64,000 nucleotides of DNA from an uncultured Verrucomicrobiae bacterium. Its GTDB lineage: Bacteria; Verrucomicrobiota; Verrucomicrobiia; Chthoniobacterales; UBA10450. Where the stretch lies: NCBI GenBank assembly GCA_963726745.1, contig CAVSDR010000004.1, positions 64,001-128,000 of the forward strand. Direction: 5' to 3'. The notes under the pieces are model-generated. The model was not told the DNA's origin and did no database searches. It saw only the letters and a list, made by a program, of their open reading frames with translations. The translations under genes and the position numbers were made by a program. This document shows positions 1 to 64,000 of this stretch, in pieces (the first letter of the stretch is position 1; every line of letters starts with the position of its first letter).

Positions 1-1750
1 GCGGCACGACATCATCATCACCGTCCTCTTCTCGATCATTCTCGTCGGCGGAGTTTTCTGGATCGGTTTCCGCCGCTGGCTGCCGCTCCTCGGGATGGGT
101 TTTTCGCTCCTGCTTTGCTGCCTGGTCGCGCTCGCGGCTGGGCTGCTCATCTTCGGCGAGCTCAACATGGTCACGGTCGGCTTTTGCGCCATCCTCATCG
201 GGCTCGGCGTCGATTTTGCCATCCTGATCTTCGGGCGTTACCAGCAGGCCCGCGACGACGGGCATGATCATCCCACCGCGGTCAGCGAAGCGATCCGCAA
301 CCTCGGGCGCGCCATCTTCTTCGGCGCGCTCACCACCGCGGTTGGCTTCCTCGCATTGCTCTTAAGCAACAGTGGAGGCTTCACGCAACTCGGCGTGCTC
401 ATCGCCATCGGCATCTTTTTAGCCGGCATCTTCATGATGACGGTTTTCTTCCTCTTCCTGCGCGCCAAAGCGCCCGCGCAAAAGCACGATTGGATCTTCA
501 CCCTGGTGAAGCGCTACGTCCGCTGGACCGTGCGGCGGCCGGCGATCATGCTCAGCATTTCCGTGCCCGTGCTTCTGCTCCTGAGCGCGCTGGCCGTTTC
601 CCCGCGGCCGCGCCTGATTTTCGATGCGAGCACGGAATCGATGGAGCCAAAGTCGAGCGCCGCCGGCTACGCCTTGCACACGATCATGGCGAAAATGCCC
701 GCGCGCTGGGAGCCCGCCATCGGGATGGTGCGCGCGGACGATCCGCAGCAGCTCCATGATTACTGGCAGAAACTCTCCGCGCATTGGGCCGAGCTCCAGG
801 CCGCCGGCAAGATCAAAGGCTTCTCCACGCCCGCCGCGCTCGCGCTTTCGCCGGCCCGCCTCGCGCAAAACCGCGCCGCGCTGCATTCGTTAGACTTCAA
901 CCGCATCCGCCAGGCCCTCGAGACTTCCGTCGCTGCTGAAGGCTTCAGCCCGGAGACCTTTGCCAGCGGCTTCACCTTGCTCGAACAGCTCGAGCGCGTG
1001 GCGGAGCCCAGCGCCGCGGTGCCCGATTGGCGCAGCTTGCTGCCTAAATCTTCAAGCTGGTGGTTCCTGGTCGATCGCTACTTCGCGCACGACCCGCGCC
1101 TAACGACCGGTTTCGTGACCACCCACGAGCCAATCAAGACCCAGGCGCAAAAAGAAATGCTCCGGCAAGAACTCCCGGTCCCGGGCGTCCCACTCACTCT
1201 TTCCGGCTGGAGCTTTACCCTCACCGACCTCATCCCGTGGTCGCATCGCCAGCTGCTTTTAATCAGCGCGCTCATGGCCATCTTCGATGCCACCCTGCTG
1301 GCCTTGCTCTATCGCGACTGGCGGCTCTGGGCGATCCAGGTCGCCACCCTCGCGCTCGCCGTCGGCGCGATGATTGCCTCGATGAAGCTGCTCTCGATTC
1401 CGCTCAATTTGCTCAACGTTCTCGCCTTCCGCCTGGTCCTGGCAATCGGCGTCGACTACGGCATCTACGTCCTGCTCGTCTGGCAAAAAGCGCGCCAGTT
1501 GGAGCACGATGTCGCGGGGGTGGTTAAGCCGGTCATCCTCGCCGGGCTGACGGCGATCGTTGGCTTTGGCTCGTTAGGCCTGGCCAATAATCCCACCCTC
1601 GCCGGCCTCGGAGTCGCCTGCGCCATCGGCATTTTCTGGAGCCTCGCGGCCACGGTTTTCTTCACCCTGCCCGCAACCGCTGCGGCCGAACCGAAAGTCT
1701 GGCGCGAAGAAACCGTCACCCCGCCCGTCAAAGCCACACAGCATGTTTAG
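1..1750 (+). CDS. MMPL/RND-family membrane transporter, 5'-truncated by the window edge
   Basis: Frame is open from base 2. Two hydrophobic repeats with GLGVDFAI / AIGVDYGI and ALTTAVGF / GLTAIVGFGSL motifs, separated by a large extracytoplasmic loop. Confidence 0.85.
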   Translation, partial: RHDIIITVLFSIILVGGVFWIGFRRWLPLLGMGFSLLLCCLVALAAGLLIFGELNMVTVGFCAILIGLGVDFAILIFGRYQQARDDGHDHPTAVSEAIRNLGRAIFFGALTTAVGFLALLLSNSGGFTQLGVLIAIGIFLAGIFMMTVFFLFLRAKAPAQKHDWIFTLVKRYVRWTVRRPAIMLSISVPVLLLLSALAVSPRPRLIFDASTESMEPKSSAAGYALHTIMAKMPARWEPAIGMVRADDPQQLHDYWQKLSAHWAELQAAGKIKGFSTPAALALSPARLAQNRAALHSLDFNRIRQALETSVAAEGFSPETFASGFTLLEQLERVAEPSAAVPDWRSLLPKSSSWWFLVDRYFAHDPRLTTGFVTTHEPIKTQAQKEMLRQELPVPGVPLTLSGWSFTLTDLIPWSHRQLLLISALMAIFDATLLALLYRDWRLWAIQVATLALAVGAMIASMKLLSIPLNLLNVLAFRLVLAIGVDYGIYVLLVWQKARQLEHDVAGVVKPVILAGLTAIVGFGSLGLANNPTLAGLGVACAIGIFWSLAATVFFTLPATAAAEPKVWREETVTPPVKATQHV

Positions 1751-2403
1751 AATTCTCCTTTGCCTTTCGCTTCTCCTCCCGTCGCTTCTGCGCGCCGAGG
1801 CGCTCGCGCCGAACGACCTCAAAACGCTCCTCGGCCGCATCCGCGAAAAACGCGCCGCTGCCCCGCAGGTGCAGGCCGATTTCGAGGAAGAGAAGACGCT
1901 TCGGATGATGAATAAGCCCGTGGTCAGCGCGGGCAAAGTTTGGTTCCAGGCGCCGAATAAATTTCGCCGCGAAGTGAAGGGCAACGCGCCCAGCATAACC
2001 GTGAGCGATGGCGCGCAGCTGTGGATTTTCTACCCGAAATTCCAAAGCGCGGAGCACTACTCGTTAGGCCGGCGCGGACCGCTGGATGCCGGGATCGCCG
2101 CGATCACGGCCGCGCTTAACCTTGAGGGCGTGGAGAATAATTACCATCTCGCCGGCGCGCGTGAAGGTGCTGGCTATGTCCTCGAATTAACGCCCAAGCA
2201 CCCTTCGATGAAGCGCATGCTCCAGCGTTTCAGTATTCACCTGAACGACGGTCTTCAGGTCGAGCGCACCGAGATGTTGCAGCCGAACGGCGACCGAATC
2301 GTGACCAAGTACACGCGGCGAATCGCGCGCGCCGATTCCGGCCGACACCTTCGAGTTCACTCCGCCGGCGGGCACGAATGTGACCACGCCACTCGGTCGT
2401 TAG
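1743..2403 (+). CDS. LolA-family outer-membrane lipoprotein carrier (apparent frameshift near 2316)
   Basis: Signal peptide; ADFEEEK..SAGKVWFQAPNKFRRE..VSDG motifs. The typical C-terminus (DTFEFTPPAGTNV..GR, TAG at 2401-2403) lies in another frame. Confidence 0.75.
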
Positions 2404-4412
2404 GGCGCCGGCGTCGCTTCCAGTTCGGCGGCGCGTTTCGCGTGTGCGTCCGCTTCCGCGGCCCGGCCGAGCTCCGGAAGGATGATGGCTAAATTCTTGT
2501 GCGCGGTCAGGTCATCCGGCCGCGTTTGCAGGAGCCGCTCGTATTCCGCGGCCGCTTCCTCGAGCCGCTCGCTCCGCAGATAGCAGAGCGCGAGGTTCAT
2601 CTGCGCCGCGGGAAAATCACGCTGGATGCGCAGGGCCGCCTGGTATTCCGGAATCGCTTCCGCGCAGCGCTCCATGAGCGAAAGCGCGGTCGCGAGATTG
2701 TAATGCGGCTGCGCTTTCTCGGGCGCGAGTTCCGTCGCGCGGCGCAGATAGGTCAGCGCTTCCTGCATCTGTCCCATCACCCCGAGCGTCTGCCCGACGG
2801 TGGCCTGCAACTCGGCGTTTTGGGGATCGAGCTCGAGCGCGCGCTTCCAATGTTCCATCGCCGCCGGCACATCGCGGCGGCGCGCGTAGATGTCGCCTAA
2901 CAACTGCTCCAGGCCGGCATCCCACGGTTCGAGCTGCGCCAGCTTGAGCAGGTGCGCGAGCGCTTCGTCCTCGCGCCCCATTTGCAGCAAGAGCGCAGTC
3001 AGATTCCGCTGCGCGCTGGCCGACTCGGGGTTGGCCGCGAGCGATTTTTCGTAATACGGCAGCGCAGCATACGGCTGCCCCATGCGCGCGAGCGCGTAGC
3101 CGAGGTGGTTGTTCGCCTCCGCGTCCTCTGGCTGGCTCGCGAGGGCCGCGCGGTATTCCGCAACCGCCTCCTCGACGGCGCCGCGCTGGTCGAGCAAGAG
3201 GCCCAGCTGCGCGTGAGCCAGCGCGCTCTGCGGATTGCGCGCCAGTGTCGTTCGCCAAAGCGTTTCCGCGTCGCGGAAGTCGGCGCTGTGCCGCCAGGTG
3301 ACCGCGCCTAACGAGCCCAGGAGCAGCACCGCGACCGCTGGCTGCAGCCACGCGGCTTTGCGCGCGGCAAACAGAGCGATGCCGGCCGCGAGCAGAGCCA
3401 GCGGGCCGATCGCCGCGAGGTATTGCGCGTGATCCGCCGGGGGAACGCCGAGCGCCGGCAACAAAGCCACGCCAAAGAAAAGCAGCGCGGCGGCCACGCT
3501 CCGGCCGGCGGAACGGACACTGATCCACGCGACCAAAACAGCCAGCAAGATGAGCGCGGGCCAAAGGTAAGCCAGCGGCACAGCCGGCCCCGCCGGGTAA
3601 TCGAAAACAAGCGGAAGCGGCCAGGCCAATTTCGCGAGCGACAAACAGAAGGCCCACGAAGCCTGCAGCAGATGCGCCCCGGGATTCGCCGTGAAAAACT
3701 CAAGCAACTGCGCGCTGCTGCGCCACCAGACGCTGGCCGCGGCGAGCAAAAAGAACGGCGCCAGCTGTGCCCAACGCGCCAGCGCCAGCGGCTTCCGTTT
3801 CAACCAGAGAGCCAGCAAAAAAATAGCCGGCAAGATGACGGCCGCGCCGGCGCTCAGCAGCGCGGCCACAAAGAAGACCAGCGCCGCGAGGTAGAACAAG
3901 GCCCGCGCACGCGTGTCTTTCTTGAAAAACCGCGCCCAGCTCCAGAGGGCCGCGAGCGCAAAAAACGTCATGAGCACACGGCCGAGTTGCGCGACCCACG
4001 CGACCGTTTCCACCTGCACCGGGTGAAGCGCGAAGAGCGCCGCCGCGAGCCACGCGCCGGGTATGCGCAGCAATCGGAGCAGCCGCCAAAGCAGGAGCGC
4101 GTTGAGCGCGTGCAAGCCGAGGTTAACCCAATGGTAGCCGGCAGGCTGGACGCTCCAGAGCATCCACTCGAGCCGATAAATGGAGTTCGTCAGCGGGAAA
4201 TAATCCGCCGGCCGCGCAAAGGAACTCCAGATTTGCCGCCAGCCTTCCGCCGCGCTCAGCAGCGGATTTGCGGTCACCCGCAGGTCATCCTGCCAGATGA
4301 AACCGGCGCGCCAAACTTGCTGGTAAACTCCGAGCGTGAGCGCGAGCAGCAAAAGCGCGAGGAGCCACTGCGCCAGCCGCGTCTCGCTGAAGTTCGTTTT
4401 CTCTTCTTCCAC
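2400..4412 (-). CDS. TMTC-like multi-pass membrane protein with C-terminal TPR repeats (putative GT-C O-glycosyltransferase)
   Basis: FIWQDD, YHWVNLGLH and FALHPVQVETVAWV motifs, about 10 TM segments, then roughly 8 TPR units. GTG start at 4412 is inferred. Confidence 0.8.
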   Translation of the reverse strand: MEEEKTNFSETRLAQWLLALLLLALTLGVYQQVWRAGFIWQDDLRVTANPLLSAAEGWRQIWSSFARPADYFPLTNSIYRLEWMLWSVQPAGYHWVNLGLHALNALLLWRLLRLLRIPGAWLAAALFALHPVQVETVAWVAQLGRVLMTFFALAALWSWARFFKKDTRARALFYLAALVFFVAALLSAGAAVILPAIFLLALWLKRKPLALARWAQLAPFFLLAAASVWWRSSAQLLEFFTANPGAHLLQASWAFCLSLAKLAWPLPLVFDYPAGPAVPLAYLWPALILLAVLVAWISVRSAGRSVAAALLFFGVALLPALGVPPADHAQYLAAIGPLALLAAGIALFAARKAAWLQPAVAVLLLGSLGAVTWRHSADFRDAETLWRTTLARNPQSALAHAQLGLLLDQRGAVEEAVAEYRAALASQPEDAEANNHLGYALARMGQPYAALPYYEKSLAANPESASAQRNLTALLLQMGREDEALAHLLKLAQLEPWDAGLEQLLGDIYARRRDVPAAMEHWKRALELDPQNAELQATVGQTLGVMGQMQEALTYLRRATELAPEKAQPHYNLATALSLMERCAEAIPEYQAALRIQRDFPAAQMNLALCYLRSERLEEAAAEYERLLQTRPDDLTAHKNLAIILPELGRAAEADAHAKRAAELEATPAP

Positions 4413-4494
4413 AGACCTGCCGAGTTTTCGCGGATTCGCCCGGAGCGCAACAGACTTGTTTCCCCGCGCGAGGCCGCTAGCGTCCCGGACCGCG

Positions 4495-7400
4495 ATGCCG
4501 ATCCGACCTGCTCCTCTCGCCGCCTGCGCGCTTCTTCTTTCCACTCTTTTCGGCTTCGGCCAAATCACCACCACCCCTCGCCAGGGCCTGCGCGAGAATG
4601 ATCCACGCGTCCACGCCCTAACGAATGCGCGTGTGGTCACCGCGCCCGGGAAAGTCATCGAAAAGGGCACCGTCCTGATCCGCGATGGCTTGATCGTCGA
4701 GGCCGGGCCGGCAGTGAAAATCCCACCGGAAGCGCGCGTCTGGGATCTTGCTGGCAAAACGATTTACCCGGGCTTCATCGATTCCTACAGCCGCCTCGGT
4801 TTGCCCGAGACGCTTCAGCCGGAACCCATCCGCCGCCCGGATTCGGACCCCGATAATCCGGACGCGAAGCCGAAGGAAATTCCGCGCGAAGGCGTGAAAG
4901 GGACGCACGCCTGGAACCCGCGGGTCACGCCGGAGCGGAACGCGTCCGAGTTTCTCCGCCCCGATAAGAAAGGCGCGCAGAAGTTGCGCGACCTTGGTTT
5001 TACCAGCGCGCTGGTGGTGCCCGCGCGGGGCGTTTTTCGCGGCGCGAGCACGCTGGTCGATCTCGACGACGCGGAAGTCAATGCGACCGTGGTCGCGCCG
5101 CAGGTGGCGCAGCACATCGCTTTCGAGATCGAGCGCCGGCGCGATGGCGGCGGCTACCCGAGCTCCCTCATGGGCTGCATCGCGCTCATCCGCCAGACCC
5201 TGCTCGATGCCGGCTGGTATGCGGCGGCGCAGGAGGCGTATCGGAAAAATCCCGGAGCGAGTGAGCGGCCGGAAAACAACGCCAGCCTCGCGGCCCTCAC
5301 TGAGTGGACGCAGCGGAAACAACCGGCGGTCTTCGAAGCGGAGGATGAACAGGACGCCCTCCGCGCCTTGAAAATAGCCGACGAGTTCAAGGTCAAACCG
5401 ATCCTGCTCGGCAACGGCTACGAATACCGGGTGCGGAACTCGTTAGGCAAAACACCCGTCATCCTCACGCTCGATTTCCCGAAGACGCCCGAGATCGAGA
5501 AGCCGGAGCTGGCGCTCGAGTATCAACTCGACGAGCTGCAGCATTGGGATCGTGCCGCGAGCAATCCCGCGCTCCTCGCCGCCGCCGGCCACCCGATCGC
5601 TTTCACCACTGCGAAGCTCGAGAAGCCGGAGAAGGAATTCTGGTCGCGCGTGCGGCTCGCGGTGCGCCGCGGCTTGAGCAAAGAGAATGCGCTCGCCGCG
5701 CTCACCAGCGCGCCGGCGGAGATGTTCGGCGTGTCCGATCGCCTGGGCACGATCGCGCCCGGTCGCCTGGCGAATCTCGTGGTCACGAGCGGCGATCTCT
5801 TTGCCGAGAATGATGCGCGCGTTCTCAGCACCTGGGTCGACGGACGCTGGTATGAGACCGAGCGCGCGAACGAGCGCGACCCGCGCGGCACGTGGAACGT
5901 CACCCTCGGCGACAAGTCTGTGCCACTGGTGATCGAAGGCGAACAGGACAAGCTCGAGGCCAAGCTGGCCGACCAGAAAGTTTCGTTCTTCACCAAGGAC
6001 GGCGCCGTCCTCCTGATCGCGCCGGCGAAGATTTTCGAGAAAGGCGACGGTTCCTTGCGCCTTTCCGGTCGGCTGGTAGACGACAAGATCGACGGCGCGG
6101 ATGAGCTTCCCTGGAGCGCGCAACGCACCGCCCAATATGCCGGCAAAAAGAAAGACGAGAAACCCTCGCCGCTCGACCAGCCGCTCGATTTTCCCGAGAC
6201 CTTCCCTGCCGGCGCCTACGGCCGAACCGCGCCGCCCGCACAGCCTGCGGTCTTCATCCATGGCGCGACCGTCTGGACCGTCGGCCCGCAGGGCACTTTG
6301 CAAAACGCCGACCTCCTGGTGAGCGGAGGGAAAATCACCGCGGTCGGCCCGGGCTTGAAAGCCCCCGCGGGCGCCACCGTGATCGAGGGCCAGGGCGTGC
6401 ACGTGACGCCGGGAATCATCGATTGCCATTCGCACACCGCGATCAGCCGTGGAGTGAATGAAGGAACGCACGCGGTCACCTGCGAAGTGCGCGTGGGCGA
6501 TGTGGTCGATGCGACCGACATTGCGATTTACCGCGAGCTCGCCGGCGGGACGACGACGGCGAATTTGCTCCACGGCTCGGCCAACCCGATTGGCGGCCAG
6601 AACCAAGTGGTCAAGTTCCGCTGGGGCGCGCTCCCGGAGGAGTTGAAATTCGAGGGCGCGATGCCGGGCGTGAAATTCGCCCTGGGCGAAAACGTGAAGC
6701 AATCGAACTGGGGCGAGCGGAACACCACTCGTTATCCGCAAACGCGCATGGGTGTGGAAGAGCTCATCCGCGACCGCTTCCGCGCGGCCCAGGAATACGA
6801 CGCGGAAGCGAAACGCAAAGGCCCCCTGCCCTTCCGCCGCGACCTGCAGCTCGAGGCGTTATCGGAAATCGTGAACAACAAGCGGCTCATTCATTGCCAT
6901 TCCTACCGGCAGGATGAAGTGCTCGCGCTCCTGCGCGTCACCGGCGAATTCAAGATCCAGGTCGGCACTCTCCAGCACATCCTCGAGGGCTACAAAGTAG
7001 CCGACGAGATCAAGGCCGCGGGTATCGGCGCCTCGACCTTTGCCGATTGGTGGGGCTACAAGGTCGAGGCCTTCGACGCCATCCCTTACAACGCCCCGAT
7101 GATGGTCAGCCGCGGCGTTTTGACGACGGTAAACTCCGACAGCCCCGACCTCGCGCGCCGGCTCAACACCGAGGCCGGGAAGTCGATGAAATATGGCGGC
7201 CTGCCCGCGGAGGAAGCGCTCAAGCTGGTCACGATCAACGCCGCCAAACAGCTCCGGATCGACGCGAAAGTCGGCTCGCTCGAGGTGGGCAAGGACGCAG
7301 ACTTTGTCCTCTGGAGTGACAATCCGCTGTCTAATTACGCGCACGCCAACCAGACCTGGATCGAGGGCCGGAAATACTTCGATCGCGCGGAGGACCTCGA

Positions 7401-7614
7401 GTCGCGCAAAGCCTACGCCGCGCAGCGCGAGGCGCTGGTGCAAAAGGCGCTGGCGGAACGCGTGAAGGAAATCGGCAAACCGAAGGAGAACGGCGAGGAG
7501 AAAAAAGGCAGCGAAAAGACGCCGCCCCCTTCGCCGGAAGACTGGGAGCGCGCGCATGAACTCGTCGGCTCCTACGGCGACGGGAGCGATCGCTATTCCT
7601 GCCATCACGAATAA
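4495..7614 (+). CDS. Secreted two-domain amidohydrolase
   Basis: Signal peptide; two amidohydrolase domains (PGFIDSYS degenerate; PGIIDCHSH intact); GSLEVGKDADFVLW. Confidence 0.85.
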   Translation: MPIRPAPLAACALLLSTLFGFGQITTTPRQGLRENDPRVHALTNARVVTAPGKVIEKGTVLIRDGLIVEAGPAVKIPPEARVWDLAGKTIYPGFIDSYSRLGLPETLQPEPIRRPDSDPDNPDAKPKEIPREGVKGTHAWNPRVTPERNASEFLRPDKKGAQKLRDLGFTSALVVPARGVFRGASTLVDLDDAEVNATVVAPQVAQHIAFEIERRRDGGGYPSSLMGCIALIRQTLLDAGWYAAAQEAYRKNPGASERPENNASLAALTEWTQRKQPAVFEAEDEQDALRALKIADEFKVKPILLGNGYEYRVRNSLGKTPVILTLDFPKTPEIEKPELALEYQLDELQHWDRAASNPALLAAAGHPIAFTTAKLEKPEKEFWSRVRLAVRRGLSKENALAALTSAPAEMFGVSDRLGTIAPGRLANLVVTSGDLFAENDARVLSTWVDGRWYETERANERDPRGTWNVTLGDKSVPLVIEGEQDKLEAKLADQKVSFFTKDGAVLLIAPAKIFEKGDGSLRLSGRLVDDKIDGADELPWSAQRTAQYAGKKKDEKPSPLDQPLDFPETFPAGAYGRTAPPAQPAVFIHGATVWTVGPQGTLQNADLLVSGGKITAVGPGLKAPAGATVIEGQGVHVTPGIIDCHSHTAISRGVNEGTHAVTCEVRVGDVVDATDIAIYRELAGGTTTANLLHGSANPIGGQNQVVKFRWGALPEELKFEGAMPGVKFALGENVKQSNWGERNTTRYPQTRMGVEELIRDRFRAAQEYDAEAKRKGPLPFRRDLQLEALSEIVNNKRLIHCHSYRQDEVLALLRVTGEFKIQVGTLQHILEGYKVADEIKAAGIGASTFADWWGYKVEAFDAIPYNAPMMVSRGVLTTVNSDSPDLARRLNTEAGKSMKYGGLPAEEALKLVTINAAKQLRIDAKVGSLEVGKDADFVLWSDNPLSNYAHANQTWIEGRKYFDRAEDLESRKAYAAQREALVQKALAERVKEIGKPKENGEEKKGSEKTPPPSPEDWERAHELVGSYGDGSDRYSCHHE

Positions 7615-8912
7615 TGAAGCACTCGTTAGCCATCTTCCTGCTCGGTCTTTCGCTGGCGCGCGCCTCCACTCAGATTCCCGCGCCGCCGCAGACGCGCCCG
7701 ATCGCCCTTCGCGGCGCGACCCTCCATCCGGTGAGCGGCCCGGAGATCGCCGGCGGCACGCTTGTTTTCGAAAACGGCAAGATCACCGCGCTCGGCCCCG
7801 AGGCCGCGCCGCCGGCAAATGCCGAGGTCATCGATCTCGCCGGCAAACACGTTTACCCGGGCTTGATCAGCGCAAACACCGTCCTCGGCTTGACCGAGAT
7901 CGGCGCGGTCCGCTCGACCGCCGACTACGCGGAGGCAGGCAAAATTAACCCGAACGCGCGCGCCGCCACGAGCTTGAATCCAGACAGCGAATTGCTCCCG
8001 GTCACGCGCAGCAATGGCATCCTCACCGTGCTCTCGGTGCCCGAGGGCGGCCTCATCTCCGGGCTTTCCGCGGTAGTGCGCATGGATGGCTGGACGCCGG
8101 CGGAGTTGACCATCCGCGCGCCCGCGGCGCTCCACCTTCGCTGGCCGGAAATGCGGATCAATCGCGATCCGCGCGCGCCGAAAACCACCGACGATCAGCA
8201 AAAGGAAATCGACCAGGCAGTGCGCACGATCCGTGACGCTTTCGCGATTGCCCGTTCGTACTGGCAGGCGAAGAAAACCGCTGCACCGGATTTCAAGATC
8301 GACCAGCGCTGGGAAGCGATGCTGCCGGTCTTCGACGGGAAGTTACCGGTCTTTGTGCATGCCGACAGCGTCGCCGAAATCGAGTCCGCGCTCGCCTGGG
8401 CGCGGGACGCGCAGTTGAAGTTTACCCTCGTGGGCGGGCACGATGCCTGGCGGATGGCCGCGCAGCTCAAGGCCAGCGACATCCCGGTGATCGTGAGCAT
8501 GCCCACGGCGCTCCCGCCGCGGCGCGACGATCCCTACGACAGCCAATTCAGCAATGCCGCCGAATTGCAGAAAGCCGGCGTTCGATTCTGCATCGCCCGC
8601 ACCGGTCGCGAAAGCGAAGGCCCGCACGAGCGCAACATGCCCTACGAAGCCTCGATGTCGGCCGCCTATGGCTTGCCGAAGGACGAGGCGCTCAAGGCGG
8701 TCACGCTTTACCCCGCGCAGCTCCTTGGCGTGGCCGAGCAACTCGGCTCGCTCGAGGTCGGCAAGGCCGCGACCTTGATCGTGACCGATGGCGACCCGCT
8801 CGATTTCCCGACCAATGTCGAGGCGGCCTACATCGATGGCCGCCGGATCGATCTCGGCAATCGCCAAACGGAACTGCGCGACAAGTATCTCGAGAAATAT
8901 CGCCGGAACTAG
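7614..8912 (+). CDS. Secreted amidohydrolase-family protein (partner subunit)
   Basis: Signal peptide; VYPGLISANT (no HxH); GSLEVGKAATLIV; TAATG stop/start coupling to the upstream gene. Confidence 0.85.
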   Translation: MKHSLAIFLLGLSLARASTQIPAPPQTRPIALRGATLHPVSGPEIAGGTLVFENGKITALGPEAAPPANAEVIDLAGKHVYPGLISANTVLGLTEIGAVRSTADYAEAGKINPNARAATSLNPDSELLPVTRSNGILTVLSVPEGGLISGLSAVVRMDGWTPAELTIRAPAALHLRWPEMRINRDPRAPKTTDDQQKEIDQAVRTIRDAFAIARSYWQAKKTAAPDFKIDQRWEAMLPVFDGKLPVFVHADSVAEIESALAWARDAQLKFTLVGGHDAWRMAAQLKASDIPVIVSMPTALPPRRDDPYDSQFSNAAELQKAGVRFCIARTGRESEGPHERNMPYEASMSAAYGLPKDEALKAVTLYPAQLLGVAEQLGSLEVGKAATLIVTDGDPLDFPTNVEAAYIDGRRIDLGNRQTELRDKYLEKYRRN

Positions 8913-8918
8913 GCCGCG

Positions 8919-9833
8919 TTACGCGCGGAAATAGCCGACAATCTCATCCGGCAGAAGCGGTGTCGCGCCATGATGGGAGGCCACGTAGGCGCCCAGGCGG
9001 CAGGCGTTTTCCAGCACTTCGCGCACATCCGTCCCGCGCGTCAGGCCGACCATCAAGCCCGCCATGAAAGCGTCGCCTGCGCCCACGGTGTCGCGCACCT
9101 CGACCTGTGGCGCGGGCGCGTTCACGAGCGTGCCGTTGTCCCACAAAGTGGCGCCCTCTTCCGCCCGGGTCACGCAGATCCGGGTTGCCCGGGTGGCTGC
9201 GGCGACCGCTTCGCAGGCACGCCCCACGGCCGCAGCGTCGCGCGGCGTCTCCGGTTGCAGCTTGCCGGTCTTGAGCCAATGGGCCAGCTGGCCGACCTCG
9301 CCGTCATTTAATTTTAAAACGCCGGCATGCTGCGCGAGCCGGATGACCAGATCGGGTTCGACGAAGGGCGGGCGCAGGTTGACGTCGAAAAACTTCAACG
9401 GTCCCGGGACCGCGAGAAGGCGCTCGAGTTGCTCGAGATTGTAGGGCGAACGGCAGGAAAGCGAACCGTAGATGAGCGCGCGCGCCTGCGCCACGGCCGC
9501 GAGAGCCGCCTCTGGCACACGAATTTCATCCCAGGCCGCCGGCTGGACCAGCTCGTACGTGGCGTTGCCGCTCGCATCGACCGTCACCAGGACGGTGCCA
9601 GTGGCCAGGCCGATGCGGGCGCGGGTGACGAAGGTGGTGTCCACGCCTTTGTCGAGGGCCACCTGCAGGATCTCGTCGCCTAACGAGTCGCGGCCGATGC
9701 AGGAGATGAGCGCGGAAGAAGCGCCCAGTTGTGCCAGGTGCGCGGTGACGTTGAAAGGCGCGCCGCCGGCGTGCCGCCCGGAGGGAAGGCAATCCCAGAG
9801 AATTTCGCCGAAGGCAAAGAAGTCGCACTGCAT
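8919..9833 (-). CDS. PfkB-family carbohydrate kinase (fructokinase-like)
   Basis: FGEILWD, GGAPFNV, FDVNLRP and DTVGAGDAF signatures. Confidence 0.9.
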   Translation of the reverse strand: MQCDFFAFGEILWDCLPSGRHAGGAPFNVTAHLAQLGASSALISCIGRDSLGDEILQVALDKGVDTTFVTRARIGLATGTVLVTVDASGNATYELVQPAAWDEIRVPEAALAAVAQARALIYGSLSCRSPYNLEQLERLLAVPGPLKFFDVNLRPPFVEPDLVIRLAQHAGVLKLNDGEVGQLAHWLKTGKLQPETPRDAAAVGRACEAVAAATRATRICVTRAEEGATLWDNGTLVNAPAPQVEVRDTVGAGDAFMAGLMVGLTRGTDVREVLENACRLGAYVASHHGATPLLPDEIVGYFRA

Positions 9834-10408
9834 TACACGGGCTCCGGTTCATAAAGGAAGATCAGGTCCTGGTCCATGCCTTTGGGATCGCTCGAGCGCT
9901 CGAACACGAGCAAATCTTCGGTGCCGATGAGGCAATGCTCGATGCCCGGCCGGAAGTGAAAGCGCCTCCCAGGCTGGAGCACCTGGGCGGTTAACGCCCG
10001 ATCCTGCGCCTGGCGCCGCCAAAGGATAAGCCCGGCACCTTCGCGCACTTCGAGCTGCTCCTCCTTCTCCGCATGCATCTCCAGCGCGAGGTAGCCTGCA
10101 CGTTGCACGACGAGAAATTTCTCCACCTCTGGAGGCTCATGCCGAGTCACAACCACACCACCCCAACCGGTGCGAATGATCTGCGGGCCACCGCGTTCGA
10201 CCTCCGCCGCGCGCGCGGGAAAGTCCGCACCGACCGTCCCCAGGCCGTGCGGGAACTCGGTCTGCCAGAGCCGGCAAGCTTCGCGGCCGTAGCGATTGAA
10301 GGCTGCCCGGGAATCGATCGGCGAAAGGTGGCTGAGCTGCGCGGCCAAACCGGCGAAGCGCGGGTCCCGGGCCAGCTCCTCGTGGTCGATCGCGAAAACA
10401 GCCGGCAT
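9833..10408 (-). CDS. Cupin-domain protein (possible sugar/sugar-phosphate isomerase)
   Basis: Cupin metal motif LEMHAEKEEQLEV...PGIEH; lies inside a sugar operon. Confidence 0.6.
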   Translation of the reverse strand: MPAVFAIDHEELARDPRFAGLAAQLSHLSPIDSRAAFNRYGREACRLWQTEFPHGLGTVGADFPARAAEVERGGPQIIRTGWGGVVVTRHEPPEVEKFLVVQRAGYLALEMHAEKEEQLEVREGAGLILWRRQAQDRALTAQVLQPGRRFHFRPGIEHCLIGTEDLLVFERSSDPKGMDQDLIFLYEPEPV

Positions 10409-10411
10409 CTT

Positions 10412-11795
10412 CTAGTGCCCGCCGGTGGTGGAGACGCCTTGCATGCCTTCCGCGCCGCTAAGCTTCGGCCAAAGAAAACCGTAAGCCGCCACGAAGGCGA
10501 AGCAAAACATCGGCACGATGAAGCCGCGGGAGAGATCATAATGATCCGCGACCGCGCCCATGACCTTCGGCAGGATGGCCCCGCCCATGATCGCCATGAC
10601 GATGAAGGAGGAGGCCTTCTTGGCCCTTTCCCCAAGCCCAAAAATTCCCAGCGCAAAAATAGTCGGAAACATGATCGACATGAAGAAGTAGGTTAGGAAA
10701 ACCGCCACCACCGAAATCCACCCGAGCTTCAGGAAGATCACACCGCAAAGAAGCACGCTCAGGAGCGAGTAGAACCCGAGGACGCGATGAGCCGCATACT
10801 TCTTCAGGATCGCGGAGCCGGTAAACCGGCCGACGAGAAAGCAGAGAAAACCTAACGAAGCCAGATTGGACGCGGATTTGTTGGTGAAACCCAGCAGGCC
10901 ATTGCCGTGAACCTCGAACCAGCCGGCAAAGCGGCTACCAGGTTCGTTCCAGGCCGCGGGAATCGCCGGCACCTGCGAGGTCATGTAGTTGATGAAGAAG
11001 CTAAAGATGCCCGCCTGCGCGGCGACATAAAGGAATTGCGCCAGCACCGCCATCCAGAAGTGCGGATGCGCCCAGATGGAATGCGAGACCGTCGTCTTGG
11101 GATCGTCCAGATGGTAATCGTCCTCCATCTTGACGTCGGGCATCCGGGCAAAGAAGAAGATCACCGCGAGCACGAGGACAATGCACGCCGATGGCGGCGT
11201 AGGGCACCCAGAGCATTTCCGCTCCCGTGCTTTGCCCGGAGGCATCCTTGGAATAGAAGAACATTCCGCCGGCAATCGGCCCGAGAAGCAGACCGATGCC
11301 ATTGGTCGACTGCGCGAGATTGATCCGGGTGGCGGCATATTGGATCGGCCCAAGCACGGTGGTGTAAGGGTTGGCGATCGTTTCCAGAAAGGTTAGCCCG
11401 GCAGCGATAATGCAGACACCGAGAAGGAAGGCCCAGAACTGCGCAATCTGGGTCGCGGGGATAAACCAAAAACCGCCCACCGCCACAATCAACAGCCCAG
11501 TGATAATCCCTCCCTTGTAACCGAGCTTGGTCGCCAGCCAACCAGCCGGCAGCGCCATGAGAAAGTAGCCTAAATAGTGCGCAAATTGTACCCAGGCCGA
11601 TTGTGCCAGAGTAAGGTGCAGCTCTTCCTGGAAGTGCTTATCCATCACATCGATCATTCCGTTGCAGAAACCCCAAAGGGCAAACAGCAGGATGAGAAGC
11701 GTGAAGACGAACAGGACGTTGCGCCCGTCCTCGAGGATAAACATGCCTCGCTTCGGGGCCAGGCTGGGATCAAGCGGAGTCGGGTGATGTTCCAT
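10412..11795 (-). CDS. FucP/GluP-family MFS sugar:H+ symporter (apparent frameshift near 11185)
   Basis: LFALWGF, FLETIANPY and RINLAQS in ORF 11001-11795; AQFLYVAAQ, SIMFPTIF and MAIMGGA in ORF 10412-11353. Confidence 0.85.
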
Positions 11796-11806
11796 AAGTT
11801 GGTTTT

Positions 11807-13159
11807 CTAAAAGGTGACTCCCATTTGCGCGCCAAGCACCACAGCGTTCGGAATCTCGCCGGTGCCGCCGGGATCGATAACGTATTGAATATCCGGTTGA
11901 AAGTAACTCCAGGCCGTGAGCTGTAAGCGATGTGCGAATTCCAGCACTTTCTCGGAATCAGCCAGCGCTCCGCCGGGACGGCGCACGCTGCGGGCATAAA
12001 CGCGGCTGATGTCGCCGTAGATAAAATGCAACATGGTGTGGTCTTTCTCCCGCGTCGGGAAAAGGCCGACGTAGTTTAAGCCGAGGTTTACCTGAAAAGG
12101 CACGATCGAGATCTTGGTTTGCGGGTAGTAACCGGAAGCAAGGAAAGCAACCAACCCTTGCTCACTCCCCGGTGTTTCCCCGTAAATCATCTGGTCGGCA
12201 TGCAGGTAGAATCCGTAAGAATGGTCCTCGAAGCCGCCGCCAAAGCGCTGGTAAAAATCCCACTGCGAAAACGTGACGCCAAAATGGTAATGCCCTGGCA
12301 AGCCGCGCAGAATCGGCGCGCCGCCTTTTGCGTCCGCGCCCCGGACTGGCTGCTTCCAAAACTGCGGTGCCCAGCCAAACTGGACGATCGCCGTGTAACC
12401 GTCGTCGGACCCGATGCTCCAGTTCAACCCATGGTCATTGTTGTTAAACATATCCCTCGAGGTCTGGTAGAAGCCGAACTTAAAGTTGAGCTCCGGCGAA
12501 GGGTCGTAAAACAGCGCCGCCGCCCAGACAGCGAAGGGATAAGCCGAGAAGCGGGTATTGAAGAGCACATTGCGGATGTCGCCGTTGATTCCGTTGTTCA
12601 AGGAATAGCCGTAGAAGGGCGAGGCATTAAAGTCATCCGAGGCGCCGAAGCGCCCCAGCTTCAAAGTGAATCGGTCGCCGGCCAGCTTCTGTTGAAGATA
12701 AACCTGGTAAAGGAAGGGGCGTTGCCCGCCGACCGACTGCTGCACCGAGTAGAGGCTGCCCACGTAGAGATTCGTTAGGTCGTCACCTTGCCGGTTAATC
12801 CCACTAACGACAAACAGGCCGCCCGGCCAGCCGGCCAACTTCGCGAGGTCGAATTTAAAACCGAGCCAGGCGTCGTCGACGTAGCTGGCGTGCTGGGGAT
12901 CGAACCCGCCGCGGACGTTGCCATTAAAGATACTGTTGTAAAAGCCGAAGACCTCGACCCCGGCGTTTAGCCAACGCGTGCGCGCGCCGCCCCAGTCGCC
13001 CGTCAGGTGATCGGCGGCGGTGAAACCACCGGGCTGGACCGCGGCTTCATCCCGGGCTTGCAAGATCGAGCGATCGGAGCGGGAAAGAGGGACCGCATCC
13101 TGCGCCTGCGCCGTGGCCAGGCAAACCCACCCACATAGGGCTGGCAGGAGGAGTTTCAT
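11807..13159 (-). CDS. OprB-family carbohydrate-selective porin
   Basis: Signal peptide; LTGDWGGART, FQPDIQYVIDPGG and terminal Phe. Confidence 0.9.
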   Translation of the reverse strand: MKLLLPALCGWVCLATAQAQDAVPLSRSDRSILQARDEAAVQPGGFTAADHLTGDWGGARTRWLNAGVEVFGFYNSIFNGNVRGGFDPQHASYVDDAWLGFKFDLAKLAGWPGGLFVVSGINRQGDDLTNLYVGSLYSVQQSVGGQRPFLYQVYLQQKLAGDRFTLKLGRFGASDDFNASPFYGYSLNNGINGDIRNVLFNTRFSAYPFAVWAAALFYDPSPELNFKFGFYQTSRDMFNNNDHGLNWSIGSDDGYTAIVQFGWAPQFWKQPVRGADAKGGAPILRGLPGHYHFGVTFSQWDFYQRFGGGFEDHSYGFYLHADQMIYGETPGSEQGLVAFLASGYYPQTKISIVPFQVNLGLNYVGLFPTREKDHTMLHFIYGDISRVYARSVRRPGGALADSEKVLEFAHRLQLTAWSYFQPDIQYVIDPGGTGEIPNAVVLGAQMGVTF

Positions 13160-13278
13160 CGGGGAGACGAGGTCCGTTGGCAGGATTAGCGAAGAAGCGC
13201 GGACAAGGCCAGCACGGTCTTTGCCGGCGGCGATTCTCTTGCAGCTTGTCGAGCGGCCGGATGCAAAGAGGTTACCCG

Positions 13279-13959
13279 ATGAAGTTCACTTACTACGGAC
13301 ACGCCTGCTTCGCAGTCCAGGCGGGCGGCCTGCATCTCTTGTTCGATCCTTTTGTTTCTCCAAACCCCCTCGCGAAGGAGATCGATGTCGCCAAAATAGC
13401 CGCCGATTTCATTCTCGTCTCACACGGGCACGGCGATCATGTGGCCGATGTGGTCGCGATCGCAGAACGCACCGGCGCGACCGTGATTGCGCCTTTTGAA
13501 GTGGGCGACTGGTTCGAGAAGAAAGGCGTGAAAAACGTCCAGGCGATGAACCATGGCGGAGCGGCGCAATTGCCCTTCGGCCGGGTGAAACTAACCAGCG
13601 CAATCCACAGCAGCTCTATGCCCGATGGTAGTTATGGCGGCGAGCCCGCGGGCTTTCTCGTCGAGTCGAACGACGGCAACTTCTACTACTCCGGCGACAC
13701 CGCGCTCACGCTCGACATGAAGCTCATCGCCGAGGCTACGGCCCTGCGGTTTGCCGTCCTGCCGATTGGCGACTTCTACACCATGGGCGTCGAGGATGCC
13801 CTGCGCGCGGCGGAGTTTGCCGGCGCGCCGAAAATCGTGGGCGTGCACTACGACACTTTTCCGCCCATCGAACTCGACCGCGAGAAAGCCCTGCGCCTGG
13901 CGAAGGCTGCGGGTCGCGACCTGCTGCTGCCGAAGATCGGCGAAACGATCGAAGTCTAG
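13279..13959 (+). CDS. Metallo-beta-lactamase-fold hydrolase (UPF0173-like)
   Basis: YYGHACF, SHGHGDH, YYSGDT, LPIGD and HYDTFP motifs. Confidence 0.9.
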   Translation: MKFTYYGHACFAVQAGGLHLLFDPFVSPNPLAKEIDVAKIAADFILVSHGHGDHVADVVAIAERTGATVIAPFEVGDWFEKKGVKNVQAMNHGGAAQLPFGRVKLTSAIHSSSMPDGSYGGEPAGFLVESNDGNFYYSGDTALTLDMKLIAEATALRFAVLPIGDFYTMGVEDALRAAEFAGAPKIVGVHYDTFPPIELDREKALRLAKAAGRDLLLPKIGETIEV

Positions 13960-14258
13960 TCGAATTTCCACCCGCGCTGTTTCGGCGGGCGCAGCTTGTA
14001 GCGCCCGCCGGCCAGGCGGCGGATACCATCGAAGACACCGTCGCAGCCATCGGCTTTCGTTTGGTAAACCAGCCGAAGAAGTTCCCCGAGCTTTCCTTCC
14101 GGGAAACCCTTGAGCGCGAACCAGGCGAGGTATTCCGCCGGCAGGTCGTAGATCGGCACGCCTTTGGGCGGGTAGTTTTTTGGACCGAACATCCCGAAGG
14201 GCATGTGATAACGGCTGATCTCGGCCAGCACGGCGGCGGCATCGGACTCGTGGCTCAT
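13956..14258 (-). CDS. DUF3820-like small protein
   Basis: MPFG...DLPAEYLAWF..KGFPEGKLGELL pattern. Confidence 0.8.
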   Translation of the reverse strand: MSHESDAAAVLAEISRYHMPFGMFGPKNYPPKGVPIYDLPAEYLAWFALKGFPEGKLGELLRLVYQTKADGCDGVFDGIRRLAGGRYKLRPPKQRGWKFD

Positions 14259-14266
14259 CTCGCTGC

Positions 14267-16489
14267 CTAACGAGGAATTCGTTCGCTCCGCAAAACCGGA
14301 CTGAGTTGCAAATAGACAGCCGCTTCACCGCCGGTGGCACCGCCGATCCCGAGGTAGAGCGGACCCACGATGGTATCGGCGCCTAGGAACAGCGCGCCGC
14401 CGTACTTCATGTGCGTGAAATCGAACTGGTCCAGCTCCGACCAAACCCGCCCGGCCTCAACCGAGAAGCCGGCGTAAATCCCGCCACCAAAAGCCGCCGG
14501 CAACTTTGCCAGCTCGCGGTAGTAGATCACTTCCGCGACCGCGGCGTTCTGGTCGAGCAAACCGCGGCGCGCATAGCCCGAAAGCTGGAACAAGCCGCCT
14601 AACGAGGAGCGATCGTAGTAAGGCAGGTCGTTCCTTTCGAGATTCAACCCCGCGACCACGCGCGGGATGATCGTGTTTCGGCCGAAGGCGATCGGCTTGT
14701 AGAACTCCGCATCCAGCCGGCTGTAGTTGGCCGAGGCGCCAAAAGCGCCGCGCGAAACCGTGCCGGTGGCGCTGCCGTAGTAGCCGCTCGCGGGGAAGTT
14801 CGCGCGGTCGAGCGTGTCAAAGGTCAGCCGGGCCCGGAGCTCGCCGCGGCCGCTCCAGCCTTCCGTCTCCGCCGGCAGGCCAAGGGTCCGGCCGATGTGA
14901 CTCCCGCCGCCGGTGTAGCCGAGCCGGAACTCGCCCACCTGCCCCAGGCGCAGCCCGGCATCGATCCCGCCGAGCGCGTTTTGCAGGCGGAAGCCGAGCC
15001 GCCGGTCCGAGGCGTCAAGGGCATTCAGAAATTCATTCGCATAAAGCACATTGGCCGCGAGGAAGAAGCGGCGCGATGGCTCCACTGGTTGATACCATTC
15101 CGAGTAAACCCGGGTGAGATCGCCGATGCTCAGGAAAGTCTCCCATTCCGCGCCTAACGAGTTCAAATCCGTGAGGCGGAACGACAGCAGCACGTCGGCA
15201 GCGGTCTCGCCGGCGGAGGTGTAGTTAAAGTCGAAGCCGAGGTTGAGGTAGTTTGGCCCGCGGCGTTTCGGTTTCGTCTCCAGGCGCAGGCCATAGACGC
15301 CATCGGCCTCGACTACGCGGAAGTCCACGATCTCGGAATGCCGCAAGGCGTCGCGGCCGAGGAGCTCTTTTTCCAACTGCCAGAGCTCAATCTTTTCGCC
15401 CGGCGCGAAGTGGATCGCGCGCTCCAGTTGCTGCCGCGTGACCCCATTCGCCCCCGGAATTTCCAGGAAGGAAATGCTCGTCCCCTCTCCGTGCGCGGTG
15501 CGTTGGGCGGCGAGATATTGCTGCCAATTTCCCGGGCCCACCGCCAGCGGGCGCAGTGCGGCCGCGTCGGTCATGGCTTGCTCGTAACCGATCGGGATGT
15601 TCGCGCTCGAGCCGGCAAAATCCGCCGAGCCCGCGCCCGGCAAACGCAGCCGCACGTAGACGTCGCGGCCGCGGAGGCTCTGCACCTGCGCGCGAGTTTC
15701 ACGCTGGATCAGGATGTCGAGCATTTGATTCGCGACCGCAATCGCGGAAGCGAGTTCCTCGGGCGACTTCTCGAGATCCGGCATGACGTCGACGGCAATG
15801 ATCACCTCCGCGCCCATGTCCCGCGCGGTCGCGATCGGCAGGTTCGCGGAAAGGCCGCCATCCACCAGCATGCGGCCGTCGATTTCATGCGGCGTGAACA
15901 CGCCGGGCACGGCCATGCTCGCGCGCATCGCATCCGCGAGGTCGCCACGGCCGAGGACCATTTTTTCGCCGGTTTGCAGGTCGGTCGCGATCGCGCGAAA
16001 GGGAATCGGCAGCCGGTCGAAATCGTGAATTTTGCGCACCGGCAGCGTCAGCTCGCGCAAATTAAGCAGCACTTTCTGCCCGGAGATAAATCCAGCCGGC
16101 AACTGCAAATCGCCGGAACGCGAAAGACCGATCTCGAGGTTCTGATTGATCGTCGCGTCGCGCTGTTTTTCGCGAAAGGAACGGCTCTCGCGCGGCGGCG
16201 AATCGGAGAGGAGATACCGCCAGTCCGCGTCGCGGAACCAACGCTCGATTTCCTCCGGCGACATCCCACTGGCATAAAGCCCACCCACGACTGCGCCCAT
16301 GCTCGTGCCGGAAATGTAGTCGATCGGAACGTGCAACTTTTCCAGCGCTTTGAGCACGCCGATGTGGGCCACGCCGCGCGCGCCACCGCCGCTCAAGACG
16401 AGACCGACCTTCGGGCGCCCGGTCCGCCGAGTAGCTGTCGGTTCGGCCGCATCCTGCGCCTGCAGAAAAAGAGGCAGCAAGATGAGCAA
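14267..16489 (-). CDS. Patatin-like phospholipase fused to POTRA/Omp85-type barrel (PlpD-like); start uncertain
   Basis: LSGGGARG, GTSMG and VDGG patatin motifs followed by a beta-strand-rich C-terminal half. Confidence 0.85.
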   Translation of the reverse strand: MLILLPLFLQAQDAAEPTATRRTGRPKVGLVLSGGGARGVAHIGVLKALEKLHVPIDYISGTSMGAVVGGLYASGMSPEEIERWFRDADWRYLLSDSPPRESRSFREKQRDATINQNLEIGLSRSGDLQLPAGFISGQKVLLNLRELTLPVRKIHDFDRLPIPFRAIATDLQTGEKMVLGRGDLADAMRASMAVPGVFTPHEIDGRMLVDGGLSANLPIATARDMGAEVIIAVDVMPDLEKSPEELASAIAVANQMLDILIQRETRAQVQSLRGRDVYVRLRLPGAGSADFAGSSANIPIGYEQAMTDAAALRPLAVGPGNWQQYLAAQRTAHGEGTSISFLEIPGANGVTRQQLERAIHFAPGEKIELWQLEKELLGRDALRHSEIVDFRVVEADGVYGLRLETKPKRRGPNYLNLGFDFNYTSAGETAADVLLSFRLTDLNSLGAEWETFLSIGDLTRVYSEWYQPVEPSRRFFLAANVLYANEFLNALDASDRRLGFRLQNALGGIDAGLRLGQVGEFRLGYTGGGSHIGRTLGLPAETEGWSGRGELRARLTFDTLDRANFPASGYYGSATGTVSRGAFGASANYSRLDAEFYKPIAFGRNTIIPRVVAGLNLERNDLPYYDRSSLGGLFQLSGYARRGLLDQNAAVAEVIYYRELAKLPAAFGGGIYAGFSVEAGRVWSELDQFDFTHMKYGGALFLGADTIVGPLYLGIGGATGGEAAVYLQLSPVLRSERIPR

Positions 16490-16586
16490 AGCTGCGCCGA
16501 GGCGAGCCGCGATTCCGAGAGTGTAGCTTCCCCGTTCGATGCGCGGACTATATCGCCGCGCGCATCGAAGGGGAAGCGCTCCGCTA

Positions 16587-19500
16587 CTACTTGGCCTTCG
16601 CAGGATTGCGGTCGGGATAAGCCGGGATCGGTGGAAGCTGGTAGTTCTTCGTCTTCCGCTCCTCCTGGATCTCCGCAATCGCGCGGTCGAGCTGCTGGTC
16701 CTCGCCCTTGAATTCGCGCGCCGGGTCGTTGTCGACCACGATGTCGGGCTCGACCCCGCGGCTCTCGATCACCCAGCTGCTCCCGTCTTTCGCATAGGGC
16801 GCAAACTCCGGCCGGAAGAGCTGCCCGCCATCGGCCAGCGGCAGCGGATTACGAATCCCGACGACGCCGCCCCAAGTGCGTTTCCCGATCAGTTTCCCGA
16901 GGCCCATGGTCTTGAAGCGATAAGGGAAGATGTCGCCGTCGGAAGCGGAGAACTCGTTGATCAAGGTCACCATCGGCCCGAGGAAAGTATTCGGCGGATT
17001 GGTTTGCGCAGTGCCGTTGCGCGACATCTCCACCATTACCAGCTGGCGGCGCAGTTTCTCGATGATCAACGGCGAAACGAAGCCACCGCCGTTCCCGCGC
17101 ACGTCGACGATCAACGCCTTCTTTTTCACCTGCGGAAAATACATCTTGGTGAACTGATTCAGGCCGGCCTGGCTCATGTCGGGGATGTGCAGGTAACCGA
17201 CCTCGCCGTTCGTTTTCTTGTTCACGTACTCGACGTTCCGCTGCACCCACGCGAGGTAATAAAGCCCGCTTTCATCGGCCGTCGGGACAACCACGACATC
17301 GCGCGCGCCATCCTCGGCCGGCTTGGAATTCACCCGCAAGGTGACCTGTTTGTCCGCCTGGCCGATGAGTGCCTCATAGATGTTGCCTAACGAGGAGACG
17401 GGAATGCCGTTAATCGCGAGGATGTAGTCGCCCGGCTTCACGTTCACGCCCACTTCAGTAAGCGGCGACCGCGTGTGCTTGTCCCAGTTCTCGCCCGGGA
17501 GGATGCGATCGATCCGGTAAGCTTTGCTCGCGGCGTCGCGCGAGAGTTCCGCGCCGAGCAGGCCGAGTTTGATTCGGGGAAGTTCCGGGCGTTCGCCGCC
17601 GGCGACGTAGGCGTGGCCGTTGTTCAACTCGCCGATGAGCTCACCAATCAGGTAGGTCAGGTCATTGCGGTGATTCACGAACGGCAGGAGCGCGGCGTAT
17701 TTGTCGCGCATTGCCGGCCAGTCGATCCCGTTCATGTTCGGCGCGTAGAAGAAGTCGCGCATTTGCCGCCAGGCTTCGAAATAGATCTGCCGCCACTGCG
17801 CGTGGCGATCGAGCATCATGTCGAGGCCCTTGAGCTTGAGCTTAAAGTCTTTCCCGGCCTTCTCGTCCTTCAGCTCCAGCTTGTCCTTCGGCAGGTCGAC
17901 GATCGCGTAATCGTCCTTCACTTTAACCAGCATTTTCTTCCCATCGGCGCTGATCTCGTAATTGTTCACATCGCCGAGCACGGTCTCTTTCCGATCTTCC
18001 AGACTGTAGACGCAGAGGTGCGCCTTGCGGCTGCCGGGACCGCCCTCTTCCTCATCACCGCTTTCGTCGGCGACCGTGCGGCGGAGATAAAAGACGCGAT
18101 CGCCGATCTTGCGGAGCTGTCCGTAGTCACCGCGCACGATGTCGAGCGCGATCAAACGCTGGCCAATGCCGTCGAGGTCCACCTTCACCACGACTGGCTT
18201 TTTCGGCTCCTTGGCGTCCTTCCCCTCGCCCTTCTTTTCGTCGCCTTTTTTCGCTTCGCCTTCGTCCTTCTTCTTCTCGGCCTTGCCGACCTCGTCGCTC
18301 TTCGGACCGAGCGGATTCTCCGTCTCCTTCGCCAGGGTCACGAGGTAGACGCGGCTCATGTCACGATAGAGCGCGGCGAAATCCTCCTGGCCAAAGAGCG
18401 GATCGAAATCGCGGCTCGAAGTGAGCAGGAGATACTTCCCGTCGTCGCTGAAAGTCGGGTCGCCGGCGGAATACCAGTTGTCCGTTACCGGCGTCGTCTT
18501 TTTGTCGGCTAACGAGTAGAGGTAAACCTTGTCGAAGTTGTTTTCCTCCGGGCGCGACCAGGCGATCCACTGGCTGTCGGGCGACCAATCATAACCGCGA
18601 ATTTCCCCGTTCGGGTCCTGGTCCACCTGCGTGATCGCCTTGCTCGCGAGATCCACAAAGCGCAACCGCTGCAGGCGATCGCTCCAGAGGAGCTTCTTCG
18701 AGTCGGGCGACCAGATCGGCTTGTAATAGTATGTGTCTGCACCGCTCGTGATCTGCTGCGGTTGGCCGCTGCCATCCTGCGCCCGCACGTAGAGTTCGTT
18801 CTCACCGGTCGCGTCCGAGTTGTAGGCAATCCACTTGCCGTCAGGCGACCAGGTGGCGTCGCGCTCATGCGCCTCCGAGGTGCGGGTGAGCGTGCGCGGC
18901 GAGCCGTCCTTCGCCGGGACAGTAAAGAGATTGCCGCGGCCAACCACGACCGCGCGCTCGCCATCGGGCGCGATCGCGACGGAGCCGATTTGCTTCGAGG
19001 CATCGACCATCGCGGTGCGGCCGGAAGCCAGGTCTTCCTTGATTTCGATCGGCACCGGCTGGGCCTGGCCGCTGGCGAGATCGTAACGCCAAATATAGCC
19101 GGCCTGCTCGAAGACAATCGCGTCCTTCCCGATCGACGGGAACTTGATGTCAAAATCCTTGAACTGCGTCAGCTGCTTCGTCTCCTTCGAGCCGAGATCG
19201 GTCACGAAGAGATTCATTCGGCCGTCGCGATCGGAGAGGTAGTAGATCTTGTTCTCCGGGCCCCACATCGGGCAAATGTCCTGCGCCTCGTTATTGGTCA
19301 GGTTCTCGGTCGTGCCGGTCTTGAAATCGAAGATCCAGATGTCGTCGGCCATCCCGCCGCGATACCCTTTCCAGGTGCGGAACTCGCGGAAGATGCGGTT
19401 GAAAGCCATCTTCGAATCGTCCGGCGAGAAGGAAAGAAAACCGCCGCGCGGGATCGGCATCGGCGTGGGCAGGTCGCCCTCCATCCCCACGGTAAAGAGG

Positions 19501-19958
19501 TCGCCGTTAAAGGAATTGAACGTCTTCATGCGCGAGCGAAAGGCCACCCGCGGCTTCGTGTTTTGCCAGCCGAGGACGATATTGTTCGGCCCCATGCGAT
19601 CGGAGATGTCGTCGCGCGCGAGCGTGGCCGTGGTCGTGAGCCGCTTCGGCTCGCCGCCGTCGCCCGGCATCACATAGACCTCGGTGTTGCCGTCGTATTG
19701 CGAAGTGAAAGCGAGCTGCGCCCCATCGGGCGAGAAGTGCGGGAAGGAAGTGTAGCCCGGGCCACTCGTTAGCCGGCGGGCCACGCCGCCCTCCTTCGGC
19801 ACAGTGTAGAGTTCACCCGCATAATCGAAGACGATCTGCGCGCCATTGGTCGTAGGGAAACGCAGCAGCCGGGTGGTTTTCGGTAATTCGGGCGACTGCG
19901 CGAAGGCGGAGACGGCGAGGAGCGGAAGGAGGAGGAAGAGGCGGGAGAGGAAACGCAT
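16587..19958 (-). CDS. Tricorn-like S41 protease
   Basis: Signal peptide, PD40 beta-propeller repeats, PDZ, DVRGNGGG, SASDGD, GKRTWGG. Confidence 0.92.
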   Translation of the reverse strand: MRFLSRLFLLLPLLAVSAFAQSPELPKTTRLLRFPTTNGAQIVFDYAGELYTVPKEGGVARRLTSGPGYTSFPHFSPDGAQLAFTSQYDGNTEVYVMPGDGGEPKRLTTTATLARDDISDRMGPNNIVLGWQNTKPRVAFRSRMKTFNSFNGDLFTVGMEGDLPTPMPIPRGGFLSFSPDDSKMAFNRIFREFRTWKGYRGGMADDIWIFDFKTGTTENLTNNEAQDICPMWGPENKIYYLSDRDGRMNLFVTDLGSKETKQLTQFKDFDIKFPSIGKDAIVFEQAGYIWRYDLASGQAQPVPIEIKEDLASGRTAMVDASKQIGSVAIAPDGERAVVVGRGNLFTVPAKDGSPRTLTRTSEAHERDATWSPDGKWIAYNSDATGENELYVRAQDGSGQPQQITSGADTYYYKPIWSPDSKKLLWSDRLQRLRFVDLASKAITQVDQDPNGEIRGYDWSPDSQWIAWSRPEENNFDKVYLYSLADKKTTPVTDNWYSAGDPTFSDDGKYLLLTSSRDFDPLFGQEDFAALYRDMSRVYLVTLAKETENPLGPKSDEVGKAEKKKDEGEAKKGDEKKGEGKDAKEPKKPVVVKVDLDGIGQRLIALDIVRGDYGQLRKIGDRVFYLRRTVADESGDEEEGGPGSRKAHLCVYSLEDRKETVLGDVNNYEISADGKKMLVKVKDDYAIVDLPKDKLELKDEKAGKDFKLKLKGLDMMLDRHAQWRQIYFEAWRQMRDFFYAPNMNGIDWPAMRDKYAALLPFVNHRNDLTYLIGELIGELNNGHAYVAGGERPELPRIKLGLLGAELSRDAASKAYRIDRILPGENWDKHTRSPLTEVGVNVKPGDYILAINGIPVSSLGNIYEALIGQADKQVTLRVNSKPAEDGARDVVVVPTADESGLYYLAWVQRNVEYVNKKTNGEVGYLHIPDMSQAGLNQFTKMYFPQVKKKALIVDVRGNGGGFVSPLIIEKLRRQLVMVEMSRNGTAQTNPPNTFLGPMVTLINEFSASDGDIFPYRFKTMGLGKLIGKRTWGGVVGIRNPLPLADGGQLFRPEFAPYAKDGSSWVIESRGVEPDIVVDNDPAREFKGEDQQLDRAIAEIQEERKTKNYQLPPIPAYPDRNPAKAK

Positions 19959-19983
19959 AGAGGTTTGGGGTTCAGCTTAGACG

Positions 19984-21292
19984 TCAACCTGCCGGGCGGC
20001 GTTCAAGATTCGGCAGAAACGCCGTCAGCAGCCCGATCAGTGGCAGATAAGAACAGACATGGAAGACGTAGGGAATCCCGCGGTGATCCGCCAGCACCCC
20101 GAGCACGGCTGAGCCGATTCCGCCCATGCCGAAGGCGAGGCCAAAGAAGAGCCCGCTCATCAGGCCGACTTTTCCGGGAACCAGTTCCTGCGCAAAGACC
20201 AGGATGGCCGAGAAAGCAGACGACAAGATCACGCCGATGATCGCGCTGAGCACAGCCGCACCAGAACAGATTCGCGTAGGGCAAGGCGAGCGCGAATGGA
20301 GTCACGCCCAGGATAGACGCCCAGATGACCGCCTTTCGCCCGATGCGGTCGCCGATCGGGCCGCCGAGGAAAGTGCCCGCGGCGATCGCGGCCAGGAAGA
20401 TGAAGAGATGAAGCTGCGCACTCTTTACCGAGAGGCCAAACTTCTCCATCAGGAAGAAGGTGTAATAGCTCCCCATGCTCGCGAGGTAGAAATACTTCGA
20501 GAAGACCAGGACCACGAGAACGCCTAACGAGAAGAAAACCCGCCGGCGCGCGAGCGGCGTCGCCCGGAGCAAGTGGCTGCCTAATTTCCGGCCCTCGCGC
20601 CGGCTCTCGTCCAGCCGCCGGCGATACCAGCGCCCGACGCCCGAGAGCACGAGGATGCCCGTGAGCGCAAGGAGGGTGAACCAGATGATCGCCCCCTGCC
20701 CGCGGCTGACGACGATGAGCGCCGCGAGCAGCGGCCCGAGCGAGCTCCCGGCATTCCCGCCTACCTGGAAAAGCGATTGCGCAAAGCCGTGCTGCCCGCC
20801 GGAGCTCAAGTGCGCCACGCGCGACGCTTCCGGATGAAAGACCGACGAGCCGATCCCGACCAGCCCAACCGCGAGCAGGACCAGCGTCAAAGTGCTGCCT
20901 AACGAGAGCAAAACCAGCCCCACGAGGGTGAAGGTCATCCCGATGGCGAGCGAGTAAGGCTGCGGGTGTTTGTCGGTGAAGAGGCCGACGAACGGCTGCA
21001 AGAGCGAGGCCGTGAGCTGATTCGTTAGCGTAATCAGCCCAATGTGGCGGAAGTCGAGATTGAGCTCCGTCTTGAGGATTGGGTAGATCGCCGGGATCAG
21101 CGATTGCAGGGTGTCGTTCAGCAGGTGCGCGAAGCTGAGCGCGCCCAGCACCCCGAGGACAGGCGCGGCGGCTTTCGGCAAGGCGATGTGATCCTCGGCG
21201 CAAACTGGCGGGCCGCTCGGCGGCGCTTCGACTTCCCCTGGCACGCCCCGACCTTCCACCGCCCGCGCGCGCTCGTCGCGTGGATTCTCCAC
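19984..21292 (-). CDS. fsr: Fosmidomycin-resistance-type MFS transporter (apparent frameshift near 20254)
   Basis: HLLND, FHPEASRVA, QSLFQVGGN, FSKYFY; C-terminal SAFSAILVFAQELVPGKVG..GLFFG lies in a second frame. Confidence 0.85.
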
Positions 21293-21330
21293 GGTTGCAA
21301 AGCGAGCCTGCTTCGGAATGATTCCCCGCG

Positions 21331-23277
21331 ATGCGAGACGACAAGATCGAGGCGGCCTTGGCGGCCGGAAAATTACTGCCGGCGGCCGCGGAAAACCTGC
21401 GCGGGTTGCTCGCGGGCGCCCCGGATGATTTCTACGCGCGCGTGATCGGCGAGCTGGCGGATGGCGGGCATTGGAGCGAGCTAAACGACCGCTTTTACAA
21501 GAAGCTCGCCTTCGGGACCGGTGGTCTGCGCGGCCGGACCGTGGGCAAAGTCGTCACCGCCGTCGAGCGCGGCTCTGCGGCCCACGATGCACCGCCGGAG
21601 TTCCCCTGCGTGGGCACGAATGCGATGAACTTCTACAACGTGGCCCGCGCCACCCGCGGCCTGGTGGCTTACCTGCACGATTGGTTTGCGCAGGAAAAAC
21701 TCCCGGGCCGCCCGAAGCTGGTGATCGCGCACGACACGCGCTTTTTCTCGCGGGAGTTCACCGCGCTGGCGGCGAAAGTCGCGGCGGAGAATGGCGCCGA
21801 CGCTTTCATCTTCGACGGCCCGCGCTCGACCCCGGAGCTGTCGTTTGCCGTGCGCCATCTCCACGCGAGCGCCGGCATCGTGATCACCGCGAGCCACAAC
21901 CCGCCGCATGACAATGGCTACAAGGTTTACTTCGCCGACGGCGCGCAAGTGGTCGAGCCGCACGCCGGCGGAATCATCGCAAAAGTGAACCAGCCGTCAG
22001 CCGCGGAGTCGCCGCACGGCCACGGCGCGGTCACGACTTTAGGCAGCGAGATCGACGCAGCCTACATGCGGCGGTTGGAGACGTTGGTGCTCGATCCGGA
22101 GCTGGTCCGCGGCGCGAAAGACTTGCGGATCGTCTTCACCCCGATCCACGGGACCGGCGGCGTGATCATCAAGCCGATGCTCCAGCGGCTCGGCTTTCAG
22201 TTTGCAGTCGTTAGGCAGCAAGATGAGTTCGACGGCGCTTTCCCGACGGTGGCTTCGCCGAACCCGGAAAACGCCGAGGCGCTGAAGCTGGGCGTGGAGC
22301 AGGCGCAAGCCGACGGCGCCGACCTGGTGGTCGCGACCGACCCGGATTGCGACCGCATGGGCGTGGCCGTGCGCACCGCCGCCGGCGAGATGAAATTGCT
22401 CACCGGCAACCAGATCGGCTCGCTCATGGCCTACTACCGCGCGAAGACGCTTTTCGAGCAGGGCGTGCTCACGAAGGAAAACGCGAAGCGCGGAGTGATC
22501 ATCAAGACGTTCGTCACCACCGATCTGCAAAAAGCGATCGCCGAACACTACGGCCTGCGCTGCGTCGAGACGCTGACCGGCTTCAAGTATATCGGCGCGA
22601 AGCTCGGGAAATACGAGGCCGCGCTCCCGGCGGCGACGCGCGCAGAATACCGCTCGCTCTCGGAGGAAGAGACGCGGGCGCGCCGGCTGGCGGACTCCTC
22701 GCTTTACATCTTTGGCGGCGAGGAAAGCTACGGCTACAGCGGCGCGGATTTCGTGCGCGACAAGGATGGCAACGGCGCCACGATCATGTTTTGCGAAGTT
22801 GCGGCTTACGCGAAATCGAAGGGCCTAACGCTCGATGCCTTGCTTGATGAAGTTTTCGCGACCTTTGGATTCTTCGCGGAAAAAAACGGCGCCATGACCT
22901 TCGAAGGCGCGGAAGGCGCGGGGAAGATCAAGGCGCTGCTCGAGTCCTACGTGAGCGCGCCGCCGCCGGAGATGCTCGGGTCGGCGGTGGCCGCGGTGAA
23001 GAACTTCGAGCAGGAGACTTATCGCGACGTCGAGGGCGACGTGATCCCGAAGGAAAAGATGCTCATCTTCGAACTAGCCGACCAGACGCGCGTGGCCGTG
23101 CGCGGTTCCGGCACCGAACCGAAGATCAAGTATTACCTCTTCGCGCAGCGCCGGCCGGAAGACGGAGCGCGCTTGAGCGAGGAAGAACTCGCAAACGCGA
23201 AACACGACGTCACCGCACGCCTCGAGCAGCTTTGGTCGTGGCTGCAGGACGATGCCGCCGCGCGGATCGGCTCGTAG
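21331..23277 (+). CDS. pgm: Phosphoglucomutase/phosphomannomutase
   Basis: FGTGGLRG, TASHNP, DPDCDR, GGEESYG, RGSGTEPKIK. Confidence 0.93.
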   Translation: MRDDKIEAALAAGKLLPAAAENLRGLLAGAPDDFYARVIGELADGGHWSELNDRFYKKLAFGTGGLRGRTVGKVVTAVERGSAAHDAPPEFPCVGTNAMNFYNVARATRGLVAYLHDWFAQEKLPGRPKLVIAHDTRFFSREFTALAAKVAAENGADAFIFDGPRSTPELSFAVRHLHASAGIVITASHNPPHDNGYKVYFADGAQVVEPHAGGIIAKVNQPSAAESPHGHGAVTTLGSEIDAAYMRRLETLVLDPELVRGAKDLRIVFTPIHGTGGVIIKPMLQRLGFQFAVVRQQDEFDGAFPTVASPNPENAEALKLGVEQAQADGADLVVATDPDCDRMGVAVRTAAGEMKLLTGNQIGSLMAYYRAKTLFEQGVLTKENAKRGVIIKTFVTTDLQKAIAEHYGLRCVETLTGFKYIGAKLGKYEAALPAATRAEYRSLSEEETRARRLADSSLYIFGGEESYGYSGADFVRDKDGNGATIMFCEVAAYAKSKGLTLDALLDEVFATFGFFAEKNGAMTFEGAEGAGKIKALLESYVSAPPPEMLGSAVAAVKNFEQETYRDVEGDVIPKEKMLIFELADQTRVAVRGSGTEPKIKYYLFAQRRPEDGARLSEEELANAKHDVTARLEQLWSWLQDDAAARIGS

Positions 23278-23312
23278 CTCGACAGCCGCCGTTTTCCCAC
23301 TGAAAGTCCGCG

Positions 23313-23630
23313 ATGCCTCGTGAGATTAAGTTAAGCGGCAGCGAGATCACTCTGCTGAAAGCGATCGGCCTGGGTGGTTCGCCGGTGCAGGGCAAGATCC
23401 TGATCGAGCGCACCGAGGACATGATCACCGCAGAATTTCTCGACACCCTCGATGGCCTGCTTTCCATCGGTTACGTCATGAGCAACAAGGTCAATGTGCG
23501 CAAAATGGAAGACGTCGAGCGCGCCTTCTTCCGGGTGAATCCGTCGTATGCGCGCGACTTGAAGGATGCGCTCAACCCCGCGGCCCGTCGCGACGCTGGC
23601 GGGCGCGCCCGGCGGCAGCGGAGAAGCTAA
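23313..23630 (+). CDS. Small hypothetical protein (possible winged-helix fold)
   Basis: Clean ORF with typical codon usage between pgm and lnt; the fold is a guess. Confidence 0.7.
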   Translation: MPREIKLSGSEITLLKAIGLGGSPVQGKILIERTEDMITAEFLDTLDGLLSIGYVMSNKVNVRKMEDVERAFFRVNPSYARDLKDALNPAARRDAGGRARRQRRS

Positions 23631-23638
23631 CCCGCGCG

Positions 23639-25354
23639 GTGAATTCCCTGCACAGAGCGCTCCGGCTGTGGCCGTGGCTGGCGGCGATCACGAGTGGCGT
23701 TTTTCTGCGCCTTTGCTTCGCTCCGTTCGATCAGGCCTGGCTTTGCTGGGTCGCGCTCGCGCCGCTGCTCGCGGGCATTTGGTTTCCGGGTTACGAGGTC
23801 CGCCGACCTTGGCGGCGACATCTTCTGCTCGGCTATCTCACCGGGATCATTTTCTTTTGGTCGGTCTTCTCGTGGCTCACTACCGTGACCACGCCCGGCT
23901 GGATTCTCGTGGGTCTTTACATGGGAATTTACCCAGCGCTTTGGGCCTGGCTGGTCGGGCAATTGCGCCCGGTGCCCCGTCCGCCGACGCCGCTCACTGG
24001 GCTGGAAGCGGTCACGCGCAAGCTCGAGGAAAAACGGGCCGCGGAGCGGGGCCTGGTCCTGCCGCCGGCGACGCCGGTGGAATCAGAAGCCAGCCGATCG
24101 CCCTGGCTCAGCTCATTAAATAATATCCGCCTGGCGGCCTTGCTTTCCGCAGCCTGGGTCGCGCTCGAGTTCATCCGCTCGACGCTCTTTTCCGGCTGGG
24201 GCTGGAACAGTCTGGGAAGCGCGCTCCATGCGCAGTGGGCCATGATCCAGATCGCCGATCTCACCGGCGTGCCCGGCCTTTCCTTCCTCGTTTGCTTCAC
24301 CACCGTCATCCTGGTCGCCACCGTCCGGCGCTTCATCCTCGAGACCCAGGTGCGGCCGGTGAAGCCGCATTACGATTTCACCGTCACCATGGCGCTGCTT
24401 GTGGCCGTGATCGCCTACGGCGTGCGTTCGGTGCAACACCGCCGGCCGGTGGAAACGATCCGCGTCTCCGCCCTCCAGCCGGACATTCCGCGGGAGGATA
24501 AATTCAACCCGCAGACGGCGGATTCGGTTTTCGCCACCTACCGCCGCTTGAGCGAAATCGCGCTCCGTTCGCAACCGGACCTGCTCCTCTGGCCGGAGAG
24601 CTCGCTGCCCGGCCCGGCGCTGCAGGATGAGCAAAGCAACGCCTTCCTGATGGACTTCGCCGCGAAGGCGCAGGTCGACCTCTTGTTAGGCGCGATCGAC
24701 GTGAACGAAAAGGACGCCTTCAACGCCGCCCTCCTCGTCTCCGCGGGCGGCGAGCGCGTGCAACTCTACCGGAAAATCCACCTCGTCCCCTTCGGCGAAT
24801 ATGTTCCCGGCCGGAACACTATTCCGGGCATCGGCGCGATCGTCGGCAATCAGGTCCCGGAAGACTTCGGCTTTGGGCGCGAGTTCACCGTCTTCACCAC
24901 CGCGAAGGAAAACGTGCGCGTGGCGCCGTTGATTTGCTTCGAGGACACGATCGGCGAGCTCACCCGGCAGTTCGTTCGCCGCGGCGCGAACTTGCTGGCT
25001 AATGTGACCAACGACGGCTGGTTTCTCCAGTCCGCCGGCTCGCAACAGCACCTGGCGAACGCGGTTTTCCGTTGCGTGGAAACGCGATTGCCAATGGTTC
25101 GCTCGGCCAACACCGGCGTGACCACCTTCATCAACGAATTCGGCCGGCCGACGCAGACTTTGCGCGATGAACGCGGGAGCCAATTCACCCAGGGCGTCCT
25201 CACCGGCACAGTCGAGGTGCCGCTGGAATACGAGCCGACGTTTTACGTGCAACACGGCGAGCTTTTCGCACAGATTTGTCTCGCGCTCACGGCCGCACTT
25301 GGTGCTTTTCTTGGCCTGCGCGCGCTCCGGCGGCGCACTCCGAAGCATGACTGA
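23639..25354 (+). CDS. lnt: Apolipoprotein N-acyltransferase
   Basis: TM N-terminus; nitrilase triad motifs WPES, KIHLVPFGEYVP, ICFE; NVTNDGWF; RSANTG. Confidence 0.93.
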   Translation: MNSLHRALRLWPWLAAITSGVFLRLCFAPFDQAWLCWVALAPLLAGIWFPGYEVRRPWRRHLLLGYLTGIIFFWSVFSWLTTVTTPGWILVGLYMGIYPALWAWLVGQLRPVPRPPTPLTGLEAVTRKLEEKRAAERGLVLPPATPVESEASRSPWLSSLNNIRLAALLSAAWVALEFIRSTLFSGWGWNSLGSALHAQWAMIQIADLTGVPGLSFLVCFTTVILVATVRRFILETQVRPVKPHYDFTVTMALLVAVIAYGVRSVQHRRPVETIRVSALQPDIPREDKFNPQTADSVFATYRRLSEIALRSQPDLLLWPESSLPGPALQDEQSNAFLMDFAAKAQVDLLLGAIDVNEKDAFNAALLVSAGGERVQLYRKIHLVPFGEYVPGRNTIPGIGAIVGNQVPEDFGFGREFTVFTTAKENVRVAPLICFEDTIGELTRQFVRRGANLLANVTNDGWFLQSAGSQQHLANAVFRCVETRLPMVRSANTGVTTFINEFGRPTQTLRDERGSQFTQGVLTGTVEVPLEYEPTFYVQHGELFAQICLALTAALGAFLGLRALRRRTPKHD

Positions 25355-26276
25355 CGATCTCGCCATCTCCGTGCGCGACCTGCGCATGAACTACGGCCCG
25401 CTCGAGGCGGTCAAGGGGATCGACTTCGAGGTGCAAAGCGGCGAGGTCTTCGGCCTCCTCGGCCCGAATGGCGCTGGCAAAACCACCACCGTGGAAATCC
25501 TCGAGGGCCTGCGCCGCCGCACCGGCGGTGAAGTGCGCGTGCTCGGGCTGGACCCCGATCGCCAGAAGCAAAAACTCAAGGACCGCATCGGCGTGGCCCT
25601 GCAGGCGACAAGTTTAGCCGACAAGATCCGCGTGGGCGAAGCGGTGAAGCTCTTTGGTTCCTTCTACACCCGCACGGTCGATGGCGAGGCGCTTTTGAAA
25701 CGCCTTCAGCTTTGGGAAAAGCGGAACGCTTTCTACAGCTCGCTCTCCGGCGGACAACAACAGCGGCTGGCCCTCGTGCTCGCGTTGATCAACGACCCGC
25801 AACTTCTCTTCCTCGACGAGCCGACCACCGGCCTCGACCCGCAGGTGCGCCTGGAAATTCGCGACCTGATCGAGGAACTGCGCTCCGAGAAGCGCACCAT
25901 CCTCATGACCACGCACTACATCGAGGAAGCCGAGCGGCTCTGCGATCGCGTGGCCATTATCGACGCCGGCAAAATCATCGCCCTCGGCACGCCGCGCGAG
26001 TTGCAGGAGAAAAGCGCCACGCAATCCGGGATCGAAGCACGCCTCGATCGACCGGTCCCGGCTGGCCCGCTCCCGGAATTCGCCGAGAGCCTCCGCACTC
26101 TTCTGAGCGACGATCGCCGCAGCCTCACGATCAGCTCGAAACGGCCGGCAAAGACTTTGGTCGAGCTGGTGAAATGGATCGAAGCGCAGGGCCTCGAACT
26201 CGAAGACGTGCACTTGAAACGGCCTACGCTCGAGGATGTCTTTATCGAGCTGACCGGGAAGAAGCTCCGCGACTAA
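25347..26276 (+). CDS. ABC-2-type exporter ATP-binding subunit
   Basis: GPNGAGKT, LSGGQ, LDEPTTGLD, TTH; C-terminal PTLEDVFIELTG. Confidence 0.93.
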   Translation: MTDDLAISVRDLRMNYGPLEAVKGIDFEVQSGEVFGLLGPNGAGKTTTVEILEGLRRRTGGEVRVLGLDPDRQKQKLKDRIGVALQATSLADKIRVGEAVKLFGSFYTRTVDGEALLKRLQLWEKRNAFYSSLSGGQQQRLALVLALINDPQLLFLDEPTTGLDPQVRLEIRDLIEELRSEKRTILMTTHYIEEAERLCDRVAIIDAGKIIALGTPRELQEKSATQSGIEARLDRPVPAGPLPEFAESLRTLLSDDRRSLTISSKRPAKTLVELVKWIEAQGLELEDVHLKRPTLEDVFIELTGKKLRD

Positions 26277-26283
26277 TGAACCG

Positions 26284-28482
26284 ATGAAAGCCTTCCTCGC
26301 CCTGATGCAGAACGATCTGCGCCTCGCGTTGCGCAATCGTGCGGTCGTCTTCTTCAATTACTTCTTTCCGCTAACCTTCTTTTTCATCTTCGCGCTCCTG
26401 CTCCAGGCCAACCAAGGCTCGGCGATCAATCGCGTGATCACGATCGCCCTCGGCTTTGGCATTCTCGGGAATGGCCTTTTTGGCGCCGGGATGCGCGCGG
26501 TCATGGATCGCGAGGCCAATGTCCTCCGGCGTTACAAGGTCACGCCGATCACCCCGGTCCCGCTGCTCGTGGCCTCGATGATCGTGGGCGCGCTGCTCTT
26601 CCTACCCACGGTGATCGTCACGCTGTTCCTGGCCCATCAGTTCTACGGGATGGAAGTGCCGCCTAATCTTGTCTCCTTCTTCCTTTTCGTCATCGTGGCC
26701 GCGATCGCCTTCCGCGCGCTGGGGTTGATCATCGCCGCGGTGGTCAATTCCTCCCAGGAAAGCAACCTCCTGATCCAGCCGATCTACATGGTCATGCTTT
26801 TCCTCAGCGGCATGACCATCCCGATCAGCATGTTCCCGGATTGGCTCCAGCGCGTGACCCAATTTGTCCCCGCGACTTACCTCATGAGCGGGATGGCCGG
26901 GATCATCCAGCGGCACGAAACGCTCCTGCAAAACTGGGCCGCAACCGCCGCGCTCCTCGTGACCGCGGTCATCGCTACTTTCATCGCGACGAAACTTTTC
27001 CGCTGGGAAAAGGGCGAGAAGCTCCGGCCCGCAGCCAAGCTCTGGGTGCTGGTCTCGCTGGTGCCGTTTCTTCTCCTCGGCGCCTACCAGTCATGGAGCA
27101 GCGAGAACCTCACCAAAACGAAAATCCTCGCGCGCGAAGTTCAGCGCGGCCGCTCCTGGCTCCTGCAGAACGGGCGCATTTTCGTGGGCGACGGCCGGGT
27201 GATCGAGTCCGGCTCCGTCCTGATCCGCCGCGGCAAGATCGCGCGGATTTTTGAAGGCCCGGCGCCGGAGGCGAAGGCGCTCAATGCCGAGCCGATCGAG
27301 GCCGCCGGCAAGACGATCCTGCCCGGCCTGATCGATGTGCATGTGCACCTTGGCGCGCCGGGCGGCTTCGTCGAGGACTGGTCAAAACACGACTCGAAGA
27401 AGGCGATCGAGCGTGAACTCGCTGCCTATCTTTTCTCCGGCGTGACCGCGGTGCGCAGCGCAGGCGACGCCACCGACACGTTGCTCGATGTGCGCACGCA
27501 TTTCGCCACCGGCGAGAAGCTGGGGACCGAGCTCTTCCTTTGCGGTCCGCTCTTCACCGCCAAGGACGGTCACGGGACGGAATACGGGAAGTTCATCCCG
27601 GAGAACTTCCGCGAAGGCTTCAACGCGCAATTCGTCCGCACGCCGCAAAGCGCGGCGGAAGCGCGCACGCAAGTCGACCAGCTCGCGCAGCAGGGCGTCG
27701 ATGCGATCAAGGGCGTCCTCGAGACTGGCTCGGCCTCGTATTCCTTCGTGCGCATGGACCTCACGATCCTGCGCGCCGTGGCCGACGCCGCGCACGCGCA
27801 CAATCTCCCCGTCTCCATCCACACCGGCGACGCCCAGGACGTGGCCGACGCCGTCGCCTTGGGCGCAAACTCGATCGAGCACGGCTCTTTCCGCGACGAA
27901 ATAGCCGACAACATCCTCGCCCAGATGAAGGAGAACGGCATCATGCTCGACCCGACGCTCTCGGTCGCGGAGGGGATGAAAGACTTCGCTGCGGGCAAGA
28001 CCGACCTGCTCAAGCGCTCGTTAGTCCAGCAGGTCACGCCGAAGGATTTGCTTGCCAGCACCGAGCGCGCGACGAGCGACCCCAAGACCGCCGAGATGCG
28101 CGAAAACCTCGCGAAGTATCCGATCTCGCTCGAGCAAGGCGCGCGCAACCTCGTCCGCGCGTGGCAGGCCGGGGTCACACTCGTGACCGGCTCGGACGCG
28201 GGGAACTCCTTCGTCTTCCACGGCCCGACGGTGCAGCGGGAGATCGAGCTCTGGGTGGCCGCCGGCATCCCGCCCGCGGTCGCGCTCCAGGCAGCCACCG
28301 CCAATGCCGCGCGCTTGCTGCGCGCCGAGGACCGCTTCGGCACCGTCGCGGAAGGGAAGGAAGCCAGCTTGCTGATGGTCGATGGCAACCCGCTCGAAGA
28401 CGTGCGTGCGCTCTCGGCCATTTCCACCGTTTTCTTCAAGGGCGAACGCGTCGGGCGCACCGAACTCTTGGAAGAAAAGTAA
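26284..28482 (+). CDS. ABC-2 permease fused to an amidohydrolase domain
   Basis: About 270 aa ABC-2 permease (FLSG..P...P.WLQ, FRWE) followed in frame by PGLIDVHVH...SIEHG...GSDAG. Confidence 0.85.
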   Translation: MKAFLALMQNDLRLALRNRAVVFFNYFFPLTFFFIFALLLQANQGSAINRVITIALGFGILGNGLFGAGMRAVMDREANVLRRYKVTPITPVPLLVASMIVGALLFLPTVIVTLFLAHQFYGMEVPPNLVSFFLFVIVAAIAFRALGLIIAAVVNSSQESNLLIQPIYMVMLFLSGMTIPISMFPDWLQRVTQFVPATYLMSGMAGIIQRHETLLQNWAATAALLVTAVIATFIATKLFRWEKGEKLRPAAKLWVLVSLVPFLLLGAYQSWSSENLTKTKILAREVQRGRSWLLQNGRIFVGDGRVIESGSVLIRRGKIARIFEGPAPEAKALNAEPIEAAGKTILPGLIDVHVHLGAPGGFVEDWSKHDSKKAIERELAAYLFSGVTAVRSAGDATDTLLDVRTHFATGEKLGTELFLCGPLFTAKDGHGTEYGKFIPENFREGFNAQFVRTPQSAAEARTQVDQLAQQGVDAIKGVLETGSASYSFVRMDLTILRAVADAAHAHNLPVSIHTGDAQDVADAVALGANSIEHGSFRDEIADNILAQMKENGIMLDPTLSVAEGMKDFAAGKTDLLKRSLVQQVTPKDLLASTERATSDPKTAEMRENLAKYPISLEQGARNLVRAWQAGVTLVTGSDAGNSFVFHGPTVQREIELWVAAGIPPAVALQAATANAARLLRAEDRFGTVAEGKEASLLMVDGNPLEDVRALSAISTVFFKGERVGRTELLEEK

Positions 28483-28522
28483 GCGCGGTTGACGCACCTG
28501 CGCCCCGGCCAGAAAGGGGAAG

Positions 28523-29626
28523 ATGCTTCGCGTCCTCCTGCTCCTGCTCGCCTTCCTGCCCTGCTCTGCCTGGGCCTACGGCCCGATTGGCCACCAGATC
28601 GTCGGCGCGATTGCCGATGAAAAATTAGCCGGCACCGAGGCCGGGAAGAAAGTCGCGCTTCTGCTCGACGGTTTCACGCTCGAGAAGGCGGCGGTGATTC
28701 CCGACGAGATCAAGGGCTGGGACAAGAAGGGCCCGGACGATCCGCAGATTTTCCATTACTCCTCGCGGCCGCGGATCGACGCCATGCTGGTGGAGTATTG
28801 GAAAGCCAACCCGCCGACGAAGGACACGAAGTCGCCCGTGCCTTCGCATCATTGGTATCACTACACCGACGTGCCGCTGATCAAGCCGCAGAAGTACGCC
28901 GACGGCCAGGCGGGGCGTTCGCCTTGGGACATCGTGCACGCTTCGCGCTATGCCATCGCGGTTCTCCAAGGCAAGGAGCCGGAGGAAAATCCGCGCAAGG
29001 TCACCAAGCCAATCGCAATCATCTTGCTGGCTCATTTTCTGGGCGACATCCATCAGCCGCTCCATGTGGGCGCGCAGTTTTTCGACGCCGCCGGCCAGCC
29101 GGCCGATCCCGAGACCGATCCGCACGCGCTCGAGGACCAAGGCGGGAACACGATCACCTTGAAGCACTCGCCCACGGCGGCGGCGCGGCTTGAGCATGTC
29201 GACTCGAAGCTGCACGGCTTTTGGGATAGCGGCACGGTGAACCTCCTCCTGCCCGACGCACCGAAAGCCATGCCGAAGGAAGAACGCCGCGCGACCACCG
29301 ATGCGGGCAAGAAAGCGCTCATCGACCAGATGGCGAAGACGGAACCGAAAGGTTGGAAGTTGCCGGCTAATCTCGCGCTGGTCGATTACCCGGAAGCCTG
29401 GGCCAACGAGATTCTGCCAGTCGCGCACGAGGCGCACACGCGTCTAAAATTCAGCGGCCTTCGCCGCGGCGACGATCCCGAGCAACCGGTGATCATCGGC
29501 CAGGCCGAGGGCACATCCGCAGCCGACAAGCTTTCCTACGAAGATTGGGCCGCCAAAGTCGTGCGCCAAGAGCTTCATCTCGCTGGCTGGCGGCTGGCCG
29601 ATCTCCTCGAACAAGCGCTCAAGTAA
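28523..29626 (+). CDS. Secreted S1/P1-family nuclease
   Basis: Signal peptide then YGPIGH; HFLGDIHQPLH, DQGGN, LHGFWD, AGWRLA. Confidence 0.9.
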   Translation: MLRVLLLLLAFLPCSAWAYGPIGHQIVGAIADEKLAGTEAGKKVALLLDGFTLEKAAVIPDEIKGWDKKGPDDPQIFHYSSRPRIDAMLVEYWKANPPTKDTKSPVPSHHWYHYTDVPLIKPQKYADGQAGRSPWDIVHASRYAIAVLQGKEPEENPRKVTKPIAIILLAHFLGDIHQPLHVGAQFFDAAGQPADPETDPHALEDQGGNTITLKHSPTAAARLEHVDSKLHGFWDSGTVNLLLPDAPKAMPKEERRATTDAGKKALIDQMAKTEPKGWKLPANLALVDYPEAWANEILPVAHEAHTRLKFSGLRRGDDPEQPVIIGQAEGTSAADKLSYEDWAAKVVRQELHLAGWRLADLLEQALK

Positions 29627-29644
29627 GACGCGGCCGGTCGCGCG

Positions 29645-30367
29645 TCAGCGCAGCGTCTGTCGAAAATAGCCAGCAACTTCTTCCCGCACCCGAGCCTGCG
29701 CCGCCGCGGAAAAGCCGTGGCCTTCGCCGGGCACGAAATGCGTCGTGACCGTGGGCGCGTGCCGGCGCAAATACCGCTGCAGCGGCAAGGCGTATTTCTC
29801 GAATGGCACGCGACCATCCGCCATCCCGTGGATCATCAACCCTGGCGGCATGCTTCCGAGGCGTTTGGTCTCGTTATTCCACACCCCGCCGGCCTGCTCC
29901 GCGATCGCGCCCACGCGCGGATTTTCCGACGCAGCCGCCACGGCGAGAAACGCGCCTAACGAGTAACCATAGAGGCCGATGCGGGCGTGGTTCCCCTGCT
30001 CCTGCGCGATCCAGCGCAGGGAGTCGCGCACCGTCTCCAACCAGGTGTCGAAATTCTTCAAGAGACCGCGGTCGCCGAGGAAAAAGTGCGAGCCGGTGCG
30101 ATCGAAATAGTGCAGGAGGTAGACCGCGTTTCCCTCGGCCGCGAGCCGAAGCGCCATCCGCCGCATCTCCGGACCGTCGAAGAGCGTGCCGCCAGCGCCA
30201 TGCAGCACCAGGATCGTCCGGTGCGTCGCCGGTACGGCGGCGGGCGCAAAGTAGTCGGCCGTGATCGTGCGCCCGCCACTGACGAAGGATCGCGTCTCGG
30301 AAGCGCGGAGTGCGCCCGGAGCGAGGAGCGTAAGAATGATCAGCCAGGCCGGGCGCAGGAAAGTCAT
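29645..30367 (-). CDS. Dienelactone-hydrolase-like alpha/beta hydrolase
   Basis: Signal peptide; LHGAGG, GYSLG, HGMAD, GEGHGF. Confidence 0.85.
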   Translation of the reverse strand: MTFLRPAWLIILTLLAPGALRASETRSFVSGGRTITADYFAPAAVPATHRTILVLHGAGGTLFDGPEMRRMALRLAAEGNAVYLLHYFDRTGSHFFLGDRGLLKNFDTWLETVRDSLRWIAQEQGNHARIGLYGYSLGAFLAVAAASENPRVGAIAEQAGGVWNNETKRLGSMPPGLMIHGMADGRVPFEKYALPLQRYLRRHAPTVTTHFVPGEGHGFSAAAQARVREEVAGYFRQTLR

Positions 30368-30408
30368 GTCGGAGAGCGCTTCGCACCGGCCGCCCTGCGG
30401 GACGCGCT

Positions 30409-31329
30409 TTACTCGTCGGGATGAAGCTCGAATTGGCTCATCGCGCGGAACATTTGGTAGCGCTGCTTGATCTCGTCCTGCTGGAGCGTGCGCAGCCGGT
30501 CCATGCTGAAGGCCTCGACGTTGAAGCTCGCAAGCACGCTCCCGTAGATGAGCGCGCGGCGGAATTGCGCGAAGCTTAATTCGCCACCGGAAGCCGCGAG
30601 ATAGCCGGCGACGCCGCCGGCGAAAGTGTCGCCTGCGCCCGTAGGATCGTGGATGTCTTCCAGCGGATAGGCCCCGCAGCTGAAGAAATCGTCCTCGCTG
30701 AAAAGAAGCGCGCCATGTTCGCCTTTTTTGATCGCGACATATTTCGGCCCGGCTTTGAGAATGGCACGGCCGGCTTTGATCAGGCTCGTCTCCTTGGTCA
30801 TCTCGCGCGCTTCGCTGTCGTTCAGGATGAGCATGTCCACTCGCGGGAGGAGCGCATCGAGATCCGCGCGCGCAATGTTGATCCAAAGATCCATCGTGTC
30901 GGCCACGATGAAGCGCGGCTTCTCCATTTGATCGAGCACGTGGGACTGGAGCGCGGGCGCAATATTAGCCAGCAAGACGAAGTCGGTCTTCTTGTAGGCC
31001 GCCGGCAGATCGGGGCGGAAATGTTCGAAAACGTTCAGGTCGACCGAGCGGGTCTCGCGCGTGTTCATGTCCCAGGCGTATTCGCCCGACCAGCGGAAGG
31101 TTTTTCCCTCGGCGCGCTGCACCCCCGCGGTGTCGATCTTGCGTTCCTTCCAAAAGTTGAACTCGCTCTCCGGAAAATCACTTCCGACCACGCCGACGAG
31201 ATTCACTGGCGAAAAGAAGCTCGCCCCGAGGGCCGCGTAAGAAGCGGAGCCGCCGAGTTGGTCGGCATGTTCCTCCACGGGAGTTTTGACGGTGTCGAGC
31301 GCGATGGAACCAACGATGAGGACGGACAT
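30409..31329 (-). CDS. PfkB-family sugar/nucleoside kinase
   Basis: VGSIALD, LGGSASY, KKGEHG, DPTGAGDTFAGG. Confidence 0.9.
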   Translation of the reverse strand: MSVLIVGSIALDTVKTPVEEHADQLGGSASYAALGASFFSPVNLVGVVGSDFPESEFNFWKERKIDTAGVQRAEGKTFRWSGEYAWDMNTRETRSVDLNVFEHFRPDLPAAYKKTDFVLLANIAPALQSHVLDQMEKPRFIVADTMDLWINIARADLDALLPRVDMLILNDSEAREMTKETSLIKAGRAILKAGPKYVAIKKGEHGALLFSEDDFFSCGAYPLEDIHDPTGAGDTFAGGVAGYLAASGGELSFAQFRRALIYGSVLASFNVEAFSMDRLRTLQQDEIKQRYQMFRAMSQFELHPDE

Positions 31330-31985
31330 GCTATTGGGAATTTTCGGTTTGGGATTTTGGAATCGAGGAGCGCCCGGGCAGCGCGGGCATACTCTGCAAT
31401 GTCCGCGGCTTGCAGCAAGCCGGAGACAATGACCACGCGTTGCGCGCCCGCGGCCAGGACTTGCGGGAGATTCTCCAGCTTGATCCCGCCGATGCAGAAA
31501 ATCGGCAGACGCACGAGCTCGTGGACAGGGGTGATTTGTTCGAGCCCGATCGGCTCGTAGTCCGGTTTCGTCGGCGTGGCGAAGAGCGGACCGAAGCCGA
31601 TGTAATCCGCGCCTTCCTCCATCGCCTGGTGCGCCTGCGCCAGGCTGTGGGTGGAGCGGCCAACCAGACAAGCCGCACCCGCACGCCGGCGCGCTTCCGC
31701 GATCGAGAGATCGTCCTGCCCCACGTGCACGCCCTCGGCCCCGATCTCGCCGGCTATTTCCGGGTGATCGTTGATGATCAAGGGCACGCCGGCGTCGCGG
31801 GTGAGCTTGATTAATTCCGCAGCCTGCCGGCTAATTCCCGCCGCGCTCAGCTTCTTCGCGCGCAATTGGACCAGGTCGACGCCCCCGCGGAGCATCTCGC
31901 GCAGGACGTTCGACGTCTCGTTAGGCGAGACGTAGCCGAGATCGAGAATCCCGTAGAGCCGGGCCTCGCGCAGGCGCGCGCTCAC
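31203..31985 (-). CDS. thiE: Thiamine-phosphate synthase (true stop may be near 31331)
   Basis: [35 protein letters not shown] start overlaps the accC stop. Confidence 0.9.
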
Positions 31986-33367
31986 TCGTGCAGGCGCGCC
32001 GGCGACGGCGGAAGCTGGAAGCCGTCGGAATTCATCAACCGCTCGACGAATCCGGTATCGTAGTTGCCTGCGCGGAACTCGGCGTTCTGCATGATCGCGC
32101 TGTGGAACGGCACCGTGGTTTTGATCCCGGTGATGTAATACTCCTCGAGCGCGCGGCGCATGCGGTCGATCGCGGCGGTGCGGGTCGCGCCCACGCAGAT
32201 GAGCTTCGCGATCATCGAGTCGTAATACGGCGGGACGACGTAGCCGGTGTAAGCGTGGGAATCGATCCGCACTCCGCGGCCGCCGGGGGCATAGTAAAAA
32301 TTGATCCGGCCGGGCGACGGCTGGAAATTGCGCGCCGGATCCTCGGCGTTGATCCGGCATTGGATCGCATGCGAGCGCGGGACCGCGTTGGCCACGTGCG
32401 GCGAGAGGTGCTCGCCCGCGGCGACCTTGATCTGCTCCTTCACCAGGTCGCAGCCGTAGACTTCCTCGGTGATCGTGTGCTCCACCTGGATGCGGGTGTT
32501 CATCTCGATGAAGTAGTAGTGGCCTTGATTATCGACCAGGAATTCCATCGTGCCCGCGCCTTCGTAGTCGACCGCTTCCGCGAGCTTGACCGCGGCCTGG
32601 CCCATCTTTTTCCGCAAGGCCGGCGTGAGCAGCGGCGACGGGCATTCCTCGATCACCTTTTGGTTGCGCCGTTGCACGGAACAATCGCGCTCGCCGAGGT
32701 GAACCACCTTGCCATGGCTATCGGCCATGATCTGAAACTCCACGTGATGCGGGTTCACGATCAATTTCTCGATGTAGACGTCGCCGTTGCCGAAGGCCTT
32801 CTCGGCCTCGTTCTTGGCCGCGTGGAAAAGGCCGGCAAAGCTGGCTTCGTTATGCGCCGCGCGCATTCCGCGACCACCGCCGCCGGCGACCGCCTTGATC
32901 ATCACTGGGTAGCCGATCTTACGCGCGATCTTCATCCCCTCGTCTTCGTTCTCGACGATGCCGTCGCTGCCGGGCGTGACCGAAACGCCAGCCTTGCGGG
33001 CCGCGGCGCGCGCGGAATTCTTGTCGCCCATCGCGCGCATCGCGTCGGCTGAGGGCCCGATGAACTTGATCTGGCAGCTCGTGCAAACGTCGGCGAAATG
33101 CGCGTTTTCCGCGAGGAAACCGTAGCCAGGATGGATCGCATCCACGTCGCCCACTTCCGCCGCGCTCATGATCCGGTCGATCTTGAGATAACTCTCCGAG
33201 CTCGGCGGCGCGCCGATGCAGATGGCTTCATCCGCGAGCTGCACGTGGAGCGAATCGACGTCCGCCTCCGAGTAAACTGCCAGCGTCTTGACGCCTAATT
33301 CCTTGCAGGCGCGGATCACGCGCAGGGCGATTTCGCCGCGATTGGCGATGAGGATTTTCTCGAACAT
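31982..33367 (-). CDS. accC: Acetyl-CoA carboxylase biotin carboxylase subunit
   Basis: [47 protein letters not shown]. Confidence 0.96.
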
Positions 33368-33422
33368 CAATGCCGGCTGGCTGGGTTGCTTCGGTGCGAA
33401 ATTTCCGCGGCGCGGCGCGACC

Positions 33423-33890
33423 TCATTTCACCCGGAAAAGCGCCTGGCCAAATTGCACCGGCTTGCCGTTCTCGGCCACGATTTCGGCGATCACGCCGCT
33501 GGTCTCGGCCTTGATTTCGTTCATCACTTTCATCGCCTCGATGATGCAAACCACGGTGTCTTCCGTGACCTGCTTGCCGACCTCGACAAAGGAGGGCGAA
33601 TCCGGCGAAGCCGCGCGGTAAAACGTGCCCACCATCGGCGAGGTGATGTCCTTCAAGGCCGCGCCACTTCCCGCCGCCTGGGCTGCCTGGCTCTCCGCGG
33701 GCGCGGGCTGTGCGCCGCCGCCCCCAGGTATCGGCATTGGGACCAACTGCGGCATGGGCGCGGCAAAAACCGTCTGCTCGCCGGCACCTTTTTGCAGCTT
33801 CAACTTAAAGCCATCCTTCTCCAGTTCGAACACCGAGAGGTCGTTCTTTTTCATCAGGTCGATGATGGCTTTGATGTCTTTTAATTCCAC
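33423..33890 (-). CDS. accB: Biotin carboxyl carrier protein
   Basis: SPMVGTFY and EAMKVMNEI biotinylation motif; GTG start inferred. Confidence 0.95.
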
Positions 33891-33948
33891 GAAGTCTCCC
33901 GGGTAGATGCGCTTGGGCGAGTTAGGTAAAGCGGTTTTCTCCGGGAGG

Positions 33949-34422
33949 TCAAGCAAACGAACCGCGCGCCAGTTTCTCCAGCTGCGCGGTGCGGAAATCG
34001 AAGATGCGCTCGAGCTGCGGCCGGACGAGCAAGGGATGGAGCAGCGCGCCCAGCGGGCCCAAGGGCGGGACGTAATGCACCAGGTCGCGCACAAGCGTTT
34101 CGCTCGTCGCCCAGCGCGCTCGAAGAAATGCTCGTGATGCCAGAGCGCGATACGGCCCAACGCGCTGCTCATCGACGAAGTGATGCGGCCGCGCGACGTG
34201 CGTGATCTCCGTCAGCCACGTCATCGGAATACCAAAGAGCGGCGAGACCGTGTAGCGGATCATCAGCCCGGGATAAATCTCCGGCGGCACCTCCGACTTC
34301 ACGCAAAAGCCGAGAGTGGGCGGCGTGATCTTCGCGAGGTTGCCGGGATTGCTGAAAAAATCCCAGCAACGCTCGAGCGAGAGCGGAACTTTTTGTTCGC
34401 GAGCCAGCGTGTAGATGGGCAT
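33949..34422 (-). CDS. SRPBCC-family protein (internal compensating frameshifts)
   Basis: WDFFSNPGNLAKITPP, W.TEIT, FVDEQRVGPY; the expected ALWHHEHFF appears in a neighbouring frame near 34120-34150. Confidence 0.85.
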   Translation of the reverse strand: MPIYTLAREQKVPLSLERCWDFFSNPGNLAKITPPTLGFCVKSEVPPEIYPGLMIRYTVSPLFGIPMTWLTEITHVARPHHFVDEQRVGPYRALASRAFLRARWATSETLVRDLVHYVPPLGPLGALLHPLLVRPQLERIFDFRTAQLEKLARGSFA

Positions 34423-34429
34423 GCGAAAG

Positions 34430-35116
34430 CTACGCCGGGGCGGCCGGGAGAGACGCGACCACCCGGCCGTCGCGCAACTGGATCTCGCGCCCTGCGGCCG
34501 CCGCCACTTCCGCGCTATGTGTCACCACGATGAGCGTCGCCCGGCGCTCCTGGCCGATTTTAGCCAGCACTTTCATGACCTTCTCGGCCGCGACGGAATC
34601 GAGGTTGCCGGTCGGTTCGTCCGCGATCAAGAGGCTGGGCCGATGCACCAGCGCGCGGGCAATCGCCGTCCGCTGCTGCTCGCCGCCGCTCAGCTGATGC
34701 ACGAAATGCCGCTCGCGTTCCGCCAGGCCGACGAGCTCGAGGAGCTCGCGCGCGCGCCGCTCGGTTTCGCCTAACGAGACGCCCTGGAGGAGCAGCGGGA
34801 AACCGACATTCTCGAGCACGTTCATCGTCGGCAGGAGATTGAAAAATTGGAAGACCAGCCCGAGCCGGTGGCGTCGATAATCGGTCAGGGCGGCGTCATT
34901 CGCGGCGTGCAACGCCAGGTCGCCGACAAAAATTTCCCCGCTGGTCGGCGTGTCCAGGCCTGCGATCAGATGCATCAGCGTGCTTTTGCCGCAGCCGCTC
35001 GGCCCGGTGATGGCGACAAATTCGCCCTCGGCGATCTCCAGCGAGACGCCATCGACCGCATGCACCGGGCGGTCGCCGCTCGTATAATGGCGGGTGACGT
35101 GGCGCAGCGAGATCAA
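34430..35116 (-). CDS. LolD/MacB-like ABC ATP-binding protein
   Basis: [33 protein letters not shown]. Confidence 0.92.
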
Positions 35117-35888
35117 GGGTGCTTTATCCGCCAGCGACGCGGCCCGCGCAAATTGCCGGACGGACTTCCGGCTGGTTGCCGAGACCGAAGACTACGCCGT
35201 GGTCGACAAACCGCCGTTTCTCTTAGTCCACCCGACCAAGCCCGATGGCCCGCGCACGCTCTGGGGCGAGCTGCGCCAGCTCTTTGCCTACGAACTCGCG
35301 AATGGCGGCCAGGTCTCGATCGTCAATCGACTCGACCGCGAAACCAGCGGGCTGGTGCTGGTGGCGAAAACTGCGCGAGCGGCCCGCGAGTTTGGCCTGC
35401 AGATGCAGCGCGGCGAAATCGCCAAGGAATATCTCGCCGTGGCCTGGGGCTGGCCGGAGTGGGACGCGACCACGCTCGATCTCTCGCTCGCGCGGCAGGG
35501 TGCGCACAGCTTGTCGGCTATTTATCTCAAGCAGGCGCCGCATCCGGCGGGCGCCGCGGCGGTGACGCACTTCGCGGTCGAGCGCCGCTTCGAACGCGCC
35601 ACTTCCGCAGGCCAGAAGTTTTCCGTTATCCGCGCAACCCCGGTGACCGGCCGCACCCACCAAATCCGCGTGCACCTGGCCGAGCTCGGGCATCCCATCG
35701 TCGGCGACAAACTCTACGGCCCGGACGAACGCTGCTATCTCGAGTTTATCGAGACCGGCTGGACCGCGTCGCTCGAGCAGCGGCTCCTGCTCCCGCGGCA
35801 CGCGCTCCATTCCGCGAAGCTGGCCATCGCAGGCGTGGGCAGCTGGACCTGCGAGCTGCCCGACGATCTTCGAGCGTTTCTCGCTTAG
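35094..35888 (+). CDS. RluA-family pseudouridine synthase (start uncertain)
   Basis: VVDKP, NRLDRETSG, TGRTHQIRVH, GHPIVGDKLY, ALHS. Confidence 0.9.
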   Translation: MTWRSEIKGALSASDAARANCRTDFRLVAETEDYAVVDKPPFLLVHPTKPDGPRTLWGELRQLFAYELANGGQVSIVNRLDRETSGLVLVAKTARAAREFGLQMQRGEIAKEYLAVAWGWPEWDATTLDLSLARQGAHSLSAIYLKQAPHPAGAAAVTHFAVERRFERATSAGQKFSVIRATPVTGRTHQIRVHLAELGHPIVGDKLYGPDERCYLEFIETGWTASLEQRLLLPRHALHSAKLAIAGVGSWTCELPDDLRAFLA

Positions 35889-36529
35889 CGCTCGACCTTG
35901 ATGTCCGCGAAGCGGATCACCTTCCCGCCGAAATCGTGATAGGTCGATAGCTGGAGCCCGCCGAAATCCTGATACTTGTCCCAGGTAGCGTGCATCGTGG
36001 TGTCAGGCTTCGGGCTGTAATCCCAGGAGCGAACCAGCTTGGTCGCCGGGTCAACGTAGAGGACATACTGGTCGTTAGGCGTCAGGCCCACTTTGCCGAA
36101 TTGCATCCGGAGCGCTTCCAGCTCCGCACCGTCGATCGATTTCTTTCCTTCGGCGGTCAGGGTCACGCCAGGATCGAGCACCTTCAATGGCGCGAGCAGC
36201 CAGTAGGCGTCGTTCGTCCAGCGCGCGTAGGCCGCCTTGGCGTTCTCGTCGTTGCCGGGATTGGCCAGGTTCACGGTTACGTCTTTGTCTTTCCACTTCA
36301 CGTGATCGGTCTGAGCGGCCACGTCCCAGTCGTGCGTTGCGGAAACGAGCTCCTTTCCCTGGTCTTCGACGATGAAGGTGAATTGGAGCCGCTTCACCTG
36401 GCTCCAGTTTTCGCCGCCGCTCGCTTTCCAGACTTCCTTCGCCAATTGCTGCGCCCGGGCGTCCTCCGCGCGCGCCTGGAAGCCAAGGGAAACGGAGAGC
36501 AAGAGAACGGGAAGAAGCAGCGATTTCAT
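35885..36529 (-). CDS. Secreted hypothetical protein
   Basis: Signal peptide; SGGENW and ND.YWLLAP patterns; beta-rich. Confidence 0.75.
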   Translation of the reverse strand: MKSLLLPVLLLSVSLGFQARAEDARAQQLAKEVWKASGGENWSQVKRLQFTFIVEDQGKELVSATHDWDVAAQTDHVKWKDKDVTVNLANPGNDENAKAAYARWTNDAYWLLAPLKVLDPGVTLTAEGKKSIDGAELEALRMQFGKVGLTPNDQYVLYVDPATKLVRSWDYSPKPDTTMHATWDKYQDFGGLQLSTYHDFGGKVIRFADIKVER

Positions 36530-36597
36530 GAGGAGGAAGCTGCCAGCCGCCGCGCGCATTGCAATCACTCGCGCTCATCCTATCGTAGCGCGCGCTC

Positions 36598-37218
36598 ATG
36601 ATTTTCCACCGCCTTTCCCTGTTCGTTCTTGCGCTTACGCTTGCGGCCGTGCCGCTGGTTTCCGCCGGCACCGAAGCCGTCAGCCGGCATCTTGGCGGCG
36701 CCACGGAACTGGTCGCGCCGAGCTTCGAAGTCGCGGCCGAAACCTCTTACCTGCTCGGCTCTTTTGCGAATCCGAACAGCTATGAGGTTGGCGCGCTTTT
36801 CGTGACTGCCCGTTGGCGCTGGGGCAAGATCGAGCGGCCCGGTTTTTGGCGCGGTTACAACCAGGTCTACTTCCTCGGGATGGCCGAGCCGATCTTTCGC
36901 GGCCCGGAGAACTTCTACTACGGAGTTAGCGCCGGTTTCCGCTACAACTTCGTCCAGCCGGGCGCGCGCCTCGTGCCTTACGTCAGCGGCGGCGTCGGCC
37001 TCGGATGGATCGACAGCCACGCGAACGTCTTCGGCGCGCAAGGCCAGGATTTTACTTTCAACATCCTGACCGCGCTCGGCGTTTCCTATCGCCTGAACGA
37101 TCGCACCAGCCTGACCGTCGGCGCGCTTTACCAGCATCTTTCCAACGGCGGCCAGACCGATCCCAACCCGAGCCTTAATCTTTTCGGCCCGCAGGTCGGC
37201 CTGACCTGGGCGTTTTAG
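36598..37218 (+). CDS. PagL-like acyloxyacyl hydrolase (lipid A 3-O-deacylase family) outer-membrane barrel
   Basis: Signal peptide; QDFTFN, YQHLSNGG..PNPSLN; terminal Phe. Confidence 0.8.
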   Translation: MIFHRLSLFVLALTLAAVPLVSAGTEAVSRHLGGATELVAPSFEVAAETSYLLGSFANPNSYEVGALFVTARWRWGKIERPGFWRGYNQVYFLGMAEPIFRGPENFYYGVSAGFRYNFVQPGARLVPYVSGGVGLGWIDSHANVFGAQGQDFTFNILTALGVSYRLNDRTSLTVGALYQHLSNGGQTDPNPSLNLFGPQVGLTWAF

Positions 37219-37226
37219 ACAGCGAG

Positions 37227-37841
37227 ATGGCGGAAGAAAACGTCCTCGTCGTCCGGCGCAGTCTCCTGGACGAGCTGGGCACTTTTCAGGGTTTGAACTT
37301 CGAGCCGGAGAAATATCTCGGCGCGCTCCTTTCGCGCGGAAATAATTTCTTTCTCCCGCGCGCGCAGGCGGAGAACGATCCGACGCACAAGCAGCTCATC
37401 CCTTACGTGCTCGTGGCGCACGAAGGTAAGGTGCTGCATTACGTGCGCGGGAAAAAAGCCGGCGAGCAGCGCCTGGTCGCGAAAGGTTCCATCGGCATCG
37501 GCGGGCACATGAACGACACCGACGAGTCGCTTTTTGCCTGGGACGAAGCGGCCTACCGCGCCGGGGTCGAGCGCGAGGTCACCGAGGAAATTAAAATAGG
37601 CAGCACTTTCACCGACCGGATCGTGGCGCTCTTGAACGACGACAGCACCGAGGTCGGACGGGTGCACCTCGGGATCGTCCATGTCTTCCAGTTGGCGGAA
37701 GCGAAAGCCGAGAAGCGCGAGTCGATGATTACCAACCTCGCCTTCCTCAGTCGCGCCGAGCTCGAGGAGAAACGCGACGCGCTCGAGACCTGGTCGCAGC
37801 TCTGCCTGGACTCGTTAGACCGGCTCCTCGCGGCTCAATAA
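37227..37841 (+). CDS. Predicted NUDIX-fold phosphoesterase
   Basis: AENDPTHKQLIPY, SIGIGGH, REVTEEI, VGRVHLG, ETWS. Confidence 0.8.
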   Translation: MAEENVLVVRRSLLDELGTFQGLNFEPEKYLGALLSRGNNFFLPRAQAENDPTHKQLIPYVLVAHEGKVLHYVRGKKAGEQRLVAKGSIGIGGHMNDTDESLFAWDEAAYRAGVEREVTEEIKIGSTFTDRIVALLNDDSTEVGRVHLGIVHVFQLAEAKAEKRESMITNLAFLSRAELEEKRDALETWSQLCLDSLDRLLAAQ

Positions 37842-38215
37842 CGCGGACGCCCGCCCCAGAGGACGGTGCCGTTCTGGATGACCACCCGGTAACGCTGTTT
37901 CCCGGTGTAGGAGCCGAATTGGTTCCGCGCATTGACCTTGAAGTCGACCACGTAGCCGACGAAACGCTCGCCGCTCCGCGTCTTGTATTCGCCCGGTTTG
38001 GGCGGGGCGTCCCAATCGATCACCGCGCTCGCGGGGTCGGCCAGCTTCGTCTCCAGCCAGCGCTCGACGATCGACTTGTAACCAAGCGGCGGCTGACCGT
38101 AGACCGCTGGGTCGCCGCGCGTGGGGATGACTTCGCTGGGTTTCTGCGCCGGGACCAGCGGCAGGCCGGTGCAGAGAAGCGCCAGCGCGAGAAGCATCGT
38201 TTTCGTTCTGCTCAT
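37835..38215 (-). CDS. Secreted hypothetical protein
   Basis: Signal peptide; LADPAS and VNARNQFGSYTG pattern. Confidence 0.7.
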   Translation of the reverse strand: MSRTKTMLLALALLCTGLPLVPAQKPSEVIPTRGDPAVYGQPPLGYKSIVERWLETKLADPASAVIDWDAPPKPGEYKTRSGERFVGYVVDFKVNARNQFGSYTGKQRYRVVIQNGTVLWGGRPRY

Positions 38216-38253
38216 GCGGAAAACTTACGCCGCGGGGCGGACATGGTCGAGCG

Positions 38254-39913
38254 CTACGGCTGCGGATTAGCGAGCAATCTCCAAAAAAACGGCGAGCCCG
38301 CCGGCACGTTGTGGTCCTCCATCGAGCTCGGCGCCCACGGCTGCGGCGAGGCCGGCCCGGTCGAAATCACCGACCAATTCCGCAGGTCGGGCGAGCGCTC
38401 CAAAGTGTAGGCAAAACCAAAGAGCGCGGTGTAGGCGAACATCGCCGTCGGGCGTCCACTGCCGATCACCAACCGCGGCGGAAACTCCCGCTGCGCCAGC
38501 TCCGCCGGGTCTTCCCGCGCCGGCAGGAGAAAACGCAGCGCCTGCGGCAAACGCGCGGCCCAAGCGGCTTCGTTGTGCGCCTGCCCGCAGCCGCCAACAA
38601 ACGTGACCTCGCCATTCGCGGCGTAGCCTTGCCCAAGGTGAGTATCGAACATTGCGAGCGCGTTGTTCCAATCGCTCGCCGGCTCGGCGGTGCCGAAATC
38701 CAGATAGACCCGGAGCGGCTTCTTCGAGCCGGCATTTACCTGCGCGACATAGTTCGGCGCGATCCACCAGGCGCTCGAAAAGACGCCGGCCCTGCCGAAG
38801 ACCGGGAACTCGCGCGCGAAATAAAGCGAGATCAAACCGCCTAACGAGGAGCCGGCGATGACGGTGTTCTTCGGATCGTTCAAGGTGCGATAGGTCGTAT
38901 CGACGTAAGGCCGCACGTTGTTGATCACGAAATTGGCGTAGGCGTCGCCACGGCCTTGAGTGCCCTGATAGGAATCCGTCGGCGGCATGTATTCCGGGAT
39001 GCGCGCGGCGGTGTTATCGATCGCCACCAGGATGGCCTCGCGCATCCGCCCCTGCCCGATCTCGCGCGTGGCCGTGGCGTCCGCGCTCCAGGAACCGAAG
39101 GAGCCGCCGGGATCGAAAACGTTCTGCCCATCGTGCAGGTAAAGCACCGGGTAACGGCGCGTGCTGTTCTGGGGGTAAGCGCGCGGCAGATAAATGCGGA
39201 TGTTGCGCCCGGCGATATTCGGCGCGGTCGAGTTGACGAACTGCGTGACGATCTGCGGCGGGCTCACCGTGGCCGGCGGTTGATACGAGAAAACGTTCCC
39301 GTCCTGCACCTGGAAAACGTCGAGATCGGTGAGGTAATTTCCGCCGCCCGGCGGGTTATCGTAGTGCCCGGCGCCGTCCGTGAAGACGAACTCGAGCGCC
39401 TCGCCTTCCACGCCTACGCCGCTGATTTTAAACAGCGACTCGCCCGTCGACGCGCCCAGCACCGACCTTGGCCATGGCCGCGGCGACGAAGGTGCCGTTG
39501 GAGTTATAGAAGAGGTTGGTCGTGTTCCAGCCGCTCAGGTAGTAGATCGTTTTCCCGCGATAAGGCGGCTCCGGCGCGGGCGGGATGGTGCGGGTGAGAT
39601 CGCTCGTTAGCCAGGTGGCGTTGCTCGAGTTGCACCAGGCGGAGTTCGCGGTGCTGCGCGCGAGAAAGCGATACTGCAACTGCGTCCCTGCCTGCACCGC
39701 CACCTGCGCGGTCCAAACGTTGCCCGCGGTGTAGCGCAGCTTGATCGCGCGGGTGACGTCCCAGTTCCCAAGGTCCGCATGATTGCCGGAAACGAAGACG
39801 CTGTTCCCGAAGCCGACGTCGCCGGTGTAGGAAAACGTGACCGTTTCGCGTTGCGGGCTGGAAGCGAAGACCGAAGTCGCGAGGCAAACAAACAGGAGGA
39901 GGGCGAGGCGCAT
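38254..39913 (-). CDS. Secreted CBM20-containing alpha/beta-hydrolase esterase (apparent frameshift near 39451)
   Basis: Signal + CBM20-like GNSVFVSGNHADLGNW in ORF 39428-39964; YDNP, YLHDGQN, GSSLGG and HNEAAW in ORF 38254-39462. Confidence 0.8.
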
Positions 39914-39970
39914 GGGAAGCGGGCCACCTTGCACGGCGCGCCGCGGGAAGACAAGCGGCGCCACCGCGAT

Positions 39971-42662
39971 CTACCCAGTGGTGCGCAGGCCGCTGGCGAT
40001 CGCGTTCACGGTCACGAGCAGCTGGATAAAAAGCGGATCGCTGGAAATCTCCGTGGCGTGCTCCGCCGCGCGCCATTCTCGCAGAAGCTGGATCTGCTGC
40101 CGGTGGAGCATGGCCAGCCCGGAATGGCGCAGCTGGAGCACGCGCGCCAGCCGCGGCCGGCGCGCGAGCAGGTCCGCGCCGAAGATCTGCTCGAGCAGTC
40201 TCCGTGTGCGGATGTATTCCGCTTCGATCAATCCAAAGACGCGCGCGCGCGTCGCCTCGTCCTCCACCAGCGCGGAGTATTCCCGCATCAATTCGAGATC
40301 AGCCTGGAGCACGCTCGTGCTCACATTCATCAAGAGATACCGCAGCGGCGGCCAATCCGGCGCCTGCGCGCGCAGCGCCTCGAAGCTCGCGGGATCGCGC
40401 GCCAGCAAATCCTCCAAGGCCGCGCCCACGCCATACCAGCTCGGGAGATAAAAGCGCGCCTGGCTCCAGGAAAAAACCCACGGAATCGCGCGCAGATCGT
40501 TCAAGCTCGAGCGCCCGCTGCGCCGGGCCGGGCGCGACCCGATGCGGCTCGACTCGATCACATCCAGCGGCGTCGCCTCCTTGAAAAACGTTAGAAAACC
40601 CTCGGCCTGCAGGAGCTCCTCGTAAGCTTGCCGGCTAATTTCCGTGAGCTGCTCGATCACCGGCTGCAATGCGTGCGCCGGCGCGCTCGTCTCCGCGCGG
40701 CCGATGGTGGTGGCCGCCGCGCCCGCCAGGAGCAGCTCGAGATTGCGCACCGCGGTGATGTGGTTGGCGTACTTCTGCGCGATCGTTTCCCCCTGCTCGG
40801 TCATGCGCAGGTCGCCGCTGCGCGCGGCCGGCGGAAGCGCGTTCAGAAAACGGTGCGTCGGCCCGGCGCCGCGGCTGATCGTCCCGCCGCGCCCGTGGAA
40901 GAAACGGATGCCTAACGAGTGCTTGCGCGCGACCGCGGCCAGTTCCTCCTGCGCCCGGTAAAGGCACCAATGGCTCGCGAAGATGCCGCCATCCTTGTTG
41001 CTGTCGCTGTAGCCGATCATCACCTGCTGGACCGCCTGCGCGCCGCCGCTCAGGAGGCGTTGCGCTTCCAGGCTGCGACGCGTGACCGGGTGCGCGAGAA
41101 ATTCATCCAGCACCTCGGCGGCGCGCCCGAGATCCTCCACCGTTTCGAAAAGCGGCACCACCGGCACCCGGCAGACCAGCCCCTCCGGCGTGCCGACCGC
41201 GAGCCCGGCTTCGCGCGCGAGCAGGTAAACCACGAGCAAGTCGGAGGCGTTCCGCGTCAGGCTCACGATCAGCGAACCCACGCCCCCGGGGCCGTGCGCC
41301 TGCAAATAATTAGCCAGCACTTTCAGGCCGTCGCGCACCGCCGTGGCTTCCGCGCCGACCTCGGCATCCGGCTGCGCAAACGGTCGCGAAGTCGCCAGCT
41401 CCCGCTCGAGAAACTCCCGGCGCGCCGACCTCGTCCCAGCCGGAGAAACTTTCCCTCGGCCACGCCCGCCGCCGTGAGCAATTGCTCCAGCGCGAGCTCA
41501 TGCACCCGGCTGTTCTGCCGCAGGTCGAGCGCCGCCAGATGAAAGCCAAAGGTCTGCACCAGGCGCATCACCGGCTCCACATCGGCCTCGGCCAGGCGGG
41601 CCGCGCCGATCTCCCGGAGGGAAGCGCGCAGAAAGCGCAGGTCCTCCATCAACTCGTTAGGCGAAGCATAGTCCGGTAGCCGGGCCACGATCAGGCTGGC
41701 AAATTGCCGCCAGGGCTCCTGCGGGTTGCGCAGGAGCGCCTTCTGCCCGCGCTTCCCGAGCTGCGCCGCGACCGCGGCCACGCGCTCGAGCAGCGTCGCC
41801 GGCGGTTCCTGCAGAAGCGCGGCCAGGCTCAGGCGCGCGGCCAAGGTCGAGAGACGCCCGTGCAGGAACTCGAGCGCGTTTGCCCGCAGCGTCTGCAAGG
41901 TGCGCGCGGTCACCTCCGCGGTGACTAACGAGTGGCCGTCGCGGTCGCCGCCGACCCAGTTCCCAAAAGCCAGGCGCGGGAGCTGCCCGGGGTCCTGCAG
42001 GAGTGCGGGATCGAAGCCGGTTTCCGCCCAGGCCGCGCGCAGCCGGGCGTCGAGCACCGGGAGGGCGTCGGGAAAAACTTCGCGCAAGTAGTGGATCACG
42101 TTCCGCAGTTCGGCGGTGATGTCGGGCTTGCGGATGAGGATTTCGCCCGCGCGCCAAAGGCGCTCGAGCACCGCCTTGATTTCGTCGCGCAGCAGCCGCC
42201 GCTCGAGCGGCGTCCACATCTGGTTTTCGCAGCGCACCAGCAGGAGATAGAGCTCGCGGTGGCAGCCGAGCGCGGTCGCGCGTTTCGCCTCCGTCGGGTG
42301 CGCCGTGAGCACCGGCTCGACCCGGAGCAATCGGCAAAGCGCTGGCTATTTCCTCCGCGCTCCGTCCATTCGCCGCAAGGGTGCGCAAGGCGCGGCCCCA
42401 GCTGCCACTGGTGCCGGCGAGACCCTCGGCCGTTTCCTGCGCCCGGCGATGTTGCGCGGCCGCGTTTTCCTCCGCGAGGTTGAGCAACTGGAAGGCGATC
42501 GATTGCGCCTGCGCGACCGCCTGGGAGGAGGTTGCGCTGCGAGGGCTCGTTCGCCGACGAGATCGCGGCGGCGACCTCCGCTTCGCCCAATTCCTCGAGC
42601 ACCTCGCAAAAACAGCGGAGCAGGAAGGCGTAGTCCCGCTCAGCTTTTTCCATCTCGACCAT
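39971..42662 (-). CDS. ppc: Phosphoenolpyruvate carboxylase, split by about three frameshifts (error or pseudogene)
   Basis: VLTAHPTE, WVGGDRDG, VPLFET, MIGYSDSNKDGG, FHGRGGTISRG, LRAIPWVFSWSQ and GLRTTG spread over four ORFs. Confidence 0.9.
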
Positions 42663-42718
42663 GTGTGGTCTTCCGCGGGCCCGGCCTGCGCCAGGCGGTG
42701 AAAGTGCTGTCTAAATTC

Positions 42719-43846
42719 CTAGCGCTGGTCGAGCGGCGTGACCGTTTTCCCGACCGGTTCGCCGACGTATTCGCTCAGCGGGCGGTAAAGGCGGTTGTCC
42801 TCGAGTTGCTCGAGCACGTGCGCGCACCAACCGGAGCAACGGGCGATCGCGAAAACGGGAGTGAAAAGATCGGTCGGAATGCCTAACGAGTAGTAGACCG
42901 TCGCGCTGTAGAAATCGACGTTCGCGTTCAGGTTCTTCTTCTCCTTCATCAAGGTGGCGATGCGCTCGCTCATCCGGATCCACTTCGGCTCGCCCAGTTT
43001 TTCGCTCAGCTTGACCGCCATCTTTTGCAGGTGAGGCGCGCGCGGGTCGAGCGTTTTGTAAACCCGGTGGCCGATGCCCATGATCTTCCGCTTCTGCGCG
43101 AGCTGCTCCTCGATGTAGCGGTCGACTTTTTCCTCGCTCCCGATTTCCTCGAGCATCTGGATCACGCCTTCATTCGCGCCGCCGTGCAGCGGGCCCTTGA
43201 GCGTGCCGATGGCGGAAGTGATCGCGGAATAAATGTCGCTCAGCGTCGCGATGGTCACGCGCGCGCTGAAGGTGGAGGCGTTCATCCCGTGATCGGCATG
43301 GAGGACAAAGGCCACGTCGAGGGTGTCGACTGCTTCCTGCGAAGGCTCTTCGCCGGACATGAGGTAAAGGAAATGCGCGGCCTCGCTCAGGTCCTGGCGC
43401 ACGGGGGGCAATTCCTTGCCCTGGCGCGCGCGGTGGAAGTAAGCCGCGATCACGCCGATCTTCGCGGTGATGCTGCGGGCGCGTTCGAGGTTCCGCTCCG
43501 GTGTCGCATTTTGCTCGAGGTCGGCATCGTAGAGCCCGAGCATGGAGACGGCGGTGCGGATGACATCCATCGGGCCGGCTTGCTTCGGCGCCGACTTCAG
43601 GAAATCGATCACGCCCTGCGGGAGTTCGCGCTGCGCGCGCAACGTCGCGGAACACTTCTCGAGTTCGCTGCGAGTCGGCAGCTGGTTGTTCCAGAGCAGG
43701 TAGACGACTTCCTCGTAGCTCACTTTGCCAGCGAGCTCGTTGATATCGTAACCCGCGTAAACCAGCTGTCCCTTGTCGCCCACCACGGCGCTTAGGCGCG
43801 TGGTGTTGGCGACGATTCCTTCAAGTCCTTTGGCAATAACCGGCAT
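42719..43846 (-). CDS. gltA: Citrate synthase
   Basis: KGLEG, HADHGMNASTF, GPLHGGANE, GIGHRVY..DPR, NVDFYS. Confidence 0.94.
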   Translation of the reverse strand: MPVIAKGLEGIVANTTRLSAVVGDKGQLVYAGYDINELAGKVSYEEVVYLLWNNQLPTRSELEKCSATLRAQRELPQGVIDFLKSAPKQAGPMDVIRTAVSMLGLYDADLEQNATPERNLERARSITAKIGVIAAYFHRARQGKELPPVRQDLSEAAHFLYLMSGEEPSQEAVDTLDVAFVLHADHGMNASTFSARVTIATLSDIYSAITSAIGTLKGPLHGGANEGVIQMLEEIGSEEKVDRYIEEQLAQKRKIMGIGHRVYKTLDPRAPHLQKMAVKLSEKLGEPKWIRMSERIATLMKEKKNLNANVDFYSATVYYSLGIPTDLFTPVFAIARCSGWCAHVLEQLEDNRLYRPLSEYVGEPVGKTVTPLDQR

Positions 43847-43850
43847 CGCG

Positions 43851-44732
43851 CTACTTACGTCCTTTCATCACGGTGAGCAAAGTATCCGCCATCGTCGCGG
43901 GCGTCTCCGCGACCGCGATCCCCGCGGCCTTGAGCGCTGCGATCTTTCCTTCCGCGGTCCCCTTCCCGCCGGAAACAATCGCCCCGGCGTGCCCCATCCG
44001 GCGTCCCGGCGGCGCGGTCGCCCCGGCGATAAACGCGGCCACGGGCTTCCGGCAATTTTCCTGGATCCAGGCCGCGGCCTCTTCTTCCGCGGAGCCGCCG
44101 ATTTCGCCGATCAAAATCATCGCCTCGGTCTCAGGGTCGTCATTGAAAAGCTTGACCGCATCGAGGTGCGACATGCCATTGATCGGATCGCCGCCGATGC
44201 CGATGCAGGTCGATTGCCCGTAGCCGCGCGAGGTCAGTTGCCAGACGGCTTCGTAGGTCAAAGTGCCGGAGCGGGAGATCACGCCGACGTTGCCGGGCTT
44301 GTGAATATAGCCGGGCATGATCCCGATTTTGCATTGGCCGGGCGTGATGATGCCGGGGCAATTCGGACCGATCAGGCGCGACTTCGAGCCCGCCATCTGC
44401 GCTTTCACGCGCATCATGTCCATCACTGGAATGCCTTCCGTGATGCAAATGACCAATTCCACCCCGGCATCGACCGCTTCGAGAATGCCATCGGCCGCTC
44501 CCGCCGCGGGCACGAAAATAACCGACACATTGCAACCGGTCTCCTTGCGCGCTTCGGCCACGGTGTCGAAGACTGGAACCTTCGACTCAAACGTTTGCCC
44601 GCCCTTCCCCGGCGTGACCCCGGCGACGACGTTGGTGCCGTATTCCATGCACTGCTTTGCATGAAAGCCGCCGGCGCTGCCGGTGATGCCCTGGACGCAG
44701 AGACGGGTGTTTTTATCGACGAGGACGGACAT
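43851..44732 (-). CDS. sucD: Succinyl-CoA synthetase alpha subunit
   Basis: [31 protein letters not shown]. Confidence 0.97.
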
Positions 44733-44763
44733 AAGAAAAGATTCGAATCAGGAAGGGAGGAAC

Positions 44764-44823
44764 GAATTTGGAAACCAGAAAGTAAGAGGCCGGTTTTTCG
44801 CTGGCTTTCTGGTTTCCAAATTC
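44764..44823. repeat. Perfect 19-bp inverted repeat (REP-like hairpin, 22-nt loop)
   Basis: GAATTTGGAAACCAGAAAG (44764-44782) and its exact reverse complement (44805-44823). Confidence 0.85.
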
Positions 44824-44824
44824 A

Positions 44825-45190
44825 TCATGCGGCGGATTCCGCTTTGCGTTTGTGGATGATCAGCTTGTTCCCATCGGGGTCGCGGAATTGCGCCATCCAG
44901 CAGACCGGCGTTTCGGTTTTCTCCAGATCGAAGGCCACGCCGCGCTCCTGGAGCTGCGCGAAGGTGCTGTCAAAGTCATCCGTCTCAAACGCGACCGTGG
45001 TGCCATCGCGCGAGGGCTGCCAGGCCGGATGACAACCAACGCCAATGGTGACCGCGCCCAGGTCGTATTCCACCCAGGCGCCCTCCATCTGAGTGCGCGA
45101 GGGCTTTAGTCCGAGCGTTTCCTGGTAAAATTTGCGCGACCGTTCCGGGTCGGAGACGGCGATGGCAACAAAGGCGACTTCCGTGATCAT
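44825..45190 (-). CDS. VOC/glyoxalase-family protein
   Basis: VSDPERSRKFYQETLGL and FRDPDGNKL. Confidence 0.88.
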   Translation of the reverse strand: MITEVAFVAIAVSDPERSRKFYQETLGLKPSRTQMEGAWVEYDLGAVTIGVGCHPAWQPSRDGTTVAFETDDFDSTFAQLQERGVAFDLEKTETPVCWMAQFRDPDGNKLIIHKRKAESAA

Positions 45191-45192
45191 AT

Positions 45193-46380
45193 CTATTTTC
45201 CTTTCGCCGCGGCGACGGCCTTCTGCGCGGCATCGCCGAGGTCGTCGGCAGTGGTTACTTTCAAACCCGATTCCGCGATGATCTTCTTCCCCGCCTCGAC
45301 GTTGGTGCCTTCGAGCCTAACGACCAGTGGGACCGGAAGATTGACCGCCTTGACCGCGTTCACGATCCCCTGCGCGATCACGTCGCACTTCATGATCCCG
45401 CCGAAGATGTTCACCAGGATCGCTTTCACGTTCTCGTCCGAGACGAGGAGCTTGAACGCTTGCGTGACCTGCTCCTCGGTCGCGCCGCCGCCGACGTCGA
45501 GGAAGTTAGCCGGGCTGCCGCCGTAAAACTTGATGATGTCCATCGTCGCCATCGCGAGGCCGGCGCCGTTCACCAGGCAGGCGATGTTGCCGTCTAATCC
45601 GATGTAGTTCAGTCCATACTTCGAGGCCTCGACTTCGCGCGGATCTTCCTCGGCGGTGTCGCGCATCGCGGCCACTTCCGGGTGCCGGTAGAGCGCGTTG
45701 TCGTCGAAGTTAAACTTCGCGTCGAGCGCGAGGACCTCGCCTTTGTCGGTCACGACCAACGGGTTTACTTCCACCATCGAGCAATCGAGCGCGAGGAAGG
45801 TGCGGTAAAGACCATCGAAGAGCTTGGCCGCCGGCTTGATTTGCTCGGAGGTGAAGCCGAGTTCCTTGGCCAGCTTGCGGGTTTGGAATGGCTGCAACCC
45901 AGCCAGCCGATTGACCGGTTCGCGCAAAATTTTCTCGGGCGATTTCTCGGCCACGGCTTCGATTTCCACACCGCCCTCGGTGCTGGCCACGATCATCGGC
46001 GCGCCGGTCGCGCGATCGAGCAGGATGGCAAAGTAAACCTCGCGCGCGATCTCGACCGACTTCGCCACCAGGACGGTGTTGACCACGCGTCCGGCCGGGC
46101 CGGTTTGATGCGTGACCAAGGTTTGGCCGAGCATCTTGCCGGCTATTTCCCGCGCTTCCTCCGGCGACTTGCAGAGGTGCACGCCGCCCTTGAAGCCGTT
46201 GGCAAAAGTTCCCTTCCCGCGACCGCCAGCATGGACCTGCGCCTTGATCACAAGATCGTCGGTGCCGAGTTCGCGCGCGGCCGCCTCGGCCTCCGCCGCG
46301 GTCCGCACCGCCTTTCCCGCGGGGGTGGCGACGCCAAATTTCTGCAACAGCTCCTTGGCCTGGTATTCGTGAATGTTCAT
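45193..46380 (-). CDS. sucC: Succinyl-CoA synthetase beta subunit
   Basis: [44 protein letters not shown]. Confidence 0.97.
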
Positions 46381-46528
46381 GCCGCGCGAAACGCTAGCGA
46401 GGACTAAGCATTTGAACGCGCGACCAGCAATCGCTTTTTCGCCAGCGGAAAAAGGAAACAGCGAAAGCCGCACCGTGCTCCGGATCGGCGCCGCCCGTTG
46501 GCGCGGGCAGCGGGCGCGAAATCGTCGG

Positions 46529-46753
46529 CTATTCCGCCAGGTCGGCCACCGGCGCGCGGCGGCCGGAGCGCTGCGAGGACCAGCAGCCTAACGACCAGCA
46601 AATGGCGGCGACGACGAGATTGAAGACGACGAGAAGCGTGGCCACCACGGGGTCGTCCTCGCGCAGGAGGAGTTCCTTGAGCGCATTGGAAATGGCGTAG
46701 AGCGCCACCAGCAAAAGCAGCAGCCGCACAGCGAGGATGAGGGCGTGTTTCAT
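46529..46753 (-). CDS. Small two-TM protein, PgaD/IcaD-like by position
   Basis: 74 aa, two hydrophobic segments, ATGA overlap with the upstream GT2 gene. Confidence 0.6.
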
Positions 46754-48108
46754 CGGAGTTCGGCGGGCGCGCCGGTGAGCAACTCCGCGCTGCGCACGGT
46801 GCGGCGCCATTGCCCGGTGTCGCGCCGGAGGAAGCCCTCCGGGAAGCCGACCACAAAAGTAGTCAGCGAGATGGCCCAGAAGTAAATCGTGTAGAAAGGC
46901 GCGAGCAGGAAGAGCTTTGGATAAGTGCTCCAGCGGGCGCGATCGAGCAGGGTGGCGATGATGAGCTGGAGAAAGAAGAAGCCCAGGCAGATGCCGAAGT
47001 AGACCAGCACCCGGCTCCAGACCGCGCCATGGGTCCAATCGTGCCCGCGGAGCGCGTGCCGCGTCGCCCCATAAAGCCGGATGACGCCGGTGAGGAGCGA
47101 AGCCCAAAGCCAGGTCGCGCCGAGCACCGTCATGAGCGCGACCGGCACGTGGGTCGCGCCGCGCCGGAGTGCATCCGGGAAATGGTCGCGCATCGCATGG
47201 CCCAGGCCGCGACTCCAGCGCCGGCGTTGCCGCCAGAGTCCTTTCCAGGTCGGCACCATCTCCACGAGCGCGATCCAGGTGCGGTCGTAAACCACCCGCC
47301 AGCCGCCGGATTGCATCCGCCAGGAGAGATCAATGTCTTCCGCGGCGGTCTCCTCGTTCCAACAGCCGATGTCGAGCAGCGCCTGCCGCCGGAAGGCGAC
47401 CCACGCACCCGAGACGGTCATGAGGCCGCCCCAGCGATTCTCGGCGTTTTTCACCAAGCCAATGACCGCGAGGTAATCGAGCGTCTGCATGAGTTCGACG
47501 AGCGAGCGCGGTTTCGCCGGCCAGATCTTGCCGGTGACGCCGCCCACGCCGGGCGCTTGCGCGAAGCGCGCGAGCATGCCGCGCCAGTCTTTTGTGTGCA
47601 CGATGCTGTCGGCATCGAGGCAGACGACAATCTCAGACGCGACCTCGCGCAGCGCGGTGTTCATGGCCGCGGCTTTGCCGACATTTTCGGGTAGACGGAG
47701 CACGCGCGTGCCTGCCGGGAGCCCGGCTTCCTGCAGGATGCGCGCGGTCTCGGCCACCTCCGGGCTGCCATCGTCCACCAGCAAAATTTCCGCTGGCGCG
47801 GGCGAGACTCCCAGAAGGCTGTGCGCCGTGCGCAAAGCGCCCGTGGGCTCGGCATAAAACGGAATGATCACGCTGTAGCTCGGCAGGGTTGCCGGCAGTT
47901 TGCGTTTCCGGAAAGAACTCAGGAGGCAGATCAGGCCGTAGATCGACCAGACCAGGCAGACCACGAGCGGGAAAAGATCGATGTATTCCGCGACCGACTC
48001 AAAGGAGCCGCGCGGCCAGTCGCCGAGATCGCGAAATTCGCTCAGCCAATGGTCCGCGACCATCCGCACGAACTCCGCAAAAGTGATCGCCGCGAGCGAG
48101 AATGACAT
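46750..48108 (-). CDS. pgaC: GT2 processive glycosyltransferase, PgaC/IcaA-like
   Basis: VDDGS, NVGKAAAMN, CLDAD, TVSG, EDIDLSW, QRRRW plus flanking TM helices. Confidence 0.8.
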   Translation of the reverse strand: MSFSLAAITFAEFVRMVADHWLSEFRDLGDWPRGSFESVAEYIDLFPLVVCLVWSIYGLICLLSSFRKRKLPATLPSYSVIIPFYAEPTGALRTAHSLLGVSPAPAEILLVDDGSPEVAETARILQEAGLPAGTRVLRLPENVGKAAAMNTALREVASEIVVCLDADSIVHTKDWRGMLARFAQAPGVGGVTGKIWPAKPRSLVELMQTLDYLAVIGLVKNAENRWGGLMTVSGAWVAFRRQALLDIGCWNEETAAEDIDLSWRMQSGGWRVVYDRTWIALVEMVPTWKGLWRQRRRWSRGLGHAMRDHFPDALRRGATHVPVALMTVLGATWLWASLLTGVIRLYGATRHALRGHDWTHGAVWSRVLVYFGICLGFFFLQLIIATLLDRARWSTYPKLFLLAPFYTIYFWAISLTTFVVGFPEGFLRRDTGQWRRTVRSAELLTGAPAELR

Positions 48109-50514
48109 CAGTGCGGCCGCGGGCCGGGCGCGAGAAGCGCGAGCGTTTGATCGACCGTGCTGGTCACGCCGGCGTCGAAGTTGGAATGGGCGCGCAGCTT
48201 CAGCAGCCGCTGGGTCCCGGCGGCGACCTGGCCGTTTAGGATCTCGAGCGCGCCGCGCGAAATCTCGGCCTGCGGATGCGCCGCGGCTTGGGGATTGAGT
48301 TGCGCCAGGGCCGCGGCGAGCAAGGTGCGGCTCTGCGTTTGCCGGCAGACGCGGAGGAAGCCGAGCCACCAGGATTGCTGTTCGCCCGCGTCGGTCGGGA
48401 AGCTCAGCGGCACGCTCTCATCTTTTCGCAGCACGGGAATGCGCGGGAGGTTGCCATCCGCGGCGGTGTCGCGCGAGACGAAGATCGGTGGAGTATCGAA
48501 GCCGAGAAAATGGGTGAAGCCGGCGACGAGGGCGACCGCCTTGGAGGTCATGTTCCACTCGCCATATGGCCAGCAAAAGAAGCTCGGGATGGGGAAGCCG
48601 TGCTCCGCGAGCTTTCGCCGGCAGGTGTCCATGTCGATGCGCAGGCGGCGTTCGTATTCGCCCTCGGTCTCGAGCCGGTTTTTCTCCGTGAGCCATTGGC
48701 GCGTGGTCTCGGCCGGCGAACCCTCATCGGAGGCGGCCATTTCCGTGGCTTGATAATGCAGCGCATCGGAGTGCGCGATCACTTCCACGAGCCCGGAATC
48801 GTAAAGCTGCTTCGCTTCCTTCCAGGTCATCGTCGGGTCCGGCTGGAGCGGCTCGCTCGTCGCGTGGCTGCTCTCGTCCGTCTCGCTCATCCAACTGGTC
48901 ACAAGCGCGATCGTGTAAGGTAAGTTTCCGCTGCAGCGCGCGTGGGTGGAAAAGTTTGACGACACTTTGGGAGCCGTCATCGATCGTGAGCACGAGCGGG
49001 CGCGGCGGCAGGAGCGCGGCATCGCCGGTGATCGCGAAGCTCTGCAAGCGCGACAACGGAATCACGTGGAAGCCAGCCTTGGCCACGGCATCGAGCATCG
49101 CGTCGAGGTAGGTCGTGCTGCACTTGTAGAGATAAGCCTGCGTGCCCGGCGCGACGTCGGCAAAAGTATGGAAAGCGAGGATTGGGCAAACCGGGTCGGC
49201 GTTGTTCTCCTTGAGCGCGCCGCGCTTGTAGAGCTCGCCCAGGCAAACCACGCTCCAGATGGAAGCGTCGCCCGGAAATTCCTTCGGCACGATCGGCTTC
49301 GCCCGCGTCTCCGCGACCGCCTTCGCTCCGGGCGTAGGCGAGGCCGCGGCTGGTTCCTCGGCGTAGCCGAAAAGGCGGCGGACGGGAGCGTTTGCGCGCA
49401 GGATTTCCGTAAGCTTGTCAAAGGTGTGCTCCTCCCAGGTGCCGTAAGTGAAGAAGGAAACTCCGCGCAACGGATCGGGCGGGAGGCTGGCCAAAGCGCT
49501 GGCTATTTCCGGCGCCGGACTGTCGATCCCGAGCGCGGGCCAAAAGGCGGCACCATTCGTTAGGTAACGCGCGTAGGGGCCGACGACGTTCTCCCCGGCC
49601 CAGGTCGGCGGCTTCTTCCAATCGCTCCAGTAAAGCATCGGCTGGAGGAACTCGAGCCCGCTGCGCGCGAGCATGGGATAGTTTTGGCTCTGCTCGGTGA
49701 ACTCCGGCGGCAGGAGGAACGCGCCGAAGTGCACCGTCGGGCGATGCTCGTGCAGGAGGTCGACCGTTTTCGCGACCCAACCAGCGATCGCTCGCGCGCG
49801 GAAATCATACCAGCGCGCCTTGTAGTAATCGTTGTCCAGGGTCATGCGGCCCCACTTGAAACCCATCAGCCGCTCGAACTCCATCCCGGTGAATTTGTCG
49901 CAGCCGTCCCACCAGCCGGCGTAGCGCAACCAGTCGAGCGAGACGCCGTCGAACGGGTAGGTGTCGACTAATTTAGCCAGCAACTCGGACTGGCGATTTT
50001 GCACCCGCGGATCGCCCGCATCCACAAACCACTCGCCGCGCTGCCCGCGATAAGCCGCCTCGGGAAAGAGCGCGGCCATCTGCGCATCGTGAAAGCATGG
50101 CCACCAGGCGAAGACCTTGATCTTCATCTCCTTCGCGCGCGCGAGCATTTCGCGCAGCCAATCGGCATTCTCCCAGCCGGCGGCGGTCTTCTCGTTAGGC
50201 AGCGGGACCAGGAGCTCGCCGCTCTGGAGCGTCTGGCCGGTGCGGGCGGATTTGAAATTGTCCTCGTCCTGTTTCACCAGAAGGTCGATGCGGGTGATCC
50301 CGCGCGCCTGGCATTGATTAAGAAGGAACAACCAGCCGCCGCCGGTCACGTTCTCGGTTGTGCGGACCACGATCCCCTGCTCCACGCCGGTGTCGGCGAT
50401 TTTAGCCGGCAAGATGGAAGGCACGGGCGAGGTTTGACTTTGGACGTGCAAGGGCGTGGCGGACGCGAGCGCCAGGAAGAGGAAAGCCAATCGCGGGCAG
50501 GAGAGCAGTCGCAT
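48108..50514 (-). CDS. Secreted glycoside-hydrolase-like TIM barrel fused to a CE4 PgaB/IcaB-like deacetylase (apparent frameshift near 48921)
   Basis: Signal peptide; FDGVSLDWLRY (GHL10/DUF187-like); LTIDDG, HSDALH, FCWPYG and LPRIPV NodB motifs. Confidence 0.75.
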
Positions 50515-50672
50515 CGAGGAGCAGTAGTGTAGAGACAGGGCGCTGGTGTTCAAATCGCGCCGCCCGGGCCAGGCGGAGGTCAAAAAAAAGGCTCCCTTCA
50601 CACTCCCCACTTCCTCTCTAAGCTCTCGTTAGGCCAAGTGCTCGCGGCGCCCCCGGGCCCTCAGGAAAACGA

Positions 50673-51617
50673 TCAGAGCGGGCGCAGTGGCGGCAGCAGT
50701 TGCTCGATGGCTGCACGCTCCGGCTCGAGCCAGGGTGGCAGAACCAGCGTCTCGCCGAGATGCGCCGGGTCTTCATCGACCGCAAACCCGGGCCCGTCCG
50801 TGGCCAGCTCGAAAAGCACCCCTCCCGGTTCCTTGAAGTAGACCGAGCGAAACCAAAAGCGGTCGATCACCGGCGTGGGATGCGCCCCGGCCGCGGCCAC
50901 GCGCGCGCGCACCTCGGCCTCGTGCGCCTCGTCCTCCACCCGCCAGGCGAGATGGTGAATGCTCCCCGTGCCCCAGGCGCCACGCGGCGCGCCCGCGGTC
51001 TCGCGCAGATCGACGTAGCAACCGGAGGTTCCCCCGGCCACGCCATAGCGTTGCCACTCGCCTTCGCTCGCGATTTTCCGAAAGCCCATCGCTTCTTCCA
51101 GGAAAGCCGCCGTCACCGCGAGGCTGGCCTCGGCCAGGCGCGCGCTTTCGAGGCCGCGGATCTGGTGCTCCGGCGGCACCGGGCTGCCAGCCCAGGCGCG
51201 GAAGTTGCGCCCTAACGAGTCCTGGCTCTCAACCAGCGCCAGCCCGAGGCCATGCGGATCGCGCAACGGGAGCGCCTTTTCCCCGAAGCGAATTTCCACC
51301 TCGCCCGTCGCGAGATCGAGGCGCCCCAGGCGTTCACGCCAGAATTCCAGGCTGCCGGGGGCGATGGCTAACGAGACCTCGGTCCCAAGGCCGGAGCCCA
51401 AACGCGCGGGCGCCAGCTGCGCCCACGGGAAAAACGTCAGGTCGGTCCCGGGGCTGCCGGCAGCGTCGGCGTAGAAGAGGTGATACGTGCCGGGGTCGTC
51501 CTGGTTGACGCTCTTCTTCACCAGCCGCATCCCGAGCACGCCGGCGTAGAAATCGAGATTCTCCTGCGCGGGCCCTGCGATCGCCGTGATGTGGTGCAAT
51601 CCGCTGACTGTTTTCAT
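50673..51617 (-). CDS. Ring-cleaving dioxygenase (MhqO-like glyoxalase family)
   Basis: GLHHITA, VKKSVNQDDPGTYHLFY, IHHLAW, DRFWFRSVYF, ELATDGPGF. Confidence 0.92.
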   Translation of the reverse strand: MKTVSGLHHITAIAGPAQENLDFYAGVLGMRLVKKSVNQDDPGTYHLFYADAAGSPGTDLTFFPWAQLAPARLGSGLGTEVSLAIAPGSLEFWRERLGRLDLATGEVEIRFGEKALPLRDPHGLGLALVESQDSLGRNFRAWAGSPVPPEHQIRGLESARLAEASLAVTAAFLEEAMGFRKIASEGEWQRYGVAGGTSGCYVDLRETAGAPRGAWGTGSIHHLAWRVEDEAHEAEVRARVAAAGAHPTPVIDRFWFRSVYFKEPGGVLFELATDGPGFAVDEDPAHLGETLVLPPWLEPERAAIEQLLPPLRPL

Positions 51618-53800
51618 GGCTTCGTTTTGCCTTCCGTTGCCGGCTCCCCAGCGACCTCGTATTCCGGCTTGGCCGCGCCCAGGAGCCAGCGGTCGAACCA
51701 GCCGACGAGATGCTGCAAGCGCTCGACCCGGTGCCACGGCTGGCCCGCGCGCGAAAGCTCGTGCGTCTCATTCGGGAACTTCACCATCACCGTCGGAATC
51801 TTGCGATATTTCAGCGCGCGGAACATCTCCTCGCCGCCCGCCGTCATCGGCGTGCGCGTATCGGTTTCGCCAAGGATCAGCATGAGCGGCGTCTTCACGT
51901 TCTGGATGTAGGTGATCGGCGACCGCGCCTTGAAATCTTCCTCCTGCTCAAACGGCGGCCCCTTGAACCAACTCGGCTGGAAAAGCGTGAAATCCGCGGT
52001 GTACCACCAATTCGCCCAGTCGGCGATGTCGCGCTGCGAGACCGCAGCCGCGAAGCGATCCGTGTGCGTAATCACCCAGTTAGTCAGCAAGCCGCCGCCG
52101 CTCCCGCCAGTCACGCCGAGCTTCTTCTCGTCCACGTAACCGCGCTTGATCACTTCGTCGACGCCCGCCATCAGGTCCTTGAAATCGTCGCCTGGATACT
52201 TGTGCTGGATGATGTTCCCGAACTCCTGGCCGTAGCTCGTGCTTCCGCGCGGATTGGGATAGAGCACGATGTAACCTTTCGCCGCCATCCACTGGAACTC
52301 GTGGTCGAAGACAAAACCGTAGGCCGCGTGCGGGCCGCCGTGGATGTTCAGGATAAGCGGATATTTCCGCTTCGCGTCAAAGCCCGGCGGCTTTTGCAGC
52401 CACGCCTGGATTTTTCGGCCATCGAAACTCTCATACCAGACTTCCTCCGGCTCGGTCAGGTTGAGCTGGCTAAAGAGCGCGCGATTGACGTCGGTGAGCT
52501 GACGCAAGCCCGCGCCTTCGACCACGAAAAGATCGCCGATGCGCGTGGGCGTGGAGACGAGCACGAGCAGCTTTCCGGCATCCGCGCTTGTGCGAAAACG
52601 GCCCACCGCCTGGTCGCCTTTCGTGATCTCGGTCAAGGCGCCGCTGGCGGCGTCGAAGCGGCCGAGATTGGTCCGGCCTGCACGCGAGAAAAGGTGAAAG
52701 ATGCTCTTCCCGTCGGCGCTCCAGACCGGCGGATTATCTCCGCCCGCGCGCGGCGCGCCGTTGTCGCCAAAGACGCCGCTCGCGACATCGAAGTCGAACT
52801 CAGCGGTCAGGTTGCGCGGCTGCGCGTTGGGCTTCAACTCCAGCGTCCAAAGATCCGGCTGGGTGTAGGAATTCACCGGCTGATTGGCGGAACCGACGAA
52901 GGCGATCTGCGTTCCGTCCGGACTGAGCGCCGGGTCTTGCATCCCGAGCTCCACCGTCGTTAGGCGCGTCGGCTCGCCGCCACTCGCGGGCACGGAATAG
53001 AGTTCGGTCTTCGGCAGTTCGTAGTAGGGCTCGTCCACCCGGCGGGTGGTGAAGAAAAGCTGCGCGCCGTCCCGTGACCAGAAGGGATCCTCCTCGGAAA
53101 AACGGCCCGTGGTGAGCTGTTTTGGCAGCACTTTGTCGCCCGGGTTTTGCGGCACCGCGACCGTCCAAAGGTGATCCGGGTGCTTGAAGTCGAGATAGCC
53201 TTCGTTATTCGAACGATAGACCGCGCGCGTGATCACATGCACGTCGCTCTCGCGCTCTTTCGCGTCGGCCTTGGCCGCGCCGGGTTTCTTCTCGTCTTCC
53301 TGCTGCTTCTGCCTGGCCAGGTCTTCCGGATTGGTCGAGCTGCTGAATGCGATCGTCTTGCCATCCGGCGACCAGCGCGGGTTGCTCGCGCCTTTCGGGA
53401 GCGAGGTGAACGGCCAGGCCTCCCCGCCGGCGGCGAGCGGGAGGAGGAAAAGCTGGCCCGGCTCCGGTTTCCCCTCTTTCTCGCCACCGCGCACGAAGAC
53501 GAGCTGCTTCCCATCGGGCGACCAGCGCGGGGAACTGTCGCGCGTGCCACTCGTTAGGCGGCGCGGCTCGGCGCCCCCGGCGGTCGGCACCAGCCAGAGC
53601 GAAGTGTCGTAACCCTCTTTCTTTTCATTCACGCTCACGCGCACGAAGACCGCCGCGCTTCCATCCGGCGAAAGCTGCGGATCGCCGATCCAGACAAAAT
53701 CGAAGAGATCCTTCTCGGTGACCGCGCGTTTCTCGGCCGCGACCAGGGAGGAAGCGAAACCCGCGAGACCAAGAGCCAGCAACTTGAGGGACAGACGCAT
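51614..53800 (-). CDS. S9-family peptidase (acylaminoacyl-peptidase-like)
   Basis: Signal peptide, propeller repeats, IHGGPH, NPRGS, GGSGGG, ETHELSR. Confidence 0.92.
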   Translation of the reverse strand: MRLSLKLLALGLAGFASSLVAAEKRAVTEKDLFDFVWIGDPQLSPDGSAAVFVRVSVNEKKEGYDTSLWLVPTAGGAEPRRLTSGTRDSSPRWSPDGKQLVFVRGGEKEGKPEPGQLFLLPLAAGGEAWPFTSLPKGASNPRWSPDGKTIAFSSSTNPEDLARQKQQEDEKKPGAAKADAKERESDVHVITRAVYRSNNEGYLDFKHPDHLWTVAVPQNPGDKVLPKQLTTGRFSEEDPFWSRDGAQLFFTTRRVDEPYYELPKTELYSVPASGGEPTRLTTVELGMQDPALSPDGTQIAFVGSANQPVNSYTQPDLWTLELKPNAQPRNLTAEFDFDVASGVFGDNGAPRAGGDNPPVWSADGKSIFHLFSRAGRTNLGRFDAASGALTEITKGDQAVGRFRTSADAGKLLVLVSTPTRIGDLFVVEGAGLRQLTDVNRALFSQLNLTEPEEVWYESFDGRKIQAWLQKPPGFDAKRKYPLILNIHGGPHAAYGFVFDHEFQWMAAKGYIVLYPNPRGSTSYGQEFGNIIQHKYPGDDFKDLMAGVDEVIKRGYVDEKKLGVTGGSGGGLLTNWVITHTDRFAAAVSQRDIADWANWWYTADFTLFQPSWFKGPPFEQEEDFKARSPITYIQNVKTPLMLILGETDTRTPMTAGGEEMFRALKYRKIPTVMVKFPNETHELSRAGQPWHRVERLQHLVGWFDRWLLGAAKPEYEVAGEPATEGKTKP

Positions 53801-53866
53801 CGCGAAACGTGGCACCATGCCCACGCGGTGCAATCCGCCACTGCCTCGAAACACGAATCCCCTTCT

Positions 53867-54349
53867 GTGCGCGCGCTCCTGCTTTGCTTTTGCCTCTTCG
53901 CCAGTCCGGTCCTGGCCACGCCCACGGTCTACCTCGTGCGCCACGCGGAGAAAGCGCCGAACGATCCGAAGGATCCCGACCTGTCCGACGCCGGCCGGAA
54001 GCGCGCGCAAAATTTAGCCAGCACTTTGAAGGACGCCGGCCTCACCGCGATCTACGCCACCGAGTTGAAACGCACGCAACAAACTGCCGAGCCGCTGGCG
54101 CGCGCCACCGGCCTGCAGGTCACCATCGTCCCCGCCGCCGAGACCGCCGCGCTGGTCGCGCAATTGCAGGAAGCGAAAGGAGCGGTGCTCGTCGTGGGTC
54201 ATTCGAACACGCTCCCGGCGATCGTAAAAGCGCTCGGCGCCTTCGCGCCAATTACCCTCGATGACGCTGCCTACGACGATCTCTTCATTGTCACCGCGGG
54301 CGCGCCGGCCTCGCTCCTGCACCTCCATCTGCCAGCGGCCCACGATTGA
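53867..54349 (+). CDS. Secreted histidine-phosphatase-family protein
   Basis: LVRHAEK, RTQQTA, VGHSNT. Confidence 0.87.
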   Translation: MRALLLCFCLFASPVLATPTVYLVRHAEKAPNDPKDPDLSDAGRKRAQNLASTLKDAGLTAIYATELKRTQQTAEPLARATGLQVTIVPAAETAALVAQLQEAKGAVLVVGHSNTLPAIVKALGAFAPITLDDAAYDDLFIVTAGAPASLLHLHLPAAHD

Positions 54350-54407
54350 CACCGCCGCTGTCCTGTCGTTAGGCTAGCACCCGTTTTAAAATCCGAGACT
54401 TCCGCTT

Positions 54408-55262
54408 ATGAGACCCATCTGGAAAGGCAGCATCAGCTTCGGCTTGGTTTACATCCCCATCTCGGTTTATCCCGCGACGCGTGAAGAGAAGCTTAGCTTC
54501 CGCCAACTGCGCGCGGCCGACCTCAGCCCGATCAAATACAAAAAGGTCGCGGAGGTGGATCAAAAGGAAGTCCCTGCGGCCGAGATCGTGAAAGGTTACG
54601 AGTATGAGCGCGGGCAATTCGTCGTCCTGAAGGAGGAAGATTTCGCGAAGGTGAAGATCGAGTCGACCCATTCCATCGACATCACCGACTTCGTGGAAGT
54701 GGAGCAGGTCGACCCGAAATATTTCTACAAGCCTTACTTCCTCGAGCCGCAAAAGGGCGGAGAAAAAGCCTACGCGCTGCTGCACAAAGCGCTCGCCGGC
54801 ACCGGTAAGATCGGCATCGCCAAGGTCGTGATCAGCGGCCGCGAGCACCTCGCTTCGGTCAAGCCGGATGGGCTGTTCCTTGTGCTCGAGTTGATGCATT
54901 TCGCCTCGGAAATTCTCGCGCCGGATGAACTCAACAAGCCGACGACGGCGATCTCGGACAAGGAATTGAAGATGGCGCAAACGTTAATCGACAGCATGTC
55001 GAGCGACTGGGAGCCGGAGAAGTATCGCGATGAATATCGCACCGCGGTCATGGAGATGATCGAGCAGAAGGCGCAGCATAAAGAGATCACCGCCAAACCC
55101 GATGCGCCGGTCCGGGCGACCAACGTGGTCGACCTGGTCAAGGTCTTGCAGGAGAGCCTGGCGCGAAACCAATCGCTCAAGCCGAAACGCGCCAGCGGTG
55201 CCCGGAGCGGCGGGCGCTCAACCGCCACCTTGGTGAAACAAAAGCGGCGTGTTGCTGCCTAA
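54408..55262 (+). CDS. ku: NHEJ DNA end-binding protein Ku
   Basis: WKGSISFGLV.IP, IVKGYEY, PYFLEP, YRDEY, NVVDL; basic C-terminal tail. Confidence 0.95.
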   Translation: MRPIWKGSISFGLVYIPISVYPATREEKLSFRQLRAADLSPIKYKKVAEVDQKEVPAAEIVKGYEYERGQFVVLKEEDFAKVKIESTHSIDITDFVEVEQVDPKYFYKPYFLEPQKGGEKAYALLHKALAGTGKIGIAKVVISGREHLASVKPDGLFLVLELMHFASEILAPDELNKPTTAISDKELKMAQTLIDSMSSDWEPEKYRDEYRTAVMEMIEQKAQHKEITAKPDAPVRATNVVDLVKVLQESLARNQSLKPKRASGARSGGRSTATLVKQKRRVAA

Positions 55263-55963
55263 CGAGCGAGCCGCGCGATTAATTCCTGCGCAAAGCGCGG
55301 GCCGACGCCGCTCTCCTCGTGCTTGAAGTAAATGTAAGCGTCCGACCACCCGGCGGCGTGCGCGCGGATTACCTCGGCCCAACGATCCATGTCCGCCGCG
55401 ACATAGTCCTCCCGGCGCAGTCGCAGGTAGCCGAAATTAGCCGTCGCGATGTCCGGCGTGCTGAGCTTCTCGCTCTCGGCCAGGCAGAGCGCGGCGTTCT
55501 TCCCCCGGAGCAGCGAGAAAACTTCGTCGCAGAGCCAGCTCGCTTCGCGGAACTCGAAGGCGCAGCGCAGGCCCTCCGGTAGATCGGCCAGGAAGGCCTC
55601 CAGCACCGCGGCGTCCTTCTTAAACGTGGGCGGCAATTGGAAGAGCACACAGCCGAGTTTCTTCTCCAGGTCGCAGATGACCCCGTGGAAAAAACGCAGC
55701 GTCTCGCCGCAATCGCGCAACTTTTGCCAGTGGGTCACGCGCTGCGGCGCCTTCAGGCTGAAGCGAAAATTCTCCGGCGTGCCCTTCCACCAGCCGTCGA
55801 TCGTCTTCGCGCTCGGGATGCGCCGAAAGCTGTAATTGATCTCGGTGCTCGTTAGGCGTTCGCTGTAAAAGCGGAGCATCTTGGCCGCCGCAAGATCTTC
55901 CGGGTAGAAAGTCCCCTTCCATTCCGCATACTGAAATCCAGAAGTGCCAATCCAAAGATTCAT
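55259..55963 (-). CDS. DUF72-domain protein
   Basis: IGTSGFQY..W.G.FYP, EINYSF, FQLPP, FEFR, YLRLR. Confidence 0.9.
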   Translation of the reverse strand: MNLWIGTSGFQYAEWKGTFYPEDLAAAKMLRFYSERLTSTEINYSFRRIPSAKTIDGWWKGTPENFRFSLKAPQRVTHWQKLRDCGETLRFFHGVICDLEKKLGCVLFQLPPTFKKDAAVLEAFLADLPEGLRCAFEFREASWLCDEVFSLLRGKNAALCLAESEKLSTPDIATANFGYLRLRREDYVAADMDRWAEVIRAHAAGWSDAYIYFKHEESGVGPRFAQELIARLAR

Positions 55964-56023
55964 CCGAGAACGCTCCGCGCGGCCACATCCTGCCGTCTGT
56001 TTTCGCGGAAGACCAGCGCGCGC

Positions 56024-56842
56024 ATGAAGTTTGAGATCGTGCCCGCGGCTGAGGTCGCGCTCGCGCAACAGGCCCAGCTCGCGAATGCTGCCTTTGCCGA
56101 TTACATCGGCGGCTGGCATCCGCTGGACGCGGTCGCGCTCGCGGAGTTTCTCGCCCGGCAAGGCGCCGATCTTTTCCTGAGCCGGCTCGTGCGGGCCCAT
56201 GGCGAACTCCTGGGTCTGTGCTACCTCAACCGCACCGGCCGCATCCTGCGCTGCGGCGGGATGGCGCTGGTGCCGGCAGCGCGTGGGAGCGGCGCGGGCG
56301 ACGCGCTTTTCGCAGCCGTTCTCTCCGACGCGCAAACGGCCGGCGACGAAGCGCTCCTGCTGGAAGTGATCGAACAAAACCCGCGCGCGCATGCCTTCTA
56401 CCGGCGGCATGGATTCCGGAATCTGGGCCGGCTGGGCGGTTGGCGGCGCGCCGCGGGCCCGGTCGAAGCGCCGGCAGAAATCACGGAAATTTCCGTCGCC
56501 AAAGCGCTGTCTGTTTACGACCCGCGCGAATATCCGGAAGCGCCCTGGCCAATCTCGCGCGGCGCGATTGCAAAGGTCGCCGGGACCCGAGCCTTCCAAG
56601 CGGACGGCGGCGTGGTGATTCTTTCCAAGCCCGAGATCCATCCCGTGCGCGTGCATGGACTCTTCGCCCGCGGCGCCCGCATCGGTCTCCGGACGTTGCT
56701 CGCGGGCGCACTGGCGCGTTTCCCGGAGCGCGAGTTTTTCGTTCCGCCGGTCTGGCCGGAGGGAGATGGCGCGACGATCTTCGAGCCGCTCGGATTCGTG
56801 CGCGAGCCGCTCTCGCAGTTCTTCCTCCGGCGCGATCTCTAG
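56024..56842 (+). CDS. GNAT-family acetyltransferase
   Basis: VPAARGSGAG and LEVIEQNPRAHAFYRRHGF. Confidence 0.85.
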   Translation: MKFEIVPAAEVALAQQAQLANAAFADYIGGWHPLDAVALAEFLARQGADLFLSRLVRAHGELLGLCYLNRTGRILRCGGMALVPAARGSGAGDALFAAVLSDAQTAGDEALLLEVIEQNPRAHAFYRRHGFRNLGRLGGWRRAAGPVEAPAEITEISVAKALSVYDPREYPEAPWPISRGAIAKVAGTRAFQADGGVVILSKPEIHPVRVHGLFARGARIGLRTLLAGALARFPEREFFVPPVWPEGDGATIFEPLGFVREPLSQFFLRRDL

Positions 56843-56844
56843 CC

Positions 56845-57546
56845 ATGCCCAACCACTACGCCACGCTGGGCCTGGAACGCGACTGCACGCTCGCAGAGGT
56901 GCGCGAAGCCTACCGCCGCCTGGTCAAGGAGCATCACCCCGACCGCCACGCGCAGGCGCCGGAAGCAGTCCGGCGGGCGCAGGAATTGAACGCTGCGCAT
57001 GAGGTCCTGAGCGACCCGACGCGCCGCCGTGTCTACGATCGCGAGCAGGGCGGCGGCCGCACGCCGCGCGCCGGCCGCATCTCCCACGATCTCGCGCAGG
57101 ATGTGAACCTGCGGCTGGAAGATTTTTTCCGCGGGACGGCGCTGACGGTGACGGTGCGCGACCCGCTGAGCCGCGAGCCGGAAACCTACCCGGTGGAGAT
57201 TCCGCCCATGACTGCGCCCGGGACGCGCCTGCGCCTCGCGAGAAATTCCGGCGAAGGCCACCTGCGGCTGCGCTTGCGCGCCATGCCTTCGGCGCGGTTC
57301 AAGCCGCGCGGAAGCGATCTCCGCTGCGACCTGCGGATCGACGCGCGCCGCGCGGCCGCGGGCGGAAGCGAGACGATCACCGGCGCGGACGGCCGGAGGT
57401 TGACCGTGCGCATCCCGGCGCAGGCCGGCCGCGGCGAGATGGTGCGTTTGCCTAACGAAGGGTTGCCGCGGGCGCGCGGCGGACGAGGCGACTTGCTGGT
57501 GAAAATAACCTACCGGGTCGAGGTGCAGGTGCGCCGCGCTCGTTAG
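56845..57546 (+). CDS. DnaJ-class (CbpA-like) J-domain protein
   Basis: HYATLG..AYRRL..HPD; C-terminal DnaJ domain (GRGDLLV); no zinc finger. Confidence 0.88.
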   Translation: MPNHYATLGLERDCTLAEVREAYRRLVKEHHPDRHAQAPEAVRRAQELNAAHEVLSDPTRRRVYDREQGGGRTPRAGRISHDLAQDVNLRLEDFFRGTALTVTVRDPLSREPETYPVEIPPMTAPGTRLRLARNSGEGHLRLRLRAMPSARFKPRGSDLRCDLRIDARRAAAGGSETITGADGRRLTVRIPAQAGRGEMVRLPNEGLPRARGGRGDLLVKITYRVEVQVRRAR

Positions 57547-58070
57547 GGCCGGAGCGCGCTGGTGAAGCGGACCAGCTCCGCCGCGACCTGGTCAATGCGC
57601 TGTTGGATTTGCGCGTCCTGGACGGTGTCGCCGTCGAAGGCGCTCTCGTTTGCGTAGACAAAACGCGGGATGATGACGCTGCGAAAATCGAGCATGAGCG
57701 AGTTCGCATAGGCCATGACGGACATGTAGCTGCTCATGCCGCCGGCGGCGCAAAGGAAGCCCACGACCTTGTCGGTCCACGCTTTCCCGGTGAGCTCGAT
57801 CATGTTTTTAGCCGACGCGCTCACATCGTAGTTATAGACCGGCGCGGCCACCAGAATACCGTCGGCCCGGGCGATCACGGCACTGAGTTTTTGGGCGCCG
57901 GGCGCGGCGTAACACGCCCCGGCATCGCAGAGCGGCAGGTCAAGCTCCCGCAGGTCGATCCACTCCGGCGCGACGCCCAGTTTCTCGAGCGCGGCCAAGG
58001 CGCTCCGGCCGAGGCGGCGGCTGTTGCTCGCGGGATTCCCGCTCGTGCTCACGACAAGGTATTTCGGCAT
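57543..58070 (-). CDS. NADPH-dependent FMN reductase
   Basis: SGNPASNSRRL, APVYN...SAKN, K.VGFLCAAGG. Confidence 0.88.
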   Translation of the reverse strand: MPKYLVVSTSGNPASNSRRLGRSALAALEKLGVAPEWIDLRELDLPLCDAGACYAAPGAQKLSAVIARADGILVAAPVYNYDVSASAKNMIELTGKAWTDKVVGFLCAAGGMSSYMSVMAYANSLMLDFRSVIIPRFVYANESAFDGDTVQDAQIQQRIDQVAAELVRFTSALRP

Positions 58071-58114
58071 AACGACGCGGCGAAATTAGCCGACAACTTC
58101 ACCGCTGGCTACTT

Positions 58115-59206
58115 TCAGCCGAGGTCGAAATCGGCCCAGAGGAGGGCGTGATCGCTCGCGGCATTGGTCTCGCCCGTGACCGTGGGCAGGGGCGGATATT
58201 TCTCCCGCACTTTCTTCGTCTTCGACCAAATGCCGCGCCGCTCGATCCCGACCCCGCGCAGGCGCGGCCAAAGCGCGTCGGAGACCAGGAGGTAATCGAT
58301 CTGGTCGTTTTTGCTCGGGATGGCGTCGTCGCGATAAGTCCAGCGATCCGCGTCCGCAGGGAGTTTGTCGAAGGTGTTGCGCAAGCCGGGATGCCGCAGG
58401 AGCGGCGCGAGCGATTCGTTCTTGGGCAGTTCGTTGAAGTCGCCCGCGACCACGACCCACTGCCGCTTCAGGTCGAAGCGGCGCAGGATTTCGCGCACGC
58501 GCTCCGCCTGCCGGAGACGCCGGGCATCGTTGCTCGCCTGCGAGCCGTAGCCGCGGCTCTTAAAGTGGTTCACCAGGACCCAAAGGCTGCGCGTGCCCGG
58601 CACATCGAGCTGGAATTGCGCGCAATCGCGGCTGAAAACCGGCCGCTTCGTCTCGCTGTCTAAATCGTCCACATGGCTCTGCATGTCGCCAATCGGGCAG
58701 CGCGAGAGCAGGCCCACGTCGATCCCGCGGTCGTCGTTCCCGTCGATCACCATCGCGTGCGCGAAGGGCGCCGGCTGGAGCAGGGTGTCGTTAAATTCGC
58801 GCAGCACCGGGCGGCTCTCCACCTCGACGCAGCAAAGGACATCCGGGTCCACCGCGCGGATGATGCGACCGGTGTTTTCAATCGCGGCCGCGCTGACCAC
58901 GCAACGGCGCCACTCGATCCACCCGATCCAATCGGCCCGCCCATCGGCCACGATCTTGCCCGTGCTCGTGGCCAGCCGGCCACGCGTTTGCTGGAGGAAA
59001 AAGGGCCCGTAGTTCCCGAGCGCGCGGTGTTTCTTCAGGAGCGCGAGGATGCGCTGCTTGTCCGCGGCGGTGTAGACCGGCTGCTCGATCAGGCGATGGA
59101 GCGCGGCCGCATCCGCGAGGATCTCCGCGTTCTTCACCTGGTCGGGGCCGGCCATGGCTTTGATCCGGCTGAAGAGGTTCTCGACATTGTAGGTGGCGAT
59201 GCGCAT
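58115..59206 (-). CDS. Endonuclease/exonuclease/phosphatase-family protein
   Basis: ATYNVENLF, VEVE, GNDDRGIDVG, NHFKS, GDFNE, IDYLL, SDH. Confidence 0.9.
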   Translation of the reverse strand: MRIATYNVENLFSRIKAMAGPDQVKNAEILADAAALHRLIEQPVYTAADKQRILALLKKHRALGNYGPFFLQQTRGRLATSTGKIVADGRADWIGWIEWRRCVVSAAAIENTGRIIRAVDPDVLCCVEVESRPVLREFNDTLLQPAPFAHAMVIDGNDDRGIDVGLLSRCPIGDMQSHVDDLDSETKRPVFSRDCAQFQLDVPGTRSLWVLVNHFKSRGYGSQASNDARRLRQAERVREILRRFDLKRQWVVVAGDFNELPKNESLAPLLRHPGLRNTFDKLPADADRWTYRDDAIPSKNDQIDYLLVSDALWPRLRGVGIERRGIWSKTKKVREKYPPLPTVTGETNAASDHALLWADFDLG

Positions 59207-59237
59207 GGCGTTTCCTGCGAATAGATTTCGCGACTCG

Positions 59238-61010
59238 TTAGGCGTGGATCCAGAAAGCGCTGTCGGCAAATTGCTCGCCGCGCCACCACTCGCGCGGCAC
59301 CGCGCGGCGGCAGAAGTTGACTGAGCCGGCCTGGCTTTGCAGCGGGGCGAGCACTTCGCCCGCGGAGTCGCGTTTCGCGCGAAACTCCGGCGTCTCCGGG
59401 ACGACCGCGACGATGTGGCCAGATTTCCCGTCGAGTTTACGGCGCGCGACGATCAGGCCCACGCCGCCGAGGTTGGCCGCTTCCTGGAGCTTTGTCAGCG
59501 TGCCCGTCTGCCGCCAGCCGAAGCGCAGCCCGAAGTCGCGCAACCAGCGGAAGAGGTCGTTTGCGCGCTGTTCATCGATCGTTTTTTCGTAGAGCGGCGG
59601 GACTTCCTCGCCTTTAGCCAGCAACTCGACCGCGCCCGGCGTCCACCAAACGCGCGGGAGGTAGACCCCGGCGAGGTGGCAATAATCGTGCGCGTAGATG
59701 TTGCAGAAAGTGCAGCCGCCGGCGGGCTGGTAACGCCGGTGCGCCGGCTGCTCGACCGCCAGCCAGTCGATGATCGCCGCCAGCTCGGCGGTGCGTTCGG
59801 CCGCGCTTTCCCCGGCGCGGCCGGGTTGCCCTGGCTCGTTCAGCGAATGCGGGCCGGCGCAATCGACCCGCCGGGTCACGCTCCCCGGCGCGCGCGGCAT
59901 GTAGACCGCGACCAGGCCGGAGGTCGGCTCGACCGTCTGCGGCTGGGCCACGGGAATCTGCGGCTCGCACGGCACGGGCGGCCGCGTCTTCGGCTTGCGC
60001 GGCTTTTTCCCCGCGGGCCGGGCCGGCTGGGCGCGTTTCACCCGGCGGAGGTATTTGGCAAAGGCCCAGCCGCGGAAGTAGGCGCCGTTCAAGCTCGTCT
60101 CCACCTCCAGGAAACCGCCGGATTTCTTCGCGGAAAGCCGCTGCACGAGATGGCCGGCGGGCAAGCACGCAAGGACATTCGCGACCTCATCCTCCTTCGG
60201 AATCGAAGGATCGCGCCGCAACCGGAGCGCGTTGCTGGCCTTCACCTCGTAGACCGGGCGGACGCAGGGGAAGAGCGTGGGCGCGGCCAACGGTGCCACC
60301 CCAGCCGCCGGCGCGACCGCAGCCACCACTTCGCCCACCAGTCCGATCCCCTGCGAAATCCGGAGGTATTCGTGGATGTTCTCGCCGTAAAAGCGGCCGT
60401 CGGACTCATGGCCTTGCTTGAAGCCACGGCTCGGGCTGCAGCTGCCCTTGTTGTAGGCGATGGCTACGAAAACTTGCTCGCTGTCGGTTAACGTTCGCCG
60501 ATCGGACCAGCCCTGCCGCGCCAGAGCTTGCTTGAGCTCGAGCAACAGGAGGTCGAGGCAAGGCTCGAAACGCTGCCAGCATTTTCCGAGGAACCACTCG
60601 GGATTCTCCCGGAAGAACTGAAGATCGTACTGAAAAATCCCGAATCCGTGGCAGAACTTTCCGGGGTTGCGCAAGGCAAAGCCGTAACCTGGGACTACGC
60701 GTGCGAGGTCCAGCAGCGCCTCCCGCGCGATCGCAAACATTTCCGGCCCGCGCGGCGCGGAGAGCAGGTCGGATTTGGTTCGCGGGAAGGCGCAGCGGCC
60801 TTTGTCGGCATCCAGCGTATCGCCCACGCAAAGCCGGAGGACGTCGGCTTCGCCGAGGCCCTTGGCGACCAGCGGACTCCAGATGTAGCAGGTCTCCTGG
60901 GTGGCGATGGCCGCCACGAGATCGACGCTGAACGGCGTCGAAGCGACAGCCGCCGCGGCTCGGCGGCCGAAAGTGGTCTTGAACCAGGCGATCGCGTCAC
61001 GGGTGGTCAT
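59238..61010 (-). CDS. Putative peptidoglycan hydrolase: lysozyme-like + SH3-like + CHAP/NlpC-like domains
   Basis: AIATQET, GFGIFQ and AYNKG (GH23/SLT-like); LRLRRDP..GWAFAKYL (SH3b-like); TFCNIYAHD..GHIVAV (Cys/His). Confidence 0.65.
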   Translation of the reverse strand: MTTRDAIAWFKTTFGRRAAAAVASTPFSVDLVAAIATQETCYIWSPLVAKGLGEADVLRLCVGDTLDADKGRCAFPRTKSDLLSAPRGPEMFAIAREALLDLARVVPGYGFALRNPGKFCHGFGIFQYDLQFFRENPEWFLGKCWQRFEPCLDLLLLELKQALARQGWSDRRTLTDSEQVFVAIAYNKGSCSPSRGFKQGHESDGRFYGENIHEYLRISQGIGLVGEVVAAVAPAAGVAPLAAPTLFPCVRPVYEVKASNALRLRRDPSIPKEDEVANVLACLPAGHLVQRLSAKKSGGFLEVETSLNGAYFRGWAFAKYLRRVKRAQPARPAGKKPRKPKTRPPVPCEPQIPVAQPQTVEPTSGLVAVYMPRAPGSVTRRVDCAGPHSLNEPGQPGRAGESAAERTAELAAIIDWLAVEQPAHRRYQPAGGCTFCNIYAHDYCHLAGVYLPRVWWTPGAVELLAKGEEVPPLYEKTIDEQRANDLFRWLRDFGLRFGWRQTGTLTKLQEAANLGGVGLIVARRKLDGKSGHIVAVVPETPEFRAKRDSAGEVLAPLQSQAGSVNFCRRAVPREWWRGEQFADSAFWIHA

Positions 61011-61073
61011 ATAAAAATGTGCGTAAGAAATTTAGCCAGCAACTTCCACGGCTGGAGACGTGATCCGTTTTCA

Positions 61074-62717
61074 CTAGAAGATGTTTTCGAAAGTTATCCG
61101 CGCGAACAGGTTGCCGCTTTTGCTAGGTGAGCCAGCAACTGTTTGGAGATAGCCCAGTTCCATCCGCGCGATCACCACGGTCAGTTGCAACCCACCGCCT
61201 ACTGCGACCTCCAACGGCTCCCCCTCGGACCCCGCGAAGTCGGCTAAAAACAGCGGCTTGAGCGCGTAAACTTTGGCTCGGTCGGCGATGAACGCGATGG
61301 CTGGCTGGACCTCCGAGTAGGTCTGCCGCGCCTTCACCATCGCGGCCTCGGGCGACATCCCCTGCTCTTCCAAATCGGCCGCGTAAAAGGCCACCGAATC
61401 CCCGGCTTTGTTCTTCAAAAGCCGCTTCAAGGAAAGGCCGGGCGCAACCTCTTCGTCGGGAATCAACGGCCGGGAGAGCCCCGGCACCGGCAGCGCGAGG
61501 TTCAGATTGAGATGCCAATAAGCCCGTGTCCCGCGCTCGCCCCGCTGAGCCTGGCCTTCACCCTGGCTGCGAAGGAGCGGGCCTTCCGGGAACGCGGCCA
61601 GCGCGCGGGAGTCGAGGGCATCGTAGAGAAAATTGCGCTCGGTGTGACCGCCGAAAAAGCGGGCGTAAGCCGGCGCCGACCAAGCCTTGCCGCCGCCCAG
61701 GATCGCCTCCAGGCCGATCGTTTGGCCGGCCGCGACCGGAATTTCCCGCGCAAACGCGACCAACCCCGCGGCCCGCCCGTAGTCCGAACCCGTTCCGGGC
61801 GCCGCCGCTTCCGCCCAGAGAGCCGCCCGCAAAAATCCCCCGCCCGCCCGGCCCTCAGCCCCGAGACGCAGGCCCAGGGCGTGTTCCGTGGTGCGGCCCG
61901 CGCCGGCAAATTCGTTTGCTCCGTAGCGATATTCCCCGTCGAGCGAAAAGCTCCAGCCGCTCGCCGGCCGGAAACGCGCGCCGGCACCGACTTTACCCGC
62001 GGTCCGCCGCAACGTCCTCGGGCCGCGTGGCGCTTCGGTCGACTCAAAAAGAGCCGACACGCTCAGCCGCTCGAGCGTTTCGCCCGGGTGCAGCCGGCTA
62101 AGCGCCAGCTCGGTCCCAGCGTCGTAAAACGTTTCCTGGACCGACTTCCGCCCGCCGGCGTTGAGCTGGAGGCGCAGGCCATCCGGCCGCGGGCGGAGCA
62201 GATCGACCGCGATCGCGCCCGTGGGCGCAAAGCCATATTCCTTGTCGTAATAAGCGCCCGCCTGCGGATGGAGCGCGCGCAGCGGAGCCGGCACCGCCTG
62301 GTAGAAAGTGGCAAACCCAGAGCGCGGCAAGGGCAGGATGTTGCCGCCTATTTCCAGCAGGTCGACCCGCACCGAGCGCACCTCGATGAGCACATCGACC
62401 TGCCGGCCCTCGGCCAGCAAGCAAGGGCTGATGTAGGTCACGCCGAGCGCGCCCAGGTTTTGTAGCTCGAAGCCGCGGCGCTCCTCGGCGTGGAGCGCTT
62501 GCTGGACCGCGCGCAATGCCGTCTGGACCCCGGCATTGCTGAAGCGGTCGCCGGGAGCGATCGGCAAAGGCAACCGCGGCACCCAGCGGCCTTCGACCCG
62601 CACGCTCCGGATGGTGTAGCCGGCGGCTTCGTCGAGATCGTCGCGGCATTGGGCCGTCGCCTCCGCGACCAGCACGCCGCTGAGCAGGAGACCCAGGGAG
62701 AAACGCGGGAGCTTCAT
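61074..62717 (-). CDS. Putative outer-membrane beta-barrel (POTRA-like N-terminus; Omp85/TpsB-like)
   Basis: Signal peptide; IRSVRVEG POTRA-like start; amphipathic strands; ends FARITFENIF. Confidence 0.55.
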   Translation of the reverse strand: MKLPRFSLGLLLSGVLVAEATAQCRDDLDEAAGYTIRSVRVEGRWVPRLPLPIAPGDRFSNAGVQTALRAVQQALHAEERRGFELQNLGALGVTYISPCLLAEGRQVDVLIEVRSVRVDLLEIGGNILPLPRSGFATFYQAVPAPLRALHPQAGAYYDKEYGFAPTGAIAVDLLRPRPDGLRLQLNAGGRKSVQETFYDAGTELALSRLHPGETLERLSVSALFESTEAPRGPRTLRRTAGKVGAGARFRPASGWSFSLDGEYRYGANEFAGAGRTTEHALGLRLGAEGRAGGGFLRAALWAEAAAPGTGSDYGRAAGLVAFAREIPVAAGQTIGLEAILGGGKAWSAPAYARFFGGHTERNFLYDALDSRALAAFPEGPLLRSQGEGQAQRGERGTRAYWHLNLNLALPVPGLSRPLIPDEEVAPGLSLKRLLKNKAGDSVAFYAADLEEQGMSPEAAMVKARQTYSEVQPAIAFIADRAKVYALKPLFLADFAGSEGEPLEVAVGGGLQLTVVIARMELGYLQTVAGSPSKSGNLFARITFENIF

Positions 62718-62748
62718 CTTGCTGCCTATTTTTTTAGCGCGGCCCTCG

Positions 62749-63168
62749 CTAAACCTCGATCGCGGTGCGCGCGGCTTTGCTCATGGCGGCGCGGAGGTTG
62801 TCCTTTTGCGCCGGGGTGGCGTTGGCCACTTCGGCCACGGCCTTGGCCGCGGGATGCACTTCCCGGCGCAGGACGCGCGCGGTCTCGACGTTGATCGGCT
62901 CAGTCGCGAGCGCTTGCACTCCACGTTGATCCGCCGGGTCCACCGGCGTGTAGGAGACGTGCACGATCTGCTGGAAGACGCCTTGCGCGTCCTTTTTGTA
63001 GAGGTCGAAGACCAGCTTCCAGAGCGGGTCGTTCGCCGCGCTGCAGGACTTCTCGACTACGAGCTCGAATTTGTAGCCGGCTTCCGGGCTGGCGACGAAG
63101 ACTTCGAGGATGAAAGGCCGGCATTTCTTCGGGCCGACGGCGATGACGCTGAGGTTGGACTCGGGCAT
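62749..63168 (-). CDS. Hypothetical soluble protein
   Basis: Clean ORF with typical codon usage; ATG at 63168 inferred; no recognisable motif. Confidence 0.7.
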   Translation of the reverse strand: MPESNLSVIAVGPKKCRPFILEVFVASPEAGYKFELVVEKSCSAANDPLWKLVFDLYKKDAQGVFQQIVHVSYTPVDPADQRGVQALATEPINVETARVLRREVHPAAKAVAEVANATPAQKDNLRAAMSKAARTAIEV

Positions 63169-63209
63169 GGTTTCTGGGGTTGGGACTGGGAGGTTTTCGA
63201 GGCGGACAT

Positions 63210-64000
63210 TTAACTTGCCGGCGGACGGGCGTTTTCCTCGCGGCCGATGAGCTGGGCGAGCGCGGGGCGCAAGCTGGTGAGGTTCTTGAGCAGGTTGTAC
63301 CAATAAGGCGCGCCGAGCGTGAGAAGCGCGGCGAAGAGCGCCATCCCCGGAAGATGCCGGCTAAAGACGGCGACCCGCTCGCCGAAACTGGCGCCGCCCG
63401 GCCAGCGCCAATAGCCCACCGGGATAAACTCGAAGCCGGTCGCGCTCACCTCGCGCGTCATCTCGGCTATTTGCTCGCGCTTCTCCGCGAAATCCGCCCG
63501 CGTCCCGGCCGCGAGCAGGCGCTCAAATTGCGCCGGATCGAATTGCCCCGCCGCCGCCTGCGCCAGCGCCGCGCGCAATTCGCCGGCGTTGCTGATCCCG
63601 TCGAGCGAGATCGGCGGGCGCTCATTCTCGCGGGCCCACTCATCGGCCACGCGCGCGAGCAGGGCCGGGCGCGCCGCGCCCACCGCATCCGCCTGCACTA
63701 CGGCGCGGGCGGCCTGGGCCACGAGCGCCTCGCGCGCGGCGGCGTTGGTGCTCGCGTGGTGGAAAATTTCCACCGCATCGAGTTGCAGGAAAAGCGCGAG
63801 GAGCGCGCTCGCAGCGATCGTGAGCCCGCGGGTGTGCAATTGGAACCACTGCTGCGCGCGGTCCTGCGCGGTGCCGAACCAACGCTCGAATTTTTCCCGC
63901 GCCGCATCCGCCGCGACCAGGAAATTAGCCGGCATATTCTCTACCGTGTCGACCAGCTTTCCCTGGAGCGCGGCATCGGGAATTTCCTCCAGGAGCGCGC
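63210..64000 (-). CDS. Hypothetical membrane protein, 5'-truncated by the window edge
   Basis: ERWF..Q.F, TM + LQLDA, and TM + LGAPYWYNLL; frame is open to the window end. Confidence 0.7.
   Translation of the reverse strand, partial: ALLEEIPDAALQGKLVDTVENMPANFLVAADAAREKFERWFGTAQDRAQQWFQLHTRGLTIAASALLALFLQLDAVEIFHHASTNAAAREALVAQAARAVVQADAVGAARPALLARVADEWARENERPPISLDGISNAGELRAALAQAAAGQFDPAQFERLLAAGTRADFAEKREQIAEMTREVSATGFEFIPVGYWRWPGGASFGERVAVFSRHLPGMALFAALLTLGAPYWYNLLKNLTSLRPALAQLIGREENARPPAS

Follow-up and report, generated by a model that had tools for sequence, protein, structure and literature searches.

The genome of the uncultured Verrucomicrobiae bacterium analysed here is written throughout with a short word, M1 (TCGTTAGNC), which is a DNA-level signal, blind to strand, and fills most of the sites that the protein sequence permits. 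Several such words exist, and they behave independently of one another. Sequence-biased uptake of DNA may account for their spread.

Dispersed words in the window and the genome

For the window, the whole stretch of 64,000 nt that was analysed, a sequence-only reading had listed 49 copies of TCGTTAG or its complement CTAACGA. All 49 positions are exact, and the full count is 50, one minus-strand copy at 4618 having been overlooked; in our recount 39 of the 50 heptamers extend to the octamer TCGTTAGG, against the 38 claimed. Chance had been estimated to yield about four heptamers; in dinucleotide shuffles of the window the count averages 3.19 and never exceeds 10. By our own gene calls, 43 copies lie within genes, five are intergenic, as had been claimed for those at 50626 and 54366, and two fall on stop codons. 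The heptamer is usually followed by GC and shows a weak upstream preference for WSSAC. A second word, M2, had gone unnoticed. The features discussed below are:

887..59241, both strands: M1, TCGTTAGNC, 50 dispersed heptamers, 25 on the plus and 25 on the minus strand
419..63939, both strands: M2, WTAGNCRRCNNNWTS, 38 dispersed copies, 18 plus and 20 minus
4618..4624, minus strand: M1, intergenic, the overlooked copy
42883..42889, minus strand: M1 in the citrate synthase gene (42719-43846), read as Ser-Leu-Gly
45317..45323, minus strand: M1 in the SucC gene (45193-46380), coding for Val-Arg through a rare AGG codon
50626..50632, plus strand: M1, intergenic
54366..54372, plus strand: M1, intergenic, upstream of a Ku gene (54408-55262)
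59235..59241, plus strand: M1, sharing bases with the TAA that ends the minus-strand gene 59238-61010

The excess is not confined to the window. The genome carries 2,025 copies of TCGTTAG, compared with 194 expected under a third-order Markov model, and all seven contigs hold it at 0.45-0.70 per kb. TCGTTAGNC occurs 1,755 times (32 expected under the masked model), and M2 1,641 times, independently of M1. M1 is a motif with a strict core and graded flanks, lacks a palindromic core and varies in stringency between genera; words that differ from it by one base at a strict position mostly occur about as often as expected or less often. M2 is a graded pattern of 15 bases. M1 and M2 do not relieve each other.

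The coding copies of TCGTTAG number 1,585, as against 104-145 in ten synonymous-codon shuffles. M1 is read in the sense direction 673, 179 and 124 times in the three frames and in the antisense direction 311 and 298 times, besides 180 copies that supply TAA stops. The motifs VVRLEG of SucC (45317) and YYSLGI of GltA (42883) translate as the earlier reading had claimed. The word codes for 491 of the 767 SLG tripeptides (64%) and for 183 of the 245 PNE tripeptides, and these two rank third (PNE, 245 vs 97 expected) and fourth (SLG, 767 vs 465) among the over-represented tripeptides.

No strand is preferred. M1 occurs 873 and 852 times on the two skew-defined strands, whereas the KOPS control occurs 250 and 71 times; the share on the G-rich strand is 50.6% for M1 and 51.1% for M2, compared with 78% for GGGNAGGG (KOPS) in the same segments, and 50-kb bins show no strand skew of M1. 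Depletion in foreign DNA had been suggested as a check, and it is evident in foreign-looking DNA, with 0.13 copies per kb among genes whose GC3 falls short of 0.7 vs 0.52 in typical genes, and the widest M1-free stretch is a polysaccharide island of 58% GC. Copies also avoid one another in the source genome, where 16 of 48 sites within 100 bp of another copy are occupied, compared with ~69% at 0.3-2 kb, and opposite-strand pairs spaced by 20-50 bp number two against 14 expected. Even spacing was rejected as a general rule: it is true of the source genome, but the copies are clustered in a word-dense relative (G079), in which 19 of 67 close pairs are on opposite strands, and no even spacing is seen in the small sample from G013.

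Distribution and origin of the sites

Within Verrucomicrobiota, M1 is restricted to one family: it exceeds its control in 142 of the 150 genomes of that family, and in none of the 109 outsiders of the order or the 249 outsiders of the phylum. The densest genome is that of G079 (91% complete), with 1.57 TCGTTAG per kb in 200 kb. A third word, M3 (AAGATCGACA), reaches 500 copies or more in 37 of the 150 relatives; as its reversed control includes CTAG and is almost absent from all genomes, M3 was scored against other genomes. Words are stacked, M1 with M2 in the source genome and M1 with M3 in all four genomes of genus g39. No replacement word was found de novo in six same-genus genomes (16-80 kb each) or in the word-free G053 (80 kb). 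Outside the phylum, the cultured Gemmatirosa kalamazoonensis (Gemmatimonadota) carries CGTTAGGC at 0.7 per kb. CGTTAGGC was also seen on high-GC metagenome contigs. The label 'self-recognition', given to the signal by the earlier reading, thus needs qualifying, as the same word recurs in Gemmatimonadota and unrelated words are stacked in one genome. A viral scan with a narrow close-pair pattern returned 34 contigs, of which just three hold at least four copies; in these three the word reaches at most 0.59 per kb, the GC content is 44-49%, and no protein matches the source genome.

Relatives hold the same sites in orthologues, a check that the sequence-only reading had proposed. With G079, 18 of 44 orthologous M1 sites are common (10 of 64 for control words), and with four word-poor genomes none of 67; the sites are mostly colinear, and about one in eight overlaps an alignment gap. 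For site conservation alone we used the single weak holder (share 0.09) that the run search returned. The citrate synthase copy at 42883..42889 is conserved in two family relatives and in one short-read contig of ~90% identity over the site, and thus short reads do not show different bases here; the enzyme of an outgroup has synonymous codons in place of the word. The SucC copy at 45317..45323 is retained in one of two family relatives and missing from three outgroups. These alignments show M1 as a word built in place by point substitutions. It persists where the force acts, disappears where it does not, and is sparse in foreign-looking genes.

Possible uptake tags and candidate readers

To our knowledge, sequence-specific uptake tags have been described for Neisseriaceae and Pasteurellaceae only, and in Neisseriaceae the receptor of the DNA uptake sequence (DUS) is ComP. 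We consider it a little short of an even chance that the words reported here result from a drive like that of DUS and the uptake signal sequence (USS), i.e., sequence-biased DNA uptake followed by recombination, with a putative receptor. As with DUS and USS, a sequence-specific DNA-binding reader would prefer tagged DNA in genetic exchange. A receptor on the uptake route would bind the word, and donor fragments with the word would supplant alleles without it more often than the other way round; the word would therefore spread by molecular drive without benefit to each gene. Each word would have its own reader, and such readers may come, go and pass between lineages as modules.

The likeness is close in many respects. 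DUS and USS are likewise non-palindromic words of 9-10 bases, found about once per 1-2 kb on both strands and in all frames of genes, thin in foreign genes and diversified into lineage-specific variants, in hosts with competence genes; they roughly double the tripeptides they encode, as described in PMC2817400. The DUS/USS half of the earlier comparison is well supported as a DNA-level signature, by density, absence of skew, tripeptides, point-mutational origin and depletion in foreign-looking DNA. We count over-representation, strand neutrality, tripeptide bias, shared sites, thinness in foreign-looking genes and the graded motif with its varying stringency for the uptake-tag reading, together with the genes for ComEC, DprA and pilin-like proteins (~16, including type IV pilins) of the source genome.

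Other observations count against it. The search for a receptor found none. ComEC, encoded in 144 of 151 family genomes at any word density and intact in the word-free G053, does not track the word and was rejected as the reader. The ComEA-like frame is broken in the source assembly, in which other genes too are split by apparent indels. PpdA/ComN is predicted to be the USS receptor of Pasteurellaceae in PMC12616744; here, no pilin confined to the two M2-rich genomes was found among 30 loci of 41 matches in three genomes, and neither pilins nor two paralogous minor-pilin cassettes were seen to track the words. The lack of mutual relief between M1 and M2 also counts against uptake, as either should suffice for entry by a single pilus. 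In the account of PMC3630211, the DUS dialects agree with phylogeny, have a common core and occur as inverted pairs at terminators. In contrast, the words of this study belong to other phyla, with as many as two unrelated ones in a genome and three across the family, share no core, are stacked in one genome and recur in Gemmatimonadota, and inverted pairs are scarce; we count the scarce pairs, the coreless stacked words and the second phylum against a DUS-like reading. Two further candidates for readers were discarded: a small winged-helix pair is phylum-wide (Atlas clusters), and among the two-member paralogue families listed none tracks the words.

An equivalent signature in a whole uncultured soil family of Verrucomicrobia, with an influence that reaches codon choice, stop codons and tripeptides, would extend the phenomenon of uptake tags. 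If uptake drive is genuinely at work, two rules would be broken, namely that a lineage has a single word and that only kin share it. The patchiness of three words over 150 genomes offers a ready phylogenetic profile for the hunt for readers, and since G. kalamazoonensis KBS708 is both cultured and word-bearing, uptake drive and an intracellular reader can be directly tested against each other.

Integron attachment sites and other readings

The crossover box of integron attC and attI sites is GTTRRRY. In both lineages M1 matches the crossover end of attC: TCGTTAG stands in all 14 attC of the source genome's own array that have a partner arm and in 17 of 18 attC ends of G. kalamazoonensis, and the family attI reads CTC/GTTAG at 23 of 25 readable sites (30 loci). 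Positions 1-2 and 6-9 of M2 (WT...CRRC) fit, save for the first G, the attG hot-spot pattern GWT...CRGM of IntI1 (10.1101/2022.09.11.507474), and M3 equals the first nine bases of the XerC arm of the Caulobacter dif site (PMC2731167), albeit these two likenesses are short and were noticed post hoc. These matches favour reading of the words inside the cell, either by a tyrosine recombinase such as IntI or a relative of it not yet recognised, or by some other protein acting on the chromosome. The words would then be binding boxes, selected or driven within the cell because they help to protect its DNA, to handle the chromosome or to recombine it. A mobile reader would account for the presence of one word in both phyla, and the median ratio of M1 to its control is slightly higher where IntI is encoded (3.2 vs 2.0, kin not being independent).

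Nevertheless, we regard such a reader as unlikely, though the strongest of the alternatives. The source genome has intI as a fragment only, a profile search found no IntI-like protein in it besides XerC, XerD and this fragment, and no IntI was found in G079, while IntI is encoded in G053, which lacks the word, and in 44 of the 109 outsiders that lack it too; IntI was rejected as the reader for its weak association with the word. The relationships among XerC and XerD mirror the species tree, and their helices are the same whatever the word; no dif site made of M1 or M2 arms was found. Type IB topoisomerase (TopIB) does not track the words either: 11 of 11 family genomes encode it, as do 37 of 109 outsiders and the word-free G053, and it was not found in the M2-rich G036. 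The dispersed M1 copies differ from integron sites in that (i) they are single boxes without partner arm or hairpin, (ii) they arise by in-place substitution and require C at position 9, and (iii) they persist without an intact intI. Just 15 of the 2,025 copies were found by pattern to be family-type attC, no long upstream consensus was found at dispersed copies, Rfam returned only tRNA in the attC array region, and the commonest attC end of the source genome, TCGTTAGAT, has seven genome copies, all within the array. Thousands of integrase targets within core genes should, moreover, be counter-selected.

The attC match also bears on uptake drive, as the M1 reader was perhaps first tuned to cassette-bearing environmental DNA; in Vibrio, transformation supplies cassettes for integron capture (PMC12614218). 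It is attractive, if rather improbable, to speculate that soil bacteria of two phyla have transferable, modular readers, one of which reads the attC crossover end, so that environmental DNA with cassettes is captured by preference and the word is driven into the bacterium's own genes, with further words stackable. The match ties the words to the question of how integrons acquire cassettes.

A ratchet of methylation-directed repair, proposed for HIP1 of cyanobacteria (GCGATCGC) in PMC4390886, would write the word without benefit to any reader, and we think it improbable. Like HIP1, M1 is hyper-abundant, lies within genes and occurs in a lineage with an orphan methylase (N6/N4 type, conserved in 11 of 11 sampled family genomes); MutS and MutL motifs are present in the source genome, and the behaviour of strict-position neighbours fits. 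However, M1 is non-palindromic with graded flanks, M2 is graded over 15 bases unlike a methylase site, and the dip in occupancy near other copies is not predicted by a site-by-site ratchet. The orphan methylase, a candidate writer at most, does not track the words, being encoded by 14 of 109 word-free genomes and by the M3-type G063 as well; with this and the missing palindrome, the HIP1 half of the earlier comparison is weak. The single C5 methylase, which lies close to where a contig ends and within a degraded island, was likewise rejected as a writer.

A polar signal like Chi or KOPS, similarly short, asymmetric and over-represented, is refuted as a replication-polarised signal and barely credible, as the words lack the replichore polarity of KOPS in the same genome, and on the Gemmatirosa plasmids the word found there is balanced (404/374 and 335/366, without skew). 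A base-calling or assembly artefact, which the apparent indels in the assembly might suggest, or a by-product of amino-acid or codon usage, is refuted beyond reasonable doubt: codon shuffles abolish the word, identical sites recur in orthologues, and numerous independent genomes carry the word, as do contigs assembled from short reads and the finished record of an isolate.

An over-represented word throughout the genome

The heptamer TCGTTAG, the core of the word termed M1 here, occurs 2,025 times (991 forward, 1,034 reverse) in the 3.41-Mb genome, against 194 copies expected, and is found well beyond the window, each contig carrying 0.45-0.70 copies per kb. The full word, TCGTTAGNC, is present in 1,755 copies against 32 expected under a masked model. 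Positions 1 and 3-6 are strict, position 8 accepts any base (75% G), and the tolerated changes are C2>T (10-fold enriched), G7>T (3-fold) and C9>G or T (5-7-fold); upstream, we noticed a weak preference for WSSAC.

The window spans C4:64001-128000, and the nearest relatives of its SucC carry the name Chthoniobacterales. In it, all 49 positions listed by the sequence-only reading for TCGTTAG or its complement were correct, but the total of that reading rises to 50 with a copy at 4618 on the minus strand, and 39 copies rather than 38 reach TCGTTAGG. The 50 copies compare with a shuffle mean of 3.19 (maximum 10) and lie, as that reading had it, in genes (43), between genes (5) and on stop codons (2), according to our own approximate gene caller, which gave 2,962 genes in the genome.

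Other properties proposed from the window were borne out genome-wide. Genes carry 1,585 heptamers, whereas 10 shuffles of synonymous codons within genes left 104-145, and the density is 0.55 per kb in genic and 0.62 per kb in intergenic DNA. All six frames are occupied, with 124 TAG and 180 TAA stops, and no strand skew was detected (873/852; 250/71 for KOPS, a polarised-word control). M1 is thinner in low-GC3 genes, and the same holds for a polysaccharide island of 58% GC. TCG-TTA encodes 491 of 767 SLG tripeptides versus 24 of 3,277 Ser-Leu pairs without a following G, and the reverse word encodes 183 of 245 PNE. A DNA-level force writes and keeps such short asymmetric words by substitution; it is blind to strand and frame, is separate for each word, and has brought the words close to filling every site that the encoded proteins allow. 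Only 1 M1 occurs in about 8 kb at C4:298,117-305,133 and 319,345-320,529, genes which we take, from their motifs, to encode RNA polymerase subunits and EF-Tu, and this hints that high expression opposes M1.

Further words, spacing and distribution

The same analysis gave a second word, M2 (WTAGNCRRCNNNWTS), with 1,641 copies in the genome against 21 expected and 38 in the window. It shows no strand skew, 1,289 copies are genic (37-64 after shuffling), and 167 sites count as M1 and M2 at once. At 21 places two M2 copies lie back to back as a palindrome around a short centre made up mostly of A/T, and at least one of these dimers is a perfect hairpin. At short range each word avoids itself but not the other: pair densities are 0.29 for M1-M1 at 20-100 bp, 0.63-0.76 for M2-M2 up to 300 bp and 0.9-1.4 for M1-M2, against 1.0-1.4 for control words. 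Consistently, SLG and PN(E/D) sites are filled by M1 in 16 of 48 cases within 100 bp of another M1 versus ~69% at 0.3-2 kb, and a nearby M2 has no effect. Self-avoidance of M1 is not general, as the M1-dense relative G079 shows clusters and tandem copies, and it was not seen in the 57 kb examined of G013.

M1 exceeds its reversed control in 142 of 150 genomes (five unpublished) of the M1-bearing family of Chthoniobacterales, more than 5-fold in 44 and more than 10-fold in 28. The 109 genomes that represent 15 other families of the order all have M1 below the control. Among 249 non-family genomes of the phylum, CGTTAGGC was above control in none (at most 72 copies). M2 is high in only two of 151 genomes, the genome under study (1,641 versus 41 for the control) and G036 (677 versus 45), and weak in G015 (119 versus 46); G036 is unpublished and belongs to another genus, and the claim that M2 crosses genera depends on it. 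De novo analysis of G063 gave a third word, M3 (AAGATCGACA); 37 of 150 family genomes (one unpublished) hold 500 copies or more, and the genome under study holds 22. M1 and M3 occur together in all four genomes of one genus (2,191 and 4,653 copies in G056), and one family genome, G053, has none of the three words.

Outside the phylum, the two megaplasmids of the cultured Gemmatirosa kalamazoonensis KBS708 (Gemmatimonadota) carry 778 and 701 copies of CGTTAGGC, against 20 and 19 for controls, without strand skew and with the base preceding CG free; 10 other non-family genomes compared with it were at background. Clustered CATCCTGTC repeats on its plasmid 1 (L458:5741-42987) seem to form a small family of repeats rather than a dispersed word.

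Turnover of sites and resemblance to integron sites

Most word sites are colinear in alignments with relatives, differences being typically 1-6 substitutions, and about one site in eight overlaps an alignment gap. Conservation of M1 in orthologues, proposed as a check, was found with the word-dense G079 (18/44; controls 10/64) but not with four word-poor genomes, including the unpublished G036 (0/67; controls 10/75). Thus, sites are gained and lost, and they last only where the force is active. M1 sites are shared with a set of six same-genus genomes and two close relatives in 22 of 72 cases, at ~75% identity no higher than for control words (30/95), and to the M3-type G063 in 3 of 41; 2 of 177 M2 sites were shared with relatives.

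Integron att cores are labelled GTTRRRY. Of 30 attI loci examined in the family, 25 were readable, and 23 of these have CTC|GTTAG; family attC ends are TCTCGTTAG with a purine and then a pyrimidine after it. The TC is missing from the putative attI of other families, where five of six attC ends are TCGTTAGGC; these genomes are word-free nonetheless. The integrase IntI scored above its threshold in 88 of the 151 family genomes and, outside the family, in 44 of 109; its presence weakly predicts M1 density (median ratio 3.2 versus 2.0), with kin not independent and completeness a confounder. The genome under study retains an integron remnant at C6:736,500-745,300 (L249), consisting of attI and 14 or more attC that have partner arms; no integrase adjoins it, and the only intI is a fragment at C2:58,609. 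Single attC lie at C4:150,943 and C3:633,150. The match between M1 and attC ends is imperfect: seven of the genome's 14 own attC end in AT, these being all 7 copies of TCGTTAGAT in the genome, and the other arm, TGGTTAGGC, is not enriched (23 copies).

Plasmid 1 of G. kalamazoonensis encodes IntI and has an array of 18 or more attC ends, 17 of 18 with TCGTTAG; the array (L460, about 845-857 kb) lies on the 3-prime side of intI, whereas family arrays lie upstream. The same word in two phyla, being the attC end of both, implies a transferred reader (a putative factor recognising the word) or a shared target, and a chance origin is hard to accept. M2 fits the hot-spot pattern of secondary integron sites (attG) in the part of 10.1101/2022.09.11.507474 consulted, the full consensus being its supplementary Figure S8, and M3 agrees with the beginning of the XerC arm from Caulobacter in the portion consulted of PMC2731167; both are short, after-the-fact likenesses.

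Candidate mechanisms and readers

The words are real and genome-wide, and their signature is a variant of the type known from uptake sequences. Compared with known systems, as covered in parts of PMC2817400, PMC7811141, PMC1939737, PMC3630211, PMC4390886, PMC12614218 and PMC12616744, the proposed likeness to the DUS/USS uptake tags of Neisseriaceae and Pasteurellaceae holds for the genomic signature but fails for terminator pairs and for one dialect per lineage; the words are therefore not classed as members. The literature searched, mostly non-subscription, on uptake sequences and over-represented motifs in general and on Verrucomicrobia, Chthoniobacterales and Gemmatimonads, yielded no report of M1-M3, nor did the string TCGTTAGG, judged by title among the matches listed.

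We tentatively favour biased inheritance, in which a putative reader with sequence specificity, acting during uptake and recombination, would drive the words. Competence-type genes are present, namely a three-domain ComEC, DprA, a ComEA-like frame broken in the assembly, and pilin and T2SS-like clusters, but ComEC occurs irrespective of M1 density, being found in 144 of 151 family genomes. The main rival, an intracellular reader of recombinase-type boxes, accords with the att likenesses, imperfect as that of M1 is, and appears the more doubtful of the two. A methylation-repair ratchet is improbable and ranks after it; the presence of an orphan methylase does not track M1-M3.

As candidate readers, XerC/D, TopIB, a small winged-helix pair and the pilins compared (30 loci of 41 hits in three genomes) did not track the words; 176 proteins of the genome were annotated by scanning against family libraries. 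A three-gene minor-pilin cassette adjoins prs, near dprA; two relatives, one of them unpublished, have another type of this cassette. The genome under study has a second cassette, roughly 30% identical, near xerD (cassette loci L121:11579-14134, L112:6384-8937 and L297-L302). Further loci are as follows.

C5:28,939, minus strand: canonical XerD-type arm, which may be dif; KOPS do not converge there
C4:185,188: type IB topoisomerase
Window 54408-55262 and C7:135,505: two Ku paralogues, 58% identical
L120:12448-19286, contig end: C5 methylase, then degraded fragments resembling a restriction-type island
Window 39971-42330, L118:16733-18084, L120:10900-12334, L108:8128-8439: split genes (PEP carboxylase, exonuclease VII large subunit, SAH hydrolase, ComEA-like), probably assembly indels
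C1:7,181-12,131 and C6:1,029,563-1,034,576: near-identical genes (97-100%), probably an assembly overlap
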